64,000 nt of DNA from Candidatus Bathyarchaeia archaeon (lineage in GTDB: Archaea > Thermoproteota > Bathyarchaeia > Bathyarchaeales > Bathycorpusculaceae): NCBI GenBank assembly GCA_049515895.1, contig JBEKTQ010000020.1, positions 1 through 64,000 of the forward strand. The letters run 5' to 3'. The position numbers and the translations under genes were made by a program. Within the stretch, counting starts at the first letter, position 1, and the number at the start of each line of letters is the position of its first letter. The notes under the pieces are model-generated. The model saw only the letters and a program-made list of their open reading frames with translations, was not told the origin of the DNA and made no database searches. Of this stretch, positions 1-64,000 are shown one piece after another.

Positions 1-91
1 GCCTTCTACGTGTTCGCTCATGGCTCATTAGTTGCTTTAAAGCTAGTCTAGATTTAAGGCTAACGGTCACCTGCCATTAACGGAAAAAACT

Positions 92-110
92 TTTTCACAC
101 GGTCTCAACA
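92..110 (+). mobile_element. Probable right end of an IS1182-family element (remainder outside the window or lost)
   Basis: TTTTCACACGGTCTCAACA is identical to 6956-6974, which follows an IS1182 transposase C-terminal fragment. Confidence 0.55.
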
Positions 111-154
111 ACCACGCGCGCTGTTAGTGGGGGGTTAATTATTTAGAATATTGT

Positions 155-172
155 CTGTAAGATGACTTACAG
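155..172. promoter_or_regulatory. Palindromic operator CTGTAAG-N4-CTTACAG upstream of the TrmB gene
   Basis: Perfect 7-4-7 inverted repeat; related TGTAW-N6/7-TTACA sites at 4050-4065, 7988-8003 and 9143-9159. Confidence 0.5.
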
Positions 173-258
173 CAGGAAGAAGATATACAAGCGGTTCACC
201 AAAAATTAGCGAAAATAATATTACATAGAAGATTATATTACTGAGGGGAGTTACTTCA

Positions 259-1152
259 GTGAATAATGTGCAGACTATCCTTGTAAACTGGGGATTTTCA
301 GAAAAAGAATCCTTAATTTACATTATATTAATTAAGAATGGCCCTCTTAAAGTTAAAGAAATAGTAAAAATTACCGGAATAAACAGAGTTCAGGTGTACG
401 AACTTTTAAGGAAAATGAGAAATAAGGCGATTATTGAACAGAGTACTAGCTACCCAATAATGTTCAAAGGTGTATCACCTGATGATTTATCAGAATTATT
501 TATTAAAATAAAAAAATTTGAATTGTTAACATTAGAGAAAAACAAAGAAGAACTATCTGCCGAAATAAATAAAATACAAATTTCAGATAGAAATATCGAA
601 ACTAAATTTAATATTGTACAAAATTTGGATGTTTTGATGTCAAAATCACTGGAATTTTCTGAAAATGCAAGATGTGAACTCGCAATAAGAAATGATCATT
701 TGAAAGATTCGGAGTATGATTGGAAAACTGTCTTTAAGATCACGCTAACTAATATAAAAAAGAATAATGCTTATATTAAAATCATAACTAACTCAAAAAA
801 TGAACAATTCGTAAACGAATTGATGACTAAATATAAAAATTACGCTAAATTCTTTGAATTTCGTATTTACGATAGCAATAAAGAAGCACCAGATTTAACA
901 ATCAAAGACAACGAAGAAATTTTAATCAGTTTAACCCCAATTAAAGAAAAACCACAAAATTTAGCCGCTTACAAAGGCGTACTTACAAACAGTAAACCTT
1001 TTGTGAATCTATCGGCTGATTTTTTCAATGAATGTTGGAATAAAAGCAGGAAGATAAGGTTTAATTGTTTAAAAGCCGACGAATCAGAACAAGTTAAAAG
1101 TGCAATCCATGAAGAGCTTACCTGCGGCGGCTATGGCGTCGTTCTCAAGTGA
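259..1152 (+). CDS. TrmB-family transcriptional regulator
   Basis: N-terminal wHTH (GFSEKESLIYIILIKNGPLKVKEIVKITGINRVQVYELL); C-terminal IKDNEEILI...FFNECW effector-domain pattern. Confidence 0.85.
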   Translation: MNNVQTILVNWGFSEKESLIYIILIKNGPLKVKEIVKITGINRVQVYELLRKMRNKAIIEQSTSYPIMFKGVSPDDLSELFIKIKKFELLTLEKNKEELSAEINKIQISDRNIETKFNIVQNLDVLMSKSLEFSENARCELAIRNDHLKDSEYDWKTVFKITLTNIKKNNAYIKIITNSKNEQFVNELMTKYKNYAKFFEFRIYDSNKEAPDLTIKDNEEILISLTPIKEKPQNLAAYKGVLTNSKPFVNLSADFFNECWNKSRKIRFNCLKADESEQVKSAIHEELTCGGYGVVLK

Positions 1153-1184
1153 GTGGTTCCGTGGAGAAAATCAGGGCTTTTCAT
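1109..1184 (+). mobile_element. 76-bp internally deleted IS110-like remnant overlapping the TrmB 3' end
   Basis: Imperfect inverted ends ATGAAGAGCT...GGCTTTTCAT; right end identical to 2656-2665. Confidence 0.4.
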
Positions 1185-1220
1185 AGAAAATCTTATAATG
1201 TGAGCATTCATTGAAGTGCT

Positions 1221-2665
1221 ATGAAAAACCTTTTCGATAACCACTAACTTTACTATTCTTGGAGCGACTGGAAGAAACACCGTTCTTTTTTTGGAGGTTT
1301 TAGACTTCGATCTAAAAAATGGTTTGCGCTCCTTGCGACGGATAGATGGCTGGGCTTTGAGCTAAGATAGAAAAATGCTCTCTAAAGCCTAAGGAGCATC
1401 TTCCAGCGGCTCAAAACTTGGAGGTGAAGAAAATATGGATAAATCAGAAAAAACTTGTGGAATAGATGTACACCGAGACCTGCTCGTTGCCACTATACTC
1501 AGCGGCGAAACACGGCAAACCAAACGCTTCGTAAACGGTGCAAATGACATAAACAACCTCAAAAACTGGCTTAAAACCTGTGAATGCACTCAAGCAGTTG
1601 GAATCAACTAGCATATACTGGGTTCCGCTGTACCTGGCGCTGGAGGAATCAAGATTCAACGTCACCCTCGCAAACGCCAATCAAGTAAAGGCTATTCCCG
1701 GACGCAAAACAGACCAAACAAGTTCCGAGTGGCTAGCTCACCTGCTGAGAGGTGGACTGATAAAACCGAGCTATATCCCGGAAAAACGTGTGAGAGAACT
1801 AAGAGAGCTCACCAGACTACGTGTGAAGCTCATTGAAAATCGGACAGCGTTAAGAACAGGTGTCAAAAAGTCTTAAACCAGGTAAACATTAGGCTTGGAT
1901 CTAGGCTTACAGATGTTTTTGGTAAGGCTGGAACGGAGATTCTGAATGGGCTAATGGCGGGAAGACGGTTGAATCCATTTTGGAGCGTGCGGAGAATAAT
2001 TGGCTCAAAAAAAGGTGTGAAGAGACTAAGGCTGTGGCTAAGGGTGGGTTGAGTGAGTCGGATATTTTTCTTCTGAAGGAGTTCACGGAAATTATCCGGG
2101 CTTTGAACGAGAAAATCCGTAAGGTGGAGGGTAGGATAGAGATGCTTGTTAATGAGCGGGATGTAGCGATTGTTTCGTCGGTTCCGGAGGTTGGGAAAAT
2201 GTCGGCGGCTGCCATTGTGGCTGAGATTGGTGATGCTGGGCAGTTTGTTGATGAGGGGCATTTGGCGTCTTGGGCAGGATTTGCTCCTTCGGTTTATCAG
2301 TCTGCGGGTGTGTTTGTCACGGGTCATATTACGAAGAAGGGTTCCAAGTGGCTTAGACATGTTATGGTTGAAGTGGCTCATGTTGCTGTGAGGGTTAGAG
2401 ATTCGCGGTTGCGAGCGTTTTACTTGAGACTGAGAGCTAAGAAGGGTGAGAAGATAGCTGTTGCTCGGAAGATGTTGGGTATCATTTGGCCTTTGTTGGT
2501 GAAGGGTGAAAGGTACTCGGAGGAGAGTTTTGAGAAGGTGGTGAGAAGCGTGAAAAGTGCTCATGTTGGGCATGTTCCTTTGGAGGAGATGCTGCGATCT
2601 TGCGGAGTGCTGGTTATGTTGTGTTTGACGGTCCGAATGGCTGACGGCTAAAGAAGGCTTTTCAT
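1221..2665 (+). mobile_element. IS110-family element 1
   Basis: Sub-terminal inverted repeats ATGAAAAACC (1221) and GGCTTTTCAT (2656); about 200-bp 5' non-coding end; transposase inside. Confidence 0.75.
1435..2651 (+). pseudogene. IS110-family transposase, multiply frameshifted
   Basis: MDKSEKTCGIDVHRD start, ESTSIYW, GRKTD, AEIGD...ASWAGFAP..QS motifs spread over at least three frames. Confidence 0.9.
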
Positions 2666-2843
2666 GGCAAAAAAATAAGTAATGATTTACAAAAAAATTA
2701 CAATAAAGTTAATGTTAAAAAGGCAATTAACACAGATACGTTGCAGAAGCATTAAGTTCTAGAGGTTGCTTGTGCTACTTAGTTTAATTTTAAAATTTCA
2801 TTATTCAAATCTAAAATTAAAAAAATAAAAAAGGAAGTTTAGC

Positions 2844-3995
2844 TTATTGTTTTTGCTCAACAGTTTCGGTTATTTTGTACCTTGGTAGCAACGCCACAAA
2901 TACTATGCACAATACCAATCCTATTGCTATGATTCCGGCGAGTGAAAGCCAAGTTATTTGATAACCCGCTAACGTAACACCAGCTGTTCCCAAGATCGTA
3001 CCGACAATTAAAGGTAGCACTACCTGGCCAGCGCTTTGGAATGTCTGGATCCAATTAGTATAAGTCACTGTGACCTCACGGGGTATACGCTTCAATGTTT
3101 CACCGCCGAGAAATGCGAATTCTCCCACGGTAAAAAGTTGTGAAACAGCAAATAACGCAAATAAGGTAACAATTGCACCTAGGTGACCCAACGCAGGTAC
3201 GAATGCCGTGATTGCAAAGGCGAATATTGCTATAATAGGCCAACTAATAATTGCTATTTTGGGACCTACTTTTCTAAGCACTGGTGGACAAACAGCTCCA
3301 GCGAGAATTGCTCCAATACAGCATGGTATGAAAATATATCCAAGGTCTGCAATTGGCAAGCCAACGAATGATTGAATCGCGAAAGTTGCACATAAACCGG
3401 CGAAAGCGGCTGCCGCTCCATGGGTAATGATACTTATCAAACCACTAAGCACTACAAGCGGGTTTTTGAAAAGTTTACCAAAAGCACTTGGAGTAGCAAT
3501 TGTCTTGGCCATCGTAAGTTTGAAAGGAAGAATAAGCACCGCGGCTAATAGCCCAAAGACCACCATTGCAATGAAAAGCCCATGGATACCTATAGTAGCA
3601 TAGACATAAGGACCTATACCATACGCAACTAATGCACCTGCCGAGGAAACCACAATGAAATAACCTACAGCTTTAGCTCTATATTCGGGAGCCATCGCAA
3701 GAACAGCCATGCCTGCAGTAAGGAAAAACATCATGAGTCCAAAACCAGAAACTATCCTGAACGCGTATATGAGTGGCCAAGAAGTCGTGGACAAAAGACC
3801 AAGACCAGAGATCATAAGCGCAGCGCATCCGATGAGTACTAAAGGCATTCCAAACGCAGTTGAATAAGAAGGCAAATAAGGACTGACTACATACTGAGCA
3901 GCCGTCATAAAAAATGCTGTCATCAAAATCAAAATAACGTTTCGACTAAACTGTGAGGTTTTTGGTTTTTCATTTTCTTGTTTAATTTCACTCAT
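2844..3995 (-). CDS. MFS transporter (probably with an in-frame deletion around TM2/motif A)
   Basis: Multi-TM hydrophobic protein with FRIVSGFG and PEYRAKAVG motifs; GxxxD motif A missing from the N-half. Confidence 0.8.
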   Translation of the reverse strand: MSEIKQENEKPKTSQFSRNVILILMTAFFMTAAQYVVSPYLPSYSTAFGMPLVLIGCAALMISGLGLLSTTSWPLIYAFRIVSGFGLMMFFLTAGMAVLAMAPEYRAKAVGYFIVVSSAGALVAYGIGPYVYATIGIHGLFIAMVVFGLLAAVLILPFKLTMAKTIATPSAFGKLFKNPLVVLSGLISIITHGAAAAFAGLCATFAIQSFVGLPIADLGYIFIPCCIGAILAGAVCPPVLRKVGPKIAIISWPIIAIFAFAITAFVPALGHLGAIVTLFALFAVSQLFTVGEFAFLGGETLKRIPREVTVTYTNWIQTFQSAGQVVLPLIVGTILGTAGVTLAGYQITWLSLAGIIAIGLVLCIVFVALLPRYKITETVEQKQ

Positions 3996-4092
3996 AAATT
4001 TATCCCCTTTTCTTTTTAATGGCCTGATTTTCTTTTATTAAATATTGTATGTATGCGAACTTACAGTTAAATTTCAGAGGTAATTAGAATTT
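3962..4092. repeat. About 130-bp duplication, copy 1 (MFS start and promoter)
   Basis: Near-identical to 7899-8032. Confidence 0.9.
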
Positions 4093-4220
4093 TTCAATTT
4101 ATTACTCATAAATGTTCGTCCCTAAAGTGCTACGGTAAAGCGCGGCGCGCTGGCTTGTCGAGACTGATGGTATGGGAAGTGTTAAACGGGCGGGGCGCCT
4201 CTGTTTGTGGGTTGGATGTG

Positions 4221-5507
4221 ACTTTATGAAAAAAGACGCCGGATAATTCCTACATGGCTGGCTAGTTCATTCCTTATGCTGGTCTTCGCGACCGAGGATG
4301 TGACTGAACGAGCCTTGAGCTGCTAAAGAAATGGGCTTAGCGCCCGGATGAGTGAATGCAGCCCTTTGCCAGCCAAAAGAATAGAGGTGAACTAAAAGAA
4401 ATGAAATTTGTAGGAATAGACGTCGGAAAACAGAAGTGCGCTGCTGCAATGATGAATCCTGAAGGCCACATCAACGATGAATTCTCGTTCCAGAATAACA
4501 ATGAAGGAATAAAAGCCTTGATATCTAGGCTTTCAGTGGACGACCAGGTTGTCATGGAATCAACGGGAAGCGTCTGGTCAAACTTATACGACAGCATTGA
4601 GAAGGCTCACATTAAGGTGGTGCTGGCTAACCCTTTGAAGACCAAAGCCATAGCTTCAGCGAGAATAAAAAGCGACAAAGTGGACGCGAGGATACTTGCG
4701 CATGTGTTGAGAGCGGATTTGATTCCTCCAAGCTACGTTTCTCCCTATGAAATCAGAGAAATGAGATACTTGCTTAGGCATAGAGCCTCTTTGGTCAGCA
4801 TACGTACCCGAGTGAAGAACCAAATTCACAGTCTTCTTGACAGAACGGGATTCCGACTGGAAAATTCTCAGACCTCTTCGGAAAGTCTGGAATGGAATGG
4901 TTGAAGTCTGTTGAGCTTTCAACGTTGGACCGTTTGATGTTGGATAATCACCTTGAACACCTGGAAAGCTTGAAGAATCAGATGAATTCGGTTGATGCGG
5001 AGATTACTTCGAGGGCTTCGCATGATAGGTATGTCGAGTTGCTTCTAAGCTTGACTGGCGTTGATGTTTTTGCTGCGTTGTTGATCAGGTCGGAGATCGG
5101 AGACATCGCGAGGTTTGGTTCGTATAAGAAGCTGATTTCTTGGGCTGGTTTAGCGCCGTCGTTGCATCAGTCTGGGAATGTTGAATATCGTGGGCGGATT
5201 ACGAAGCAGGGTTCTAAGATGCTTCGTTGGATTATGGTGGAGGCTGCTGTGGTTTCGGTGAATCGTGATGTGAGGCTTGGAGAGTTTCATGAGCGTGTGA
5301 AGCAAAGGCGTGGTGGTCAGAAGGCTACTGTGGCTGTGGCTTGTAAGATGTTGAAGATTATTTGGACTATGCTTTCGAGGGATGAGCCTTATCAGTCTAG
5401 GAATCAGCGGAGGTATGTCAAAAAGCTTAACTTAGTGAGAAGGCATTAGATTCTTGGCTGGTGTTGGGTAGGCTTAGGCGCTGGTCAGGCGACGTTTTTC
5501 ATGAGTG
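4221..5507 (+). mobile_element. IS110-family element 2, inserted in the transposase gene of element 3
   Basis: IRs ATGAAAAAAGACGCC (4226-4240) and GGCGACGTTTTTCAT (5488-5502); GTG at both junctions (4218-4220, 5505-5507). Confidence 0.75.
4401..5449 (+). pseudogene. IS110-family transposase, frameshifted near 4850
   Basis: MKFVGIDVGK, VMESTG, KSDKVDA in frame 1; SEIGDIARF..SWAGLAP..QSG in frame 2. Confidence 0.9.
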
Positions 5508-6456
5508 CATAAGGATAGTACTTATGCGACGATTTTGAGTTCTGAAGGAAAAATAATCAACCAGATGAGAATGAATAATGAGAAAGTGCTGTCGTACTTG
5601 TCCCACTATAAGGTGAGCAAGGTGGCGATGGAGGCTTCTACTCCGGTGGCGTCGTTGTATAGGCAGCTAATGAGTGAGGGCTTTGACGTTGTGGTTTCTC
5701 ATCCTAAGAAGACACGTTACATTGCGGAGGCTAGAATTAAAAGCGACAGGGTTGACTCCAAGGTTATTGCTGAACTTGCGAGGTTGGATGCATTGCCGCT
5801 TGCGTATGTTCCTGACAAAGAAACCGCAGATCTGAGAGAAAAGGTGAGGCGAAGAGCTTTCCTTGTAAGGGAACGCGTTAAACTTAGAGTGAAAGTTAAG
5901 AGTTTTCTGACGTATGAAGGAATTAAGTGGCCTTCTGAACATGGCTTATTCACACGGAAGGGTATTGAGTGGTTGGGCTCTTTGAAGTTTGAGTCTGTTG
6001 ATTCTTATCTTAGAATCATGGACATTTTTGATGAGGAAATAAAAGTGCTTTCTAAGCAGCTTGAGGGTTTGGCTAGGGAAGATGAGGATGTTAACTGTTC
6101 CAGGATTGGGTTATTATTCGGCGCTGCTTGTGAAGAGCGAGATTGGCGACGTTAACCGTTTTCTGTTTGGGGAGAGACTTTGTAGCTATGCTGGTTTGGT
6201 TCCGTCTACTCATGCGTCTGGTGGCGTGGTTAGGCATGGCGGTATCACTAAGGAGTGTAGCCGTTGGCTGCGGTGGGTGATGGTGGAAGCCGCTCAGACG
6301 CATATGCATAAATATGATACTTCCATAACTTGGGCGTATCAGGGAATAGCGCAGAGAAGGGGAAAGAGAGCTGCTACAGTGGCGGCTGCTCGTAAGTTGT
6401 TGCTGTGTTGTTATTCGGTGTTGAAGAACAAACGCCAGTATTATGATCAGGCATAA
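5505..6456 (+). pseudogene. IS110-family transposase (element 3), 5' end split off by element 2, frameshifted near 6095
   Basis: VHKDSTYATI, AMEAS, KSDRVDS, SEIGDVNRF..SYAGLVPS; the missing (F)VGLDV codons appear at about 4201-4220. Confidence 0.9.
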
Positions 6457-6590
6457 ACTTTCCTCGTTTTTCATACTGTCCCCTTTGGTGGACAAGAGAG
6501 TGATTGAGGATGCCTGGATGCGTAGCCATATTGCCTCTTTAGTGTGGGCGAATAGGTATATGCCTCAATCAACTGAAAAATTGGGAATTG
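6457..6590 (+). ncRNA. Candidate structured IS110 non-coding end (bridge/seek RNA-like)
   Basis: Hairpin TGTCC..GGACA and 9-bp stem TGATTGAGG (6501-6509) / CCTCAATCA (6563-6571) directly after the transposase stop. Confidence 0.4.
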
Positions 6591-6591
6591 A

Positions 6592-6974
6592 GTGGAAGCG
6601 CGCGCTGGAAGGACGTTGTGGCGTTGGGAACACGCTGAGGTGCTGGATGAGATAAGGGAGAGGATGCTTCGTGAGCCTGAGAAGATGGCTTTGAGGAAGA
6701 GGCTTGTGGAGCATCCGTTTGGGACCATGAAACGAGCTTTCAATCAAGGTTATCTTCTGCTCAAGGGACTTAGGAAAGTGAGCGGAGAAGTGGGCTACAC
6801 TATGCTGGCTTACAATATGAAGCGGATCCTGAACATTCTCGGACCCGGGTTCATGCGGGTTTTCTGGTAAAGTCAGGGAAGAATGGGAGTGGAAGGGTAG
6901 AGAAACAGGGTTTTTAGCACGTTTGGAGCTCCCGACGCACATGGCAAACAGTGAATTTTCACACGGTCTCAACA
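6592..6974 (+). mobile_element. IS1182-family remnant (transposase C-terminus 6592-6870 and right end)
   Basis: RKRLVEHPFGTMK...LLKGLRKV..E..LAYNMKR DDE C-terminal motif; end shared with 92-110. Confidence 0.8.
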
Positions 6975-7512
6975 GCCATAAGCGCCTCAATTTTTAATAA
7001 AGCCAGCGTATTATTACGCTATCGCAAACTTTTTGAAGTAGTTTGGAAAGCCTGTTGATTAATTGTCAGAAATCATTTTAATGCCATTGAAATGTTGCTA
7101 GTAAGAATTTAAGCATAACAAGTAATTGTTGACATGACATACTTTCGCCAACAAAAGATGGCGATAATTGCAATGTCATTTTTAAAAAAGAAACAAAATC
7201 CTTCAACTATAACAAGTTGCTAATCTTGAGGCCACAAAATCAATCGTTGTTACCATGCAATCTGTATAAGCAACAAAAACACAGAAGTCAACAAAAAACT
7301 AAAAACTTTGTGCTTTTCAACAATGGCGCTTTAGTAAAGGCTATTTTGTAAGAAACAGCTTTAAAAATTTTAACGAAAGTCAATATCGCCAAAAATTTTT
7401 ATTTTAGTACAAAAATAATTGTTTGCGCCGATTTCATTCATTTATAGGCTAAAATACGAAAAAAAGCGAAAGTTGAGTTCCTCTTCCATTTAAGCCTTTA
7501 TAGCTGGCTTGG

Positions 7513-7827
7513 TTATTTTGTTGTTATTGTATATTTGCATCCTAGTGGGTTAAGAGCCTCGTCTATTTGAGATATTAGTTTTTCCAGTTGCACTCGAGTA
7601 GGATCCGTGTACCATTCATAAAAGAAGTCATATTCGCCCAAATCCTCTTTTGATTTACTGATCAAGGCTTCGCATTCTTGGACAGCACCGCCAGGAGATA
7701 GGTTGGCAACAATAAAATGCATTATGCAAACTTCCGGATTATCTACCGCCAGATTCTCCAACACTTTAAGCGCCTTTACTATTGGTGGACCATATAATTT
7801 TATAAAACTTTTTTTCAAAACAAACAC
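7513..7827 (-). CDS. Hypothetical protein, 104 aa
   Basis: Clean ORF with upstream AGGAG; ends EALNPLGCKYTITTK; no family recognised. Confidence 0.6.
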   Translation of the reverse strand: MFVLKKSFIKLYGPPIVKALKVLENLAVDNPEVCIMHFIVANLSPGGAVQECEALISKSKEDLGEYDFFYEWYTDPTRVQLEKLISQIDEALNPLGCKYTITTK

Positions 7828-7898
7828 GCTCCTAAAAATTTCTTAGTGTTTCCAATATTTATAATTTTTTTCTATTGACGTGTGCGCGCCCCACCTTA

Positions 7899-8032
7899 TT
7901 GGTTTTTCATTTTCTTGTTTAATTTCACTCATAAATTTATCCCCTTTTCTTTTTATATGGCCTGATTTTCTTTTATAAAATATTGTATGTATGCGAACTT
8001 ACAGTTAAATTTCAGAGGTAATCAGAATTTTT
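7899..8032. repeat. About 130-bp duplication, copy 2, abutting the IS66-like element
   Basis: Near-identical to 3962-4092; contains the first ~10 MFS codons only. Confidence 0.9.
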
Positions 8033-8103
8033 GTGTGTATTTAGCTCATTGCAAACTAGCTTAGTGGAAAGCTTTAAAGTATATACTTTGTATAAACTAT
8101 CTC

Positions 8104-8265
8104 ATGACCGCGAAACAAAAGCTGACAGAGCAAACAAGCCTAAGAGTCAACGGCATAACAGGGTTCTTTGAAGGCAAAGTTACACCAATAGGCAACGGCG
8201 CCAAAATAGGATACCCCAAAGAATACGTCGGACGACGAGTCTATGTTGTAGTTCTCAAAGAATAG
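8104..8265 (+). CDS. DUF2080-like transposase-associated small protein, 53 aa (not in the ORF track)
   Basis: MTAKQKLTEQTSLRVNGITGFFEGKVTPIGNGAKIGYPKEYVGRRVYVVVLKE, directly upstream of the IS66 transposase. Confidence 0.75.
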   Translation: MTAKQKLTEQTSLRVNGITGFFEGKVTPIGNGAKIGYPKEYVGRRVYVVVLKE

Positions 8266-8290
8266 CACCAAAGCAAAAAGCTGACAATAG

Positions 8291-9088
8291 GTGACCTGCA
8301 TAGTCACTGAAAACTGCCAAACCTGCCAGAAAATCCAGCAACTAACAGAGCAGAACAACGCTCTTAGAGCTGAAATCAACAATCTCAAACGCAGCCTAAT
8401 GCGCTATGAAAATCCACACACACCACCCTCAATGCGAATGTACCCAACTCGAAACGGGGATCACAAAAGAAGCCAAAAACGCTTCCCAGGCAGACCCCAA
8501 GGACACAAAGGCACAACAAGGCCCAAACCCAAAATTCCAGATATAATGAAAGCGCCTCAAAAGAAACAAACATGCGACCACTGCGGAGCACAACTATCAG
8601 AGCCAGCTCATGTTGGTCATCACTTTGTTGAAGAAGTATCAAACCCACATCCAAGACAAGTTGTCGACTTTTTGCAGTTCGAGTACAAATGCACTTCATG
8701 CAATGGCTACTCTTTGGCAAGGCATCCAGACTGCCCTCCGGACCATATATTTGGAAAAAATGCTTTAACCCAGACAACACTAAAGTTCGAGCAAAGGCTG
8801 CCTTTTGAGAAAGTATCGCAGCAGATGGAAAGCCAGTTTGGCCTGCCAATGTCCTCTGCTTCAGCACTTGATGTTACCAGAAGAGTCAGCGAATACCTCA
8901 GACCAGAATATGAAGCCATCTTAGATCGAGTCAGACATGCAAAAGTGGTTAATGTTGATGAGACAAGCGAGAAGGTTGATGGAGTGAATTATTGGCTTGG
9001 GTCTTTACAACTGAAACTGACACGTTCTTTGCCATTAGGAAGAGCAGAGGCAAGAAGGCGCTTGATGACAAATACAACAAACGATTAA
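8291..9088 (+). pseudogene. IS66-family transposase, truncated
   Basis: Coiled coil, ENPHTPPS, GRPQGHKG, CDHCG...CTSC zinc finger, NVDETS; catalytic C-terminal half lost. Confidence 0.85.
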
Positions 9089-9142
9089 CGCTCGCTATGA
9101 ACTAATTCACGAAAAGTCTACAACTTGGGGAGAATGCATCAA

Positions 9143-9159
9143 TGTAACTGATAGTTACA
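9143..9159. promoter_or_regulatory. Palindrome TGTAACT-GAT-AGTTACA upstream of the thermosome gene
   Basis: Perfect 7-3-7 inverted repeat about 70 bp before the start. Confidence 0.45.
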
Positions 9160-9229
9160 GAAAGAACAACCTAATCTTAAATAATTGGATTGCTAAATTC
9201 ACCCATACAATCATACTTGATAAGGAGCG

Positions 9230-10900
9230 GTGCTAACGTCAGCAGTTAACAAAGTTAATGCGAAACCTGTGCTGGTTTTGAGAGAGGGAGCAGGAGACAA
9301 GGAGAATTCTCTACTCAATAGCATACAGGCAGCTAGAACAGTATCTGAGGTACTGAAAAGTTCTTTAGGACCTAAAGGCATGGACAAAATGCTGATTAAC
9401 AATTTTGGCGACATAATCATAACGAATGACGGGCGAACTATGCTGCAGGAAATGGATCTACAACACCCAGTAGCCAGAATGATGGTTGATGTAGCGAAAA
9501 CAATTGACAACGAGGTCGGTGATGGCACCACTTCCAGCGTTGTTGTTGCGGGCGAATTACTCGGTAAAGCTGAACAGCTAATCAAAAAGGGAATTCATCC
9601 CACCCTTATCGCAGACGGTTATGAGAAAGCATCTGAAAAAGCTTTGGAAACGCTTGACAACATCGCCATCACAATATCTCTTGAGAACAAGAATGAATTA
9701 AAGAAGATAGCAGCAACATCCTTGGCTAGCAAAATCATTTCAAACCTTAAAGAGCCATTGTCTGAAGTTGTTGTGTCAGCGATTTTCAGCGTAATAAGAG
9801 AGGTTGACGGCAAGAACATTGTTGACTTGGACGACGTTATGGTGGAGAAAAAACTGGGCGAATCCTTAGCTAGCACCAATCTAGTCAAAGGCGTAATAAT
9901 CAACAAAGAAATAATTCACCCCGCCATGCCAAAGCGAGTCGAAGAAGCTAGAATTGCCTTGATTGACAAAGCATTGGACCTTGAAAAGGCACAATTTGAT
10001 TCCAAAATACGGATTGACAACCCCGAGCAAATTGAAGAATTTATCAAACAAGAAGATGCATTAATCGGAAAGTTAGTTGACAAAATCGCCAGTACAGGTG
10101 CTAACGTGCTTATTTTACAGGAAGATCTTAACAAACTGGCAAATTATTTGCTAGCTAAAAAGGGAATACTGACAATTCGCCGCGTTAACCAGTCCATAAT
10201 GAAAAAAGTCGCAAAAGCCACCGGCGGACACATCATAAACAACTTTGATGCCTTAACGGAAAAAGATTTGGGCTTTGCTGAAGTTGTAGAAGAACGCACC
10301 ATCGGCGGTTCAAAGCTGCTTTTTGTTGAAAACTGCAGAAACCCTCATTCAGTCGCGATATTGATTCGTGGGGCTAACAAGAGAATTGTCGATGAGGCTG
10401 AAAGGTCAATTCACGATGCATTGTGCGTTGTGCGAGATGTAGTTCAGGAACAGAAAATCGTGGCTGGAGGCGGAGCACCAGAAATTGAAGTAGCAAGATC
10501 ACTAAGGAAGTATGCAGTTACACTAGTGGGAAAAGAACAGCTTGCCGTGAACGCTTACGCAGACGCCCTCGAAATAGTGCCAGCTACTCTGTCAGAAAAC
10601 GCTGGTTTGAACTCGATTGACACGCTGCCAGAACTCAGAAGTTGCCATGAAAAAGGTGAAGTGTGGGCCGGAGTCAACGTTTATGTGGGAAAAATTCAAG
10701 ACATGAAATCACTTGAAGTCTATGAACCATTATCGGTAAAAAAACAGATTATTAAATCTGCAACCGAAGCAGCTATAATGATACTGAAAGTTGACGAGAT
10801 AGTTTCCACGAAAAAACAAATAAGGCGAGAGGAACAGCCAAAGAAAAGCCCAGAAGAAGATAGACGAGAGCGCATGGAAAAGCTGCAATACATGATGTAA
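9230..10900 (+). CDS. Thermosome (group II chaperonin) subunit
   Basis: SSLGPKGMDKM, ITNDG, EVGDGTTS, RSIHDAL, GGGAPEIE. Confidence 0.95.
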   Translation: MLTSAVNKVNAKPVLVLREGAGDKENSLLNSIQAARTVSEVLKSSLGPKGMDKMLINNFGDIIITNDGRTMLQEMDLQHPVARMMVDVAKTIDNEVGDGTTSSVVVAGELLGKAEQLIKKGIHPTLIADGYEKASEKALETLDNIAITISLENKNELKKIAATSLASKIISNLKEPLSEVVVSAIFSVIREVDGKNIVDLDDVMVEKKLGESLASTNLVKGVIINKEIIHPAMPKRVEEARIALIDKALDLEKAQFDSKIRIDNPEQIEEFIKQEDALIGKLVDKIASTGANVLILQEDLNKLANYLLAKKGILTIRRVNQSIMKKVAKATGGHIINNFDALTEKDLGFAEVVEERTIGGSKLLFVENCRNPHSVAILIRGANKRIVDEAERSIHDALCVVRDVVQEQKIVAGGGAPEIEVARSLRKYAVTLVGKEQLAVNAYADALEIVPATLSENAGLNSIDTLPELRSCHEKGEVWAGVNVYVGKIQDMKSLEVYEPLSVKKQIIKSATEAAIMILKVDEIVSTKKQIRREEQPKKSPEEDRRERMEKLQYMM

Positions 10901-10918
10901 CTGAGTGATAATGAAATT

Positions 10919-11257
10919 ATGGTCACGAAAGTCAGAGTTGATCCAGGAATATGCAAATTCGTAACCGTTGTAAAAGCTGAAAAGAAACATAATCAAGAAA
11001 TTGAAATAAGCATTGCAAGCGCGTGCCCGAACTTGAGCCATTTTAAGGACGCTGTGAAGACAGTAAAAATGCATGATGCTGTAAATCTGCCTAAAGCAAA
11101 CTTCATATTGCAAAAAGCGGCTGAATCAATACCGCATTCTGGCTGCGCCATTCCCATCGGAATCATAAAAGCATGCGAAGCAGAAATTAAATTTGCACTT
11201 AAGAGAGAAGTAAAAATAGAATTCGTAACTGAAGATATGAAGGAAAAGTCAGGCTAG
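10919..11257 (+). CDS. Small Cys-containing protein (DUF6951-like), paralog of 28979-29305
   Basis: MVTKVRVDPGIC...ACPNL...PHSGCAIPIGIIKACE. Confidence 0.7.
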   Translation: MVTKVRVDPGICKFVTVVKAEKKHNQEIEISIASACPNLSHFKDAVKTVKMHDAVNLPKANFILQKAAESIPHSGCAIPIGIIKACEAEIKFALKREVKIEFVTEDMKEKSG

Positions 11258-11289
11258 CGACTTCCTATTCAAGTCTAAGAATAACCTTC

Positions 11290-13053
11290 TTACAGGTTTT
11301 TTTCCCAAGGCTGTTTATACCCCTCTGCTGTAGTTTCCAAAACTTTAGGTACCATATCTTGCTCAATCTTTTCGATTTCTTCATCAGTCTTGGGCTCTTC
11401 AGGCTTTGTTTCACCCGACGATTTTGCAGCGAGCGAATAGTCAATTCTTAAGATCACTTCAACAGTTTCAAAAGCTGAATTCAAAGCCTGCAACTTAATG
11501 CGCACGGGTTCAAGAACACCAAGTTTCTCCATATCATCGAGAATTTTCTTGTAGGGTTCAATTCCGATTGTTTTTTCACCGTTCTCATGTCTTAGTTTCA
11601 GTTCAGAAATCATATCAAGTGGATCGACGCCTGCGTTCTTGCACAGTATTTTGCATAGCTCTTCAAGCGCTTCTGCAAAAGCTGTTATGGCAAGCTGCTC
11701 TTTCGTACGAATCTCGTTGGCGAATTTTTTGAGTTGAGAAGCAACCTCAATTTCTAAAGCGCCACCGCCGTAGACAGCACGAGGATCTTTGTAGATTTCT
11801 CTGATAGCTGACAAACCATCCTTTATTCCGCGGGCGGCTTCATCAACAAATAGTTTTGAACCCCCATGCAAAATTATCGCTTTGGCTCGAGAATCATATT
11901 TGCCGGTGAAAAAAACGTATTCTTTTTCATACATCTTTTGCGTGTACACTAGTTCACTTGATCCCAAGAATTCTGAGGTTAACTCATCCAAGTTATCAGT
12001 TAAGATACCGCCGGTTACCTTCTGTATTCCCATCAGATCAGGCATAAGGATTCGTTTAAAAGCTAAGACGCCTCTTTTTGAGAAGTATTCAAAGGCAACG
12101 TCATTAATATTCCAATTTGAGATTACCACATTGGCTCCAGAAGCAACAATTTTTTGAGCCATTTTTTGCGCTATTTCTTTTTCTTTTTCGGCGAACCCAT
12201 CAATGTTCTCTTTTTTCGTAACGTCTATCTTGATGAAGTCGCCGTATTTTGAGTATTGACCCATTGAGAAAGCTTCCATAGGGCGCGTAATAAATGCGAC
12301 TTGAGCGTTTTCTATGCGTTCGGGCATTTCGAAGCGGCTCATTGGAAAGGAAACAACCCAACCGTCAAAAAGGTAACTTTCTGATAAGAGCCCATTTTCT
12401 ATTTTTTCAACTTTAATGTTTGCTATGTCAAGTTTTCGGTCTTTTTCTTGTTCTTCGGAGGCTTCTTCAGCCGCCTTGGTTATTAGATCAATCATGTGTT
12501 GAATAGAATTGTGAGGAATTTTGTTTCTCATCGCCGTCGAAGCAATTTTTCTAATAGAAGCATTGTCATGAATGTTGCATAGAACAGTTTCGTTAGTAAC
12601 TATTTCAACTGCTTTCTGGCACGCTTTCTGGTAGCCGTCAATTATTGTTCTTGGATGCAAGCCATTATCTAGTAATTTTTGAGCTTTGTCCAAGAGCTTG
12701 CCGATTAGGATGATTGTTGTCTTCACTCCGCCTCCGACTTCGTCACTAACGGCTTTGGCTGTCTCGGCGAACATTTGGCCAACTGGGTTTGTGAAGTTTG
12801 CTCCGTTAATGATTGTGTACCCGTCGCTTGTTAGATCATTTATGTCTGGAGCCCAACCGAGCTCATCTTGAACAACCGTCATAAGTTTCTTTGAACCTTG
12901 AGGCCCAAATCCCGGTTCTAACATTTCACCTATAACAGATGACAAAGCGATATTAGTCACTCGTACTTCTTTTGCGCCAGTCTTATCTGAATCATTCAGT
13001 TGTCTACTTGGAGCAAAGCCGCCTTTTTGTTTTGCATTAGGGATGTTTTTCAA
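11290..13053 (-). CDS. Divergent thermosome-like chaperonin with degenerate ATP-binding motif
   Basis: GPQGSKKL, LTSDGYTI, EVGGGVKTT (for GDGTTT), YGGGALEIE, VILRID. Confidence 0.9.
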   Translation of the reverse strand: MKNIPNAKQKGGFAPSRQLNDSDKTGAKEVRVTNIALSSVIGEMLEPGFGPQGSKKLMTVVQDELGWAPDINDLTSDGYTIINGANFTNPVGQMFAETAKAVSDEVGGGVKTTIILIGKLLDKAQKLLDNGLHPRTIIDGYQKACQKAVEIVTNETVLCNIHDNASIRKIASTAMRNKIPHNSIQHMIDLITKAAEEASEEQEKDRKLDIANIKVEKIENGLLSESYLFDGWVVSFPMSRFEMPERIENAQVAFITRPMEAFSMGQYSKYGDFIKIDVTKKENIDGFAEKEKEIAQKMAQKIVASGANVVISNWNINDVAFEYFSKRGVLAFKRILMPDLMGIQKVTGGILTDNLDELTSEFLGSSELVYTQKMYEKEYVFFTGKYDSRAKAIILHGGSKLFVDEAARGIKDGLSAIREIYKDPRAVYGGGALEIEVASQLKKFANEIRTKEQLAITAFAEALEELCKILCKNAGVDPLDMISELKLRHENGEKTIGIEPYKKILDDMEKLGVLEPVRIKLQALNSAFETVEVILRIDYSLAAKSSGETKPEEPKTDEEIEKIEQDMVPKVLETTAEGYKQPWEKNL

Positions 13054-13333
13054 AGCCTATTCATCTCATATTTGATTTGGGTGTAGAGCTAGTATCGTCG
13101 CTATATATTATTTGTTTGATAACTTATTTTTTCATGTTATATTAGGCTTCATAATAAGGTTTGCATTTTATTAGCGTTGATCTTGTCTTTTTGTAACTAA
13201 CTGACCTTATGATTTTGCCTTCTAAACCCTTAAAGTCATTTATTCTAAAGCGCTTCCTTATTGTTCTATTTACTTTAGCGAGAAAAAATTACTTATTATC
13301 AATCTTCGATTAAGAATTGTTTCAGAGCAATGG

Positions 13334-13714
13334 TTGCAAAGAGTGTGCGCAATGGCTCCAGAAGCGCCTCTAACCACGATGGAGGTCGTATGTCAAGTTG
13401 CATCTGAGAACCTTGGTTGTAACGGTATTTTAGGACACGCAGAGTCGCCGCCTATTGAGGAGTGGTACAAAATGACCCGAAAATTCGATAACGTAGTAGC
13501 ACTATGTGGACCTGACGTGAAAACTATTTTGGATGGTCCTAAAAAGAAGATTCTTGAAATGTGGAAACGGCAGGCAAAAATATTTGCACAGTATCCCACA
13601 CAAGGATTTAGAACTAAACATGCATTAGGCTTTGATCCTACCACACCACTGGAAAACATGGAATATACAGTCAAGGCATATCTTGAAACCTTTAAGATAC
13701 CGCTACCAGCGTAA
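13334..13714 (+). pseudogene. C-terminal fragment of a UroD/MtaA-family methyltransferase paralog
   Basis: Aligns by eye to the C-terminus of 36949-38220 (EWY..TRK.DN, YPTQG.RT, DPT.PL, E.FK.PL.A); N-terminal ~300 aa absent. Confidence 0.75.
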
Positions 13715-13825
13715 ATCAGAAAAAATACAATCAAGAATTTTTTTCCTTTTTTATTGTAAACTTCTCGTACCTTAGTGTGGCGCGCTTAAGCTCTAACCAA
13801 AACAAAAAGAAAAAAAGGCGCTTGA

Positions 13826-15154
13826 TCATGGCTGTTGGATCGCTTTTAGAGTGTTTAGTGTATCCTCAAGGATGGTTAGTACACCGTTAAAGCCGATTAA
13901 CGGTCGAAAAGTCAAACTGACTTGATCATAGTAGGGGTATGTGAATGGGATGAAACCGAATTTAGCGTCAGGAACCCCTCTTGATACTCGATCTTCAACA
14001 TTGCTTCCATAAATCAGGTCAGGCTTCTTATCGGACAGTGCTTCGCGTATGTCGTATTGATCTGGGCTATAAAGTATGGTTGTATCTAAAGAGTTTTCAG
14101 CAATGTATTGGTTTAGCAGTTTCTGGTTCTCGGGTCCAACTTCTCTTAAGCCAATGACATCAGGGTACAACCCCAAGTACTTATGAAGGAAAGATATCAA
14201 CGGCACAGCTGTGGAGGAGTCACCAAAGTAGCCAAATCTTATACCTCGCAGACCACCCATCAAAACAGATATCCGGTCAAGTGTACGATAACACTTCATC
14301 TTCACCTTATTAGATTCCTCATTAATCATTGTTTTGGGCAAATTGAAAAAATCTGCAATCTTTCCGAACCAGATCTCAGAGGAAACGAAACCGTAAGGTG
14401 AAGACTCTTTAATGCCCATGTATGGGGTGCCATAGTCATGTTCAAGTTGCTGTGCTATTGTGTTGCCATATTCCTCGTATAGGACAACGTTGAGCTCGGC
14501 TCTATTTGCCATTTTAAGGTTCTCAAGGGTTTCTCCAGCGCATATTTTGGAGATGACTTTTATGCCTATTAGTTCAAGTGTTCTTTTGATTTCGGCAGTG
14601 TCGCTTTCCCAGTTGTACTGAAAAATGTTCGCTCCGATCAAGTTCACACTTTTGGGGATTTTTGGGCCATCATTTTCTATTACTGCTTTCAGTATTTCGT
14701 TCGATGCTCTCTTAAAGCCATCAACGAAGGTTCCCGTGAAACAGGAGCTTTCAATCGGAACGGTCTTGTATTTGGGAGAAGATTTTTTTAGGATAGCAAT
14801 GAGATCGTCCCCGATTAAAGAAGTTCCGGGAGAGTTAATTATGCCTACGAGGTCATAATCGAAATTTGATATCTGATTAATTGCGGTTGTAAGTTTTTCT
14901 TCTGCACTGTTAACATAATCATATTCATCCAGAAAGGTACTGGGCACTCGCTGAAAATAGATGTCAGTGAAATATTTATCCAATCCAAGCGGTGTAGTCT
15001 GGGCATCCTGTATTCCCGTAAGATAAGAAAGATAAGTTCTGCAGCCATTAGGACCATTAACTAACGCGGCGGAGTTCTTTATGCCTTCAAACGCTGTAAC
15101 CGCTCCAGCGAGAGAGTCAGGTCTATGCATTGAGATTGAAAAGTTTTCGGTCAT
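13826..15154 (-). CDS. Nitrogenase component-1-like subunit (group IV Nfl, NifK/D-like)
   Basis: RPDSLAGA, VNGPNGC, SPGTSLIGDD, VNLIG, IYGS, PLIGFNG; start taken at ATG 15154 (track start 15220). Confidence 0.85.
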   Translation of the reverse strand: MTENFSISMHRPDSLAGAVTAFEGIKNSAALVNGPNGCRTYLSYLTGIQDAQTTPLGLDKYFTDIYFQRVPSTFLDEYDYVNSAEEKLTTAINQISNFDYDLVGIINSPGTSLIGDDLIAILKKSSPKYKTVPIESSCFTGTFVDGFKRASNEILKAVIENDGPKIPKSVNLIGANIFQYNWESDTAEIKRTLELIGIKVISKICAGETLENLKMANRAELNVVLYEEYGNTIAQQLEHDYGTPYMGIKESSPYGFVSSEIWFGKIADFFNLPKTMINEESNKVKMKCYRTLDRISVLMGGLRGIRFGYFGDSSTAVPLISFLHKYLGLYPDVIGLREVGPENQKLLNQYIAENSLDTTILYSPDQYDIREALSDKKPDLIYGSNVEDRVSRGVPDAKFGFIPFTYPYYDQVSLTFRPLIGFNGVLTILEDTLNTLKAIQQP

Positions 15155-17345
15155 ATTTCCAGCCTTCACTAAAGGGTACTTTAAGTCTCGTTGTCCATTT
15201 GCGGACGTATTCCATTCCACTCAAGAAGCCGTAGGATGGACAGAACGGAAAGACATCGTGAATGATCTTGGTATTTGTCAGGTTTTTAGGCATGAAATTG
15301 TACAGAACTAGGTCTGGCTGATGTTCCAGAATGTCTTTTTCTCGGTTATCAAAAGGGTAATCGTTGACCACTTGCACTTTATCCGCAAATCGTGAGCAAA
15401 AGTTCTCGGTCTCATAATAAAATTTTGATACACACACCTTTTGCACGTTTGCATGCAGATCAAGCAGGGTCGCAATTAACCAGTCTATGTATATGACGAA
15501 GCCGAAGATCATTACTTTTTTAGCTTCCCAGAAGGGTTGGTAATGAGCGATCTGAGCATCATACTTAAGTCTGGCTTGATTGATTAACGTTTCAGCTTCG
15601 CTTTCCCGGTGGAACATCTTTCCCAATGCCCTTGTAAACTCTACTGTTTGCTCAAAAGCCAATGGAAGTGGAGCCTTCAAGTATGGAACGTTGAAATCCT
15701 TATCAAAGTAATCTAAAAGATTTTGAACAACTATTTCGTTGGTCGCGGGGATATTTACGGTTGCTAATTTAAAGTTCTTGATCGATTGCACAGTTGTTTT
15801 TCTGATGAACCTGCAGTTAATCGTGAGCTCGAGAGCGTTAAGAACGTTTGTTAATTCGTTAAAGTTCTTATCGGCAACCGTGGAAAGCCCTTGTTCACCG
15901 ATGATGTTTATCATGTCGCCGCTAGGAGTTAGGTTTCTGTTGATAAAATGTTCAGCAATAATTTTGTAAGAATTTTGGACACCCGCATTGAAGTCACCGC
16001 TCATAGCACCGTCGCTTTTAAGATCAACAACGTCCAAGCCTTCTTTTCGCAGCTGCTCAATTATGTGGGCTGAGTCTTCTCCGATTATGCCTGAGGGACA
16101 AGAAGTAATCACAAAGGTGACAGCTGGCGAGACACGTTTGTTCGCGTCCAAGATTACCTGTTTTAGTTTTTTTTCAGCGCCAAAGATCACTTCTTTCTCG
16201 CGCATATCGGTGCAAACTAGGTTCGGCAGGATCGTTTTTTCAGATGGTTGAGGAGTATTCAACGTGGTGTAAAAAGTATTGAATGCACAAGCTATAGGCG
16301 AATCCATAACGGCTACTGCATCCTCGATTTGGCTGACAACAGCATAAGCCCCAGCCAGTGAGCAGCCATAAAGAAGCGCCCTCGGTTTTAAGGAAGTAAC
16401 CTTTGCGCTGGCCCAATCAATACTGGTCTCTTTAGCATCTTTCACCGGATCGCATGTCTGGCAATCAGCCGTTTTCAAATTTTTTTTGACGCTATAGGTA
16501 TTGGGAAAATTTTTTCTTACGGGTTTTTTGCAGTAGCAGAATTCGCTGATGAAGTCTTCAAGCGCTGAATCCTCCATAGGCGTTGGAACAACAGGAGTCT
16601 TGTTTTGTTCGATTTTCTGGGCTAATGACCGATAAATTCCTGCCAACTCAGAGTTAGGCGCATATTCAATAACGGTTTGCGATTCAAGCTCAGCCTGTTG
16701 AACAATTTCGCTTCGAGGGATAAAAGCAACCATTTCTGTTCCGAGTTTTTGTGCAAAAGCCGCGATTAGTTCACGCTCTTTTTTGGTACCCCTTTCATTG
16801 CCGATTATGCCAGCCAGTTTGCCTTTGACTGAAGAATGACTTCTTAAGCCTTTAGCAATATTATTAGCAGCGTATAAGGAAGCTAATTCGCCTGAAGTTA
16901 CAATGTATATGGATTGAGCAAAACCTTCGCGCATGGGAACGGCAAAACCGCCACAAACCACATCGCCTAAAACATCAAAAAACACGTACTCAAAATCAGA
17001 CATGTTTAAACCTTGATTATTGAGCAGGTTAATCATCTGGATAATGCCTCTTCCGGCACAGCCAACACCAGGTTCTGGACCTCCGGCTTCAATGCATTTG
17101 GTGCCTTTGTACCCAGTTAACATAACATCAGCAAGTTTTACCGTATCAGAATGATTTAATTGTTCAAGAACAGTAGCTTGCTGAAAACCGCCTAGCAGTA
17201 ATCGTGTAGAATCATGCTTAGGGTCACAACCTATCTGCAGTACTTTGTATCCTTTCTCCGCTAAGGCAGCAGAAACATTTGAGATTGCAGTAGATTTTCC
17301 GATACCTCCTTTACCGTAGAAGGCAATTTTAACCATATCGCTCAT
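15123..17345 (-). CDS. NifH-like Fe protein fused to a nitrogenase component-1-like (NifD/E-like) domain
   Basis: YGKGGIGKS, GCDPKHDST, GPEPGVGCAGRG, DVLGDVVCGGFA; then YGCSLAGA, SPIAC, TSCPSGIIGED. Confidence 0.9.
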   Translation of the reverse strand: MSDMVKIAFYGKGGIGKSTAISNVSAALAEKGYKVLQIGCDPKHDSTRLLLGGFQQATVLEQLNHSDTVKLADVMLTGYKGTKCIEAGGPEPGVGCAGRGIIQMINLLNNQGLNMSDFEYVFFDVLGDVVCGGFAVPMREGFAQSIYIVTSGELASLYAANNIAKGLRSHSSVKGKLAGIIGNERGTKKERELIAAFAQKLGTEMVAFIPRSEIVQQAELESQTVIEYAPNSELAGIYRSLAQKIEQNKTPVVPTPMEDSALEDFISEFCYCKKPVRKNFPNTYSVKKNLKTADCQTCDPVKDAKETSIDWASAKVTSLKPRALLYGCSLAGAYAVVSQIEDAVAVMDSPIACAFNTFYTTLNTPQPSEKTILPNLVCTDMREKEVIFGAEKKLKQVILDANKRVSPAVTFVITSCPSGIIGEDSAHIIEQLRKEGLDVVDLKSDGAMSGDFNAGVQNSYKIIAEHFINRNLTPSGDMINIIGEQGLSTVADKNFNELTNVLNALELTINCRFIRKTTVQSIKNFKLATVNIPATNEIVVQNLLDYFDKDFNVPYLKAPLPLAFEQTVEFTRALGKMFHRESEAETLINQARLKYDAQIAHYQPFWEAKKVMIFGFVIYIDWLIATLLDLHANVQKVCVSKFYYETENFCSRFADKVQVVNDYPFDNREKDILEHQPDLVLYNFMPKNLTNTKIIHDVFPFCPSYGFLSGMEYVRKWTTRLKVPFSEGWKYDRKLFNLNA

Positions 17346-17408
17346 TCCTTTTCTCTGATTATTCTATGTTTGTGATATTGTGAACCTGAGGGCAACAGAC
17401 AGGGGGAA

Positions 17409-18596
17409 TTATGCAGGGCTGATTATTCTGCTCATCAATTCTGGAAAATCCAAAATGTTGTCAACAGTAACCATTTGACATCCTGAATCAGCCAGCAGTT
17501 TACTCCCGTCTTTATAATAATGTTCGAATGGTTTAAACCTGAGAAAGGTTATCCGAACATCCATATTCTGCATTTTAGTGATTTCGTCCAGTGATGCCTC
17601 GACATCTTCTGTTTCAAAGCCCATGTCAGAGAAAATTAGGCAAAAGTTGGCTTGATTACAACCTCCTTGACTGAATTCTGTTCTCGCCCATTTGACCGCT
17701 TGGTGAAGGTTTGTGCCTCCCGAAGACTCCATTGATAGTAGCTTATCAGTTATTTTCATTATGTCTTCTTTGACGCCAAATCTTTTGATTACATCAAGTT
17801 TATCTGAAAAAAGGGAAATAGCGCTTTGATCGTCTCTTGGCAAGCCATGTACAAGAATTGATCCACAGACCGCGCTGGAAACAAGTACTCGATAATCGAA
17901 ACTAGCGCTCATATCTTGAAGATATAAGACGTTTCTTCGTTGTCTTCTGACTTCCCGGGTAAGAAAGTCCTCGTACGAGAGCTGACGCAGGTCTTTTCCA
18001 TCGGCCATTGCGTTTTCCAGGGATAGCTCAAAATCAATTGCTGAAGAATCATCATTACCCGGCATGTACTGACGAACTGAGTAGCCTTTTTCCGGACCGG
18101 TACCGGAAACGTAGAAATTGTTAATGAAGTGGCGAGCATAATACATCCCTGTTTTAGCCAAAGCTTGTCTCGCTCTGGCTAACAAAGCCTTCTTTTCTTC
18201 TTCGTCGTACTCATCTCGATTTTTAAACCAATCATTGAGCACTTTTTCGTCGCCGTCCTTACCAGTTATGGCTTCGACTAGCTGAACTATTACATCCTTA
18301 AATTTTTCTTCACGTGTATAAGCGAGGTAACTATAAGTTTGAACTGCCAAGGATTCCGCTTCAGATCTTATTTCTATATGTGATGTGACAACTGCGGCTT
18401 CAACGTAATCTTGTTGGTTCAAAATACTCTTTTGTCTCATCTGCTTTGCCATTAATAGTTTTGCGATCGCAATTGGTTGCCGTGAGCTAGGTTTGAAAGC
18501 TTCAGGAATAATTTGTGAACTGCGAATTGCGCCGCAGAATTCGCCGGCAAACTCTACTGGATCAACATTTTTGCTTGAACTCAATTTTTCTCTCAC
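17409..18596 (-). CDS. VWA-domain protein with N-terminal AAA-lid-like repeat
   Basis: MIDAS DMSAS, GGTNL, FSDMG; start likely GTG 18596 (track start 18659). Confidence 0.85.
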   Translation of the reverse strand: MREKLSSSKNVDPVEFAGEFCGAIRSSQIIPEAFKPSSRQPIAIAKLLMAKQMRQKSILNQQDYVEAAVVTSHIEIRSEAESLAVQTYSYLAYTREEKFKDVIVQLVEAITGKDGDEKVLNDWFKNRDEYDEEEKKALLARARQALAKTGMYYARHFINNFYVSGTGPEKGYSVRQYMPGNDDSSAIDFELSLENAMADGKDLRQLSYEDFLTREVRRQRRNVLYLQDMSASFDYRVLVSSAVCGSILVHGLPRDDQSAISLFSDKLDVIKRFGVKEDIMKITDKLLSMESSGGTNLHQAVKWARTEFSQGGCNQANFCLIFSDMGFETEDVEASLDEITKMQNMDVRITFLRFKPFEHYYKDGSKLLADSGCQMVTVDNILDFPELMSRIISPA

Positions 18597-18597
18597 G

Positions 18598-18879
18598 TTA
18601 GTTAGATGTATTTTGTTTGGCCAATTTTCTAATGGTGTCTTTGGCAATTTCTTCTGCAATTTTTTGAACTCGGGGGTAGGATGTCACAACGGCAGCATCT
18701 ACAAAGTCAGCTTCGAGTAGCTCACGGTTTTTGATGTATTTTGCTGAAAGAAGCCTCGCAATTGCAATGGATTGTCTGGTGCTTGGAGCAGCAATTTCTT
18801 TAACTTTCTCGAGCTCACGAAAGCTCGCCACAAAATCTGCCGCGAATTGCCCAATTAAAGCATGTGTGTCTACTTGCAC
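18598..18879 (-). CDS. Small protein similar to the VWA protein N-terminus (AAA-lid-like)
   Basis: PSTRQSIAIARLL...DFVDAAVVTS versus PSSRQPIAIAKLL...DYVEAAVVTS. Confidence 0.7.
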   Translation of the reverse strand: MQVDTHALIGQFAADFVASFRELEKVKEIAAPSTRQSIAIARLLSAKYIKNRELLEADFVDAAVVTSYPRVQKIAEEIAKDTIRKLAKQNTSN

Positions 18880-19793
18880 GTTAAACTCTTCCTTATAAGA
18901 CCTTTGAGTTTATTTTCCTTCCATCGGGCATTACGTTCAGTTACGGATCCAAGAAGTGATTGATATGCGATGTCGACAAGAACAGAATCAGTTAGGAGAT
19001 CCATCTCGGCATAACGCGACGCTATTCGAGCAATCGAAATGCCAGTTCTTACAGAAACAAGCTTTGAGAATTCTTCGCTTTGCCTGGACTGATCAATAAT
19101 GTTGTAAATTTTCTGCATCGTCTCAGGATCAAGCTTGTTTTCGGGGGTGTTAGCGGCGATGATTTTGAGTTCAGTTTCTTTGGTAGGATATGATAAGCTT
19201 ATCCAAACATGAAGACGGTCCCTTAAAGCTTCAGAGATTCTGTGAGCACCAGAGAATTCGTAGGGATTGGCCACAGCTATGAAAACGAAGTTATCGTTTG
19301 CCCTAATTTTGCCAAGTCTGGGAATATACAGCGTCTTCTCTTCAAGAGGCTCCAAGAAACTATTTTGGCAAAACTCAGAGGCTCTGTTTAGTTCTTGTGC
19401 AACAAAAACTCCGCCGCCAACCATCGCAAGCAATAAAGGCCCGGGCTCGAATGCCTCCATACAGTAGCCTTTGCTAACCAGAACTGCAGGGTTAAAGGTC
19501 CCTATGAGATGACTTGGACTCATGAGTTCATCAAAAAATAATTCATAAAATGGACGCTGAGTATCATATGCGAATTTCCTAGCCAAAAGCGATTTGCCCA
19601 CACCGGGTGGACCAACAATTATTGGAGTTAGTCTTGCTGAAACTGCATCATCTAAAAGTTCATAAGCTTTCTTGTATTGCCCGTCTAAAACAATTTTTAC
19701 TTCAGAAGGTCTGGAAGCTATTTGGCGAGCAAATTGTTCTTTGAACTCTCTGGTGCTGTCGCATTGATTTTCTGTCAATCCATTTTCCCTCAT
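18870..19793 (-). CDS. MoxR-family AAA+ ATPase
   Basis: Walker A GPPGVGKS, Walker B-like VAQELNR, ANPYE, ALRDR. Confidence 0.9.
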   Translation of the reverse strand: MRENGLTENQCDSTREFKEQFARQIASRPSEVKIVLDGQYKKAYELLDDAVSARLTPIIVGPPGVGKSLLARKFAYDTQRPFYELFFDELMSPSHLIGTFNPAVLVSKGYCMEAFEPGPLLLAMVGGGVFVAQELNRASEFCQNSFLEPLEEKTLYIPRLGKIRANDNFVFIAVANPYEFSGAHRISEALRDRLHVWISLSYPTKETELKIIAANTPENKLDPETMQKIYNIIDQSRQSEEFSKLVSVRTGISIARIASRYAEMDLLTDSVLVDIAYQSLLGSVTERNARWKENKLKGLIRKSLTCK

Positions 19794-19826
19794 GTCTTTA
19801 CTATGTTTTTGTTCGTTGCAGTGTGT

Positions 19827-20075
19827 TTAGGGGTAAAGTTTCTTTTTAATTAGATAGCTTTGCGTTTTTTTAAGTATCTCGCCCTTATCGATTACGCATT
19901 TTTCTTTATCAGGGCAGCCGTCACATATTGTTGTATCAGTTGTCACCTCAAAAAGTCGCACACCGCTCATTGTTAATGAATTGTCTGAGGGTATTACGCT
20001 TGTGGCTATGTTAATGCCATAGCACATGTTGATTTCTTTGCCGTTTAAACCGTAGACTTTTCCAAGTTCTTTCAA
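19827..20075 (-). CDS. Hypothetical small Cys-containing protein
   Basis: In operon, RBS-like GGAGAAGAG upstream, CDGC-x5-C motif. Confidence 0.55.
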   Translation of the reverse strand: MKELGKVYGLNGKEINMCYGINIATSVIPSDNSLTMSGVRLFEVTTDTTICDGCPDKEKCVIDKGEILKKTQSYLIKKKLYP

Positions 20076-20124
20076 TCTCTCTTCTCCCTCACTTTAGTAA
20101 TGAGGATATCTTTCGTCACTTTAT

Positions 20125-21798
20125 TTACCACGCTTTCTTCCATGGAGCAAACTCTAAATCGTCAAATCGAAATACTTTTGCAGGACAGGTCGACTCACAT
20201 TTTCTGCAAACTTGGCCAGTGCAGCTCTCACTAGATACTCGTATCAGATGTTGTCCACTGTTTTCTTCAACCCTGAGTGCCTGTGACATACAATTCTTTT
20301 CGCATATTCCACACCCTGTGCATCCTTCAAAAGTTGCATTCAAAATAATGCCGGCATGCTCGGTTATGTGTAAACCCTTTGGCCCAAAGTCCGCGATATC
20401 TCTGATAACTACTTTATGCACCTTAGCCTCGGTTCTTTGCTCAGGATAACTTGGAACCCTAAATCTCTTTGCAACAAACATTCTTTTTTCAGGCGTTAAA
20501 CCATGTTCCCAATGGTCCATTTCAATAATGTATGCTTTCTTGAAAGTTTCGTCTTGGATGAAGGCAAAATATGTTGGCTTCATTGAATCAGCCATTTCCT
20601 GCATTTTGTCAAGGCATTCTGGATCCACAGCGCAGTCGTTTGCCATAGCTAGGGAAGTGTTTCCAACTTGGTATATGTCGCTGACTGTAGGCAATGCTAG
20701 ACCCATTTTTTGCGCTTTCACAGCATCCACATATGTTCCGCTTGCCCCACAAAGATACATGGATTTAATGTCTTCGAATGCTACTCCGCTTTTCTCAACT
20801 AATGCTGTATGTCCAGCTTTGAAAGCGGCAAAGCAACGGGTCGAATTTAAGTAGTCTTTTGGTGTGAAAACAATGTTTTGGTTTTTAGTTATGTGAAGGC
20901 AATGATCTGGCGTCTTTATATATGGAGGTAAACGTTGTAGCAAACCAGAATCGAAGCCTGTAGCCATTGTTGCAATGGTTCCTGTCCCAGTTATTCCTCT
21001 TGGTTCAAAATAAGTCGAAAGTTTCTCTTGCACTTCGCCCGTCTGAGAATTTGCAGTGAAGCTGTCTTGAGAAATCATGTCGTCGTTAAGAACTTGCATT
21101 TTCCAGTTGCCATTTTCCAATAGTGTTATATCGGAAATCGCCCCAGGCGATGCTAAGACACCTTTGTCTATTTCGCCACCTTCAATGGCAGGCCCCGCTG
21201 CACATGAACCGGTATATAGTGTATCTCCGACTTTAAGTCCAATTTCAGCGTTTGTTCCGTAATCAGTGACCATACACGGCTTTTTTTGATCAAGAATTCC
21301 TGATTTGATGATCATTGCTAATGCGTCTGCGCCAATTTGCTGTTGAATAGTTGGAGGAATAAATACTTCAGCTTCAGGATTAATGGCTAAACCTAAGGAG
21401 CCGGCATCCATAACAGTAACTCTTCTATCGAGCCTTTTAACGCCAAGTCTCCGAAGCATATTGTCTCCGCCAAAAACTAGATCGCGAACTTCCATGCCTT
21501 GAAAAATTGACATTTGCGTTGGGTTTCCGCATAGAGCCATACGTTTTACAGCTTTAAGGTCAATTTCCAAAGAGTTTAGCAAAGTATTTATTGTGTCTGT
21601 AATGATGCCATGAGCTACCGCCGAGCCTGCTTTGACTGCAAAGTGCAGATGGTCAATAACATTACTTCCAGGAAGAGGATTATGCAGAGATATGGCTGTT
21701 GATATTATTTTCTTGGTCTCGGCATCCAGAGCTTGTAGCCGGACGCCGCTGGTTCCGATATCTAAGCCAATTACTAACTCCGTAATTATTCCCTTCAG
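20125..21798 (-). CDS. ramA: RamA-type ATP-dependent corrinoid protein reductive activase (ASKHA plus C-terminal 2x[4Fe-4S])
   Basis: GLDIGTSG and HNPLPGSNVIDHLHFA lie in frame upstream of the track start; DYGTNAE, AGPAIEG, CTGCGIC, C..C...CP; start is non-canonical (CTG 21798, ATA 21789 or ATT 21786). Confidence 0.85.
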   Translation of the reverse strand: MKGIITELVIGLDIGTSGVRLQALDAETKKIISTAISLHNPLPGSNVIDHLHFAVKAGSAVAHGIITDTINTLLNSLEIDLKAVKRMALCGNPTQMSIFQGMEVRDLVFGGDNMLRRLGVKRLDRRVTVMDAGSLGLAINPEAEVFIPPTIQQQIGADALAMIIKSGILDQKKPCMVTDYGTNAEIGLKVGDTLYTGSCAAGPAIEGGEIDKGVLASPGAISDITLLENGNWKMQVLNDDMISQDSFTANSQTGEVQEKLSTYFEPRGITGTGTIATMATGFDSGLLQRLPPYIKTPDHCLHITKNQNIVFTPKDYLNSTRCFAAFKAGHTALVEKSGVAFEDIKSMYLCGASGTYVDAVKAQKMGLALPTVSDIYQVGNTSLAMANDCAVDPECLDKMQEMADSMKPTYFAFIQDETFKKAYIIEMDHWEHGLTPEKRMFVAKRFRVPSYPEQRTEAKVHKVVIRDIADFGPKGLHITEHAGIILNATFEGCTGCGICEKNCMSQALRVEENSGQHLIRVSSESCTGQVCRKCESTCPAKVFRFDDLEFAPWKKAW

Positions 21799-22280
21799 TC
21801 CGGCTTGATTGTTACTTCCGTTTTCAATTCTATTTTTGTCCCTGCCTGCAGGGCGCGCAAGGCGAAACTGTATGACTTAACAAAGTTTCCGCAGCGAATG
21901 GCTTTCTCCTTGTTCGCTTCGCTATTTGTTGTAACGTAAATTATTGCATTAACATTGTCTAAGGAGTATCCGCCGACCATAGATGATTTAACTTCCGCCT
22001 CAATATTTACTTTTAAGTCGCTTATTTCAAGACGCATACGTTCTTTAGCGTACAAGAATGTAGTTAGAATGCAGCCGCCAAAGCCATTAAAGAAAATTGA
22101 ACAAGGACTTGGCAAATCTCCTTTTCCTCCAAATTCCGTGGGCTTATCCAGACTTAGAGTATATTTCAAGCCTTGAACAGAATCTCCGAAACGACAGTTT
22201 CCACCGGTTTTTTTGTCCCAAGCCACTTCTGCAAGATATTTTAAATCGCTCGGAACGGCACTTTGAATTTTAGCATTCAT
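21795..22280 (-). CDS. OsmC/Ohr-family protein
   Basis: DKPTEFGGKGDLPSP...GGCILTT; second conserved Cys position reads YSF. Confidence 0.8.
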   Translation of the reverse strand: MNAKIQSAVPSDLKYLAEVAWDKKTGGNCRFGDSVQGLKYTLSLDKPTEFGGKGDLPSPCSIFFNGFGGCILTTFLYAKERMRLEISDLKVNIEAEVKSSMVGGYSLDNVNAIIYVTTNSEANKEKAIRCGNFVKSYSFALRALQAGTKIELKTEVTIKPD

Positions 22281-22308
22281 TTTTTACCCACTTCATTTTT
22301 GCCTTGTT

Positions 22309-23763
22309 TTATCGTCGGATGAGATTCACGATTTTTTGATCAGAGTCGTAAACATGGATTTCAAGAGGCATCTGCCCCACAGCAAAATGCGTCGCACAAC
22401 CAAAACAAGGGTCATATGCCCTAAAAGCCATCTCAATCTTGTTCAACACGCCTTGGTCGTAGCTACCCTTGTGAATGAGCCCTTTAGCTGCATCACGAAT
22501 AGACATGCAGATGGCAGGGTAGTTGTTGGTTGTCGCCACAATCATGTTTACACTTTTAATCAACGCATCTTTGTCTAAAGTGTAGTGATGGAATAAGGTT
22601 CCTCTTGCAGCTTCTACCACACCAACGCCTTCTCCAGGTTCACCTGGTTTTGCGCGCAAGTTAGTGCTCGTTATCTCGGAATCCTTAGATAGCTCCAAAG
22701 TCCGCTCTGTAGCATAAAGTAGCTCGATCAGTCTAGCCCAGTGGAAAGCAAGCGTACTGTGGACAGGTTTGCCACCTAACGTCTTATACATGACCTCGTA
22801 TTCTGATTGGGCTAACGGAGTAGCCATGCCGCTAGAAGCATTTAGTCGCGCAAGTGGACCCACTCGGTAAATGCCGCTTCCAAGGCCAGCTGTCAACCCT
22901 TTCCAACCAACCTTTTTCAGGTACGGGAATTTCGCGTATGACCATTCCTCAACGTGCTCACCTATCTGATTCGCATAATCGCTTCCTGCAAATTTTAAGA
23001 GCTCCTGACCTAATGGGTCTACAACGCGGATTTTTCCGTCGTAAAAATTAACCTTGTTGTTGCTGTCAACCATGCCCATGTAATAGGTTTTCTCGGTGAA
23101 CGCGTCGCTCATAATCATGTCAACATATTTGCTGTTTCCAAGCACAATGTCATGGAATATCTTCAGTGTAAATTGAGCGAAGCCAATTGAAGACTCTGCC
23201 ATGCGCTCGATTTCTTTCCTATTTTCCTCACTTAGTGCTTTAGAAATTCCACCAGGTAATCCGCATACAGGATGAGTTGCCTTTCCACCGATGATTTCAG
23301 TTATTTTTTGGCCGTAAGCTCGGTGTTTGATTACTTCCTTTGCCACATCTAAGCCAGCCTTCTCAATTACACCCAGAATATTGCGTTTTTCTGGCGGAGC
23401 ATCAGGACCAACTATGAAGTCTGGGCCGCCTAGGAAGTAGAAATGTAATGTGTGATCATAAATGTAATATGCAGAATTCATTAGTTCTCGAAGTTTCTTC
23501 GCAGCAGACGGCGGCTCTACATTAAAAGCCTGATCTAAGGCCTTCACTGAAGCAAAATGGTGAGCAACCGGGCAGACTCCGCAGATTCTTGTCGTAAGCT
23601 GAGGCATAAGTTCAGCTCTTCTTCCAACACAGAACTGTTCAAAACCGCGAAGTTCTGGAACTTTGAGGTAGGCGTTTTCAACTTCGCCTGCGTCATCGAG
23701 GAATATAGAGATGTTTCCGTGACCTTCAAGTCGTGTGATTGGGTCTATCACTATTTCCTTCAT
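22309..23763 (-). CDS. mvhA: [NiFe]-hydrogenase group 3c large subunit
   Basis: DPITRLEGH, RICGVC, RAYDPCFGCATH; adjacent to mvhGD-hdrABC. Confidence 0.95.
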   Translation of the reverse strand: MKEIVIDPITRLEGHGNISIFLDDAGEVENAYLKVPELRGFEQFCVGRRAELMPQLTTRICGVCPVAHHFASVKALDQAFNVEPPSAAKKLRELMNSAYYIYDHTLHFYFLGGPDFIVGPDAPPEKRNILGVIEKAGLDVAKEVIKHRAYGQKITEIIGGKATHPVCGLPGGISKALSEENRKEIERMAESSIGFAQFTLKIFHDIVLGNSKYVDMIMSDAFTEKTYYMGMVDSNNKVNFYDGKIRVVDPLGQELLKFAGSDYANQIGEHVEEWSYAKFPYLKKVGWKGLTAGLGSGIYRVGPLARLNASSGMATPLAQSEYEVMYKTLGGKPVHSTLAFHWARLIELLYATERTLELSKDSEITSTNLRAKPGEPGEGVGVVEAARGTLFHHYTLDKDALIKSVNMIVATTNNYPAICMSIRDAAKGLIHKGSYDQGVLNKIEMAFRAYDPCFGCATHFAVGQMPLEIHVYDSDQKIVNLIRR

Positions 23764-24749
23764 TGTTTAGTCACCTTTCGTCTTAAGATTGAGCTTGGTA
23801 GCGAATACATATAGAACGTTCCAAGTGGATCTTTGATTTGATCCATAAGCTTGTCCACGTCGTCTTGAGTGTAATGTTTCTGCTCATCATTTAGGTCAAA
23901 GATAGATGCCAATGCACTCATCATCGCTGCTCCTTGCTCCAATACGTTTGGACAAGGACCTCCGCAGCCCGTGCAGGGCATGTCAACAGTTAAACATTGA
24001 GCGCCACAGCCACTTCTAGTAGCTACACCCATGCAGAGTATTCCCTGCTCGAGCAGACATTTCTCCGGCTCTGGAGCTTTTTCGTAAACCCGATAAATCT
24101 TGTCTACGCTCTTGTTTTCTTTCTTCCGCGGGCATTCAAAGCAAACTGACTCCAAAGGAGCCAAGACTGAACCTTTGGGCGGCAACTGGTTCTTCGCTAT
24201 CGCATCGACTGCTTTTAGGATCAGTTTAACGGGTGGAGGACAACCAGGCAGATAATAGTCCACATCAACTGTTTGACCCAAAGTCTTTACAGTATCGTAC
24301 AGTTCTGGGAGTTTTAAGGTGCCCTCTTTCGCCTTAAAAGAGGTCAAAGGGACCACACCAGTTTGATTTAATGTGGATGGATTCTTTAGGTAAACTGTTT
24401 CAAAGATTTCTTGCCGAGTGTGCAAGTTAGCCAGACCTGGTATGTCTCCTTCATGAGCGCAAGAACCGAATGCTATAAGTGTTTTAGACTTCTGTCTCAT
24501 CAGTTTGGCCATGTGCTCTTGCTCTTCGCTGCGGATTGAACCGTTGAAAAAGCAAACATCGATGTATTTGTCAGGCATTGCTTCCACGGCTTTATACTTG
24601 ATGTCCATTGCTACTGGCCAAAACACTATGTCCGCAATTCCTACGAAATCAAGAATTTTTTCATTCATGTCCAAAACGGCTATTTCGCATCCGCCACAAC
24701 TTGCAGCCCAGTAAAACGCCACTTTGAGCTTTTGTGCACTCATTTTCAA
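23760..24749 (-). CDS. mvhG: F420-non-reducing hydrogenase small subunit
   Basis: ASCGGC, FGSCA, PGCPP, VCFEC, GCGAQC, PCTGC. Confidence 0.93.
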   Translation of the reverse strand: MKMSAQKLKVAFYWAASCGGCEIAVLDMNEKILDFVGIADIVFWPVAMDIKYKAVEAMPDKYIDVCFFNGSIRSEEQEHMAKLMRQKSKTLIAFGSCAHEGDIPGLANLHTRQEIFETVYLKNPSTLNQTGVVPLTSFKAKEGTLKLPELYDTVKTLGQTVDVDYYLPGCPPPVKLILKAVDAIAKNQLPPKGSVLAPLESVCFECPRKKENKSVDKIYRVYEKAPEPEKCLLEQGILCMGVATRSGCGAQCLTVDMPCTGCGGPCPNVLEQGAAMMSALASIFDLNDEQKHYTQDDVDKLMDQIKDPLGTFYMYSLPSSILRRKVTKQ

Positions 24750-25195
24750 TTCACCTTATTTAAGTCGCCGCCATTTTTTAGAGGGCTTGGACCTAGTTTC
24801 CTAATCTGTTCTGTAATTTCGATCATGGTCTTAGCAAAGCGATCTCCTTCAGAAGCTGAAATCCACTCTATTCTGAGCCGTTCAGGCTCTAAGCCAAACT
24901 GAGCCAAAACTTTCTTCAGAAGAGCGATTCTTCGCTGTGCCTTGAAATTTCCGGAAATGTAGTGACAGTCAGAGGGTAAATGACATCCTGCTATCAACAC
25001 TCCATCCGCGCCGCTTTTGAAAGCTTCAAGCACAAAAGCTGGATCAACCCGCCCGCTACACATAACGCGGATTATTCGTACGTTTGTCGGGTACTGCATT
25101 CTGCTAATTCCTGCGAGGTCTGCACCCGCGTAACTGCACCAGTTGCAGAGAAAACCAACAATCTTAGGTTCGAAAGCCAACTCAGTCTCAGTCAT
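24746..25195 (-). CDS. mvhD: Hydrogenase [2Fe-2S] subunit D
   Basis: FLCNWCSYAGAD, RVMCSGRVD, GCH..DCHY. Confidence 0.95.
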   Translation of the reverse strand: MTETELAFEPKIVGFLCNWCSYAGADLAGISRMQYPTNVRIIRVMCSGRVDPAFVLEAFKSGADGVLIAGCHLPSDCHYISGNFKAQRRIALLKKVLAQFGLEPERLRIEWISASEGDRFAKTMIEITEQIRKLGPSPLKNGGDLNKVN

Positions 25196-25196
25196 T

Positions 25197-26063
25197 TTAG
25201 GTCGCTCCTATCATTTCAACTACATTATCAGTTGAAACTCTGTTTTCACCTAGCCCAAGTTCATTTGGACTCAGACCTTGAGCAAGCCCTAACAGCTGTG
25301 TGTAATGGAGCACCGGAATCGCCAAATCCCGAAGCTTAGCACCCGCAACCAAATCAAATTGCATATGGCAAGCCGGACAAACGGTAACCATGGCGTCAGC
25401 TCCTGCTTTCTTGATGCTTTTTAGTTTCGCCTTCCCGAGATTCAAAGATAATTCTTCGTCAACGCCGCCTGCAGACTGACCACAGCAGAGCTTTTTCTCG
25501 CCATAATCAACGACTTTTGCTCCAGTCAACGCTATTAGAGAGTCAAGTAGCTGTGGATCTTCAGGGTTGTCTGTGTTTATCTCATATGAAGGTTTTAAAA
25601 TATGGCAACCATAATGAGGCGCCACTTTCAAGTTGGTAAGCGGTTTGACAATGCTAGCCTTAATTTTTTCCATTCCTACTTCATCGATTAAAACGTTCAT
25701 GAAGTGCTTAATTTCGGAAGTACCAGTGAATTTTCTGTTGATTCTCTTCAGGATGCTGTTCACTTGGTCATACAATTTCTTATTTGTAAGTAACTCTTTT
25801 TTGACTCGATTTAGTTGTCCGTAGCATGCTGGACATGGAGTGACGGCGTTTAATCCACTTGCGTCAAATAGCGCGAGATCTCTTGCAGCCATTACTGTTG
25901 CACTCAGGTGATCCACTGGATCCACAAAAAAACCACAACAGTTCTGCTCTTCTAGAGCAACCAACTCGATATCCAGTTTTGCAGCTACTTTTCTCATGGA
26001 AAGCTCGTAAGCATTTTCTTTTTGCGGGGTTGTGCAACCTTGGAAAAACACGTACTTCATCAT
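25197..26063 (-). CDS. hdrB: Heterodisulfide reductase subunit B
   Basis: Two complete CCG domains (GC..NCCG..CPAC; YGCH..LCCG..CPAC). Confidence 0.93.
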   Translation of the reverse strand: MMKYVFFQGCTTPQKENAYELSMRKVAAKLDIELVALEEQNCCGFFVDPVDHLSATVMAARDLALFDASGLNAVTPCPACYGQLNRVKKELLTNKKLYDQVNSILKRINRKFTGTSEIKHFMNVLIDEVGMEKIKASIVKPLTNLKVAPHYGCHILKPSYEINTDNPEDPQLLDSLIALTGAKVVDYGEKKLCCGQSAGGVDEELSLNLGKAKLKSIKKAGADAMVTVCPACHMQFDLVAGAKLRDLAIPVLHYTQLLGLAQGLSPNELGLGENRVSTDNVVEMIGAT

Positions 26064-26581
26064 ATCACCTTTTTGCTTTGATTCTCCTTTGATTTCAGAG
26101 TTTTTACTTCGTCTATGATTTTCGCGATCTCCTGTCTATCTAAGGATGTGACGGGAGGAAGCCCCAGGTCGCCACGCATTTCGTTAATAAAGTCCGGCGA
26201 ATCGAAAGTCTTTCCGTATTGAACGATGGCTTCAGCGACTTTCTTGTAGTACGGATTAATTTTCCCTTGCTCAACAGCCATGTTCCGGAGAACACGCATT
26301 ATGTCAGTAAAGTGCACTCCCTGTGGGCAACGCTCGCTGCAGGAATAGCAAGTTGCGCAGAGCCAAATCGTGGGACTATCTAATGCAAATTCACGAAGAC
26401 CTAACATCACCGCTCTGATTACTTGGGCTGGACGATATTGATTCTTGAAGCGCTCTATAGGGCAGGTGGCTTCGCATTTCCCGCATTGAAAACACTGCCG
26501 CAAGGTTTCCCCGCCGGATTGCGCTGAAACTTCATATTTGAACGAGGGATCAATTCTAAAACTGTTCTCAACTGATTGCAT
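26060..26581 (-). CDS. hdrC: Heterodisulfide reductase subunit C
   Basis: CFQCGKCEATCP and WLCATCYSCSERCP. Confidence 0.93.
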   Translation of the reverse strand: MQSVENSFRIDPSFKYEVSAQSGGETLRQCFQCGKCEATCPIERFKNQYRPAQVIRAVMLGLREFALDSPTIWLCATCYSCSERCPQGVHFTDIMRVLRNMAVEQGKINPYYKKVAEAIVQYGKTFDSPDFINEMRGDLGLPPVTSLDRQEIAKIIDEVKTLKSKENQSKKVI

Positions 26582-26583
26582 GA

Positions 26584-28617
26584 TTATGCTTCCTCCTGAA
26601 TCTTAATTGGTTCTGTCTTACCCGTGCAATTGCTCGCTTCTGGTGCCAATGCTCTTATCTGAGCCAAGATTTGTTGATCCGTGAAATGCCGCAGCGATAT
26701 CGATTTTGTTGGACATGCTGAAGCACAAACACCACATCCCATGCAGGTTATCTCAGATACTGATGCCACTTGCTTGCCTTTCTTCTCCTCCATCTTTATC
26801 GCATCATACTTGCACAGTGAAACGCAAACTCGGCAACCGCTACAAAAATCTTCATTCACTACGGCAATTGAAGACTCGGTTCTTATTTTTCCTTTAGAGA
26901 GGAGTGATGCAACGCCTGAGGCGGCTGCTTTCGCCTGCGCGACACTAGCAGGTATGTCCTTTGGCCCTTGACAGGCACCAGCGAGAAATACACCCATTGT
27001 GGGCGTGTCAACAGGTCTAAGCTTCGGATGAGTCTCCAACAGGAACCCATCTGCTCCCCGCGGAATTCTTAGAATTCGGGTTAGGTCTGCAATTCCTTTT
27101 GGCGGGATCATTCCTATAGATAGAATTACCATGTCAAGGTCTACTTCCACCATTTTTCCCAAGACAAGATCTACCACTCTCACGGTCAAGTTCTTCGTTT
27201 CAGGGTCTTCGGTTAGTTCAGCCGGTATTCCTTTTACAAAGGTAACCCAAAGGTCACGCGCCCGTTGGTAGAACTCTTCAAATCCTTTTCCAAATGCTCG
27301 AATATCATTGTAGAAAATATAAACTTCATATTCGGGGTGCTTTTCCTTTATCAAGACAGCTTGTTTGATGGCGCTCATACAGCAGATGTTTGAGCAGTAG
27401 ATATTTCCTGTTCTTTCATCTCTGGAGCCTACGCATTGAATGAAAGCAATCCTGTGTGGTTCTTTGCCATCCGATGGACGCAAAAGTTTGCCTTCTTGCG
27501 GACCAAATGCACTGATCAATCTTTCAAAATCCAAGCTTGTAACAACGTTTTTGTATTTTCCATATTGGAACTCCTTCAGCGTGGATGGGTCGAAGGGCTC
27601 AAAACCAGTGGCAACGATGACAGCGCCTACATCTAGTTCGACGATTTGGTCTTTTTGTTCATAGTCAATTGCTTTGGCTTCGCAGAATTTTTCGCATAAT
27701 TTGCAGACACCCTTGGTGAAGTACAGGCAGTGTTCTTTGTCAATTGTGTAGATTGCTGGAACTCCCTGGGGAAACGGTATGTAGACTGCTTTTCGCATTC
27801 CCAGATTCATGTCAAACTCGTTAGGCGTTTTTACTGGACATTTTGATGCACAAACTCCGCAACCGACACATTTCTTCTCGTTAACGAATCTAGCCTTTTT
27901 CAGGACCTTTACGTGAAAGTTTCCTGCAACGCCTGAAACCTCTTGAACCTCGCTGTTTGTTAGAAGGGTAACATTTGGGTTCTTGGCTACATCCACCATT
28001 TTCGGCGCAAAAATGCAAATCGAACAGTCCATGGTTGGGAAGGTCTTATCGAGTTGAGCCATATGCCCGCCTATTGTAGGTTGTCTTTCGACCAGACATA
28101 CTTTGTAGTCTTGTTCTGCAAGGTCAAGAGCTGATTGAATACCGGCTATACCTCCACCGATGACTAATACTGATTTGAGTGCGGGAACCTCTTTTACTTC
28201 CAAGGGCTCTAGAAGCCGGCTTCTGGCAACAGCCATGCTTACCAATTCTTTGGCTTTTTGGGTGGCCTTGGCGGGTTCCTTCATGTGAACCCATGAGGAT
28301 TGCTCTCTTATGTTGACCATTTCGAAAAGGTAGGGATTGAGCCCTGCCTGCTCCATTAATTTTCTGTATGTTGGTTCATGCATTCGAGGCGAACATGCTG
28401 CGACGATTACTCTGTTGAGCTTTTGTTCTTTAACATCCTTTTTGATCATTTCTTGACCGGGGTCGGAACATGTGTATTTATAATCTTTAGACACAACAAC
28501 ATCCGGAAGAGTTTTCGCAAATTCTGCCACTGCTTTCGCGTCCACTGTGGCAGCAATGTTCAAACCACAGTGACAAATGTAGACACCTATTCTTGGTTTC
28601 TCAGTCATTATGTTCAC
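26584..28617 (-). CDS. hdrA: Heterodisulfide reductase subunit A
   Basis: ICHCG, ACSPRMHE, GGGIAG, KTFPTMDC, QCVGSRD, CSNICC, GPKDIP, ferredoxin domains. Confidence 0.96.
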   Translation of the reverse strand: MNIMTEKPRIGVYICHCGLNIAATVDAKAVAEFAKTLPDVVVSKDYKYTCSDPGQEMIKKDVKEQKLNRVIVAACSPRMHEPTYRKLMEQAGLNPYLFEMVNIREQSSWVHMKEPAKATQKAKELVSMAVARSRLLEPLEVKEVPALKSVLVIGGGIAGIQSALDLAEQDYKVCLVERQPTIGGHMAQLDKTFPTMDCSICIFAPKMVDVAKNPNVTLLTNSEVQEVSGVAGNFHVKVLKKARFVNEKKCVGCGVCASKCPVKTPNEFDMNLGMRKAVYIPFPQGVPAIYTIDKEHCLYFTKGVCKLCEKFCEAKAIDYEQKDQIVELDVGAVIVATGFEPFDPSTLKEFQYGKYKNVVTSLDFERLISAFGPQEGKLLRPSDGKEPHRIAFIQCVGSRDERTGNIYCSNICCMSAIKQAVLIKEKHPEYEVYIFYNDIRAFGKGFEEFYQRARDLWVTFVKGIPAELTEDPETKNLTVRVVDLVLGKMVEVDLDMVILSIGMIPPKGIADLTRILRIPRGADGFLLETHPKLRPVDTPTMGVFLAGACQGPKDIPASVAQAKAAASGVASLLSKGKIRTESSIAVVNEDFCSGCRVCVSLCKYDAIKMEEKKGKQVASVSEITCMGCGVCASACPTKSISLRHFTDQQILAQIRALAPEASNCTGKTEPIKIQEEA

Positions 28618-28689
28618 TCTAACCTTTGCGCTCTCGAACGTAGCTCTTTCTAGATTTGAATTGCTCTTAGTGCTTATAGACTCTGGTTA

Positions 28690-28703
28690 GTTGCAAAAGC
28701 GAC
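28690..28703 (-). promoter_or_regulatory. Island operator (GTTGCAAAAGCGAC on +) upstream of hdrA
   Basis: On the minus strand followed by 11 nt and then TATAAG (28678-28673). Confidence 0.75.
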
Positions 28704-28978
28704 AAACAGAGAATCAAAACATCCATTTGTCGACCCAAGTTGTATGAAAGGTCTTGAAAAGCTGAGAGCAACATCTGGATTTTTGAGCTCCAAGACTTAA
28801 TTCAGTTTCGTGTTTTTCTCCAAAAATGAAATCGGCGGCTACAAAACGTACAAATGAATGTCGAAGCCAAAATTCCCGCCAAGACTTTGATGCAGCGCGC
28901 GCGAAACCAATTTTAAAAGGAAGAAAAACAAGCTCCAAACTAAAGTCTTCTATTAACTTACGGATTTCAAGAAGATTT

Positions 28979-29305
28979 TTACTCTTTTACTACTTCATAT
29001 GTAAGGTTTTTCTTCAATCCAATTCCCATTTCCATCTCACAAGCTTTTACCACGCCTAAGGGAATAGGACAAATACAGTGAGGTATAGTCTCTTTCATCA
29101 TATCGGGATAAGTGCGCATACTTGCGGTTTTAAATTTCATCTTGAAGACATCCAGATTTTTGCATTCGCTCTCAAGACAAACGTCAACTTCCATTCGGGG
29201 ATTCTGTCTTTCGTTGGACTGTTTTTGAACTGTTACCACAGCTTTCATCATGCAATTACCTGGATCAATCCTGATTTTTGTTACCATTGAAAAGGCTCCT
29301 CTCAC
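28979..29305 (-). CDS. Small Cys-containing protein (DUF6951-like), paralog of 10919-11257
   Basis: MVTKIRIDPGNC...SECKNL...PHCICPIPLGVVKACE. Confidence 0.7.
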   Translation of the reverse strand: MRGAFSMVTKIRIDPGNCMMKAVVTVQKQSNERQNPRMEVDVCLESECKNLDVFKMKFKTASMRTYPDMMKETIPHCICPIPLGVVKACEMEMGIGLKKNLTYEVVKE

Positions 29306-30000
29306 TTTGCTCGCTTTTCGGGCTTTTTAGGACTTGTCGTTATGTTAAACCCAACCAACAAGGTTCCAAGTCGGACGTCTTCCATGGAGAGATTAAACGT
29401 CTTCTTAAAATACTGATCAACTGACCGGGAAGGCCAACCACATGTCAAGTCTTTAATCCCATCGGTGTTTTCCAACCCCTTCTTAAATCCGTCATGTGGA
29501 AGCGAGAACGGAAGCGTTGTGAACTTCACCGGTACACCTCTCTTACCTCTTAGTTTATACGTGTAGATTACGAATGGCCGTGAGCTCTTCCCGGTAAATA
29601 AGTAGCCTGGCTTTCCCCTAATCTCTTCCAACTTTACTGGGTCAGATATTTCTTCGCCGACGATTTCGCCGTTGGCCTTAAGGAGTATTGTCGGATCTCT
29701 ATACTCAAAGGTCTCGTCGTTAGTTATGAGAAGTACGACATCTCTTGTTAAGACTTCCTTTACGCCTTGATTTTCGATGCCTGCGCCGAATTGCACGAGT
29801 TTACTTTCTTCAGCAGTTTCCAACTCAAGTACTTTCTTTCGTTGGGAATCATCGAGCTCTTGTAAAATTGAACAAACACCCTTGCATTCCTTTACAATAG
29901 AACAGACTCTTTCAGTGCATTTGGCAGACGTCAAATCGGCGCGACGGCCACTTTTTGTTTTTCTATTGTCAGTCTGATTTGTTTTAGTTGACAATTTCAA
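29302..30000 (-). CDS. Hypothetical protein, 232 aa
   Basis: 4-nt overlaps with both neighbours; no family recognised. Confidence 0.65.
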   Translation of the reverse strand: MKLSTKTNQTDNRKTKSGRRADLTSAKCTERVCSIVKECKGVCSILQELDDSQRKKVLELETAEESKLVQFGAGIENQGVKEVLTRDVVLLITNDETFEYRDPTILLKANGEIVGEEISDPVKLEEIRGKPGYLFTGKSSRPFVIYTYKLRGKRGVPVKFTTLPFSLPHDGFKKGLENTDGIKDLTCGWPSRSVDQYFKKTFNLSMEDVRLGTLLVGFNITTSPKKPEKRAK

Positions 30001-31067
30001 GCTACCTTGCCTATTGCTTTGACTATTGCTGTTATGAAATCTTCTGGTGAAGCGCCAGGGGTTGTAACATTTCCCTTAGAGTAGAAGGAGGTTACAGCTT
30101 GACGAACTGATGTCTCATCAGCTCTGACTCCTCTGAGCATGGCTTCAAGGGCGACTATTGCTTCTACAGGATGCATTAGATAGTCACCTGTTATCATTAT
30201 CTCTATTATCCTGTTGTCAGTAATGTAAGCGTTTATTCTGATTACTCCTTTTTTGGCTTTGTGAATGTATGTTGCGTTGACTCGTTTGAACAAACGTGGG
30301 TTAATGTTCCATGTGTCTTGCTCGAACCTTTCATCAAAGACTGTGGGTTCGAGCTCTCTATCTGTCAAATCCCCTTCGAGAAGAGTGATATTCAACGCTT
30401 TTTCAAATCCTGTTCGAATAGCCTTCTTTATCTGGTCCAAACTAAACGGATCCTTGCCGGATTTCAAAGTCTCTTTATTTATCCAAGTAATTCGATCTTC
30501 GATCTTTGTTAAGCCTTTGTCTTGAAGTTTCTCTTTGGGAGCCTTTATCAACAAAGCCAATGTTGGAAGATCTATTTCGGTGGTGATGAAGCCATGTTGA
30601 ATTATCATTCCAAAACTCCTGTGCTGAGAACTGCCAGAGAACTTCTTCCCTCCGATCAGAACGTCGTTGATCGGGACAAAAGTTGCATCTAGCCCCAATT
30701 CCTTAAGACCGAGGGTAACACCGTTGCAGATTACTTTGTAGGTTTCCTCAACATTTTTGGGCATTGATTTGCTCCTTTCGTCTGCAATTATTGAATATGC
30801 CAAAACGGTCGGTGTAAGATATCCTGTTCCGCCGCCACCCATGCGCCGTATAATTGGAACCCCAAGTTCTTTGGCCGCTTGAACATCTACTTCTTCATAG
30901 ACGTTCTGGAAGTAGCCTAATGTAAGATACGGCTTGTCTGCCCTCCAAAGTAGTAAGGTATTCTTGACCTTTTTTTCAGCAACGGCTTCTTCGATGGCAT
31001 GAAGAAAAGGAAGCTCTATCACGTCTAAATCAACAAATCTCCACTTATCCAAAGATTTCACGCTCAC
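29997..31067 (-). CDS. Lipoate:protein ligase with C-terminal accessory domain (Lpl(AB)-type)
   Basis: WRFVD, LGYFQ, RRMGGGGT, NDV..GKKFSG; C-terminal ITGDY..P domain. Confidence 0.9.
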   Translation of the reverse strand: MSVKSLDKWRFVDLDVIELPFLHAIEEAVAEKKVKNTLLLWRADKPYLTLGYFQNVYEEVDVQAAKELGVPIIRRMGGGGTGYLTPTVLAYSIIADERSKSMPKNVEETYKVICNGVTLGLKELGLDATFVPINDVLIGGKKFSGSSQHRSFGMIIQHGFITTEIDLPTLALLIKAPKEKLQDKGLTKIEDRITWINKETLKSGKDPFSLDQIKKAIRTGFEKALNITLLEGDLTDRELEPTVFDERFEQDTWNINPRLFKRVNATYIHKAKKGVIRINAYITDNRIIEIMITGDYLMHPVEAIVALEAMLRGVRADETSVRQAVTSFYSKGNVTTPGASPEDFITAIVKAIGKVA

Positions 31068-31214
31068 TCACAACTGTACGCAGCAATCATTACACAGTTT
31101 AACTATTGCGGCCTTTAACATTCTTTTCATCATTTCTTGACCGAAACTTAAGGTTGCGCCTAAACATCTTATTTTCAGTTTCTCATTGTCTTTAGAGTTA
31201 ATAGAGTGTAGTAA

Positions 31215-31228
31215 GTTGCAAAAGCTAC
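31215..31228 (-). promoter_or_regulatory. Island operator (GTTGCAAAAGCTAC on +) upstream of the lipoate ligase operon
   Basis: On the minus strand followed by 11 nt and then TATTAA (31203-31198). Confidence 0.75.
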
Positions 31229-31273
31229 AAACATGTTGAAACACACGCTAACCAAGTCACTCAGACATGCAGG

Positions 31274-32308
31274 TTATTTTAGTTGTGATTCGTCCACTGA
31301 GCAGCACATTATATCGTTGTATGATTTGATGTCGAGTCCAAGATTCCGGGCTGTTCGAAGTGAATTTTCTGTAGGAATTGCCAATTTGCCAATTCCAGCC
31401 CGGATAGCCAGCTCGTCTATCTTTTCACGATAGTCTTTTCCAGGTCGCACACAACCCAGCGAGACGGAAGTGTTTGGAAACATCAAATTGGCAATCGAAA
31501 TGACCTTTGCTACATCCTCAGGGGAAGAAGGAAGAATATCAGCCATCGCTGTCTCTTTGGTAGGAATAAGAACCACAATGGCGATTGTAGATACTTTAGC
31601 ATGTGACACTATCTCGAGAGCTTTGGCTTCTCCTTTTAATTGTCCAAAGTGAAGTCCGACACAAATATGAGGAGAAATATTTGGAATTCCTGCAGCGTTC
31701 AGTGCTGACAGAGTTTTTGAGTAGTCATCAGGAGTAATTTCAACACCATAAACACCTCGAGTGGTTTCAGCAGATCCAACAACGTCGAGCAAGGCAATGT
31801 CTAAGCCAGCCTCAACGAGCATCTTTGCTTTTTCGTAATCTACTGGACCCGTATGAGCAGAGATAATTAAGCCTGTCTCTCGCTTGATTTTGCGTATCGT
31901 GTCTGCAAATTGATCCAATGGAATAGTCCCGTCTTTTCTGCTTCCTCCGCTTAGAAGCACGCCTGGAGCATGGTTTGCAGCCAATTTTTTGCAGACTCGA
32001 AGCAGTTTTTCAGGATCACTCGCAGGAAGCATGTGCCTCAAGTAATGTTGACTGCAGTGCTTACAGTTTAGACTGCAGGATCGACCCGTAATAGATACAG
32101 GCTGGAAAGCTTTATGATATACAGTAAGGGTCTTACCAGTTTTTTTGTCTGAAACATGTCTAGATTCAGATAATAATTCGGGGAGTTGATCGTTGCAAAT
32201 CGACATTAGCAGTTGGGCTTCATCGCCATTAATAGGCGTGCCTTTGTGCGCTTTGTCATGTATTTGGCTTAAGTCTTGTTTTGTCAGATCAGGGAACTCC
32301 CAGGTCAA
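31274..32308 (-). CDS. lipS1: Radical SAM protein, second LipS1-type lipoyl synthase subunit
   Basis: SITGRSCSLNCKHC, LGCVRP, C-terminal CC. Confidence 0.8.
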   Translation of the reverse strand: MTWEFPDLTKQDLSQIHDKAHKGTPINGDEAQLLMSICNDQLPELLSESRHVSDKKTGKTLTVYHKAFQPVSITGRSCSLNCKHCSQHYLRHMLPASDPEKLLRVCKKLAANHAPGVLLSGGSRKDGTIPLDQFADTIRKIKRETGLIISAHTGPVDYEKAKMLVEAGLDIALLDVVGSAETTRGVYGVEITPDDYSKTLSALNAAGIPNISPHICVGLHFGQLKGEAKALEIVSHAKVSTIAIVVLIPTKETAMADILPSSPEDVAKVISIANLMFPNTSVSLGCVRPGKDYREKIDELAIRAGIGKLAIPTENSLRTARNLGLDIKSYNDIMCCSVDESQLK

Positions 32309-32320
32309 AACATTAAGGGG

Positions 32321-32776
32321 TCATGGTTCGTCATAATCGCCGAATTTCTCTTTTTCCTCGTCAATTATAGTCTTGTAGTATTTGGCCGCCTTCTTAGAAT
32401 CCATAAGTTCTTTCAGTTCAAGCTTCGGGTCATTCACGGCAATCACAAATAACCAGCCTTTGCCGTATGGCTCCTCGTTAATCATGTCCGGTTGCTTGTA
32501 GAGGGCATTATTTGTCTTAGTAACTTTCCCACTCAAAGGAGCATGAATCCTAAACACTGCCTTTATTGTTTCGAAAGAACCTATTTCTTCCCCCTGTTTC
32601 CTTTGATCCCCTTCAAGCGGCAAATCGACATGTACAATTTCTTTGCAGAGAGCCTCTCCAAGACTTGTAAAGCCAACTTTTGCTTCACTTCCCGTTAGGT
32701 CTATCCACAAATGATCCTTGCTGTAGTATAGGTTTGGTGGAAAATTAAAGCCTTCAACTTTAACCATATATTTCAT
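32321..32776 (-). CDS. gcvH: GcvH-like lipoyl carrier protein
   Basis: YYSKDHLW, ETIKA (lipoyl Lys), INEEPYGKGW. Confidence 0.9.
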   Translation of the reverse strand: MKYMVKVEGFNFPPNLYYSKDHLWIDLTGSEAKVGFTSLGEALCKEIVHVDLPLEGDQRKQGEEIGSFETIKAVFRIHAPLSGKVTKTNNALYKQPDMINEEPYGKGWLFVIAVNDPKLELKELMDSKKAAKYYKTIIDEEKEKFGDYDEP

Positions 32777-33753
32777 CTCTTTCCTTTTTTAGATTTTTTT
32801 CGTTCATGCTTTTCACTTTTTTTAATACTTATGGTTTGACCAACTTCAAGTTTGATTTGGCCGACCTTCAACGGGATGAGCTTGATTTCGCAGACGTTGC
32901 CCAAACACAGCCTGCTGGAAATTCCCTGATATTCGAAATCGTTAACAGTTGTTTTGAAAGGGGTAATTTCCATCTTGGTTAATCCATTAAGGCTTTCATT
33001 TACAGTCCCTATTTGTGTATGGTTAAGGTACACTGGGGAGCCAATGTTCATTTTCTCATTAGTCACCAAAGCTCCGTAACCTAGGAAGGGAATTCCCCCG
33101 TCAAGAAGCCCAAAAGTCTCGTCGACTCTTGCTTGTAAACCCGAAAAATTGCCTATAGTTGCCCAATGTTCAGGACTTGGTCGGATAGTCGCGTAGCGAG
33201 CCTCCACCTTTGTCACGACGCCTGTCAAGTTCTCTTCAGCTTGGGTTTTTGGTGCAACAGGGCCTTTGTTGTCTGATTCATTTAGAACCGAAAGGCGATG
33301 GGAACCTAGAGCCCTTAAGGATTCGTTAGGGTCGCGGAGTTCAACATGAATATGTGGCTCTACCCAGAAAGGATAATACCCACTTCGAATAAGCACAGCA
33401 ATTTTTTCCCCGACGCTAACGCTTTTGCCTAATCCAACTTTTGGACATGCATGAATAATTTTCACGTATACTGAAGGGTTCTCGGCAGATTCAATGAGGG
33501 TCAGATACTCATAGATGGGGGGTTTATCGGAAAATGGACTGGGCGAGGAGTACTTCTTCACGTCTCTGACTATGCCGTTTACTGGGCAAGCAACCTCGTC
33601 GTTGAATTTGGCGCCAGCTGGATAAATATCCAATGCTCCAAACGCTCGATGTGCTGGATAAGGACTGCTACAAAAGGAAACGTAACTCTCTTTCGGAGCA
33701 TAAATTTTTACACCAAGTGTGCCTGCAACCGGAGTAAATATCGCCTCGCTCAT
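32773..33753 (-). CDS. Hypothetical protein with M23-peptidase-like metal ligands
   Basis: H..D (AHRAFGALD) and HxH (PHIHVE); embedded in the lipoate operon. Confidence 0.6.
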   Translation of the reverse strand: MSEAIFTPVAGTLGVKIYAPKESYVSFCSSPYPAHRAFGALDIYPAGAKFNDEVACPVNGIVRDVKKYSSPSPFSDKPPIYEYLTLIESAENPSVYVKIIHACPKVGLGKSVSVGEKIAVLIRSGYYPFWVEPHIHVELRDPNESLRALGSHRLSVLNESDNKGPVAPKTQAEENLTGVVTKVEARYATIRPSPEHWATIGNFSGLQARVDETFGLLDGGIPFLGYGALVTNEKMNIGSPVYLNHTQIGTVNESLNGLTKMEITPFKTTVNDFEYQGISSRLCLGNVCEIKLIPLKVGQIKLEVGQTISIKKSEKHERKKSKKGKR

Positions 33754-34778
33754 TTTACACCGGCTCCTTTTGAAACGTTGACCTGTTTCTTTATCTCCCT
33801 CAACTCTTCCTCTGAAGGAAGGACAGGAAAATTATAAATCTTCTTTTCAGGAGTCTCATTAGCGAATGGCCGGTTGCAGTCAGGACATCCTGATGTAAGG
33901 AAAGGTTCACCGTGAGCGATTGTCTTCTCCACCTCTTCTTTGGCTATTCCGAAATCTTTGATTTCGCCAGATTCGTTGAATAGCATTTTTTCTGCTCGAG
34001 TTAGATTTTGGTAAATTAGGTAGTTAGCTAATTTTATCCGTCGATAACTCTCAATTGACGGAGGCTGACCGCCCGCCAACCGTGTGCCGGCAATAGGGGT
34101 GAAAGCGAAAAGCGCACTGTAAACACCCTCATCGTTAAGTTTCGCCAATAAATCCACTGCTTCATGCTCAGTTTCGCCTAAGCCCACCATCAAATGTGTG
34201 CCGACGTTGCCTTTGCCCATTATTTCGACCGCGTCGTGTATCGCTTTAAGGTGGCTTTCCCATCTGTAAGGACCTGCAGCCTTAGCGCCTTTAATATCAT
34301 CAAATATTTCTTCGTTCGCCGCATCCAGAGGAATTATTATTTTTTGAACACCACTGTCCCTTAGACGCTTAATCTGCTCCGCCGGAACTGAAAAAATAGA
34401 GACTGATATTGGCGCGGCAACCTCGGCATTCAATCTGTTGACCACCCAGAGCAATTCGTTCATGAGGTTAGAATAATTCAGGGTTTGGATGCATATCCGT
34501 TTAATGAATTTGCGTTTAGCCGCTTTTTTCAGCCGAGTGATTACCAATTCCGCATCGTATGGCAAGTACAGCCCCCTTGCGATCTTGTCAACCTTAGCTT
34601 CAGAAGTTTTCGCTTGAGCACAAAACTTGCAGTTGGCGGCACATCTGCCAGGGTAGTAAGTCTGTAAATACGCTGTAGTTGGAGCATTATCGCGATTCAT
34701 AAAAGCCATTTCAAGCCCTAAAATAACTGCAGTACCGATGGAAACACGTATTTTTTTAACAGGTTGATTGAGTGTCAC
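33750..34778 (-). CDS. lipS2: Radical SAM protein, LipS2-type lipoyl synthase subunit
   Basis: CAANCKFCAQ and the TSGCPDCNRP signature. Confidence 0.88.
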   Translation of the reverse strand: MTLNQPVKKIRVSIGTAVILGLEMAFMNRDNAPTTAYLQTYYPGRCAANCKFCAQAKTSEAKVDKIARGLYLPYDAELVITRLKKAAKRKFIKRICIQTLNYSNLMNELLWVVNRLNAEVAAPISVSIFSVPAEQIKRLRDSGVQKIIIPLDAANEEIFDDIKGAKAAGPYRWESHLKAIHDAVEIMGKGNVGTHLMVGLGETEHEAVDLLAKLNDEGVYSALFAFTPIAGTRLAGGQPPSIESYRRIKLANYLIYQNLTRAEKMLFNESGEIKDFGIAKEEVEKTIAHGEPFLTSGCPDCNRPFANETPEKKIYNFPVLPSEEELREIKKQVNVSKGAGVK

Positions 34779-34781
34779 TTC

Positions 34782-35819
34782 TCAGGGTTCCTCCGTTGAT
34801 GTTAGTCTAAGATAAGACGCGGGGGGCACTGCACAACACACGGCATAGGATTCAGTCGTCAACCCAATAGACTCCGATTGCTTGAGAGCAAAGTCAGACG
34901 GGGTTGCAATGCTCGTTACACCTGCTTGAATTGCCAGTTTCTCAATAAGTGCCCTGTCAGCTCCTTTAGACCTTGCGCACCCTAAAGTTATGGGAACGTT
35001 AGGAAACATCAACCGAGAGACTGAAACAACCTTGGCAACATCATAAGGGTTCACAGTTACTTTTTCCAACGGAGTACCTCTCAGCGGCATTAGCGCAGTT
35101 ATTACAACCGTTGTGGGTTTGATGCCGGAGATTATTTCTAGAGATGTTAATTCATGTTTAAGGTTGCCAAAATTGAGCCCAACGCAAACATGTGGAGATA
35201 TTATCGGTATTTTGGCCTTTTCGAGAGCTTTCAGAGTTCTGGTGTAGGTTTTGGGTTTTATTTCGATTCCGTAGACAGCTTTTGTCGTTTCGGGTGAACC
35301 AACAACATCTACGGCGGCGCCATCTAATCCAGTTGACGCCAATTTTTCTGCTTCTTGAAAATCCACAATTCCAGTGTGGGCGATTACTATGAGATTAGTC
35401 TTCTTCTTAACTGAAGATATAGCATCTAAGAAGTTGCCAAGGGGAACCTTGCCGCTTGGCAGACAGCCCCCAGTGATTAGAACGCCTTTAGCGCCTTTCT
35501 TTGCTAGTTTTTCACAAATTTCTACGAGTTTTGTAGGAGATGGAGCAGCCGTCAAGTTTTGCAGGAGTTTGGTCTGGCAGTGTTTACATCTTAAAGCACA
35601 TTCGCTGCCGGTCACGGATAATGCGGGGAAGTATCGTGATGTATAGTAGAAGTTGATTTTTCGACCCATCTGCTTATCAGACAGGGCTCTTGTGGTTGCC
35701 GATAGAGACAATATTTGGGTTGCGTCCTTTAGCTCTAAGAGTTCTTTTGCTTCGTGAATGGATATTGCCTTGTTCTCGAACCCTTTTTCTCGTAACTCCG
35801 TAAATTTGTTTGTTAACAC
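34782..35819 (-). CDS. lipS1: Radical SAM protein, LipS1-type lipoyl synthase subunit
   Basis: SVTGSECALRCKHC, LGCAR, C-terminal CC. Confidence 0.85.
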   Translation of the reverse strand: MLTNKFTELREKGFENKAISIHEAKELLELKDATQILSLSATTRALSDKQMGRKINFYYTSRYFPALSVTGSECALRCKHCQTKLLQNLTAAPSPTKLVEICEKLAKKGAKGVLITGGCLPSGKVPLGNFLDAISSVKKKTNLIVIAHTGIVDFQEAEKLASTGLDGAAVDVVGSPETTKAVYGIEIKPKTYTRTLKALEKAKIPIISPHVCVGLNFGNLKHELTSLEIISGIKPTTVVITALMPLRGTPLEKVTVNPYDVAKVVSVSRLMFPNVPITLGCARSKGADRALIEKLAIQAGVTSIATPSDFALKQSESIGLTTESYAVCCAVPPASYLRLTSTEEP

Positions 35820-36644
35820 TTACGCACCATCTACGTTGTCATAAGGCATGAGTTTGTCGGTTTTGATGTCCATGTTATAGGTCCATTCTTTTGATGCGAA
35901 CTTCGGTTCTAGACTTTTGATTAGTTCGGTTTCTTTTCTGGTGAGTGTTTCATATTTTATTTCGGTGTTTAGCACTTTTTCGAAGCCTGACTTTATTGTT
36001 TTCTTGACTTCGGACAGTTCGATTCTTCTCGATAGTTCTCTGTTGATGCAGGTCAAACCTTCTTCGATTGAATTTATTCCGGGCTTCAAATTCTTGAATG
36101 GATTCCTAAAAACTTTCGACATTGTTTCAAAGTCAAAGTCGACGAGTAGACTGCCACCCACTATTTGAGCGCCGGTTAGGCCAGTAGAGGAATTTCCGGA
36201 TACTTTCTTCCCGTTAATCCAAATTGCGTTGTTGTAGTCCGACACCAAAGTAACGTCGTTGAAACCAAGGTCTCGCAGACCCTGCAAGACTCCACGGAGA
36301 GCGTAGTTATACATTCTTTGAATAATTGATGAAATTGGCGCAATAGGGTGGTCAGTGCCGATAACAATGTCATATAGAAGCTGGTTTTTGTCAACATATC
36401 CTGTTCCGCCACCGAGGATTCGGCGAACGATACTTACGCCCAATTTCTCGCATACGTCTGCATAAACCTCTTCTTTCACAAGTTGAAAATAGCCCAAGCA
36501 GACAAACGGCTTCGTCGGTCTCCAGAAAATAATTGTGTTAGGAACCAGATTCCTTGATCGGGCAATGCCAACTGCTTCTACAGTAGCAACTCCGGTCACT
36601 GGATCCACTAAATCTGTATCTATGAGCCTCCATTGTTCAACCGT
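35820..36644 (-). CDS. Lipoate ligase/octanoyltransferase catalytic domain only
   Basis: LGYFQ, RRILGGGT, GKKVSG; conserved EQWRLID lies upstream of the track start and is preceded by an ACG codon at 36644. Confidence 0.85.
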   Translation of the reverse strand, partial: TVEQWRLIDTDLVDPVTGVATVEAVGIARSRNLVPNTIIFWRPTKPFVCLGYFQLVKEEVYADVCEKLGVSIVRRILGGGTGYVDKNQLLYDIVIGTDHPIAPISSIIQRMYNYALRGVLQGLRDLGFNDVTLVSDYNNAIWINGKKVSGNSSTGLTGAQIVGGSLLVDFDFETMSKVFRNPFKNLKPGINSIEEGLTCINRELSRRIELSEVKKTIKSGFEKVLNTEIKYETLTRKETELIKSLEPKFASKEWTYNMDIKTDKLMPYDNVDGA

Positions 36645-36948
36645 TTACGATTCCTCGTCAATGTTCTTTCTTAACTTATTTCATTGCCAAATAATAATCG
36701 TTATTAAGTACACCTGGCTAGCGCACGCAGAGGCTAAGGACGCGAACCTAACTAATAAATTCCAGTTAATAACAAAGAGAACAAACCGAAACTGAGCAAT
36801 TAATTGCGTTTTAGGATTTATGAAGCTTAGACACTGCACGAAACCCTAATGTTGGCTAAAAGTGACATTGAAAATGCAAATTCTATTGTGCAAACCTAGA
36901 GAAAAATAAAAAGTTTGGGCGCGATTGTACACGCGCTTTTTGATGTTT

Positions 36949-38220
36949 TTAGGCTTGAAGTGGGTATTTGAAGACTTCAAGTATTGTCTTGACTGCAAAT
37001 TCGATTGCAGGTAGCGGAATTGTTGGATCTCCAGTGGGAACTGATACGTAGGTTCTGTGGCCTTGAGTTGGATATTTCATAAATAGTTTTGCGTGCCTTG
37101 TAAAGTCGTTTCGGATAGCGTTTTGGTAGTCTGGGGAGAACATCGCTACGTTGTCAAATGCATCGTGAGCCCAAATGTTGTCGTATTTGCGGGTGTTGTT
37201 ATACCATTCGTCGACGTTTGGATGTTCACTGAAGCCTAGCATTCCTCCGCCGCCGTTTTCACTGAGGCACTTTGCAATTGGCACGTGCGCGGTCATTGGT
37301 CCTTCAGGGATTACTTCAGGTTGCCATCCTTTCTTTGCACAGTATTTTATGGCATCGGTATAGGTTATGTCGAAGACTTTTGCAAATTCTTCGCCCGTTA
37401 GGTAGCTTGTTGAGTCGCACCAGGTTATCCAGTTGCCTTCTCCGGTGTCATCTATTTGTTGTCCAAGTATTTCGGTTTGTTTGTCAATCTTCTTTTTCAG
37501 AAGAGCGGTTGTACCTTTGAGGCATAACTCAGCCAATTCCATGTTCTTTCGAATATCCATAACGAAATCTTTGATACCTCTTAGGAAACCAGCCATAGTT
37601 ATTGGACCGCCACAGCAAGATGCTACTATAGGCATCTCTGGCACTAGTTTCATGAGTGCTTTGACTTCCCAGAAGTATATTGGCCAAGTTCCAGCTCTTA
37701 GTGCAGGCTCAGGAACGTTGTCTAAGAAGAATAGTGCATCTTCTTTGGTTCTGACAAATGGCTCTACGGCGAGCGGTGGACCGTTTTCGATGAATCTGAA
37801 TTTTCTTGTTACAAGCTCTTCTCCGAATCCATAGTTGTACAGCCAATTCATGTCGGTAGTGCTTGCAAATTTTGCATACCACAGCATTTGCCCTATTGCG
37901 TCCAAGTTAGGATGATTAATCATGTCTTTTGTGAAGAGTATCGATGGTGGATCCGCGAAGCCATCAAATATTCGTGTCATGGTTTGATGCAGTCCACTGC
38001 AGTGACTGGGTAACCGGTCCAGTGGTTCATTAGTGAATAGAGCTTTGGCCCATCTTTGGCGAGGCATCATTTGTTCTTCTTTCTTGGTGTCAAGCCACTT
38101 TGCTTTTGCTTTCTCCAGCATAACCTCTTCCGTAGCAGTAAATTGGTAACTGAACGGCCCTTTGTTCCACCACAATGGATAATCGCGGTTGACTTCTTCA
38201 GAATTCCATTCTATATTCAT
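36949..38220 (-). CDS. UroD/MtaA-superfamily corrinoid-dependent methyltransferase
   Basis: MMPRQRW...EPLDRLP, GPITMAGFLRG..F..D; abuts the corrinoid gene; no HxC zinc motif seen. Confidence 0.8.
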   Translation of the reverse strand: MNIEWNSEEVNRDYPLWWNKGPFSYQFTATEEVMLEKAKAKWLDTKKEEQMMPRQRWAKALFTNEPLDRLPSHCSGLHQTMTRIFDGFADPPSILFTKDMINHPNLDAIGQMLWYAKFASTTDMNWLYNYGFGEELVTRKFRFIENGPPLAVEPFVRTKEDALFFLDNVPEPALRAGTWPIYFWEVKALMKLVPEMPIVASCCGGPITMAGFLRGIKDFVMDIRKNMELAELCLKGTTALLKKKIDKQTEILGQQIDDTGEGNWITWCDSTSYLTGEEFAKVFDITYTDAIKYCAKKGWQPEVIPEGPMTAHVPIAKCLSENGGGGMLGFSEHPNVDEWYNNTRKYDNIWAHDAFDNVAMFSPDYQNAIRNDFTRHAKLFMKYPTQGHRTYVSVPTGDPTIPLPAIEFAVKTILEVFKYPLQA

Positions 38221-38933
38221 TACTTCACCCCCTTCTTAAGTCTCTCTTCTTTAAGTACTCGCATTAGTTCATCAGTTTTTTTAACCGCGTCAACCATGTC
38301 TGCGCCCCAACCGTCTAAGCCATATGTAGGTACGTCAGTTTCGAAGGTTGATTGTCCGCCTGCAACTACTTTCACGTTGTCTCGAATTCCTAATTTCTGC
38401 AATTCTTTGACGACTTTAGGCATTGATGTTTTGCACATAGACATAGAGCAGCTGATTCCGACTATGTCTGCTTTCGATCTTTTTGCTTCTATCGCAAAGT
38501 TTTTGGCTGGAACGTCTAAGCCAATATCGTTGATAACATATCCAGCTGATTCGTACATTGTTGAAACGAGGCTTTTTCCAATATCATGTACGTCGCCCTC
38601 AATAGTTCCCAAGACTATCTTTCCCGGAAGCTCGGCCTTCTTTGCACCAGCTAACAATAGAGGTTTTAAGATGCTTGTGCTTTTTACGAGGCATTCGCCT
38701 ATCACAATCAGATCTGATAAAAGTAAGGCTTCGCTTTCGGAAACATTACTTACTCCTTCTGTTCCGCCAGCCCACCAGCTTTTCGAAGTAAGCTCTTTTG
38801 CATATCCCACAATTTTGTTTAGCAAATCAAAAGGTTCGGCGCCAGCATCCAAAGCTTTTTGGGTTAATTCTCCAAACTTATCTGGATCTTGTGCCTTAAG
38901 AGTTTCTTTAAGCTCAGTATATATTGCTTCCAA
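38220..38933 (-). CDS. Methyltransferase corrinoid (B12-binding) protein
   Basis: GTIEGDVHDIGK (DxHxxG), DIGLDVP, VGIS, VVAGG. Confidence 0.95.
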   Translation of the reverse strand: MEAIYTELKETLKAQDPDKFGELTQKALDAGAEPFDLLNKIVGYAKELTSKSWWAGGTEGVSNVSESEALLLSDLIVIGECLVKSTSILKPLLLAGAKKAELPGKIVLGTIEGDVHDIGKSLVSTMYESAGYVINDIGLDVPAKNFAIEAKRSKADIVGISCSMSMCKTSMPKVVKELQKLGIRDNVKVVAGGQSTFETDVPTYGLDGWGADMVDAVKKTDELMRVLKEERLKKGVK

Positions 38934-38991
38934 ATGTTTACCTCCGACGTCTGAACCGAATTAATCAAAAAAACCTTATAGCTTGTAGGTA

Positions 38992-39005
38992 GTTGCAAAA
39001 GTAAC
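38992..39005 (-). promoter_or_regulatory. Island operator GTTGCAAAAGTAAC between the corrinoid gene and the divergent TrmB gene
   Basis: Near-palindrome; on the minus strand 11 nt before TATAAGG (38980-38974). Confidence 0.8.
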
Positions 39006-39112
39006 CACCATCTATGTTACAGATCATAAAAAATTTTGATTCTACAATGGTTGTGGATTACCAAAAAGATCATATATATTATAATTTGATAAGAAGAGGA
39101 TGAGGAATTAGA

Positions 39113-39931
39113 TTGAGCCAGAATCTGATATTGGCGAAACTAATTGAGTTGGGATTTACAGATCAAGAAGCACGAATATACATATTGTTAGCAAAAACAG
39201 GAACTCTAAAGGCGAAAGACATTTCGAGAACTTTAAAAATAAACAAAGTCCAAGTTTACCGTAGCCTGAGAAACCTTCAGAACAGAGATTTTGTTGAATC
39301 ATCGCTTGGGTGCCCGGCGTTTTTTTCTGCAACGCCATTTGACAAGCTAATAGACCTCGTGGCGGAATCTAAAAGTTCAGAGGCCATGTTGCTCAAAAGC
39401 AACAAAGGAGCATTGCTATCCCTGCTGGGAAGAATGGAACAGCTGACGCCAAATGAAATGGACAAGTTTACGGTCGTGGAAAACGCTAATACGATTTACT
39501 CATTAATCGATCAGTTTTTTAAGAAAGCCCAAAAAGAAATCGTGGTAATGGTTGATGATGCATACAAGGCAGTACCGAATTTTGACGAGAATCATCGCAT
39601 AACAAAAGCTAACCTCAAACGAGGAGTCAAATATAGATGCATTGGCAAAGATAACGAGCAAAATCATGAGTCTACAAAAAGAATCATGAACGATGGATGG
39701 ATCTTAAGAAATTTTGAGAATAGATACAGTAAAATAATTAATAACAACTTTCCGTGCTTTTTCATGAGAGACGAAAAAGAGCTAATACTATCAATGGAAA
39801 AAGACGCTTTCGGATACATCAAGAAAATAATGATCACTAACAACCAAGCACTAATCAGTCTAGTAAAACTGTTCTTTGAAAAAACATGGTGTGACTCAGA
39901 AATTTCAGAAATTGCCAAACTATCACTCTAA
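39113..39931 (+). CDS. TrmB-family transcriptional regulator
   Basis: LGFTDQEARIY..L.KTG.LKAKDIS..LKINKVQVYRSL; RDEKELIL..FFEKTW. Confidence 0.88.
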   Translation: MSQNLILAKLIELGFTDQEARIYILLAKTGTLKAKDISRTLKINKVQVYRSLRNLQNRDFVESSLGCPAFFSATPFDKLIDLVAESKSSEAMLLKSNKGALLSLLGRMEQLTPNEMDKFTVVENANTIYSLIDQFFKKAQKEIVVMVDDAYKAVPNFDENHRITKANLKRGVKYRCIGKDNEQNHESTKRIMNDGWILRNFENRYSKIINNNFPCFFMRDEKELILSMEKDAFGYIKKIMITNNQALISLVKLFFEKTWCDSEISEIAKLSL

Positions 39932-40156
39932 ACAGAAGTCACAAAAAAAGTCAAACTGTATCTCTAAGACTCTTTCAGTCGTTAATTCAAGAGCTACTCT
40001 CATGTAAGCTTTTCTTCAGCGTTTAATCAGCAATTGACGCTAGGCATGTTCTGGATTGAATAAGAAATTGGAAAACAAATCAGATTTAGTTCTCGGTACA
40101 CAGGGCAATTTTATGTGAAATTACAAATAGTTTCCGCCCAACATCCTTACTAGGGA

Positions 40157-40170
40157 GTAACAAAAGTAGC
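40157..40170 (+). promoter_or_regulatory. Degenerate island operator GTAACAAAAGTAGC upstream of the SCP2 gene
   Basis: 11/14 match; followed by TGACCAC (as at the 41559 site) and TTTAAAA at equivalent spacing. Confidence 0.55.
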
Positions 40171-40233
40171 TGACCACATTTTAAAACCAAATTGCATCAT
40201 AAAGGAAACACAAAAAGGAGTTAAAGACAAAAA

Positions 40234-40584
40234 TTGTCAACTCAAGAAAAAGCTGATGAACTGATAAAAACTCTGACAGATAGAGTAAATGCAAAACCCG
40301 ATGGGTCAAAAGGCTGGGGCGGAGCCATAATCATTAATTTCACAAATGCTGAAGAAGTTTATTTTCTGAAATTCGGCATGGACGGCAAAGTCGAAAAAGT
40401 TGATAAAGGATACCTTAAAGTAATGCAGAAAAAAGGCCCTAAAGCTACAATCAACACTACAACCGACACCGTAGACGCCATATACAGTGGAATGATTGAT
40501 GGAATGGGGGCAATGATGAGCGGCGCAATAAAAGTCGACGGCCCGTTAGATGTCGTGATGAAGCTGGCGCCCGCATTTATGTAG
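40234..40584 (+). CDS. SCP2 sterol/lipid-binding domain protein
   Basis: G.IDG..AMMSG.IKVDG...VMKL C-terminal SCP2 pattern. Confidence 0.8.
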   Translation: MSTQEKADELIKTLTDRVNAKPDGSKGWGGAIIINFTNAEEVYFLKFGMDGKVEKVDKGYLKVMQKKGPKATINTTTDTVDAIYSGMIDGMGAMMSGAIKVDGPLDVVMKLAPAFM

Positions 40585-40628
40585 AAGCGAAACGCATTCA
40601 ACAACTAAAGTCGGCGAGATGAAAAAGT

Positions 40629-40814
40629 GTGCTGCCAGAACTTGTCCCAATAATGCTAGCTATTAGCGCAATCACTCTATTGGCAAGTGTCGCTGCAATA
40701 AAGGTCGGGGCAAAAAAAATGCAGCTTTTCATGAAAGTCATGAAAGCAGTCTCGATTTTGAGCATAGTTGAGGGCATAGTCGACGTAGTAGCACTAATCA
40801 CATATTTTATTTAA
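40629..40814 (+). CDS. Small two-TM membrane protein
   Basis: Two hydrophobic stretches, follows SCP2 on the same strand. Confidence 0.45.
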   Translation: MLPELVPIMLAISAITLLASVAAIKVGAKKMQLFMKVMKAVSILSIVEGIVDVVALITYFI

Positions 40815-40972
40815 ACGCTACCACATGACGCTTAACACAAAGCGAGGCAAGCATCCTCATTTTTCCTCTGCTTTTCAAAAGCAAGCGTTTCATTTTAGTC
40901 CATAATTAATTCATATAAAAAAAACAATTAATGAAAAATCATCCTTTCTTTTTCTCAATTAAACCCGTTCAG

Positions 40973-41023
40973 GTTGGCATCAACTTTACCACAAAAAACT
41001 TTTACAGCGCCCCTAGCTGCGAT
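40973..41023 (-). repeat. About 50-bp diverged duplicate of the gcvH segment 41327-41376
   Basis: GTTGGCATCAACTTTACCA...TTTTACAGCGCC.CTAGCT shared. Confidence 0.75.
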
Positions 41024-41025
41024 TG

Positions 41026-41508
41026 CTAGAGACCCTTGTATTCTCCACCTGTTATATCGTCCTTTGATTTTTCTGCTTCTTTCTTGAACCAATCTACAGC
41101 AGCGTCGCCGAAGAATATGTTCTTTAACTCGGCCTCGAGGTTGGATGGCTTTATAATACATAGCCACCCTGCTCCATATGGATCATCTTTAAACGCGTTT
41201 GCTCCTCGTTTTCGAACTTCTTCGTTTACAGAAATAATTGTCCCAGACACTGGAGCAACAATCGGTCCGGTATACTTTATTGACTCTAATATCCCAAGCT
41301 TCTTTTTCTGAATTAACACTGTTCCAGTTGGCATCAACTTTACCATGAAGATTTTTACAGCGCCTCTAGCTACAATGTCATCAAAGCCTACACGGACATT
41401 TCCGTCATTCTCTTTTTTAGCCCAAACATGCTCATTATAGTATAAGTCTGGTCGAAACTTGAAACCGAAAACTTCTTCCACAGACATCAATCTAACCTCA
41501 TTTCGCAT
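41026..41508 (-). CDS. gcvH: Second GcvH-like lipoyl carrier protein
   Basis: YYNEHVW, LESIKY (lipoyl Lys), DPYGAGWL. Confidence 0.9.
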   Translation of the reverse strand: MRNEVRLMSVEEVFGFKFRPDLYYNEHVWAKKENDGNVRVGFDDIVARGAVKIFMVKLMPTGTVLIQKKKLGILESIKYTGPIVAPVSGTIISVNEEVRKRGANAFKDDPYGAGWLCIIKPSNLEAELKNIFFGDAAVDWFKKEAEKSKDDITGGEYKGL

Positions 41509-41558
41509 TCGTTTACAATTTTAGAAAGAGCGTGTTTTGTCCTTATATAAAGTGGTCA

Positions 41559-41572
41559 ATTGCAAAAGTAAC
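41559..41572 (-). promoter_or_regulatory. Island operator (ATTGCAAAAGTAAC on +) upstream of the second gcvH
   Basis: On the minus strand 11 nt before TATAAGG (41547-41541). Confidence 0.75.
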
Positions 41573-41614
41573 ACCCAGCAATTTTGCCCGTTGTGATTGC
41601 GGTCTGAACCCATT

Positions 41615-41733
41615 GCGGTTCAAATCCCGCCCAATCCACTTCAAACAGTTTCGAGCCTCTGCGCAAGAGTAAAATTATACATTTGACAGCGTGCGGATTC
41701 GCTTAAATAATTAAGCGAGTCCCACCGGACCCG
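41615..41733 (+). other. Two tRNA 3'-end-like fragments (possible att scars)
   Basis: GCGGTTCAAATCCCGCCCAATCCAC (41615-41639) and CGAGTCCCACCGGACCCG (41716-41733); no 5' halves found. Confidence 0.35.
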
Positions 41734-42186
41734 AACCTTGTCTAGTATGGGTCTCTATGGGAATTTGGCTCCAAATGAGGTTGGAGCTTGGCTTCAGATG
41801 TCGAGGACCCATTCCGTTTTCCACTAACGTGATTAGCATAATGCTCTGCCTCAAGAGGGCATACAACAGGTTTTAGACGGCAGAGAAAGGCATCGACTCA
41901 ACGGACGTTTATAAGCACTTGTGTAATGATTTGTAAGAAGAAGAATTTGCCTGCGTCATTTTTCTGTCAGCTAAGACGGTTTAGAACTCAAAATAAGCCC
42001 GGTTAGCGAATGCCAAGACCCGCGGCCTCCCCCCAAAATTACACAAAACTGTGTAATGGCCATGAGTGTTTTCGCTCTACCTGGCATCTAGGCGGAAAAC
42101 CGTCAACCCCGGACGGTCTATAACCAGTTAAACGCAAGTTCCCCCGGCTTTTCGCGCCTTCCTCCGAAGCATTAAAGTCGGTTGCG

Positions 42187-42405
42187 TTGGGAACAGTTGA
42201 AAGGGTTTCTTCAATTCTAATGCATTTCGCTTGGGGTTACTTGTGCTTCATGTCAGTCATCTTCCACAAAAAGCGGTTATTTCTCATTGCATTGCCAATG
42301 GGGTTTGTTGACTTTTTAGTTCCTTTTGCCTCAAACATGGGCATTGTAGTTTTCGAAGTTGTTGTGTTCACGTTGGCTGTTCTTACACTTCTTGTAGCTT
42401 GGTAA
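42187..42405 (+). pseudogene. C-terminal fragment of a YhfC/PrsW-like intramembrane protease
   Basis: GTVERVSSILMHFAWG (ER..H motif); 5' part missing. Confidence 0.6.
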
Positions 42406-42524
42406 GCAGTGAAGCATGTACCAAAGAGCTCCGAAGACAACACCTTAACTCCCAAAGTTTGCATTAAAAATGCACAAAGCTTATCCATAACTCGACACGA
42501 AATAGCCTTCGAGAGAGGGTCAAC

Positions 42525-43316
42525 TTGTCGTTTGAATCAGGAAGAAAACTAGGGTTAACAGCCAGCTTGATAGCAGTCGCTGTGCCAGTCATCACGGTTA
42601 TTTTGTACGGTTTTCTTTTCTTGTCCTTCTTTCGAATAGGTACTCCGGCTACAAGTGGAGGGACCTATGGCGGCTCACTCCTTCCCGCTGGAATATTCTT
42701 TGCCTTTATCGCTATCGGAATTATCGGTTTCATTGGAATCATACTGTTTCTCGTTGCGATGCACAGGTTAAGCCAGTATTACAGTGAACCCGGCATCTTC
42801 AAAAATGCACTTTATGGCTTTCTGATAAATATAGTGGGTATAGCGGTCTTAATTGTGATCTTGTTTGCGCTTCTATTTGCGGCGATTTTCTCTCTTGCTG
42901 CCAGACCCACGCTGAACTTCTCTCCTTTTGGATTTATCTTCGGGTTTTTGGGGCTCTTTGCTGCGATTTTTGTTGTAGCGATAGTTAGTGCCGTATTTTA
43001 CATGCGCGCTTTCCATAAACTGGGCGAAAAATCAGGAGTCAGCAACTTCAATACCGCAGGGACATTGTATTTAGTCGGTACCGCTCTGACAATTGTTTTG
43101 GTTGGTGGTTTAGTAGCATGGATCGCCTGGATTTTTGCGTCGTTAGGGTTCAATTCGCTGAAACCTAAAACTGCGGAATCTTCTTCTGTTTCCTATCCCA
43201 CAACACAGCCGTTTCAACCAATTAGACTAGGAGAAAAGAAGTTCTGCAACCACTGCGCAGCAGAAATCAGCATTGATTCGGTGTACTGTCCAAACTGCGG
43301 AAAAGTTCAGCAATAA
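42525..43316 (+). CDS. DUF996-like membrane protein with C-terminal zinc ribbon
   Basis: LSQYYSEPGIFKNALYG, F..AG.LY.VG; FCNHC...YCPNCG. Confidence 0.8.
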   Translation: MSFESGRKLGLTASLIAVAVPVITVILYGFLFLSFFRIGTPATSGGTYGGSLLPAGIFFAFIAIGIIGFIGIILFLVAMHRLSQYYSEPGIFKNALYGFLINIVGIAVLIVILFALLFAAIFSLAARPTLNFSPFGFIFGFLGLFAAIFVVAIVSAVFYMRAFHKLGEKSGVSNFNTAGTLYLVGTALTIVLVGGLVAWIAWIFASLGFNSLKPKTAESSSVSYPTTQPFQPIRLGEKKFCNHCAAEISIDSVYCPNCGKVQQ

Positions 43317-43404
43317 AAACATGGCTTCTGCCTGAATTTGTCAACGACAACAAATTTTATATCTTGGTGCCCGCTCCTTTTCCGAGTAGAAGTTGTGATG
43401 CTTT

Positions 43405-44385
43405 ATGGCTGTTAAAACAACACCAGATTATATCGACTTGCTGAACCAAGCGGTTGAACGCGAATTCGGAGTTGCAGTCCAATACTTCCTTCAACACGCT
43501 AAAATGGAAAAAATCATCAAAAAACAAATCCCCGAAAACATCCTTCTAGATAAGACCACATACGACGCCGTTGGGAAAATGCTTCATGAAATCTCCATTC
43601 AAGAAATGAAGCATGCCGCATCCATAATGGAGAGAATTTATTACCTCGGCGGCGAAGCAACCACTAAAGGCGACAAACCTGTCATCGGCGACACAATAAG
43701 TGAATTTGCCAAACTAGGCGTCGTCGCAGAGGAAGAAGCTTTGAACCTATACCGAAAAATAATCACGAAAGCGGCCGAAATGGGGGATTGGGAAACACGG
43801 GAAATGTTCGAAAAAATCTACGGCGAAGAAGAAGATCACCTATTCAAGTTCCAAGAGTACACCGCCTTCCAGGATGAAAAAGAAGAACCCGACAAGGTGC
43901 CCCTGTCAGAGTGGCGCAAAATATTCACTCCAGACTACTATGAACTGCTGAATAAAGCAGTTGCAGCTGAAATCGCTGGAATAATCCAGTACACTAACCA
44001 ACATGAAAAAGCCGCTTTGCTGGAGCTCAGGATGAAGAAGACCCCGTTGGAAACCGTTCAAGGCACGAACTATCAGGGCGTCGTCAGCAAACTCCTCAAA
44101 GACATCTTCATACAGGAAATGCAGCATCTTGAAAAAATAAGCGAACGCATCTATCTCGTCGACGGCGAAGCAGTAACAAAGCCAAATCCACTTCCAGTCG
44201 TGGGAAAAACAACTCTTGAGATTCTTCGGCTCGACCATCAACTTGAAGCCGACACTATCGCTCTATACCGACAGATCGTCGCTGAAGCCATGAAACGCGG
44301 CGACACAACGACAAGAAAAATCTTTGAAGACATAATTCTGCAAGAAGAAGACCATTACTGGACATTCGACGACTACGTCAGATAA
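43405..44385 (+). CDS. Tandem bacterioferritin-like (two ferritin domains) protein
   Basis: Two repeats of LN.AV..E...QY..QH, QEM.H...ERIY, EE.H. Confidence 0.85.
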   Translation: MAVKTTPDYIDLLNQAVEREFGVAVQYFLQHAKMEKIIKKQIPENILLDKTTYDAVGKMLHEISIQEMKHAASIMERIYYLGGEATTKGDKPVIGDTISEFAKLGVVAEEEALNLYRKIITKAAEMGDWETREMFEKIYGEEEDHLFKFQEYTAFQDEKEEPDKVPLSEWRKIFTPDYYELLNKAVAAEIAGIIQYTNQHEKAALLELRMKKTPLETVQGTNYQGVVSKLLKDIFIQEMQHLEKISERIYLVDGEAVTKPNPLPVVGKTTLEILRLDHQLEADTIALYRQIVAEAMKRGDTTTRKIFEDIILQEEDHYWTFDDYVR

Positions 44386-44486
44386 ACCCCACTTCCTTTT
44401 TTATCTTTAGGTAAAACCTGGGACATAGGTTATCCGAAAACTTAATTCCGAAGGCTATGCAACATACATATGGCAGAGGCGAAGCT

Positions 44487-44624
44487 ATGAAAGAAGAAAA
44501 ACTGCCTCGTTGCATAAACTGCGGAAATTTTATCGATGATTGCAAATGCGTATGCCCATACTGCGGAGAAACTGCAAAATGCATTTGCTGCGTAGGCATC
44601 GAAAAAGCATCGGGCGGCGGGTAA
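44487..44624 (+). CDS. 45-aa Cys-rich peptide ending GGG (not in the ORF track)
   Basis: MKEEKLPRCINCGNFIDDCKCVCPYCGETAKCICCVGIEKASGGG; GAGG upstream; 36 bp before the OFOR alpha gene. Confidence 0.7.
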   Translation: MKEEKLPRCINCGNFIDDCKCVCPYCGETAKCICCVGIEKASGGG

Positions 44625-44660
44625 CCGCTCCAAAATAAATGAAAAATTATTCGAGAGAAG

Positions 44661-47550
<2,890 letters not shown>

Positions 47551-47694
47551 AATCTTTTCCTTTTCAAAAATAGAGACGGATTAGAAGCCTTCTCCCTTTC
47601 TCCTCGATCCTTCTCCTCAACCTTTCCTTGAACAATAAACTCAAAGAAACCATATAAGCGATATTGCTGCCCTTGATATATTCCAATTATTGCT

Positions 47695-48069
47695 TTATTC
47701 CGTTTTGTTTTCGTTTTCTTCATCGCCGTAGCATTCTGCACTGAATTTTGGTGTACAGATGCAGTAAAACACCAAGTCTGTTTTCCCGATGTTGCTTATT
47801 CTTTGGGATACCCCTGCTGGAATAACAACTAGGTCTCCATGTGTTACCTTAGTTGGCTTTATATTGCCGACATCAACTTGGGCTTCTCCACTGGTTATTA
47901 GGTATATTTCGTTGACGCCTACCAGGTGATGCGCAATCGTTGTTATTCCTGGTTTTATCCGAGCCTGTTCAATTGAAATCCCTTCGGTGCTATAGTTTTC
48001 TGTTATTAGAACGCGTTCAGGTGTGGGTGTCTCTTTCAGAGAGTTAGCTTTTACAATTTTGGGCTTCAA
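47695..48069 (-). CDS. Cupin-domain protein
   Basis: H.L...EIY....G, GD.V.IP.G. Confidence 0.8.
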   Translation of the reverse strand: MKPKIVKANSLKETPTPERVLITENYSTEGISIEQARIKPGITTIAHHLVGVNEIYLITSGEAQVDVGNIKPTKVTHGDLVVIPAGVSQRISNIGKTDLVFYCICTPKFSAECYGDEENENKTE

Positions 48070-48313
48070 ATACTAACCTCAGATTTCGTTCGCATTTGGC
48101 TAAATAAAAAGTAACTATAGCTGTATATTCATATTTTGATTATGTTCCTATCGCAAAGTTTAACCCAACTATTATTTACTTAAAAAATGGCTTTTTTCCC
48201 AAACAAGGGCGTTTTTAGATTTTTTTATTTGGAATTTTTTGTTTATTTTTCATGGTGTAGACTTTCGGATTTCATGCTATATTGCGAGATTGATGTGGAA
48301 ATAACTTATATAT

Positions 48314-48361
48314 GCGCTAAATGTAGTGTGTTGTCAAGACCGTCGACACTACGTATATATC
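48314..48361 (+). promoter_or_regulatory. Tandem NrdR boxes
   Basis: GCGCTAAATGTAGTGT (48314-48329) and weaker ACACTACGTATATATC (48346-48361), 32 bp apart, just after TTATATAT. Confidence 0.65.
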
Positions 48362-48384
48362 AAAGCATGGAACATGTATAAGGT

Positions 48385-48834
48385 ATGAGATGTCCATACT
48401 GCAACTCTGAGAACTCCAAAACTTTGGAAACGCGTGATTCTCCAGAAAACACTACGCGCAGGCGAAGAGAATGTGTCAGCTGTGGAAAACGCTTCACAAC
48501 TTACGAGTACGTTGAAACCGTTGAGCTTATGGTCAGGAAAAAAGATGACAGGCTTGAACGATTCGATGTTAACAAAATAATCCGTGGCTTGCAGAAAGCG
48601 TGCGAGAAGAGGCCTGTTACAATGAGCCAAATCAACGTGTTAGCCGAACAGGTGAGGCAAGACTTGATGCTTAAAGACGTACAAGAAGTTGAGTCGCAGG
48701 AAATCGGCGACTTAATCATGATGCATCTGAAGAAAGTCGACCGTATAGCGTACATTCGGTTTGCGTCGGTTTACAAGCAATTTGAGGAGCCTGAAGATTT
48801 CAGGCGGTTACTACTTGAGGTGAAAAAACAATGA
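48385..48834 (+). CDS. nrdR: Transcriptional repressor NrdR
   Basis: MRCPYC, RRRRECVSCGKRFTTYE, ATP-cone, AYIRFASVY. Confidence 0.97.
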   Translation: MRCPYCNSENSKTLETRDSPENTTRRRRECVSCGKRFTTYEYVETVELMVRKKDDRLERFDVNKIIRGLQKACEKRPVTMSQINVLAEQVRQDLMLKDVQEVESQEIGDLIMMHLKKVDRIAYIRFASVYKQFEEPEDFRRLLLEVKKQ

Positions 48835-50957
48835 AGTTCGTCTTAAAACGTGATAGTAAATTAGAACCCTTCGATCAAGAGCGCATAACGACCGCTATTT
48901 GGAAAGCGGCAAAAGCATGCGGCGGAAGGGACAAAGAGCAAGCGAAGCGCGTAAGCGATGAAGTAGTCGCGGAACTCCAAAAGACCTACGGGGACGACGG
49001 CGTACCAACGGTTGAGGAAATCCAGGACGTCGTTGAAAAACGTTTGATCGAAAACGGACATGCGCAAACGGCGAAAGCCTACATTTTGTACCGTAAACAG
49101 CATAGTGACATGCGTGAGTTGGCTGCGCTTCTGAGTTCTTCAGATATGGTTGATCAGTACCTTGAGGTTGAGGATTGGCGTGTTAAAGAGAACAGCAACA
49201 TGAGCTATTCACTACAGGGGCTGAACAATTATTTGTCATCCACAGTGATAGCAAAATATTGGATATCAAGAATTTACCCGCAAAATATTGCTGACGCTCA
49301 CTTTTCAGGCGACATGCACATCCACGACTTAGGCGTCTTAGGCGCTTACTGCGTCGGCTGGGACGTAAGCGAGTTGTTGATGGCTGGATTCGGAGGTGTT
49401 CCAGGCAAAATTGAGAGCAAGCCAGCAAAACACTTCCGTACTGCGCTGGGTCAAGTAGTGAATTTCTTCTATACGCTGCAGGGCGAAGCAGCTGGCGCGC
49501 AAGCGTTCAGCAACTTTGACACTTATCTTGCTCCGTTCATACGGTACGACCATCTCAACCAAAAGGATGTGGAGCAAGCGCTTCAGGAGTTCTTCTTCAA
49601 CATGAATGTGCCGACCCGTGTAGGTTTCCAGACGCCATTCACCAATTTAACGTTGGATTTGGTTGTGCCGGACTTCATGAAAAATGAGGCTGTACTATTC
49701 AACGGCAAGGTAACACAGGACACTTACGGTGACATGACTAAGGAAATGGAAATGTTCAATTTAGCCTTCGCTGAAGTCATGTGTCAAGGCGACTCGAAAG
49801 GCAGAGTCTTCACCTTTCCCATTCCCACGTACAACATAACCAAAGACTTCACTTGGGATTCGCCGGTGGCACAGGCAATCTTCGAAGTTACTGCAAAGTA
49901 CGGTGTACCCTACTTCTCAAACTTCGTTAACAGCGACATGAAACCCGAGGATGTACGAAGCATGTGCTGCCGCCTGCGCATAGACAACCGTGAACTACGC
50001 AAGCGGGGTGGGGGATTCTTCGGCGCTAACCCATTAACTGGCAGCATAGGCGTTGTAACCCTAAACATTCCCAGAATCGGCTACTTGTCCAAGGATGAGG
50101 ACGACTTCTTTGAACGTTTAGAGAAGCTAATGGAAACTGCTAAAGAAAGCTTGGAAATTAAACGCAAGGTGCTTGAAGCATTCACAGACAACGGCTTGTA
50201 CCCATATTCCCGCCGTTACCTGAGGCATATAAAAGAGGGGTATGGCAAGTACTGGAAGAACCATTTTTCGACCATAGGCATAGTCGGTGTCAACGAAGCA
50301 ATCATAAACCTGCTTGGGCAAAACATTGCGTCGCGTGATGGGCAAGCCTTCGCCGTTAAAATGTTAGATTTCATGCGTAACCGTTTAGCAGATTATCAGG
50401 AGGATACCGGCTGCATCTATAATCTTGAGGCAACCCCTGCTGAAGGCACCTCTTACCGGCTTGCCCGCATAGATAAACGCCGATACAAAGACATCATATT
50501 CGCCAACCAAAGACAAGTAGTGGCTGACCATGCAGAACCGTTCTACACGAATTCGTCCCAGTTGCCAGTTGATTTTGCAGGCGACCTCTTCGAAGCTTTA
50601 GAGCACCAGGAAAGTTTGCAGACACTCTACACTGGAGGCACAGTCTTCCACATCTTCCTCGGTGAGAGGCTTAACTCTTGGAAATCTGCCGCTGAACTCA
50701 TCAAGAAAGTAGCTTGGAACTCAAAGCTGCCGTACTTCACGTTAACGCCGACTTTCAGTGTTTGCCCAACCCACGGCTACACAAACGGCGAGCACAAGAT
50801 TTGCCCAACCTGCGGAGCAAACTGCGAAGTCTACTCAAGAGTAGTCGGCTACCTACGGCCAGTTGACCAATGGAACGATGGAAAACAGGCCGAATTCGCA
50901 ATGCGCAAAACCTTCGACCGATCAACAATAATGTCTTCAGCGCCCTTAACAAGTTAG
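48831..50957 (+). CDS. nrdD: Anaerobic (class III) ribonucleoside-triphosphate reductase
   Basis: ATP-cone, ENSN, HIHDL, SMCCRL, EATPAEG, CPTHG..CPTC, YSRVVGY glycyl-radical motif. Confidence 0.96.
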   Translation: MKFVLKRDSKLEPFDQERITTAIWKAAKACGGRDKEQAKRVSDEVVAELQKTYGDDGVPTVEEIQDVVEKRLIENGHAQTAKAYILYRKQHSDMRELAALLSSSDMVDQYLEVEDWRVKENSNMSYSLQGLNNYLSSTVIAKYWISRIYPQNIADAHFSGDMHIHDLGVLGAYCVGWDVSELLMAGFGGVPGKIESKPAKHFRTALGQVVNFFYTLQGEAAGAQAFSNFDTYLAPFIRYDHLNQKDVEQALQEFFFNMNVPTRVGFQTPFTNLTLDLVVPDFMKNEAVLFNGKVTQDTYGDMTKEMEMFNLAFAEVMCQGDSKGRVFTFPIPTYNITKDFTWDSPVAQAIFEVTAKYGVPYFSNFVNSDMKPEDVRSMCCRLRIDNRELRKRGGGFFGANPLTGSIGVVTLNIPRIGYLSKDEDDFFERLEKLMETAKESLEIKRKVLEAFTDNGLYPYSRRYLRHIKEGYGKYWKNHFSTIGIVGVNEAIINLLGQNIASRDGQAFAVKMLDFMRNRLADYQEDTGCIYNLEATPAEGTSYRLARIDKRRYKDIIFANQRQVVADHAEPFYTNSSQLPVDFAGDLFEALEHQESLQTLYTGGTVFHIFLGERLNSWKSAAELIKKVAWNSKLPYFTLTPTFSVCPTHGYTNGEHKICPTCGANCEVYSRVVGYLRPVDQWNDGKQAEFAMRKTFDRSTIMSSAPLTS

Positions 50958-50974
50958 GGAGGAAATTATGCAGA

Positions 50975-51652
50975 ATGAAGTTTAGCGGATTACAAAAAAC
51001 AAGCTTAGTTGATTACCCCGATAAAGTCGCCAGCGTACTCTTCACACCTGGCTGCAACCTCCGCTGCCCATTCTGCCATAACTGGCGCGTAGCCGTTGAT
51101 CCGCAACCCCCGTTTCTGCAGGAAGCTGCTGCTCTGGAAATCTTGGAAAGCCGCAAACGATACGTGGACGCCGTCGTGGTAACTGGTGGCGAACCATGCA
51201 TGCACAAAGAACTACCCAAATTCCTCGCTAAACTCAAGGAACGCGGCTTTGCAGTAAAGTTGGATACGAACGGTTTCTTCCCTGATATCCTTGAGGAATG
51301 CTTGGGAAGCGTTGATTACGTGGCTATGGATGTGAAGACGTGCAGGGACAAATACCGGCTTCTTGGTGCACAGAACACGGATGGGTTAATGCGAACCATG
51401 GAGATCCTAAAGACGGGAAAAGTCCCTTATGAGTTTCGGACAACCGTGGTGCCGCAGATAGTCACCGCCCAAGACGCTAATGGCATTGGGGAGATGGTAA
51501 AGGGCTCGAAAACTCATGCTCTCCAACAATTCATCCCCGAGGACACGCTTGACAAAAAATTTCAGACGCTGAAGCCTTACACGCCCGAGACAATAGGTGA
51601 GTTCGCCGAGGTCCTTCGCAAATACACGGAGAATGTTCAGCTAAGAATCTAA
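50975..51652 (+). CDS. nrdG: Anaerobic RNR activating radical SAM enzyme
   Basis: SLVDYP, GCNLRCPFCHN, TGGEP, KLDTNG, EFRTT; start at ATG 50975. Confidence 0.92.
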   Translation: MKFSGLQKTSLVDYPDKVASVLFTPGCNLRCPFCHNWRVAVDPQPPFLQEAAALEILESRKRYVDAVVVTGGEPCMHKELPKFLAKLKERGFAVKLDTNGFFPDILEECLGSVDYVAMDVKTCRDKYRLLGAQNTDGLMRTMEILKTGKVPYEFRTTVVPQIVTAQDANGIGEMVKGSKTHALQQFIPEDTLDKKFQTLKPYTPETIGEFAEVLRKYTENVQLRI

Positions 51653-51760
51653 CAGGAAGTCGTTTGCGAGTTTATTTTAGCATGGCAAAAAATTTGTAAA
51701 CTTTTTTGTTGTTTGTTTTTGGGTTGGTTTTTTGGTTTGGGGTTTGGATTAGCTGCAGGT

Positions 51761-51940
51761 TGCGTCAACTAAAGTCAACTATCGTCTGCTAAAGTCAACT
51801 AAAGTCAACAAAAGTCAATAGAAGTCTGAAAAAGTCAATAAACGTCTTAAAAAGTCAAAAATAGTGAGAGAATTAACAATATAAGACGGTGGGGATTCTT
51901 CAAAATTCTCCCAAAATCTCCTTAAATCTCCCCAAATCTC
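51761..51940 (+). repeat. Two 10-bp-period degenerate tandem arrays
   Basis: 10 units with consensus AAAGTCAACT and invariant GTC (51761-51860); 4 units like CCCAAATCTC (51901-51940). Confidence 0.9.
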
Positions 51941-52084
51941 CCCAGAAGTCAACAAGTCTGCGCCGATTCGAGTGAAAAAAAAGATCCAGAGTTAAGTAAA
52001 GGTTAGAATTGGCCCAGATATAGGGTAACTAAGTTTGGAATATTCCAAGATTTGAAATATCAAAGATATTCCTGAAAACCATTT

Positions 52085-52507
52085 GTGACCATGAGAAAGG
52101 AGAGGAAAACTTTGAGGCTGATTACAAGAAATCCTTCAGAACTTGTTAAAAGATCTGTAATCAGTCCGAAGTGGATTTATTTTTCCTATGGGTTCTTGAT
52201 TTTCTGGCAGCTTTTGGATGGTTTAACGACTAAGATTGGCTTGGATTTGGGGCTTGCCGAAGTTGGGACCTACGCGAAAGGAGTTTTAGCTGACTACGGC
52301 TTTTGGGGTTTGATGGCTTGGAAATACAGTATAGTGGCTTCTGTGGGGGCGATGTTTTTTTTGATCTACTATGTGGTTCATAGGTATGCTCCTACACGTT
52401 TAAACTCTGTGTGTAAGATTCTAACCGTTGGTGGCTTACTCGGGGGAATGGTTTCAGCCCAAGTTGTTCTCTCCAACATCTCACAGCTTCAACTTCTTCT
52501 GCATTAA
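52085..52507 (+). CDS. Small membrane protein (DUF5658-like)
   Basis: LLDGLTT..GL..G..E pattern, three hydrophobic segments. Confidence 0.65.
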   Translation: MTMRKERKTLRLITRNPSELVKRSVISPKWIYFSYGFLIFWQLLDGLTTKIGLDLGLAEVGTYAKGVLADYGFWGLMAWKYSIVASVGAMFFLIYYVVHRYAPTRLNSVCKILTVGGLLGGMVSAQVVLSNISQLQLLLH

Positions 52508-52941
52508 CCTTAAAAGCCGCTCTAACATCAGCATTTGCTCATAACCGACAACAGTGTGTATCCCAATTGGACATACAAATGCTATTCAAGACCAAACTAT
52601 TATCCTTCTAATGGCGGTATATTAGTCCAGCCGCTCAGAACCCACTTAACCCGGTATTTGTCCCACGGTTTGCATTTCCCCCTCTTTTCTCCTAATCGCG
52701 GGTTAAGGGGGCTCTGGATGACTCTCTTTTCAATTATAAATTAAATAGTGGCGAAGTTTAAATGCCATTTCCCAGAACGGGCTAAGATTCTGCGGGGGCA
52801 AGAAAGTTCAAATGAAAAAAGTGTCAGAATTGATGCCGAATAGAAACTTGATGGAAGAATTTTCGATCGCATGTTATTAATGTTAAATCACGAAGGTTGG
52901 GAAATTCGATCAGTTTGAAGTCGATTACTTTCCAACAATTA

Positions 52942-53454
52942 CTAGCCCGATACCTGTTTGTCTGCAGGTAATGCGGGTGAAACAGCTGCAGTCGCCACGG
53001 GGGCTGTTTCTTCTGGAGGCATTTGCTTTTGGGGTTTATCTGATAATATTTGTATTTTTTCCGCCATCGGATGGAGAAGATCTGGAGGCGGATACGGAGT
53101 GTTGAGGTTGGATGACAGAATGTAGATTGAATTGAAAACATGCTGGTAGATCGTAAAGAGTATTTGTGGAATTTTTGTTTTAGGGTTCACTTCAAGTTTT
53201 TTCTTTATGTCGTCAGGTTTTCCAGCCAAAGTTACCGAACCTGCAATATTGTATTTAACAACATTTGGTTTAGTGGAGATCGCCAGACTAAATGCAAGTG
53301 TTACTTCGTTTGTTCCTTTTTTCTGTTCTTCCAGCTTTGCGTTGACGTCAAAGAACAGCTCATCTTTTGTGAGGTACTCACCGGTTCGTTCAGCCTGTAA
53401 ACTATTGAGTTTTATTGAAACAGTGACCCCGGAAACAGAATATTGTGGATTTAC
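52942..53454 (-). CDS. Hypothetical protein, about 170 aa; true start uncertain
   Basis: Frame is open from 53469 with protein-like sequence, 75-80 codons beyond the track start at 53229. Confidence 0.55.
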   Translation of the reverse strand, partial: VNPQYSVSGVTVSIKLNSLQAERTGEYLTKDELFFDVNAKLEEQKKGTNEVTLAFSLAISTKPNVVKYNIAGSVTLAGKPDDIKKKLEVNPKTKIPQILFTIYQHVFNSIYILSSNLNTPYPPPDLLHPMAEKIQILSDKPQKQMPPEETAPVATAAVSPALPADKQVSG

Positions 53455-53543
53455 GTCTGATTCCTCTCTTCACATCATTCTTGTCATTTTAGTATTTAAC
53501 TTTTGTATTTCGATTTGAGTTCAACTAGCAAATGTCGGATTGA

Positions 53544-54116
53544 CTATTCTGTTGGGGTGTAAAATGCTGGCACTGAAAGTTCTCCCATGAAATTGAAAGT
53601 TTCATTCCCTTTGGTATTTGTTTTTGGTTTTAACACTATTTTTTTCGGAATGTCATCTTCAAAGTAAACAACGTAGTTGACGGTTGCTCCTAGTCCGAGG
53701 CGAGCAAGCTGTTGTACTGATAATTTGAATTTCTCGTTTTCTTGAATTTTTATGCTGATTTTTTCGATTGCTTCAAACAAAATTTCGGTTTGTCCTTGCT
53801 CAGTAAATGAAATCTCAATGTCACCTGATTGAACCCAGCATGAGGCTTCTTCTTTGCCTTTTTTAGATCCATTTTTTCCTTTATCCGCTTTCTCGGGAGG
53901 TTTCTTTGATTGGCTACGCATATTTTTTTGTAAAGCTGCAGATTTTTGGTACCATTCGTCATTCTTGTGAGTGACTTCGAAGTCTCGCAATAATGTGCCA
54001 AGCCATTGGCTATAATCTTCGTATGTTGCTTTGTATTGGCTCGTTTGATTTGTTATGAATTCTGTCAATTCTTTAAGTGAGGTGAAAGTTTGAATTTCTG
54101 TTCCCAATTTTTTCAA
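53544..54116 (-). CDS. Hypothetical coiled-coil protein
   Basis: 190-aa ORF, helical heptads, YVVYFEDDIPKKIVL near the C-terminus. Confidence 0.7.
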   Translation of the reverse strand: MKKLGTEIQTFTSLKELTEFITNQTSQYKATYEDYSQWLGTLLRDFEVTHKNDEWYQKSAALQKNMRSQSKKPPEKADKGKNGSKKGKEEASCWVQSGDIEISFTEQGQTEILFEAIEKISIKIQENEKFKLSVQQLARLGLGATVNYVVYFEDDIPKKIVLKPKTNTKGNETFNFMGELSVPAFYTPTE

Positions 54117-54708
54117 CTCAGTACATATTATTTTTATTGAACTGTTCTATTCAGATAATAAGATCTGAGTTTTTCAGATAATAGGATTTGTCTATTGCAG
54201 AAATTACATACTTTTTTCTAAGCTGAAATCTGGCAAATCTCGTTCTTGTATCGGGTGATGGAAGAGGCTCGTCTGGCTTATAACAGATTGTTGGGAATAG
54301 CAATTGAGTTAACCCCCTCATCCCTATGCTTTAGATCGATCAAGCTCATCGCTTAAGCGATCCAATATTTTACAAATAACTCAATTTAGTTGCTTTCATT
54401 TTCTGCACACGCTTTTTTCCTCGCGAACCTCTTCCAAGGTTGGACTTATTTTTCGCAAAGGTCTTGATTTTGATTATTGCTTGTTACGGATAAAAGTATT
54501 GTGTAGTAATAAATAATATTCTCTAATAATATGAAAAATGTTGTTTGAATTGACTTTAGCGTTCTAAAAGTCTTCATTGCACGTTAGAATAACTTGAAAA
54601 ACCTTTTTGAAGAATGTCTTTATCCAAAATCTTTTATTTCTTTGAACAGCATAGAAAGACACAAAATGAATGGATTTAGCAAACATTAGTGGTGAGTTGG
54701 TTTAAGGT

Positions 54709-55362
54709 TTGGGCGAAGACATAGATATTTTAATTCAGAGAGAAGAGACCAAGCTTTTACCTTTTTGCTCACGCATGGAAGAATTCAAAACAGAATTTAT
54801 TAAAGAAACAATAGATTTTGCATCTGAATGGTTCGGAAAAACCACGAAAGAATACATTACCAAGTACCCTGAAGTCACTTTAAACATGAGTGAAGAAAAA
54901 ATAGCTAGAATGAAACTTAAAATCACTGAATTAATTGGAAACTCGGAAAAAATAGTGAAGGGCGAGTTAGAAAATCCTGATTTATGGTGGCACCAAAAGC
55001 CACATCTGCATGACTCAATCGAGCAATACACTCAAGTTGCAGACAAATACCCAGAAATCCTTGATCGGTCAGTAAGACATGCATTGGGACAATTGGGTGT
55101 AGTGCTTGAAGAATTTAGGTTCCGCGTCACAGCTAGCGGAAACACAGGTTCATATGAAGAATTCTGGTTCGAACATCCGGTTGATAGTGACAAAACGATT
55201 CCAATGTACCCCCATCTTCTTAAATGGACAGAAGAGATGCAAGATACAATAAGAAAATACAATTCCCAATTCGTTCAAGCAATGAAGTTATATGATGAAA
55301 TCCAAAACCTCAAAGAACAGAAGAAGAAGCAACAAGCCATGGCACGCTGGGAATCCATTTAG
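54709..55362 (+). CDS. Hypothetical protein, 217 aa
   Basis: Long clean ORF; no family recognised. Confidence 0.7.
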   Translation: MGEDIDILIQREETKLLPFCSRMEEFKTEFIKETIDFASEWFGKTTKEYITKYPEVTLNMSEEKIARMKLKITELIGNSEKIVKGELENPDLWWHQKPHLHDSIEQYTQVADKYPEILDRSVRHALGQLGVVLEEFRFRVTASGNTGSYEEFWFEHPVDSDKTIPMYPHLLKWTEEMQDTIRKYNSQFVQAMKLYDEIQNLKEQKKKQQAMARWESI

Positions 55363-55560
55363 AAACAACTACCTTTCAAACTGGCATGTTCCAGTTTAAG
55401 TTCGTAAACTAAAGGTCACTTCGAAGAAATATCACCAATCTTTCCGTTCTAGAATTCTTTGGAGCGCGAACGTTCAGGTAGCGCTGACTGGAAAGAACCC
55501 ACAAAAAATCACCGACGACAATATCCTCTTTAGGATAAGTGAAGATAGGTTAGTTTATTG

Positions 55561-57234
55561 TTAACTTTCTCTGAACTTAAGAAAATAAACTACCCCGCTA
55601 ACCGCTAAAGCAGCAATTAGCGCGGCGACAATGAACAGAGAATATTTAACGTAAATTGGAGGTTCAGCGACGTTTATGCTTAATTCCTGGCTGTCTGTTC
55701 TGAAAGACGTTCGAGTTTCAGGTACGGTTGCAAAAACAGCCCAAAGCCCCGAAGAGTTGGGTCGGAAACTCGCCACAAAAGTGCCATTGCTACTCACTAT
55801 GCAATCCACTGTTTTGGTTAAGTTAGACCTGCTAAACTGCACCTCAACCATGGAACTATTATAGTCTGGAACAGCTACAGAGTCATTATTGTCCAGAGTT
55901 AGGATCCCATTGATTGTGATGTTTTCGCCAAGGCGTATTTTATTTTCTACTGGAGTAATGTTAAGTGTAGACTGTTCCTTTACGGTGTAGTTGCCTTTTG
56001 CATACACACCGTTTTCCAGAACATCTGTTGCATTAATTTTGTATTGAACTAATGTTCCTGCATTTTGGCCTGGAATTGTTGCCATGCATGTTTGGTTGCT
56101 GATATCCATATCCAAAGTATTAGTACTGTTCCAATTGTCGGTAGTGTATGATAATTTTGCTGTTTCCAACTGTGTATTGTTCGAGGTAAACTTGAGTTGG
56201 GCTGAATCGCCAGGACATACCCTGCTTGGAATTGTTAAGGGTATCAAGGAAGAATTTTCGAAATTAGTCTTCAACATAAACTGAATATTTCCTGAACCTA
56301 CCTCTCCGATAAGTGCCAAATGATAAAGATTTGGTCCATGATTAGGCGAAGTGTAATTTAGAGACATTGATTCGCCCATGTATTCGCAGCTTGCATAGGC
56401 TGCGCCTCTGTAGCTATTAGGTTCAAAATTGTAACCACCAACTGAACCTGTCAGATTACCATAAAGGCCGGGTTCCCACGCTAATGGAAACTTGTCTAAG
56501 CTTGGCGATGCAGCATTATTCATTAAGTAAAGCCTAGCTTCATACATGTCTAAAGTATCTGGAACTTTTACGTATAATTGAACGTATGAGGCGTTGGTTT
56601 CGAATTCATACGCCCAGTTTGTGTAAAAATTTGCCTCACCGCCGTTTGTACCTTCAACAAAACTACTATACCATTGGTCGCATGGGAGATTTTCAATGAT
56701 CATGAAAGTGGCTTCTTGAGTACCTTTGCTGTCTACTGGATTATTATTTATGACAAATGTATAGTTGCCTGATTGTGTCGGTGTAAAAAGCGCGGTATTA
56801 ACAGTTGTGCCTAGGTGTTCTGGAAGACCCGCTGATTGAGTATGTGTGCTCTCCAAGTTTCCGTCTGGGGTATAGACATAGACGTCGTAGTCCGTTATTG
56901 CCGCGGTTGAGGTGTTTATGTACGCTCCATAAAAGTAAATGTGGTAGTTATGGCCTTCCTGCAATGGGCAAATGATGGTCCAGCTTTCGCCGATCGGTAT
57001 TTGCTCGCTCTTAATTAACACCGGGAACACTGGTTTTTCAACGTAGGTGCAGTTTCCTTCAGCGCTAACGAAGTTATGTACGTAGTTCGTATATTCTGAA
57101 GTTGCAGTTAATTGAACGGTTGACGTCTTAGTCTGCGTTGTGGAAGCTTGAGCCGTCAATAATGGACTGAAAACTAAGACAACGATTACGATTAGTGAAA
57201 GGATTTTGGTTTCGTGATTGATTTTCAGATGCAT
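55561..57234 (-). CDS. Secreted, C-terminally membrane-anchored surface (glyco)protein
   Basis: Signal peptide, many N-x-S/T sequons, beta-rich domains, C-terminal TM followed by basic residues. Confidence 0.8.
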   Translation of the reverse strand: MHLKINHETKILSLIVIVVLVFSPLLTAQASTTQTKTSTVQLTATSEYTNYVHNFVSAEGNCTYVEKPVFPVLIKSEQIPIGESWTIICPLQEGHNYHIYFYGAYINTSTAAITDYDVYVYTPDGNLESTHTQSAGLPEHLGTTVNTALFTPTQSGNYTFVINNNPVDSKGTQEATFMIIENLPCDQWYSSFVEGTNGGEANFYTNWAYEFETNASYVQLYVKVPDTLDMYEARLYLMNNAASPSLDKFPLAWEPGLYGNLTGSVGGYNFEPNSYRGAAYASCEYMGESMSLNYTSPNHGPNLYHLALIGEVGSGNIQFMLKTNFENSSLIPLTIPSRVCPGDSAQLKFTSNNTQLETAKLSYTTDNWNSTNTLDMDISNQTCMATIPGQNAGTLVQYKINATDVLENGVYAKGNYTVKEQSTLNITPVENKIRLGENITINGILTLDNNDSVAVPDYNSSMVEVQFSRSNLTKTVDCIVSSNGTFVASFRPNSSGLWAVFATVPETRTSFRTDSQELSINVAEPPIYVKYSLFIVAALIAALAVSGVVYFLKFRES

Positions 57235-57546
57235 GGCTGAATCAGATTACAAGTGTTGTTTATTGCGGAAGCTTGACATATTGGTTATGACGGCTGAATC
57301 CGTATTTTCGATAAGAATTGTTAATCTGAAACTATTTTGTTCCAGAACCAATTGGCGGCTGATTTTCTAAAATGGTAAGTTTTCCTGAAAGAATTGCTCG
57401 TTTTTCATTCCCGTATTGTGGGAGTATTGTTTTGTGTTGTTGAGTTCGTTTCCTTGTTTTTAATCATGATGATGTATATTGAGTCTTGCTACGGAAGATA
57501 TTTATAAGGAATTGTCTGTTCTTTTTGCTAAAGGTGAAATAAAGCA

Positions 57547-58134
57547 ATGATCAGACTCTTAAAAAACCGTTACGCACTCGCCACAGTAATAACAACACTC
57601 ATAATCCTAGTAGTAGCAGTATTGCTCGCAGGTGTCGTATGTTACTTTGCTATTAACGTTGTTAGCACCAGGGTTCAACAGGAAAGTCTTAAGGTTTCGA
57701 ACGTACATGCCTGGGTTGACGGAGCTGGTACCGCAGAAGCTGCATTAATGATAACGAATATTGGCGGTCGCGATGTCGTCGTTAGCCAGATTCAAGTTCG
57801 TGGACAATCATCCGCATTTAGTACTGGTGGTAACGTATACTACGCCGTAAAAGGAACAGGCGATACAATACCCAGCACCTTAAGCCCCATTGCCTTTACT
57901 ACTCCCGCCAACATTGTCGGCGCTATTCCTTTTCCTGCCCCAAGCACCACTGCCTTAGCCTTATCTGGAGTTGACTTAGTGTTGTCTTCTGGTGGTACTA
58001 TGATCGTATACATCACTAGTCCTGACAGTGTTACAATCAACGATGTCGGCTTAACCATTGGGTTAACAGTCTTCTCGGCTCAAGCGATGTACTATCAAGA
58101 GACGAACATTCAAGCAACAACCGTAACCCTTTAG
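57547..58134 (+). CDS. Archaeal type IV pilin (intact)
   Basis: Class III signal KNRYA/LATVITTLIILVV, ITNIGGRD; upstream of the ATPase and platform genes. Confidence 0.85.
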   Translation: MIRLLKNRYALATVITTLIILVVAVLLAGVVCYFAINVVSTRVQQESLKVSNVHAWVDGAGTAEAALMITNIGGRDVVVSQIQVRGQSSAFSTGGNVYYAVKGTGDTIPSTLSPIAFTTPANIVGAIPFPAPSTTALALSGVDLVLSSGGTMIVYITSPDSVTINDVGLTIGLTVFSAQAMYYQETNIQATTVTL

Positions 58135-58315
58135 GTACTTAAGATTAAGTGACCTAAAAGTATCCCTCTACTCTCTTCTTTCTATTTTATAAAAAATATT
58201 TTAAGATGCATCATTCTTTTGCTTTCTTTTCTCTCCAATTTTTTAGATGCGTATTTTTTTTTACGCACAAGCTTACTTATGCGGTATTCACGTAATGTTT
58301 TTTCAGGAATTTAAA

Positions 58316-58722
58316 ATGAGAAAAATGAGAAATATATTGAAGAATCGTTTGGCTCTTAGTACGGTCATTACTACGCTGATTATTCTTGTGGTTTCAGTGC
58401 TTCTCGCGGGTGTCGTAACTTACTTTGCTATTAACGTGGGCAATCAGCAACCTTTGGTACCGGTGGTAACGTGTACTATGCCACGGCAGGAACAGGCGCT
58501 ACAATACCCAGCACCTTAGCACCCATTGCGACAACGGGCACAGGCGCTCCCGGCTTTGCAGGTACTTATCCTTTTGGTGGCACCACCAATAATTTAGCCC
58601 TATCTGGAACTGACTTAGTGTTGTCTTCTGGTGGTACTATGGTCATATACATCACTAGTCCTGACAGTGTAACCATTAACGACATAGGCTTAACCATTGG
58701 GTTAACAGTCTTCTCGGCTCAA
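58316..58722 (+). pseudogene. Partial pilin copy 2 (internal deletion with frameshift, 3' truncated)
   Basis: Lacks ~142 bp corresponding to 57660-57801 (CGT microhomology); homology ends at TTCTCGGCTCAA. Confidence 0.85.
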
Positions 58723-58894
58723 AAATCATTTCGAATTTGCGCAGCTTGCCGAGGCCATTTTGGCAATACCTCTTATTTTTCTTTGTTTTTATCAACGTTT
58801 CCCGGGTCCCTTTTTTGTTATGTGTCGCATCCCTCTACGCACAAGTTTACTTATCGAGTTTTTGTGTAATGTTTTTTCAGGAGTTTAAAAGTAA

Positions 58895-59278
58895 ATGAGA
58901 AAAATGAGAAATATATTGAAGAATCGTTTGGCTCTTAGTACGGTCATTACTACGCTGATTATTCTTGTGGTTTCAGTGCTTCTCGCGGGTGTCGTAACTT
59001 ACTTTGCTATTAACCTACTGGTAACGTATACTATGCCTTGAAAGGAACAGGCGATACAATACCCAGCGCTTTAAGCCCCATTGCTCCCACTGGTACCCCC
59101 GCCACCATTGCAGGCACTGATCCTTTTACTGGAGGGGGTCCCGCTGCCTTAGCCTTATCTGGAACTGACTTAGTGTTGTCTTCTGGTGGTACTATGGTCA
59201 TATACATCACTAGTCCTGACAGTGTAACCATTAACGACATAGGCTTAACCATTGGGTTAACAGTCTTCTCGGCTCAAG
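58895..59278 (+). pseudogene. Partial pilin copy 3 (internal deletion with frameshift, 3' truncated)
   Basis: 5' coding part identical to copy 2, different variable region, same 3' endpoint. Confidence 0.85.
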
Positions 59279-59386
59279 TTTCCAAAGTTATTTTTTAGAT
59301 AATATGTGAATTGTTTATACACACAAATGGCTTAATCCATTCTTCCAGCTTTTCTAGAGTAAATGCACATTTACGAGAGGTTGTAA

Positions 59387-60226
59387 TTGACGGTAACCTT
59401 GCACAGTCGACTCTTCAGGAGGTTTGTTCGATCTAGAGGTGCCCTAGCATTGCCGGTTACATTCCTTATACTGCTCGTGTCAACGTTAGCCATCATAACA
59501 GTTACCTATGCCTTAGCCGTTGAAAACATCAAAACACAAAGCGAAAGTCTCAAAGTTTCCACCGCACAACAAGACTTTCTATCTCTAGATAACGTTATTC
59601 TTTCAACTTTGGGTCAGCCTGGCTCCTCCGGTACCATTGACCTGAGTGATTCAGGCGGATCAACAAACATCCAGCCCACAGGCAATTATCTTACCATCAA
59701 CGTTATGGATAATTCAGGTATCGACGCAACAATCTTTAACTCGTCAGTAGGCCAAGTCAACTATGAACTTCCAAGTTCAGGCTCAATTGACACAGGACTT
59801 TACCTAGCTGGAGACAGCCAAACAATAACCAACCAAAGCGGTTCCTCACCGAGTCAGCTTTACATAACAGCTGGGCTTAACGGGCCTGAGATCCAGCTGC
59901 AATATAGGCCAACAGTGACGTATGCGACGGCTGGATTACAAAATGGTCAAGTCGTCAACGATATTCGCATCTACATTGTAAACTTGAATTCTTCAGACTC
60001 AATAACATTGCAAGGCCAGCTTCCTCTACAAATTTCCTGCACAAGTACAAAATTGACAACTGTAACTTACCAAATTCCCCGCCAAACTCAAAACTTAGAG
60101 ATAACTTCGCAATTGAACGGAGCCAATGGCAGCGTTTCCATTCCGATTTCAAGCACATCTGCCGGCTCAATAATCAACATAGAAACAGTAATTTCTAATG
60201 TGTCAATCGAGAGGGGAATATCGTAA
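59387..60226 (+). CDS. Pilin-like accessory protein
   Basis: RSRGA/LALPVTFLILL class III-like signal; Ser/Thr/Asn-rich body. Confidence 0.7.
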   Translation: MTVTLHSRLFRRFVRSRGALALPVTFLILLVSTLAIITVTYALAVENIKTQSESLKVSTAQQDFLSLDNVILSTLGQPGSSGTIDLSDSGGSTNIQPTGNYLTINVMDNSGIDATIFNSSVGQVNYELPSSGSIDTGLYLAGDSQTITNQSGSSPSQLYITAGLNGPEIQLQYRPTVTYATAGLQNGQVVNDIRIYIVNLNSSDSITLQGQLPLQISCTSTKLTTVTYQIPRQTQNLEITSQLNGANGSVSIPISSTSAGSIINIETVISNVSIERGIS

Positions 60227-60229
60227 ACA

Positions 60230-60670
60230 ATGGTGACGATAATTCCAAGTTACGTGTATTCGATTTTTGCAGCACTTATAGTCGGTACAATCATAGTTTC
60301 GAGTTGCAGCCTTTCAATGGTAAATATAAGAACGGAAGCTGAAAATCAACAGTTAGCTAATGTTGACCAATATGTAGCAGCCCAAAGCCTAAATCTTATA
60401 GCGCAAGTAACCGAAGACGGCCAAAACATTACTCAATTTCTAGATCTTCCTTCACAGATCGGGAACCAAGAATACTCTTTATGCCTCGCAAACGACTCGT
60501 ATAGTGCGTGGGTTGGATCCGGCTTCGGAACAACTGTCCAAGATCAACCACAAATATGGATACCTGCCCAAATTGATGCCTCTGGCACTTTTACAAGTGG
60601 TTGGGGAAGACCTTTTTTGCAATGTAACTGCGAGAATCAAACTGTTACTTTAAAATTATCGAGTGAGTGA
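60230..60670 (+). CDS. Pilus-associated membrane-anchored protein
   Basis: N-terminal TM, LP..IG..Y motif, in the pilus operon. Confidence 0.6.
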   Translation: MVTIIPSYVYSIFAALIVGTIIVSSCSLSMVNIRTEAENQQLANVDQYVAAQSLNLIAQVTEDGQNITQFLDLPSQIGNQEYSLCLANDSYSAWVGSGFGTTVQDQPQIWIPAQIDASGTFTSGWGRPFLQCNCENQTVTLKLSSE

Positions 60671-62253
60671 TCGAAATGAAATTTGGTAAAAAGAAAGAAG
60701 AAGTCCAAGAAAAAGAAAAAACCTCAGACGAAGAGATGATTGCTTACTTAGGCATTCAGGGCTACCAAGTGCCTGAAGGGTATACTCAAGTTGAAAGTTA
60801 TCCACTTAATCCTCCTTTCTCTTATGCGTGGATATTCCAAGATGATTCTGAAGGAAGTTACTTCTACGTTGTCGATGAGCTTCCTATGTCAAGAGAAGAA
60901 AGAGAATCCTACAAACGCCTAAAGAGTATTCTAGAATACGAGCTTAAAGCCCCAAGGATAGATGAAACGCTTGTTGAATCGTTCCATAGACAGGTTCCAT
61001 CTATACTGGAAGAGCACGTCAAGGCTCTTGAAGGAATTGACCAGGTTGGTCTAAGAAAAATCACTTACTACATTGAAAAGGACTTGATAGGTTATGGAAA
61101 AATCGAAGGCCTCATAAATGATCCGTTAATAGAAGATATAAGCTGTTTAGGCATAAACAAATCCGTTTTCATTTATCATAGAAAATATGCTAATGCACGG
61201 ACCAACATTATTTTTAGTGATGAGGAAGAATTAGACGATTTTATGACAAGAATAGTGCATAGACAAGGCAAACACGTGAGCATTGCTCATCCAATAGTGG
61301 ACTTAACCCTACCGGGAAAACACAGACTTGCAATATCTTTCGGAAAAGAAACGACCCCCGCCGGAACAAGCTTCACTATAAGAAAATTCAGAGATGACCC
61401 CTTAACCATCGTGGACTTAATAATCAATGAGACAATTGACGAGTCAATCGCGGCGTACCTTTGGATGCTAATGGAAAACAAAATGTCAGTAATGATTGTA
61501 GGACCAACTGGTGCTGGAAAGACAACCGCGTTGAATGCTATTGCATGTCTGGTGCGACCGGATTTTAAGATGATTTCGATTGAAGAAGTTCAAGAAATTA
61601 ACTTGCCACAGGAAAACTGGGTGTCGACCGTTGCACGCGAGGGTTTCGGAGGAGACAGCGAAGGCGAAGTCACCCTCTACGACTTGATAAAGTCAGCCGT
61701 TAGGCACAGACCTGCATTAATCCTAGTAGGCGAAATCAGAGGCGAAGAAGCATACGTTCTCTTCCAAGCCCTGGCTACGGGACACGGCGGATTATGTACA
61801 ATGCACGCTGACGATGTTGAAACAGTCATTAAACGACTAACCCAACCACCCATGAACATCCCGCAAAACATACTTTCACTGATGAACTGTGTAATAGTTG
61901 TTAAGCAAGTAAAAACTTCAAGTATCTACCCGACGGAACGAAAAATGTCTTTCAGAAAATTTGTCAGCGTCGGGGAAATCGATAACAACGGTGTCCCAAT
62001 CGAAGTTTTCAATTGGAACATGTCCTCAGACACTTTCCATCAAAACCTAGATAAAAGCTACTTGCTATCAAAAATAGCCAAAAACCTCGACGCTCCCCTA
62101 AGCGTTGTTCAACAAGAGTTTGAACGAAGAAAACAGATTATGCTAAAAATGGTCGAGCAAAACCTGAGAGACTTCAGAAGCGTCCACAAAGCATTAAACA
62201 GCTCACTTGTCCTCTCGGATTTAGCCGCTAAAGAACAATCTAAGGTGCCATAA
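60667..62253 (+). CDS. Type II/IV secretion (pilus assembly) ATPase
   Basis: FTIRKF, GPTGAGKTT, SIEEVQE, LVGEIRGEEA, TGH..CTMHA. Confidence 0.95.
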   Translation: MIEMKFGKKKEEVQEKEKTSDEEMIAYLGIQGYQVPEGYTQVESYPLNPPFSYAWIFQDDSEGSYFYVVDELPMSREERESYKRLKSILEYELKAPRIDETLVESFHRQVPSILEEHVKALEGIDQVGLRKITYYIEKDLIGYGKIEGLINDPLIEDISCLGINKSVFIYHRKYANARTNIIFSDEEELDDFMTRIVHRQGKHVSIAHPIVDLTLPGKHRLAISFGKETTPAGTSFTIRKFRDDPLTIVDLIINETIDESIAAYLWMLMENKMSVMIVGPTGAGKTTALNAIACLVRPDFKMISIEEVQEINLPQENWVSTVAREGFGGDSEGEVTLYDLIKSAVRHRPALILVGEIRGEEAYVLFQALATGHGGLCTMHADDVETVIKRLTQPPMNIPQNILSLMNCVIVVKQVKTSSIYPTERKMSFRKFVSVGEIDNNGVPIEVFNWNMSSDTFHQNLDKSYLLSKIAKNLDAPLSVVQQEFERRKQIMLKMVEQNLRDFRSVHKALNSSLVLSDLAAKEQSKVP

Positions 62254-62257
62254 CAAA

Positions 62258-63775
62258 ATGGGCGTTTCCGGCGGTTTTATCGGCAAAATCTTCGGCTCAA
62301 TATCTAAAGCGAGCAGTGAAGAAAAAGAAAAAACCGAGCGGGAACTTCCATTCGCAGTAATGATTTTCACGCTTATGGCTGCAAGCGGAATATCCCCGTA
62401 CGACAGCTGGAAGAGAATGCGAAAGCTTGACTTCCTACCCGCATTCAAAAAAGAAGCCGACGAAGTCGTGCGTCAAGTCGAAGTTTTAGGCAAAGACCCT
62501 TTGACCGTCTTGCAAATGCGGGCTGAAGCGACAGGGTCCAAACTTTATAGAAATTTTCTGGGCGGTTTTGTTTCATCAATCAGAAGCGGCGGAAAAATGG
62601 TTGATTATATGAAAAGTCAGCTGAAAGCGATCTTTGAGCTGCGATTCATTAATCTGAACCGATCAATTGAGAAAATCGCCACTTTGGTTGAAGCTTACTC
62701 AGTTATGCTGATTGTTGTGTTGTGCTCGTACATTCTTTTTGTTGTTTTATCATCAACCAACGTTATGTCTCTAGTGGTAGGCTCTTCGCTCTCTGCTTCG
62801 CCTTTGCTGTCTTACGTGATTGCTTTTGTTATAATGCCAGTGGGATCGTGCATTTTCATTTTGATGGCTCATAATTTGCAACAAAGCGCTTTTCCTGACT
62901 TGAAAGACCTCTACAAAAGAGCCCTATTCTTCATACCACCTGTATTCGTCGTAATAGCCTTATTCGCGTTGATTCCTCAGCTATCACAAGCAATAAGCCA
63001 GATAGGCTTACCTGCAATCGCCACCATATGCCTCGTTGCAGCTTCACTGCCAATTGCACTTCAATACAGGAAGATCTCAAAAATCAACTATAACGCAGAA
63101 GAATCACTTCCCAACTTCATAAGAGACATAACAGAATCACAAAAAACCGGACTTTCCCCAGAAAAAAGTATAATACAAGCTACAAAACGCAAAGATTACG
63201 GACCCTTCTCCAAATTTTTAGAATTAATGCGTAGCCAAATAGAATGGGGCATACCTTTAAGAAAAACTTTTGAAAACATCCGTAAAGAAATTCGAAGTTG
63301 GTTTGTAACGGTAAACTTCGCCATGATGGTGGAAACCATTGAAGTCGGCGGGAACCAAACCCAGTCGCTAGAGATACTTTCGGAATATAGCGAAAAAGAA
63401 CACGAATTGCAAATCAATCGACGTGAACTCTTGAAGCCCTATATACTTCTTGCTTTTATGTGGAGCGGATTAATCGCGGTCACAACTACAATAGTGGCTT
63501 TAACTACTAATTTAACCACCAGCATGATGACGACTGTTAACAAGTCAAGCCTCGCATCAGTGGCTTCAACACCCGTGTCCGGCCAACTTAACATGTTCTC
63601 TGTGGGCATTATCATTCAGTGTTGGATCTCAGGGTTCTTCATCGGAAAAATCAGCGAAGGCAACCTGGGCGCTGGTTTTAAACATGCAGCATTGCTTGCA
63701 ACGACAGCGTACGTGTCTTTGGTCGTTTCTCAAATTGTTCTTTCGAGACTTTTTGGAGGACTAATCGGCACATAG
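62258..63775 (+). CDS. TadC/GspF-like pilus membrane platform protein
   Basis: Two T2SSF domains (ELPFA...SG; LPNFIRD...TG), FIGKISEG. Confidence 0.9.
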   Translation: MGVSGGFIGKIFGSISKASSEEKEKTERELPFAVMIFTLMAASGISPYDSWKRMRKLDFLPAFKKEADEVVRQVEVLGKDPLTVLQMRAEATGSKLYRNFLGGFVSSIRSGGKMVDYMKSQLKAIFELRFINLNRSIEKIATLVEAYSVMLIVVLCSYILFVVLSSTNVMSLVVGSSLSASPLLSYVIAFVIMPVGSCIFILMAHNLQQSAFPDLKDLYKRALFFIPPVFVVIALFALIPQLSQAISQIGLPAIATICLVAASLPIALQYRKISKINYNAEESLPNFIRDITESQKTGLSPEKSIIQATKRKDYGPFSKFLELMRSQIEWGIPLRKTFENIRKEIRSWFVTVNFAMMVETIEVGGNQTQSLEILSEYSEKEHELQINRRELLKPYILLAFMWSGLIAVTTTIVALTTNLTTSMMTTVNKSSLASVASTPVSGQLNMFSVGIIIQCWISGFFIGKISEGNLGAGFKHAALLATTAYVSLVVSQIVLSRLFGGLIGT

Positions 63776-63791
63776 TAGGAGAAAAAGTGCG

Positions 63792-64000
63792 TTGCCTTCA
63801 ACATCCATTGACACCTTCTTCGCGTGCACAATCATTGTAGCAGTAGCTTTGATAGCAACTGCTTTTCTAACCTCAACGATGCAGACTAGTATTAACAGCA
63901 CACAAGATATCAACAAAGAAAGTTACCTGCAATCAATAGCCGATCACATCATAACAAGTCCTGGAGCCCCCGTTAATTGGGGAAGCAGTAGCATTGTTCC
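63792..64000 (+). CDS. Pilus-associated protein, partial (runs off the window)
   Basis: TTG start, MPSTSIDTFFACTIIVAV TM, SPGAPVNWG; no stop before the window end. Confidence 0.6.
   Translation, partial: MPSTSIDTFFACTIIVAVALIATAFLTSTMQTSINSTQDINKESYLQSIADHIITSPGAPVNWGSSSIV

What the first reader, a model, noticed from the sequence alone, without database searches (positions are those of the whole stretch)
13826..41572. Candidate undescribed pathway: corrinoid methyl transfer + protein-bound lipoate + HdrABC-MvhADG + nitrogenase-like reductase in one co-regulated island
Seen: same-strand operons encode a corrinoid protein, a UroD-family methyltransferase, RamA, two lipoate ligases, LipS1 x2, LipS2, GcvH x2 (lipoyl Lys intact), HdrABC-MvhDGA, OsmC, MoxR/VWA and a NifH-NifD fusion plus partner, sharing one operator. 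No MCR, E3 (dihydrolipoamide dehydrogenase), GcvP/T or 2-oxoacid dehydrogenase occurs in the window. Known: LipS1/S2 with Lpl(AB) lipoylate carrier proteins of the sulfur-oxidising sHdr system; HdrABC-MvhADG bifurcates H2 electrons to a disulfide and ferredoxin; the group IV nitrogenase-like MarHDK cleaves methylthio C-S bonds. Inference: lipoyl-GcvH may replace CoM/CoB as thiol carrier. It would be methylated via the corrinoid, cleaved by the nitrogenase-like enzyme (possibly releasing CH4 or an alkane) and recycled by Hdr. That would be an MCR-independent methyl-reduction or organosulfur route.
Basis: partly seen in the sequence, partly recalled or inferred. Interest (0 to 1): 0.9.

Follow-up and report, generated by a model that had tools for sequence, protein, structure and literature searches.

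The report
Corrinoid–lipoyl protein–Hdr regulon in Bathyarchaeia
A few soil Bathyarchaeia carry a jointly regulated gene set that ties a new vitamin-B12-dependent methyltransferase to lipoic-acid-carrying proteins and a hydrogen-driven disulfide reductase, which points to an undescribed thiol-based methyl or redox pathway, while the nitrogenase-like enzyme beside it is an optional extra.

Summary
The organism is a Bathyarchaeon; a MAG with a 94% identical protein is named so.

The core is a real unit. A weight matrix built only from seven promoter sites in three other genomes ranks four island promoters first among 6.36 million positions of this genome. The UroD-fold methyltransferase MT423 and RamA occur in the same 5 of 401 genomes of the order. 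In those five, the genes for the corrinoid protein, MT423, a special lipoyl H-protein, SCP2, TrmB, a private lipoylation operon, HdrABC-MvhDGA, OsmC and MoxR/VWA recur together.

The nitrogenase-like pair is not core. It is linked in one genus only and elsewhere sits with a Fec/Btu-type ABC importer. It lacks the MAR cofactor ligand, the genome has no NifB, and the cysteine pattern fits one bridging [4Fe-4S] cluster.

The genome lacks McrA, GcvP, GcvT and E2 but does encode an E3.

Verdict: a conserved, undescribed corrinoid–lipoyl–Hdr system. The methane or alkane-release step is unsupported.

The parts
38220..38933 (-). Corrinoid protein (CoP), MtaC/MtbC-like, with DVHDIG cobalamin-binding motif
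   Evidence: Pfam B12-binding. NCBIfam cognate corrinoid protein, 116.6 bits, below its cut-off. Motif seen. Lies within 500 nt of 10 of 12 MT423 genes.
36949..38220 (-). MT423: divergent UroD/MtaA-fold methyltransferase, founder of a very small family. Cys203 and Cys268 are invariant.
   Evidence: No Pfam hit. Model pLDDT 82, best fold hit 4ay7_A. 81 hits at E<=1e-3 among 1.84 billion representatives. Invariant columns.
41026..41508 (-). GcvHb: lipoyl H-protein of a distinct type, motif ES(R/I/T)KYTGPI with invariant lysine
   Evidence: Pfam GCV_H. 84.9 bits, below the GcvH cut-off of 117. Alignment of 10 members. Within 3 kb of 9 of 12 MT423 genes.
40234..40584 (+). SCP2-fold small protein, a cassette member
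   Evidence: Pfam SCP2. Within 3 kb of 10 of 12 MT423 genes.
39113..39931 (+). TrmB-family regulator, divergent from cop; candidate binder of the shared operator
   Evidence: Pfam TrmB. Within 3 kb of 10 of 12 MT423 genes. Binding to the operator is inferred.
38974..39009 (-). Shared operator-promoter module, cop/trmB copy
   Evidence: 38.0 bits, rank 1 of 6,364,452 positions with a matrix trained on other genomes.
41541..41576 (-). Shared operator-promoter module, gcvHb copy
   Evidence: 28.7 bits, rank 4.
31197..31232 (-). Shared operator-promoter module, lplA1 copy
   Evidence: 37.7 bits, rank 2.
28672..28707 (-). Shared operator-promoter module, hdrA copy
   Evidence: 37.5 bits, rank 3.
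31274..36608 (-). Lipoylation operon: LplA2 (short), LipS1b, LipS2, DUF8155, GcvHa, LipS1a
   Evidence: The same order is found in G465, G467, G543 and G560. A weak operator-like site lies at 36751-36786 (14.9 bits).
28979..31067 (-). LplA1 (with C-terminal domain), unknown 232-aa protein, DUF6951
   Evidence: Conserved next to the lipoylation or Hdr genes in G465, G543, G560 and G467. The 232-aa protein has no family and a poor model.
22309..28617 (-). HdrA-HdrC-HdrB-MvhD-MvhG-MvhA, a second, island-specific copy
   Evidence: HdrB has two CCG/CxxC sets, 10 Cys in all. HdrB is only 47% identical to the genome's other copy, against 82% for MvhA.
21795..22280 (-). OsmC/Ohr-fold protein
   Evidence: Pfam OsmC. 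Adjacent to Hdr, RamA or GcvHb in G465, G467 and G560.
20125..21876 (-). RamA corrinoid reductive activase. The open frame runs upstream of the first canonical start codon.
   Evidence: TIGR04270 499.4 bits. The ASKHA motif lies upstream of the first ATG/GTG/TTG. Found in the same 5 of 401 genomes as MT423.
17409..20075 (-). 82-aa Cys-rich protein, MoxR AAA+, 93-aa protein, VWA protein
   Evidence: This four-gene block is conserved in all five genomes. It has its own operator copy in G560 (training site).
13826..17345 (-). NifH-NifD fusion plus NifK-like partner: an accessory, lineage-specific nitrogenase-like reductase
   Evidence: Linked to the system only in G000, G465 and G467.
13352..13711 (+). 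Fragment homologous to the C-terminal 120 residues of MT423, a remnant of another cassette
   Evidence: 42% identity to residues 303-423.

Best explanation
This is a conserved accessory regulon found in a few Bathyarchaeia of one family. It is a corrinoid-dependent methyl-transfer system whose thiol and redox partner is protein-bound lipoate.

Shown by computation:
- Gene content.
- A common operator-promoter at four transcription units.
- Strict co-occurrence and recurring synteny of the corrinoid protein, MT423, GcvHb, SCP2, TrmB, RamA, a private lipoylation operon with GcvHa, HdrABC-MvhDGA, OsmC and MoxR/VWA.
- Intact lipoyl lysines, intact HdrB cysteine motifs and a cobalamin-binding motif.

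Inferred:
1. RamA keeps the corrinoid protein in the Co(I) state.
2. MT423, a UroD/MtaA-fold enzyme with two invariant cysteines, moves a methyl group between the corrinoid and a thiol or thioether.
3. The thiol partner is the dihydrolipoyl arm of GcvHb. SCP2 may hand over a hydrophobic substrate.
4. The island's own HdrABC-MvhADG uses H2 to reduce the lipoyl disulfide of GcvHa or GcvHb. It co-reduces ferredoxin, which RamA and, where present, NflH need.

The nitrogenase-like pair is a genus-specific add-on with one bridging [4Fe-4S] cluster. It is not a MAR-type C-S lyase. Its substrate may be a tetrapyrrole or metal chelate.
For: Regulon:
- A matrix trained on 7 sites from G467, G543 and G560 puts the four island promoters at ranks 1-4 of 6,364,452 positions (38.0, 37.7, 37.5 and 28.7 bits; the next best is 16.8).

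Phyletic pattern:
- MT423 is in 5 of 401 genomes of the order, and RamA is in the same five.
- DUF8155 is in 4 of 4 other MT423 genomes, against 0 of 48 sampled family members.

Synteny:
- G543 and G560 belong to other genera and share 39-89% identity with the window proteins. They carry the lipoylation operon, Hdr-Mvh, the cop-MT423 cassette, GcvHb, SCP2, TrmB, RamA and MoxR/VWA together.
- Two metagenome contigs (55% identity) show CoP-MT423-SCP2-LplA2-LipS1b.

Other points:
- There is no alternative job for the H-proteins: no GcvP, GcvT or E2 was found.
- No McrA was found.
- HdrB is only 47% identical to its housekeeping paralogue, whereas MvhA is 82% identical.
- The MT423 fold and family are documented.
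- Precedents in print: GcvH was proposed as an alternative disulfide carrier for HdrB in Culexarchaeia (PMC9723716, passages read). LbpA works with sHdr (PMC6067878, search listing and start of abstract).
Against: - No biochemical or expression data exist.
- The genome has an E3 on contig C2. It also has a CoA-disulfide-reductase-like gene beside the canonical GcvH. Lipoyl redox cycling therefore need not involve Hdr.
- Two ComA homologues exist, so a coenzyme-M-like thiol is not excluded.
- MtrH and CdhC are present, so the methyl group could go straight to H4MPT without any thiol carrier.
- Each paralogous cassette carries its own GcvHb, which is odd for a common carrier.
- Recalled, from no call: lipoamide has a low redox potential, which makes it a poor high-potential acceptor for H2-driven bifurcation.
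- The zinc site in MT423 is inferred from two invariant cysteines only.
- The five genomes are kin, so the co-occurrence counts are not independent.
Confidence: 0.5

Rival explanations
1. Lipoyl-GcvH is methylated via the corrinoid. The nitrogenase-like enzyme then cleaves the S-methyl bond and releases CH4 or an alkane. Hdr re-reduces the lipoyl disulfide. Together this would be an MCR-independent methyl-reduction route.
For: - The gene set mirrors H2-dependent methyl-reducing methanogenesis without MCR.
- The NflD domain's best solved relative is MarD, 80.8 bits against 62 for NifD.
- Nfl lies in the same-strand array behind the hdrA promoter in G000 and G465. In G467 it sits next to MoxR/VWA and cassettes.
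Against: - Nfl was not found in G543 (79% complete) and is unlinked in G560, where it sits by an ABC importer.
- Five same-genus genomes have the Nfl pair with the importer and none of the other island genes.
- MarD Cys270 aligns with Thr.
- No NifB was found; the best hit is 18 bits.
- NflK keeps 1 of 3 P-cluster cysteines, so neither a P-cluster nor an L-cluster is expected.
- Recalled: nitrogenase-type reductases spend ATP for each electron, which is a poor basis for catabolism.
Confidence: 0.05
2. This is a redox-protection module. H2 electrons flow through Mvh/Hdr to lipoyl-GcvH and on to the OsmC/Ohr-type peroxidase. That protects or re-reduces the oxygen-sensitive corrinoid system. Lipoate acts only as a reductant and never carries a methyl group.
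For: - An OsmC-like gene is conserved beside Hdr, RamA or GcvHb in G000, G465, G467 and G560.
- Recalled, from no call: Ohr/OsmC enzymes are lipoyl-dependent peroxidases.
- A ferritin/rubrerythrin-like gene lies nearby, at 43405-44385.
Against: - This does not explain why GcvHb sits inside the cop-MT423 cassettes in 9 of 12 cases.
- It does not explain why RamA and MT423 share an exact phyletic pattern with the system.
- OsmC scores below every NCBIfam cut-off.
Confidence: 0.15
3. [quoted passage not shown] MT423 and CoP strip methyl groups from thioethers or selenoethers to free sulfur or selenium. Nfl, Hdr and lipoate serve only as helpers or reductants.
For: - MtaA-like, corrinoid and Ram clusters, often with MarHDK-like genes, were proposed for methyl-S/Se metabolism (PMC10418091; Results part 1 and passages read).
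- MT423 has the MtaA fold and conserved cysteines.
- OsmC's best NCBIfam hit is an 'OsmC-related (seleno)protein', though below its cut-off.
Against: - Type 1 clusters need at least two Mlp paralogues about 30% identical to the CoM methyltransferases. Here there is one very divergent methyltransferase per cassette, with no URO-D Pfam hit.
- That paper never mentions lipoate (0 occurrences of 'lipo').
- Several paralogous cassettes plus a bifurcating hydrogenase complex suggest more flux than salvage would need.
Confidence: 0.15
4. This is chance juxtaposition. Independent modules for lipoate synthesis, Hdr-Mvh, a corrinoid methyltransferase and Nfl were brought together by rearrangement, with no common pathway.
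For: - Transposases and a methyltransferase fragment flank parts of the system.
- Gene order differs between genomes.
- In 20 other Bathyarchaeia, the DUF8155 homologue has none of the window's Hdr, Mvh, Nfl, RamA or MT423 proteins within 10 kb; one has a weak CoP match at 28% identity.
Against: - The shared operator is conserved across three genera and is unique to these promoters in this genome.
- MT423 and RamA have identical 5 of 401 distributions.
- The modules stay linked despite the rearrangements.
Confidence: 0.1

Closest known systems
sHdr-LbpA system of sulfur oxidisers, with its dedicated sLpl(AB)-LipS1/LipS2 lipoylation genes (PMC6067878 and PMC10332631; search listings and starts of abstracts; two passages of PMC10332631)
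   Same: An Hdr-type complex is encoded beside GcvH-like lipoate-binding proteins and a private LplA-LipS1-LipS2 assembly set.
   Different: Here the complex is a methanogen-type HdrABC with MvhADG hydrogenase. No DsrE, TusA or rhodanese family was found in the island ORFs. The set is coupled to a corrinoid methyltransferase and RamA.
HdrABC-MvhADG of hydrogenotrophic and methyl-reducing methanogens
   Same: Same six subunits in the usual order. HdrB cysteine motifs are intact.
   Different: No McrA is present. HdrB, HdrA and VhuA all score below the NCBIfam equivalog cut-offs. The complex is co-regulated with lipoyl proteins rather than with CoM/CoB metabolism.
Ehe-HdrA2B2C2-GcvH gene cluster of Culexarchaeia (PMC9723716, passages read)
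   Same: A non-methanogenic TACK archaeon in which a GcvH gene lies in an Hdr/hydrogenase cluster. The authors proposed the lipoyl group as the unknown disulfide.
   Different: That cluster has a membrane-bound group 4 hydrogenase with SdhA and CdhA. No corrinoid methyltransferase, lipoylation operon or shared operator was reported in the passages read.
Soluble CoM methyltransferase systems (MtaA with MtaC; the MtsA/MtsB methylthiol system, recalled) and type 1 mlp gene clusters (PMC10418091)
   Same: A UroD-fold methyltransferase, a cognate corrinoid protein and a RamA-type activase. MarHDK-like genes lie near some mlp clusters.
   Different: MT423 is far outside the SCMT/Mlp group: 17% identity to 4ay7_A and no URO-D Pfam hit. 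There is one methyltransferase per cassette, and a lipoyl H-protein and SCP2 are fixed neighbours.
Nitrogenase-like reductases: MAR (group IV-C), and COR, NifEN and CfbCD (review PMC13474568, passages read)
   Same: A NifH-type ATPase with both cluster cysteines, plus a D/K-type component. MarD is the best solved match to the D domain.
   Different: H and D are fused. The cofactor cysteine is absent and NifB was not found. The 3+1 cysteine pattern resembles the single bridging [4Fe-4S] of COR or NifEN, not the MAR P-cluster plus L-cluster.

Membership tests
Methylthio-alkane reductase (MarBHDK, NFL group IV-C) | Cysteine ligand of the catalytic L-type cluster (MarD Cys270) | tested here: not met
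   It aligns with Thr in the NflD domain. The same holds against 9p1x_A.
Methylthio-alkane reductase (MarBHDK, NFL group IV-C) | NifB/MarB radical SAM enzyme to make the L-cluster | tested here: not met
   The best TIGR01290 hit in the 100% complete genome scores 18.3 bits, against a cut-off of 343.65.
Methylthio-alkane reductase (MarBHDK, NFL group IV-C) | Six P-cluster cysteines, three in D and three in K | tested here: not met
   D keeps C353, C378 and C416. K keeps only C60; the other two positions are Ser or Pro. Nine sequences were compared.
Methylthio-alkane reductase (MarBHDK, NFL group IV-C) | Phylogenetic placement inside group IV-C | not tested
   No reference set for the NFL groups was at hand. 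Only bit scores to solved chains are available.
UroD-superfamily corrinoid methyltransferases (MtaA-like) | UroD TIM-barrel fold | tested here: met
   Foldseek best hit is 4ay7_A (methyltransferase from M. mazei), E 8e-9, target-normalised TM 0.76, followed by UroD structures. The model has pLDDT 82.4.
UroD-superfamily corrinoid methyltransferases (MtaA-like) | Match to the URO-D family profile | tested here: inconclusive
   MT423 itself has no Pfam hit and only E 1e-3 to an MtaA-type NCBIfam model. Of 10 distant relatives found with its profile, 8 hit URO-D and 7 exceed the cut-off.
UroD-superfamily corrinoid methyltransferases (MtaA-like) | Zinc site that activates the thiol substrate | not testable with these tools
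   Cys203 and Cys268 are invariant in 15 sequences. No residue-level superposition or metal data were available.
Type 1 mlp gene cluster (Kountz and Balskus) | At least an Mlp2 and an Mlp3 paralogue plus a corrinoid protein and Ram | tested here: not met
   There is one methyltransferase per cassette, and the family is separate from the SCMT-like proteins.
sHdr-LbpA sulfur-oxidation system | Hdr-like genes with lipoate-binding proteins and dedicated LplA/LipS1/LipS2 | tested here: met
   synteny.
sHdr-LbpA sulfur-oxidation system | Accompanying sulfur transferases (DsrE, TusA, rhodanese) and the sHdr subunit set (HdrC1B1A-hyp-HdrC2B2) without a hydrogenase | tested here: not met
   No such Pfam family appears in any island ORF. 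A single HdrACB set is followed by MvhDGA. The requirement is from the abstract of 10.1101/2023.12.18.572138; the subunit order is recalled.
Glycine cleavage system H-protein | Lipoyl-lysine in a GCV_H fold | tested here: met
   Pfam GCV_H. The lysine is invariant.
Glycine cleavage system H-protein | Partner P and T proteins in the genome | tested here: not met
   No GDC-P and no GCV_T match was found. GcvHa scores 115.7 and GcvHb 84.9 bits, below the cut-off of 117, whereas the C2 copy scores 147.8.
LipS1/LipS2 lipoyl synthase | Matches to the LipS1 and LipS2 equivalog models | tested here: met
   LipS1a 257.8 bits (cut-off 230). LipS2 312.5 bits (cut-off 270). LipS1b 221.0 bits, just below 230.
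HdrABC-MvhADG bifurcating complex | All six subunits, with two CCG domains in HdrB | tested here: met
   Ten cysteines in two CCG/CxxC sets.
HdrABC-MvhADG bifurcating complex | CoM-S-S-CoB as substrate (MCR and CoM/CoB biosynthesis present) | tested here: inconclusive
   No McrA, but two ComA homologues are present. Other CoM and CoB genes were not searched.

The most novel reading that the evidence does not exclude
In these archaea a lipoyl H-protein takes the place of both coenzyme M and coenzyme B. Its dihydrolipoyl arm is S-methylated by a corrinoid/MtaA-type system. Its intramolecular disulfide is the physiological substrate of HdrABC-MvhADG. This would be a protein-bound, CoM/CoB-free counterpart of the methyl-thiol and heterodisulfide cycle. 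It would also be the first identified Hdr substrate in a non-methanogenic archaeon.
Probability: 0.15. Interest if true: 0.9.

Novelty: new variant of a known kind. Interest (0 to 1): 0.72.

Why it matters
HdrABC-MvhADG is widespread in non-methanogenic archaea that make neither coenzyme M nor coenzyme B, and its disulfide substrate there is unknown. The Culexarchaeia paper says so for its own lineage.

This regulon offers a concrete, testable candidate. Two dedicated lipoyl H-proteins, with their own lipoylation machinery, are co-regulated with an extra Hdr-Mvh copy whose HdrB has diverged.

It also defines a new, very small branch of UroD-fold methyltransferases that is fixed next to a lipoyl protein. 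That hints at methyl-thiol chemistry on a protein-bound cofactor.

Every component is small and soluble, so the key steps can be reconstituted in vitro.

My searches for this combination in print found the GcvH-Hdr idea and the MtaA-like/Nfl idea separately. I found no paper that joins corrinoid methyl transfer, lipoyl proteins and Hdr-Mvh.

Tried and rejected
- I at first read the island as a species-specific mosaic. The Nfl pair has other neighbours in relatives, DUF8155 was in 0 of 48 family genomes, and MT423 was in 0 of 300 other class genomes. The order-wide search and the contexts it opened overturned that reading for everything except Nfl.
- Complex prediction with MT423 and GcvHb gave no verdict. 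It counts neither way.
- The look-up of sequencing runs listed no RNA holder, so read laying was not used and expression is untested.
- The metagenome scan returned only short contigs.
- The atlas search for the 232-aa protein gave no usable lead; its stored model has pLDDT 0.31.
- A hand-written regular expression for the operator missed known sites and was dropped. A weight matrix replaced it.
- An operator-like 11-mer lies upstream of a ComA homologue on C15. It lacks the fixed TATA spacing and does not appear among the 12 best matrix hits listed, so I treat it as chance.
- Apparent pseudogenes in G467 were not read as co-decay. That genome is one 3.05 Mb contig at 88% completeness, and the frameshifts may be assembly errors.
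- The lead from OsmC to selenoprotein/organometallic operons went nowhere: the Haft preprint has 0 occurrences of OsmC in the search listing.
- Supplementary files of papers were not opened. The tables of PMC10418091 and PMC10989822 might list related clusters.

Full report
**What is there.** The window comes from a 3.18 Mb genome in 53 contigs, 100% complete with 4.9% contamination. A MAG named Candidatus Bathyarchaeota carries a 94% identical copy of the fusion protein. Between 13826 and 41572 nearly all large ORFs lie on the minus strand.

- A NifD/K-like protein and a 740-aa NifH-NifD fusion.
- VWA, MoxR, RamA and an OsmC-like protein.
- MvhA, MvhG, MvhD, HdrB, HdrC and HdrA.
- DUF6951, a protein with no family, and LplA.
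- LipS1, GcvH, a DUF8155 protein, LipS2, a second LipS1 and a short LplA.
- A 423-aa protein here called MT423, and a corrinoid protein.
- On the other strand, a TrmB regulator and an SCP2 protein, then a second GcvH.

The flanks hold thermosome genes on one side. On the other are DUF996, a ferritin-like protein, a 2-oxoacid:ferredoxin oxidoreductase and NrdR/D/G.

**The methyltransferase.**
- MT423 has no Pfam hit.
- A model built from 11 relatives (pLDDT 82.4) matches the M. mazei methyltransferase 4ay7_A best (E 8e-9, 17% identity). Uroporphyrinogen decarboxylases follow.
- A profile of 15 family members finds only 81 proteins at E<=1e-3 among 1.84 billion representatives, 17 of them at E<=1e-30.
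- Of 10 distant hits tested, 8 match URO-D and 7 exceed the cut-off.
- Cys203 and Cys268 are invariant.
- It is therefore a new, small branch of the UroD superfamily.

**Co-regulation.**
- A repeat search found a roughly 35-nt module in four intergenic regions: before hdrA, before lplA1, between cop and trmB, and before gcvHb.
- The module has a dyad-like core, CTTTTGCAA, at a fixed distance from a TATA-like box.
- The same module stands before the orthologous genes in other genomes.
- A weight matrix built only from seven such sites in G467, G543 and G560 was scanned over all 6,364,452 positions of this genome. It ranks the four island sites first (38.0, 37.7, 37.5 and 28.7 bits). The next best position scores 16.8, and a weak site before lplA2 scores 14.9.
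- No site was found directly before ramA, moxR or nfl.
- From hdrA to the NifK-like gene the array is unbroken on one strand, with gaps of at most 63 nt.

**Do the modules travel together?** The answer depends on the module.
- The fusion protein, full length, was found in 7 of 301 sampled Bathyarchaeia, this genome included.
- In five same-genus genomes (47-50% identity) the Nfl pair follows three conserved upstream genes. In G172, the one checked with Pfam, these are a periplasmic-binding protein, FecCD and an ABC ATPase. None of the other island proteins was found within the fetched stretches.
- In G081 the pair follows HdrC-like and CCG proteins and faces an HdrA-MvhD fusion.
- DUF8155 occurs in 100 of 301 genomes but in 0 of 48 of the window's own family. 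In 20 loci from other families, none of the window's Hdr, Mvh, Nfl, RamA or MT423 proteins matches within 10 kb of it; one locus has a weak CoP match at 28% identity.
- MT423 was in no other genome of that class sample.

At that point the island looked like a mosaic. A wider sample of the order changed this:
- MT423 is in 5 of 401 genomes: G000, G465, G467, G543 and G560.
- RamA is in exactly the same five.
- DUF8155 is in all four other MT423 genomes.

The contexts in those genomes are as follows.
- G465 repeats the whole island at 84-98% identity and has three more cassettes.
- G543 belongs to another genus. It has MvhAGD-HdrBCA, the 232-aa protein, LplA1, LipS1a, GcvHa, DUF8155, LipS2, LipS1b and LplA2. 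Next come MT423, TrmB, CoP, GcvHb and SCP2, at 54-89% identity (TrmB 26%, SCP2 37%). RamA and the MoxR/VWA block lie on a second contig.
- G560 belongs to a third genus. It has the lipoylation genes, the MoxR/VWA block, RamA, the cassette, GcvHb, OsmC and several Hdr/Mvh genes within 40 kb.
- G467 has the lipoylation operon fused to Hdr-Mvh, an OsmC-RamA-Hdr locus and several cassettes.
- Two short metagenome contigs at 55% identity show CoP-MT423-SCP2-LplA2-LipS1b.

Of 12 full-length MT423 genes in the five genomes:
- 10 have a corrinoid protein within 500 nt.
- 9 have a GcvHb-type gene within 3 kb.
- 10 have SCP2 within 3 kb.
- 10 have TrmB within 3 kb.

The frameshifted G467 copy was left out of that count because it fell under the 80% coverage filter.

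**The lipoyl proteins.**
- All four GcvH copies in the genome keep the lipoyl lysine.
- Ten GcvHb-type proteins share the motif ES(R/I/T)KYTGPI.
- Only the copy on contig C2 passes the GcvH cut-off (147.8 bits). GcvHa scores 115.7 and GcvHb 84.9.
- The genome has no GcvP, GcvT or E2.
- It has a second LipS1, a second LipS2 and another LplA elsewhere. The island set is therefore an extra, dedicated one.
- The gene beside the canonical GcvH is CoA-disulfide-reductase-like.

**Hdr-Mvh.**
- The genome has other copies on contigs C8 and C21.
- Island MvhA and MvhG are 82% and 73% identical to them. HdrB is only 47% and HdrC 37% identical.
- HdrB keeps ten cysteines in two CCG/CxxC sets.
- A diverged substrate subunit on a conserved hydrogenase fits a different disulfide substrate. 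That is inference.

**The nitrogenase-like pair.**
- The H domain keeps both cluster cysteines.
- The D domain's best solved relative is MarD of R. rubrum (9FMG and 9D9U, identified through the review), at 80.8 bits against 62 for NifD.
- The MarD Cys270 position is Thr, and the genome has no NifB.
- D keeps three cysteines at the P-cluster positions. K keeps one of three.
- That 3+1 pattern is the one the review describes for COR. I recall the same for NifEN. It implies a single bridging [4Fe-4S] cluster.
- The pair is linked to the system in G000, G465 and G467. It is unlinked in G560, where it sits beside the ABC importer, and was not found in G543, which is 79% complete.
- It is an accessory part. 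Its importer context and cluster type fit a tetrapyrrole or metal-chelate substrate better than a thioether, but that too is inference.

**Other genome facts.** No McrA was found. Two MtrH genes, one CdhC and two ComA homologues are present.

**Reading.**
- The core is a conserved regulon that joins corrinoid methyl transfer, lipoyl proteins and a hydrogen-driven disulfide reductase.
- I think the lipoyl arm is the thiol partner of MT423 and the disulfide substrate of the island Hdr, with ferredoxin as co-product for RamA.
- The rivals are peroxide defence through OsmC, methyl-sulfur or methyl-selenium salvage, and chance juxtaposition.

**Literature.**
- A GcvH in an Hdr/hydrogenase cluster was proposed as an alternative disulfide carrier in Culexarchaeia (PMC9723716, passages read).
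- MtaA-like, corrinoid and Ram clusters with MarHDK-like genes were proposed for methyl-S/Se metabolism (PMC10418091; outline, Results part 1 and passages).
- The Bathyarchaeia MtgB system is a different methyltransferase of about 300 aa (PMC10989822, passages read).
- Searches found no paper that describes the combination seen here.

Noticed in passing
window 21583-21876 (minus strand): The RamA reading frame is open for 98 codons upstream of its first ATG/GTG/TTG. That stretch encodes the ASKHA motif GLDIGTSG. The gene must therefore start at a non-canonical codon or be coupled to osmC. The long open frame is also seen in G465, G467 and G560.
   Followed up: partly
window 13352-13711 (+): A fragment 42% identical to the C-terminal 120 residues of MT423 lies between the thermosome gene and the NifK-like gene. 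It looks like the remnant of a lost cassette. G467 has a full cassette in a comparable place near Nfl and a thermosome gene.
   Followed up: partly
G000 contig C2, 49627-50976 and 131814-133591: The genome encodes a bona fide dihydrolipoyl dehydrogenase. Separately, a canonical GcvH sits next to a CoA-disulfide-reductase-like flavoprotein. The genome has no P, T or E2 protein. The housekeeping role of lipoate in this lineage is itself unexplained.
   Followed up: partly
G000 contig C45 (5.9 kb) and contig C12, 80-86 kb: A second TrmB-MT423-CoP cassette (38-43% identity) and a fourth GcvH (60% identical to GcvHb) are each flanked by transposase genes. This suggests that the cassettes move.
   Followed up: partly
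window 10919-11257 (+) and 28979-29305 (-): Two DUF6951 paralogues (38% identity) are present. One sits beside a thermosome gene, and that adjacency recurs in G465 and G543.
   Followed up: no
window 18598-18879 and 17409-18659 (minus strand): The 93-aa ORF before the VWA gene is 41% identical to residues 36-113 of the VWA protein. This is a small internal duplication, conserved as a separate gene in all five genomes.
   Followed up: no
G000 contigs C15 (20482-21231) and C16 (45703-46392): There are two phosphosulfolactate synthase (ComA) homologues in a genome without McrA. The C15 copy lies beside an FMN dehydrogenase-rubredoxin fusion and SdhAB-like genes.
   Followed up: partly
window 8291-9088 (+): An IS66-family transposase fragment lies next to the thermosome pair. 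In G465 the corresponding side carries a second HdrB-HdrC-HdrA-MvhD set instead.
   Followed up: no
L020-L021 (G081 contig C1, about 678-686 kb): In a different family the NifH-NifD fusion and its partner follow HdrC-like and CCG-domain genes and face an HdrA-MvhD fusion. This is an independent Nfl-Hdr association.
   Followed up: partly
G467 loci L063-L068 and L075-L078: Many island homologues in this single-contig genome are split by frameshifts or stop codons: MT423, LplA, LipS1, GcvHa, HdrA, NflHD and DUF8155. This is either real decay of the whole system or indel errors in the assembly.
   Followed up: no
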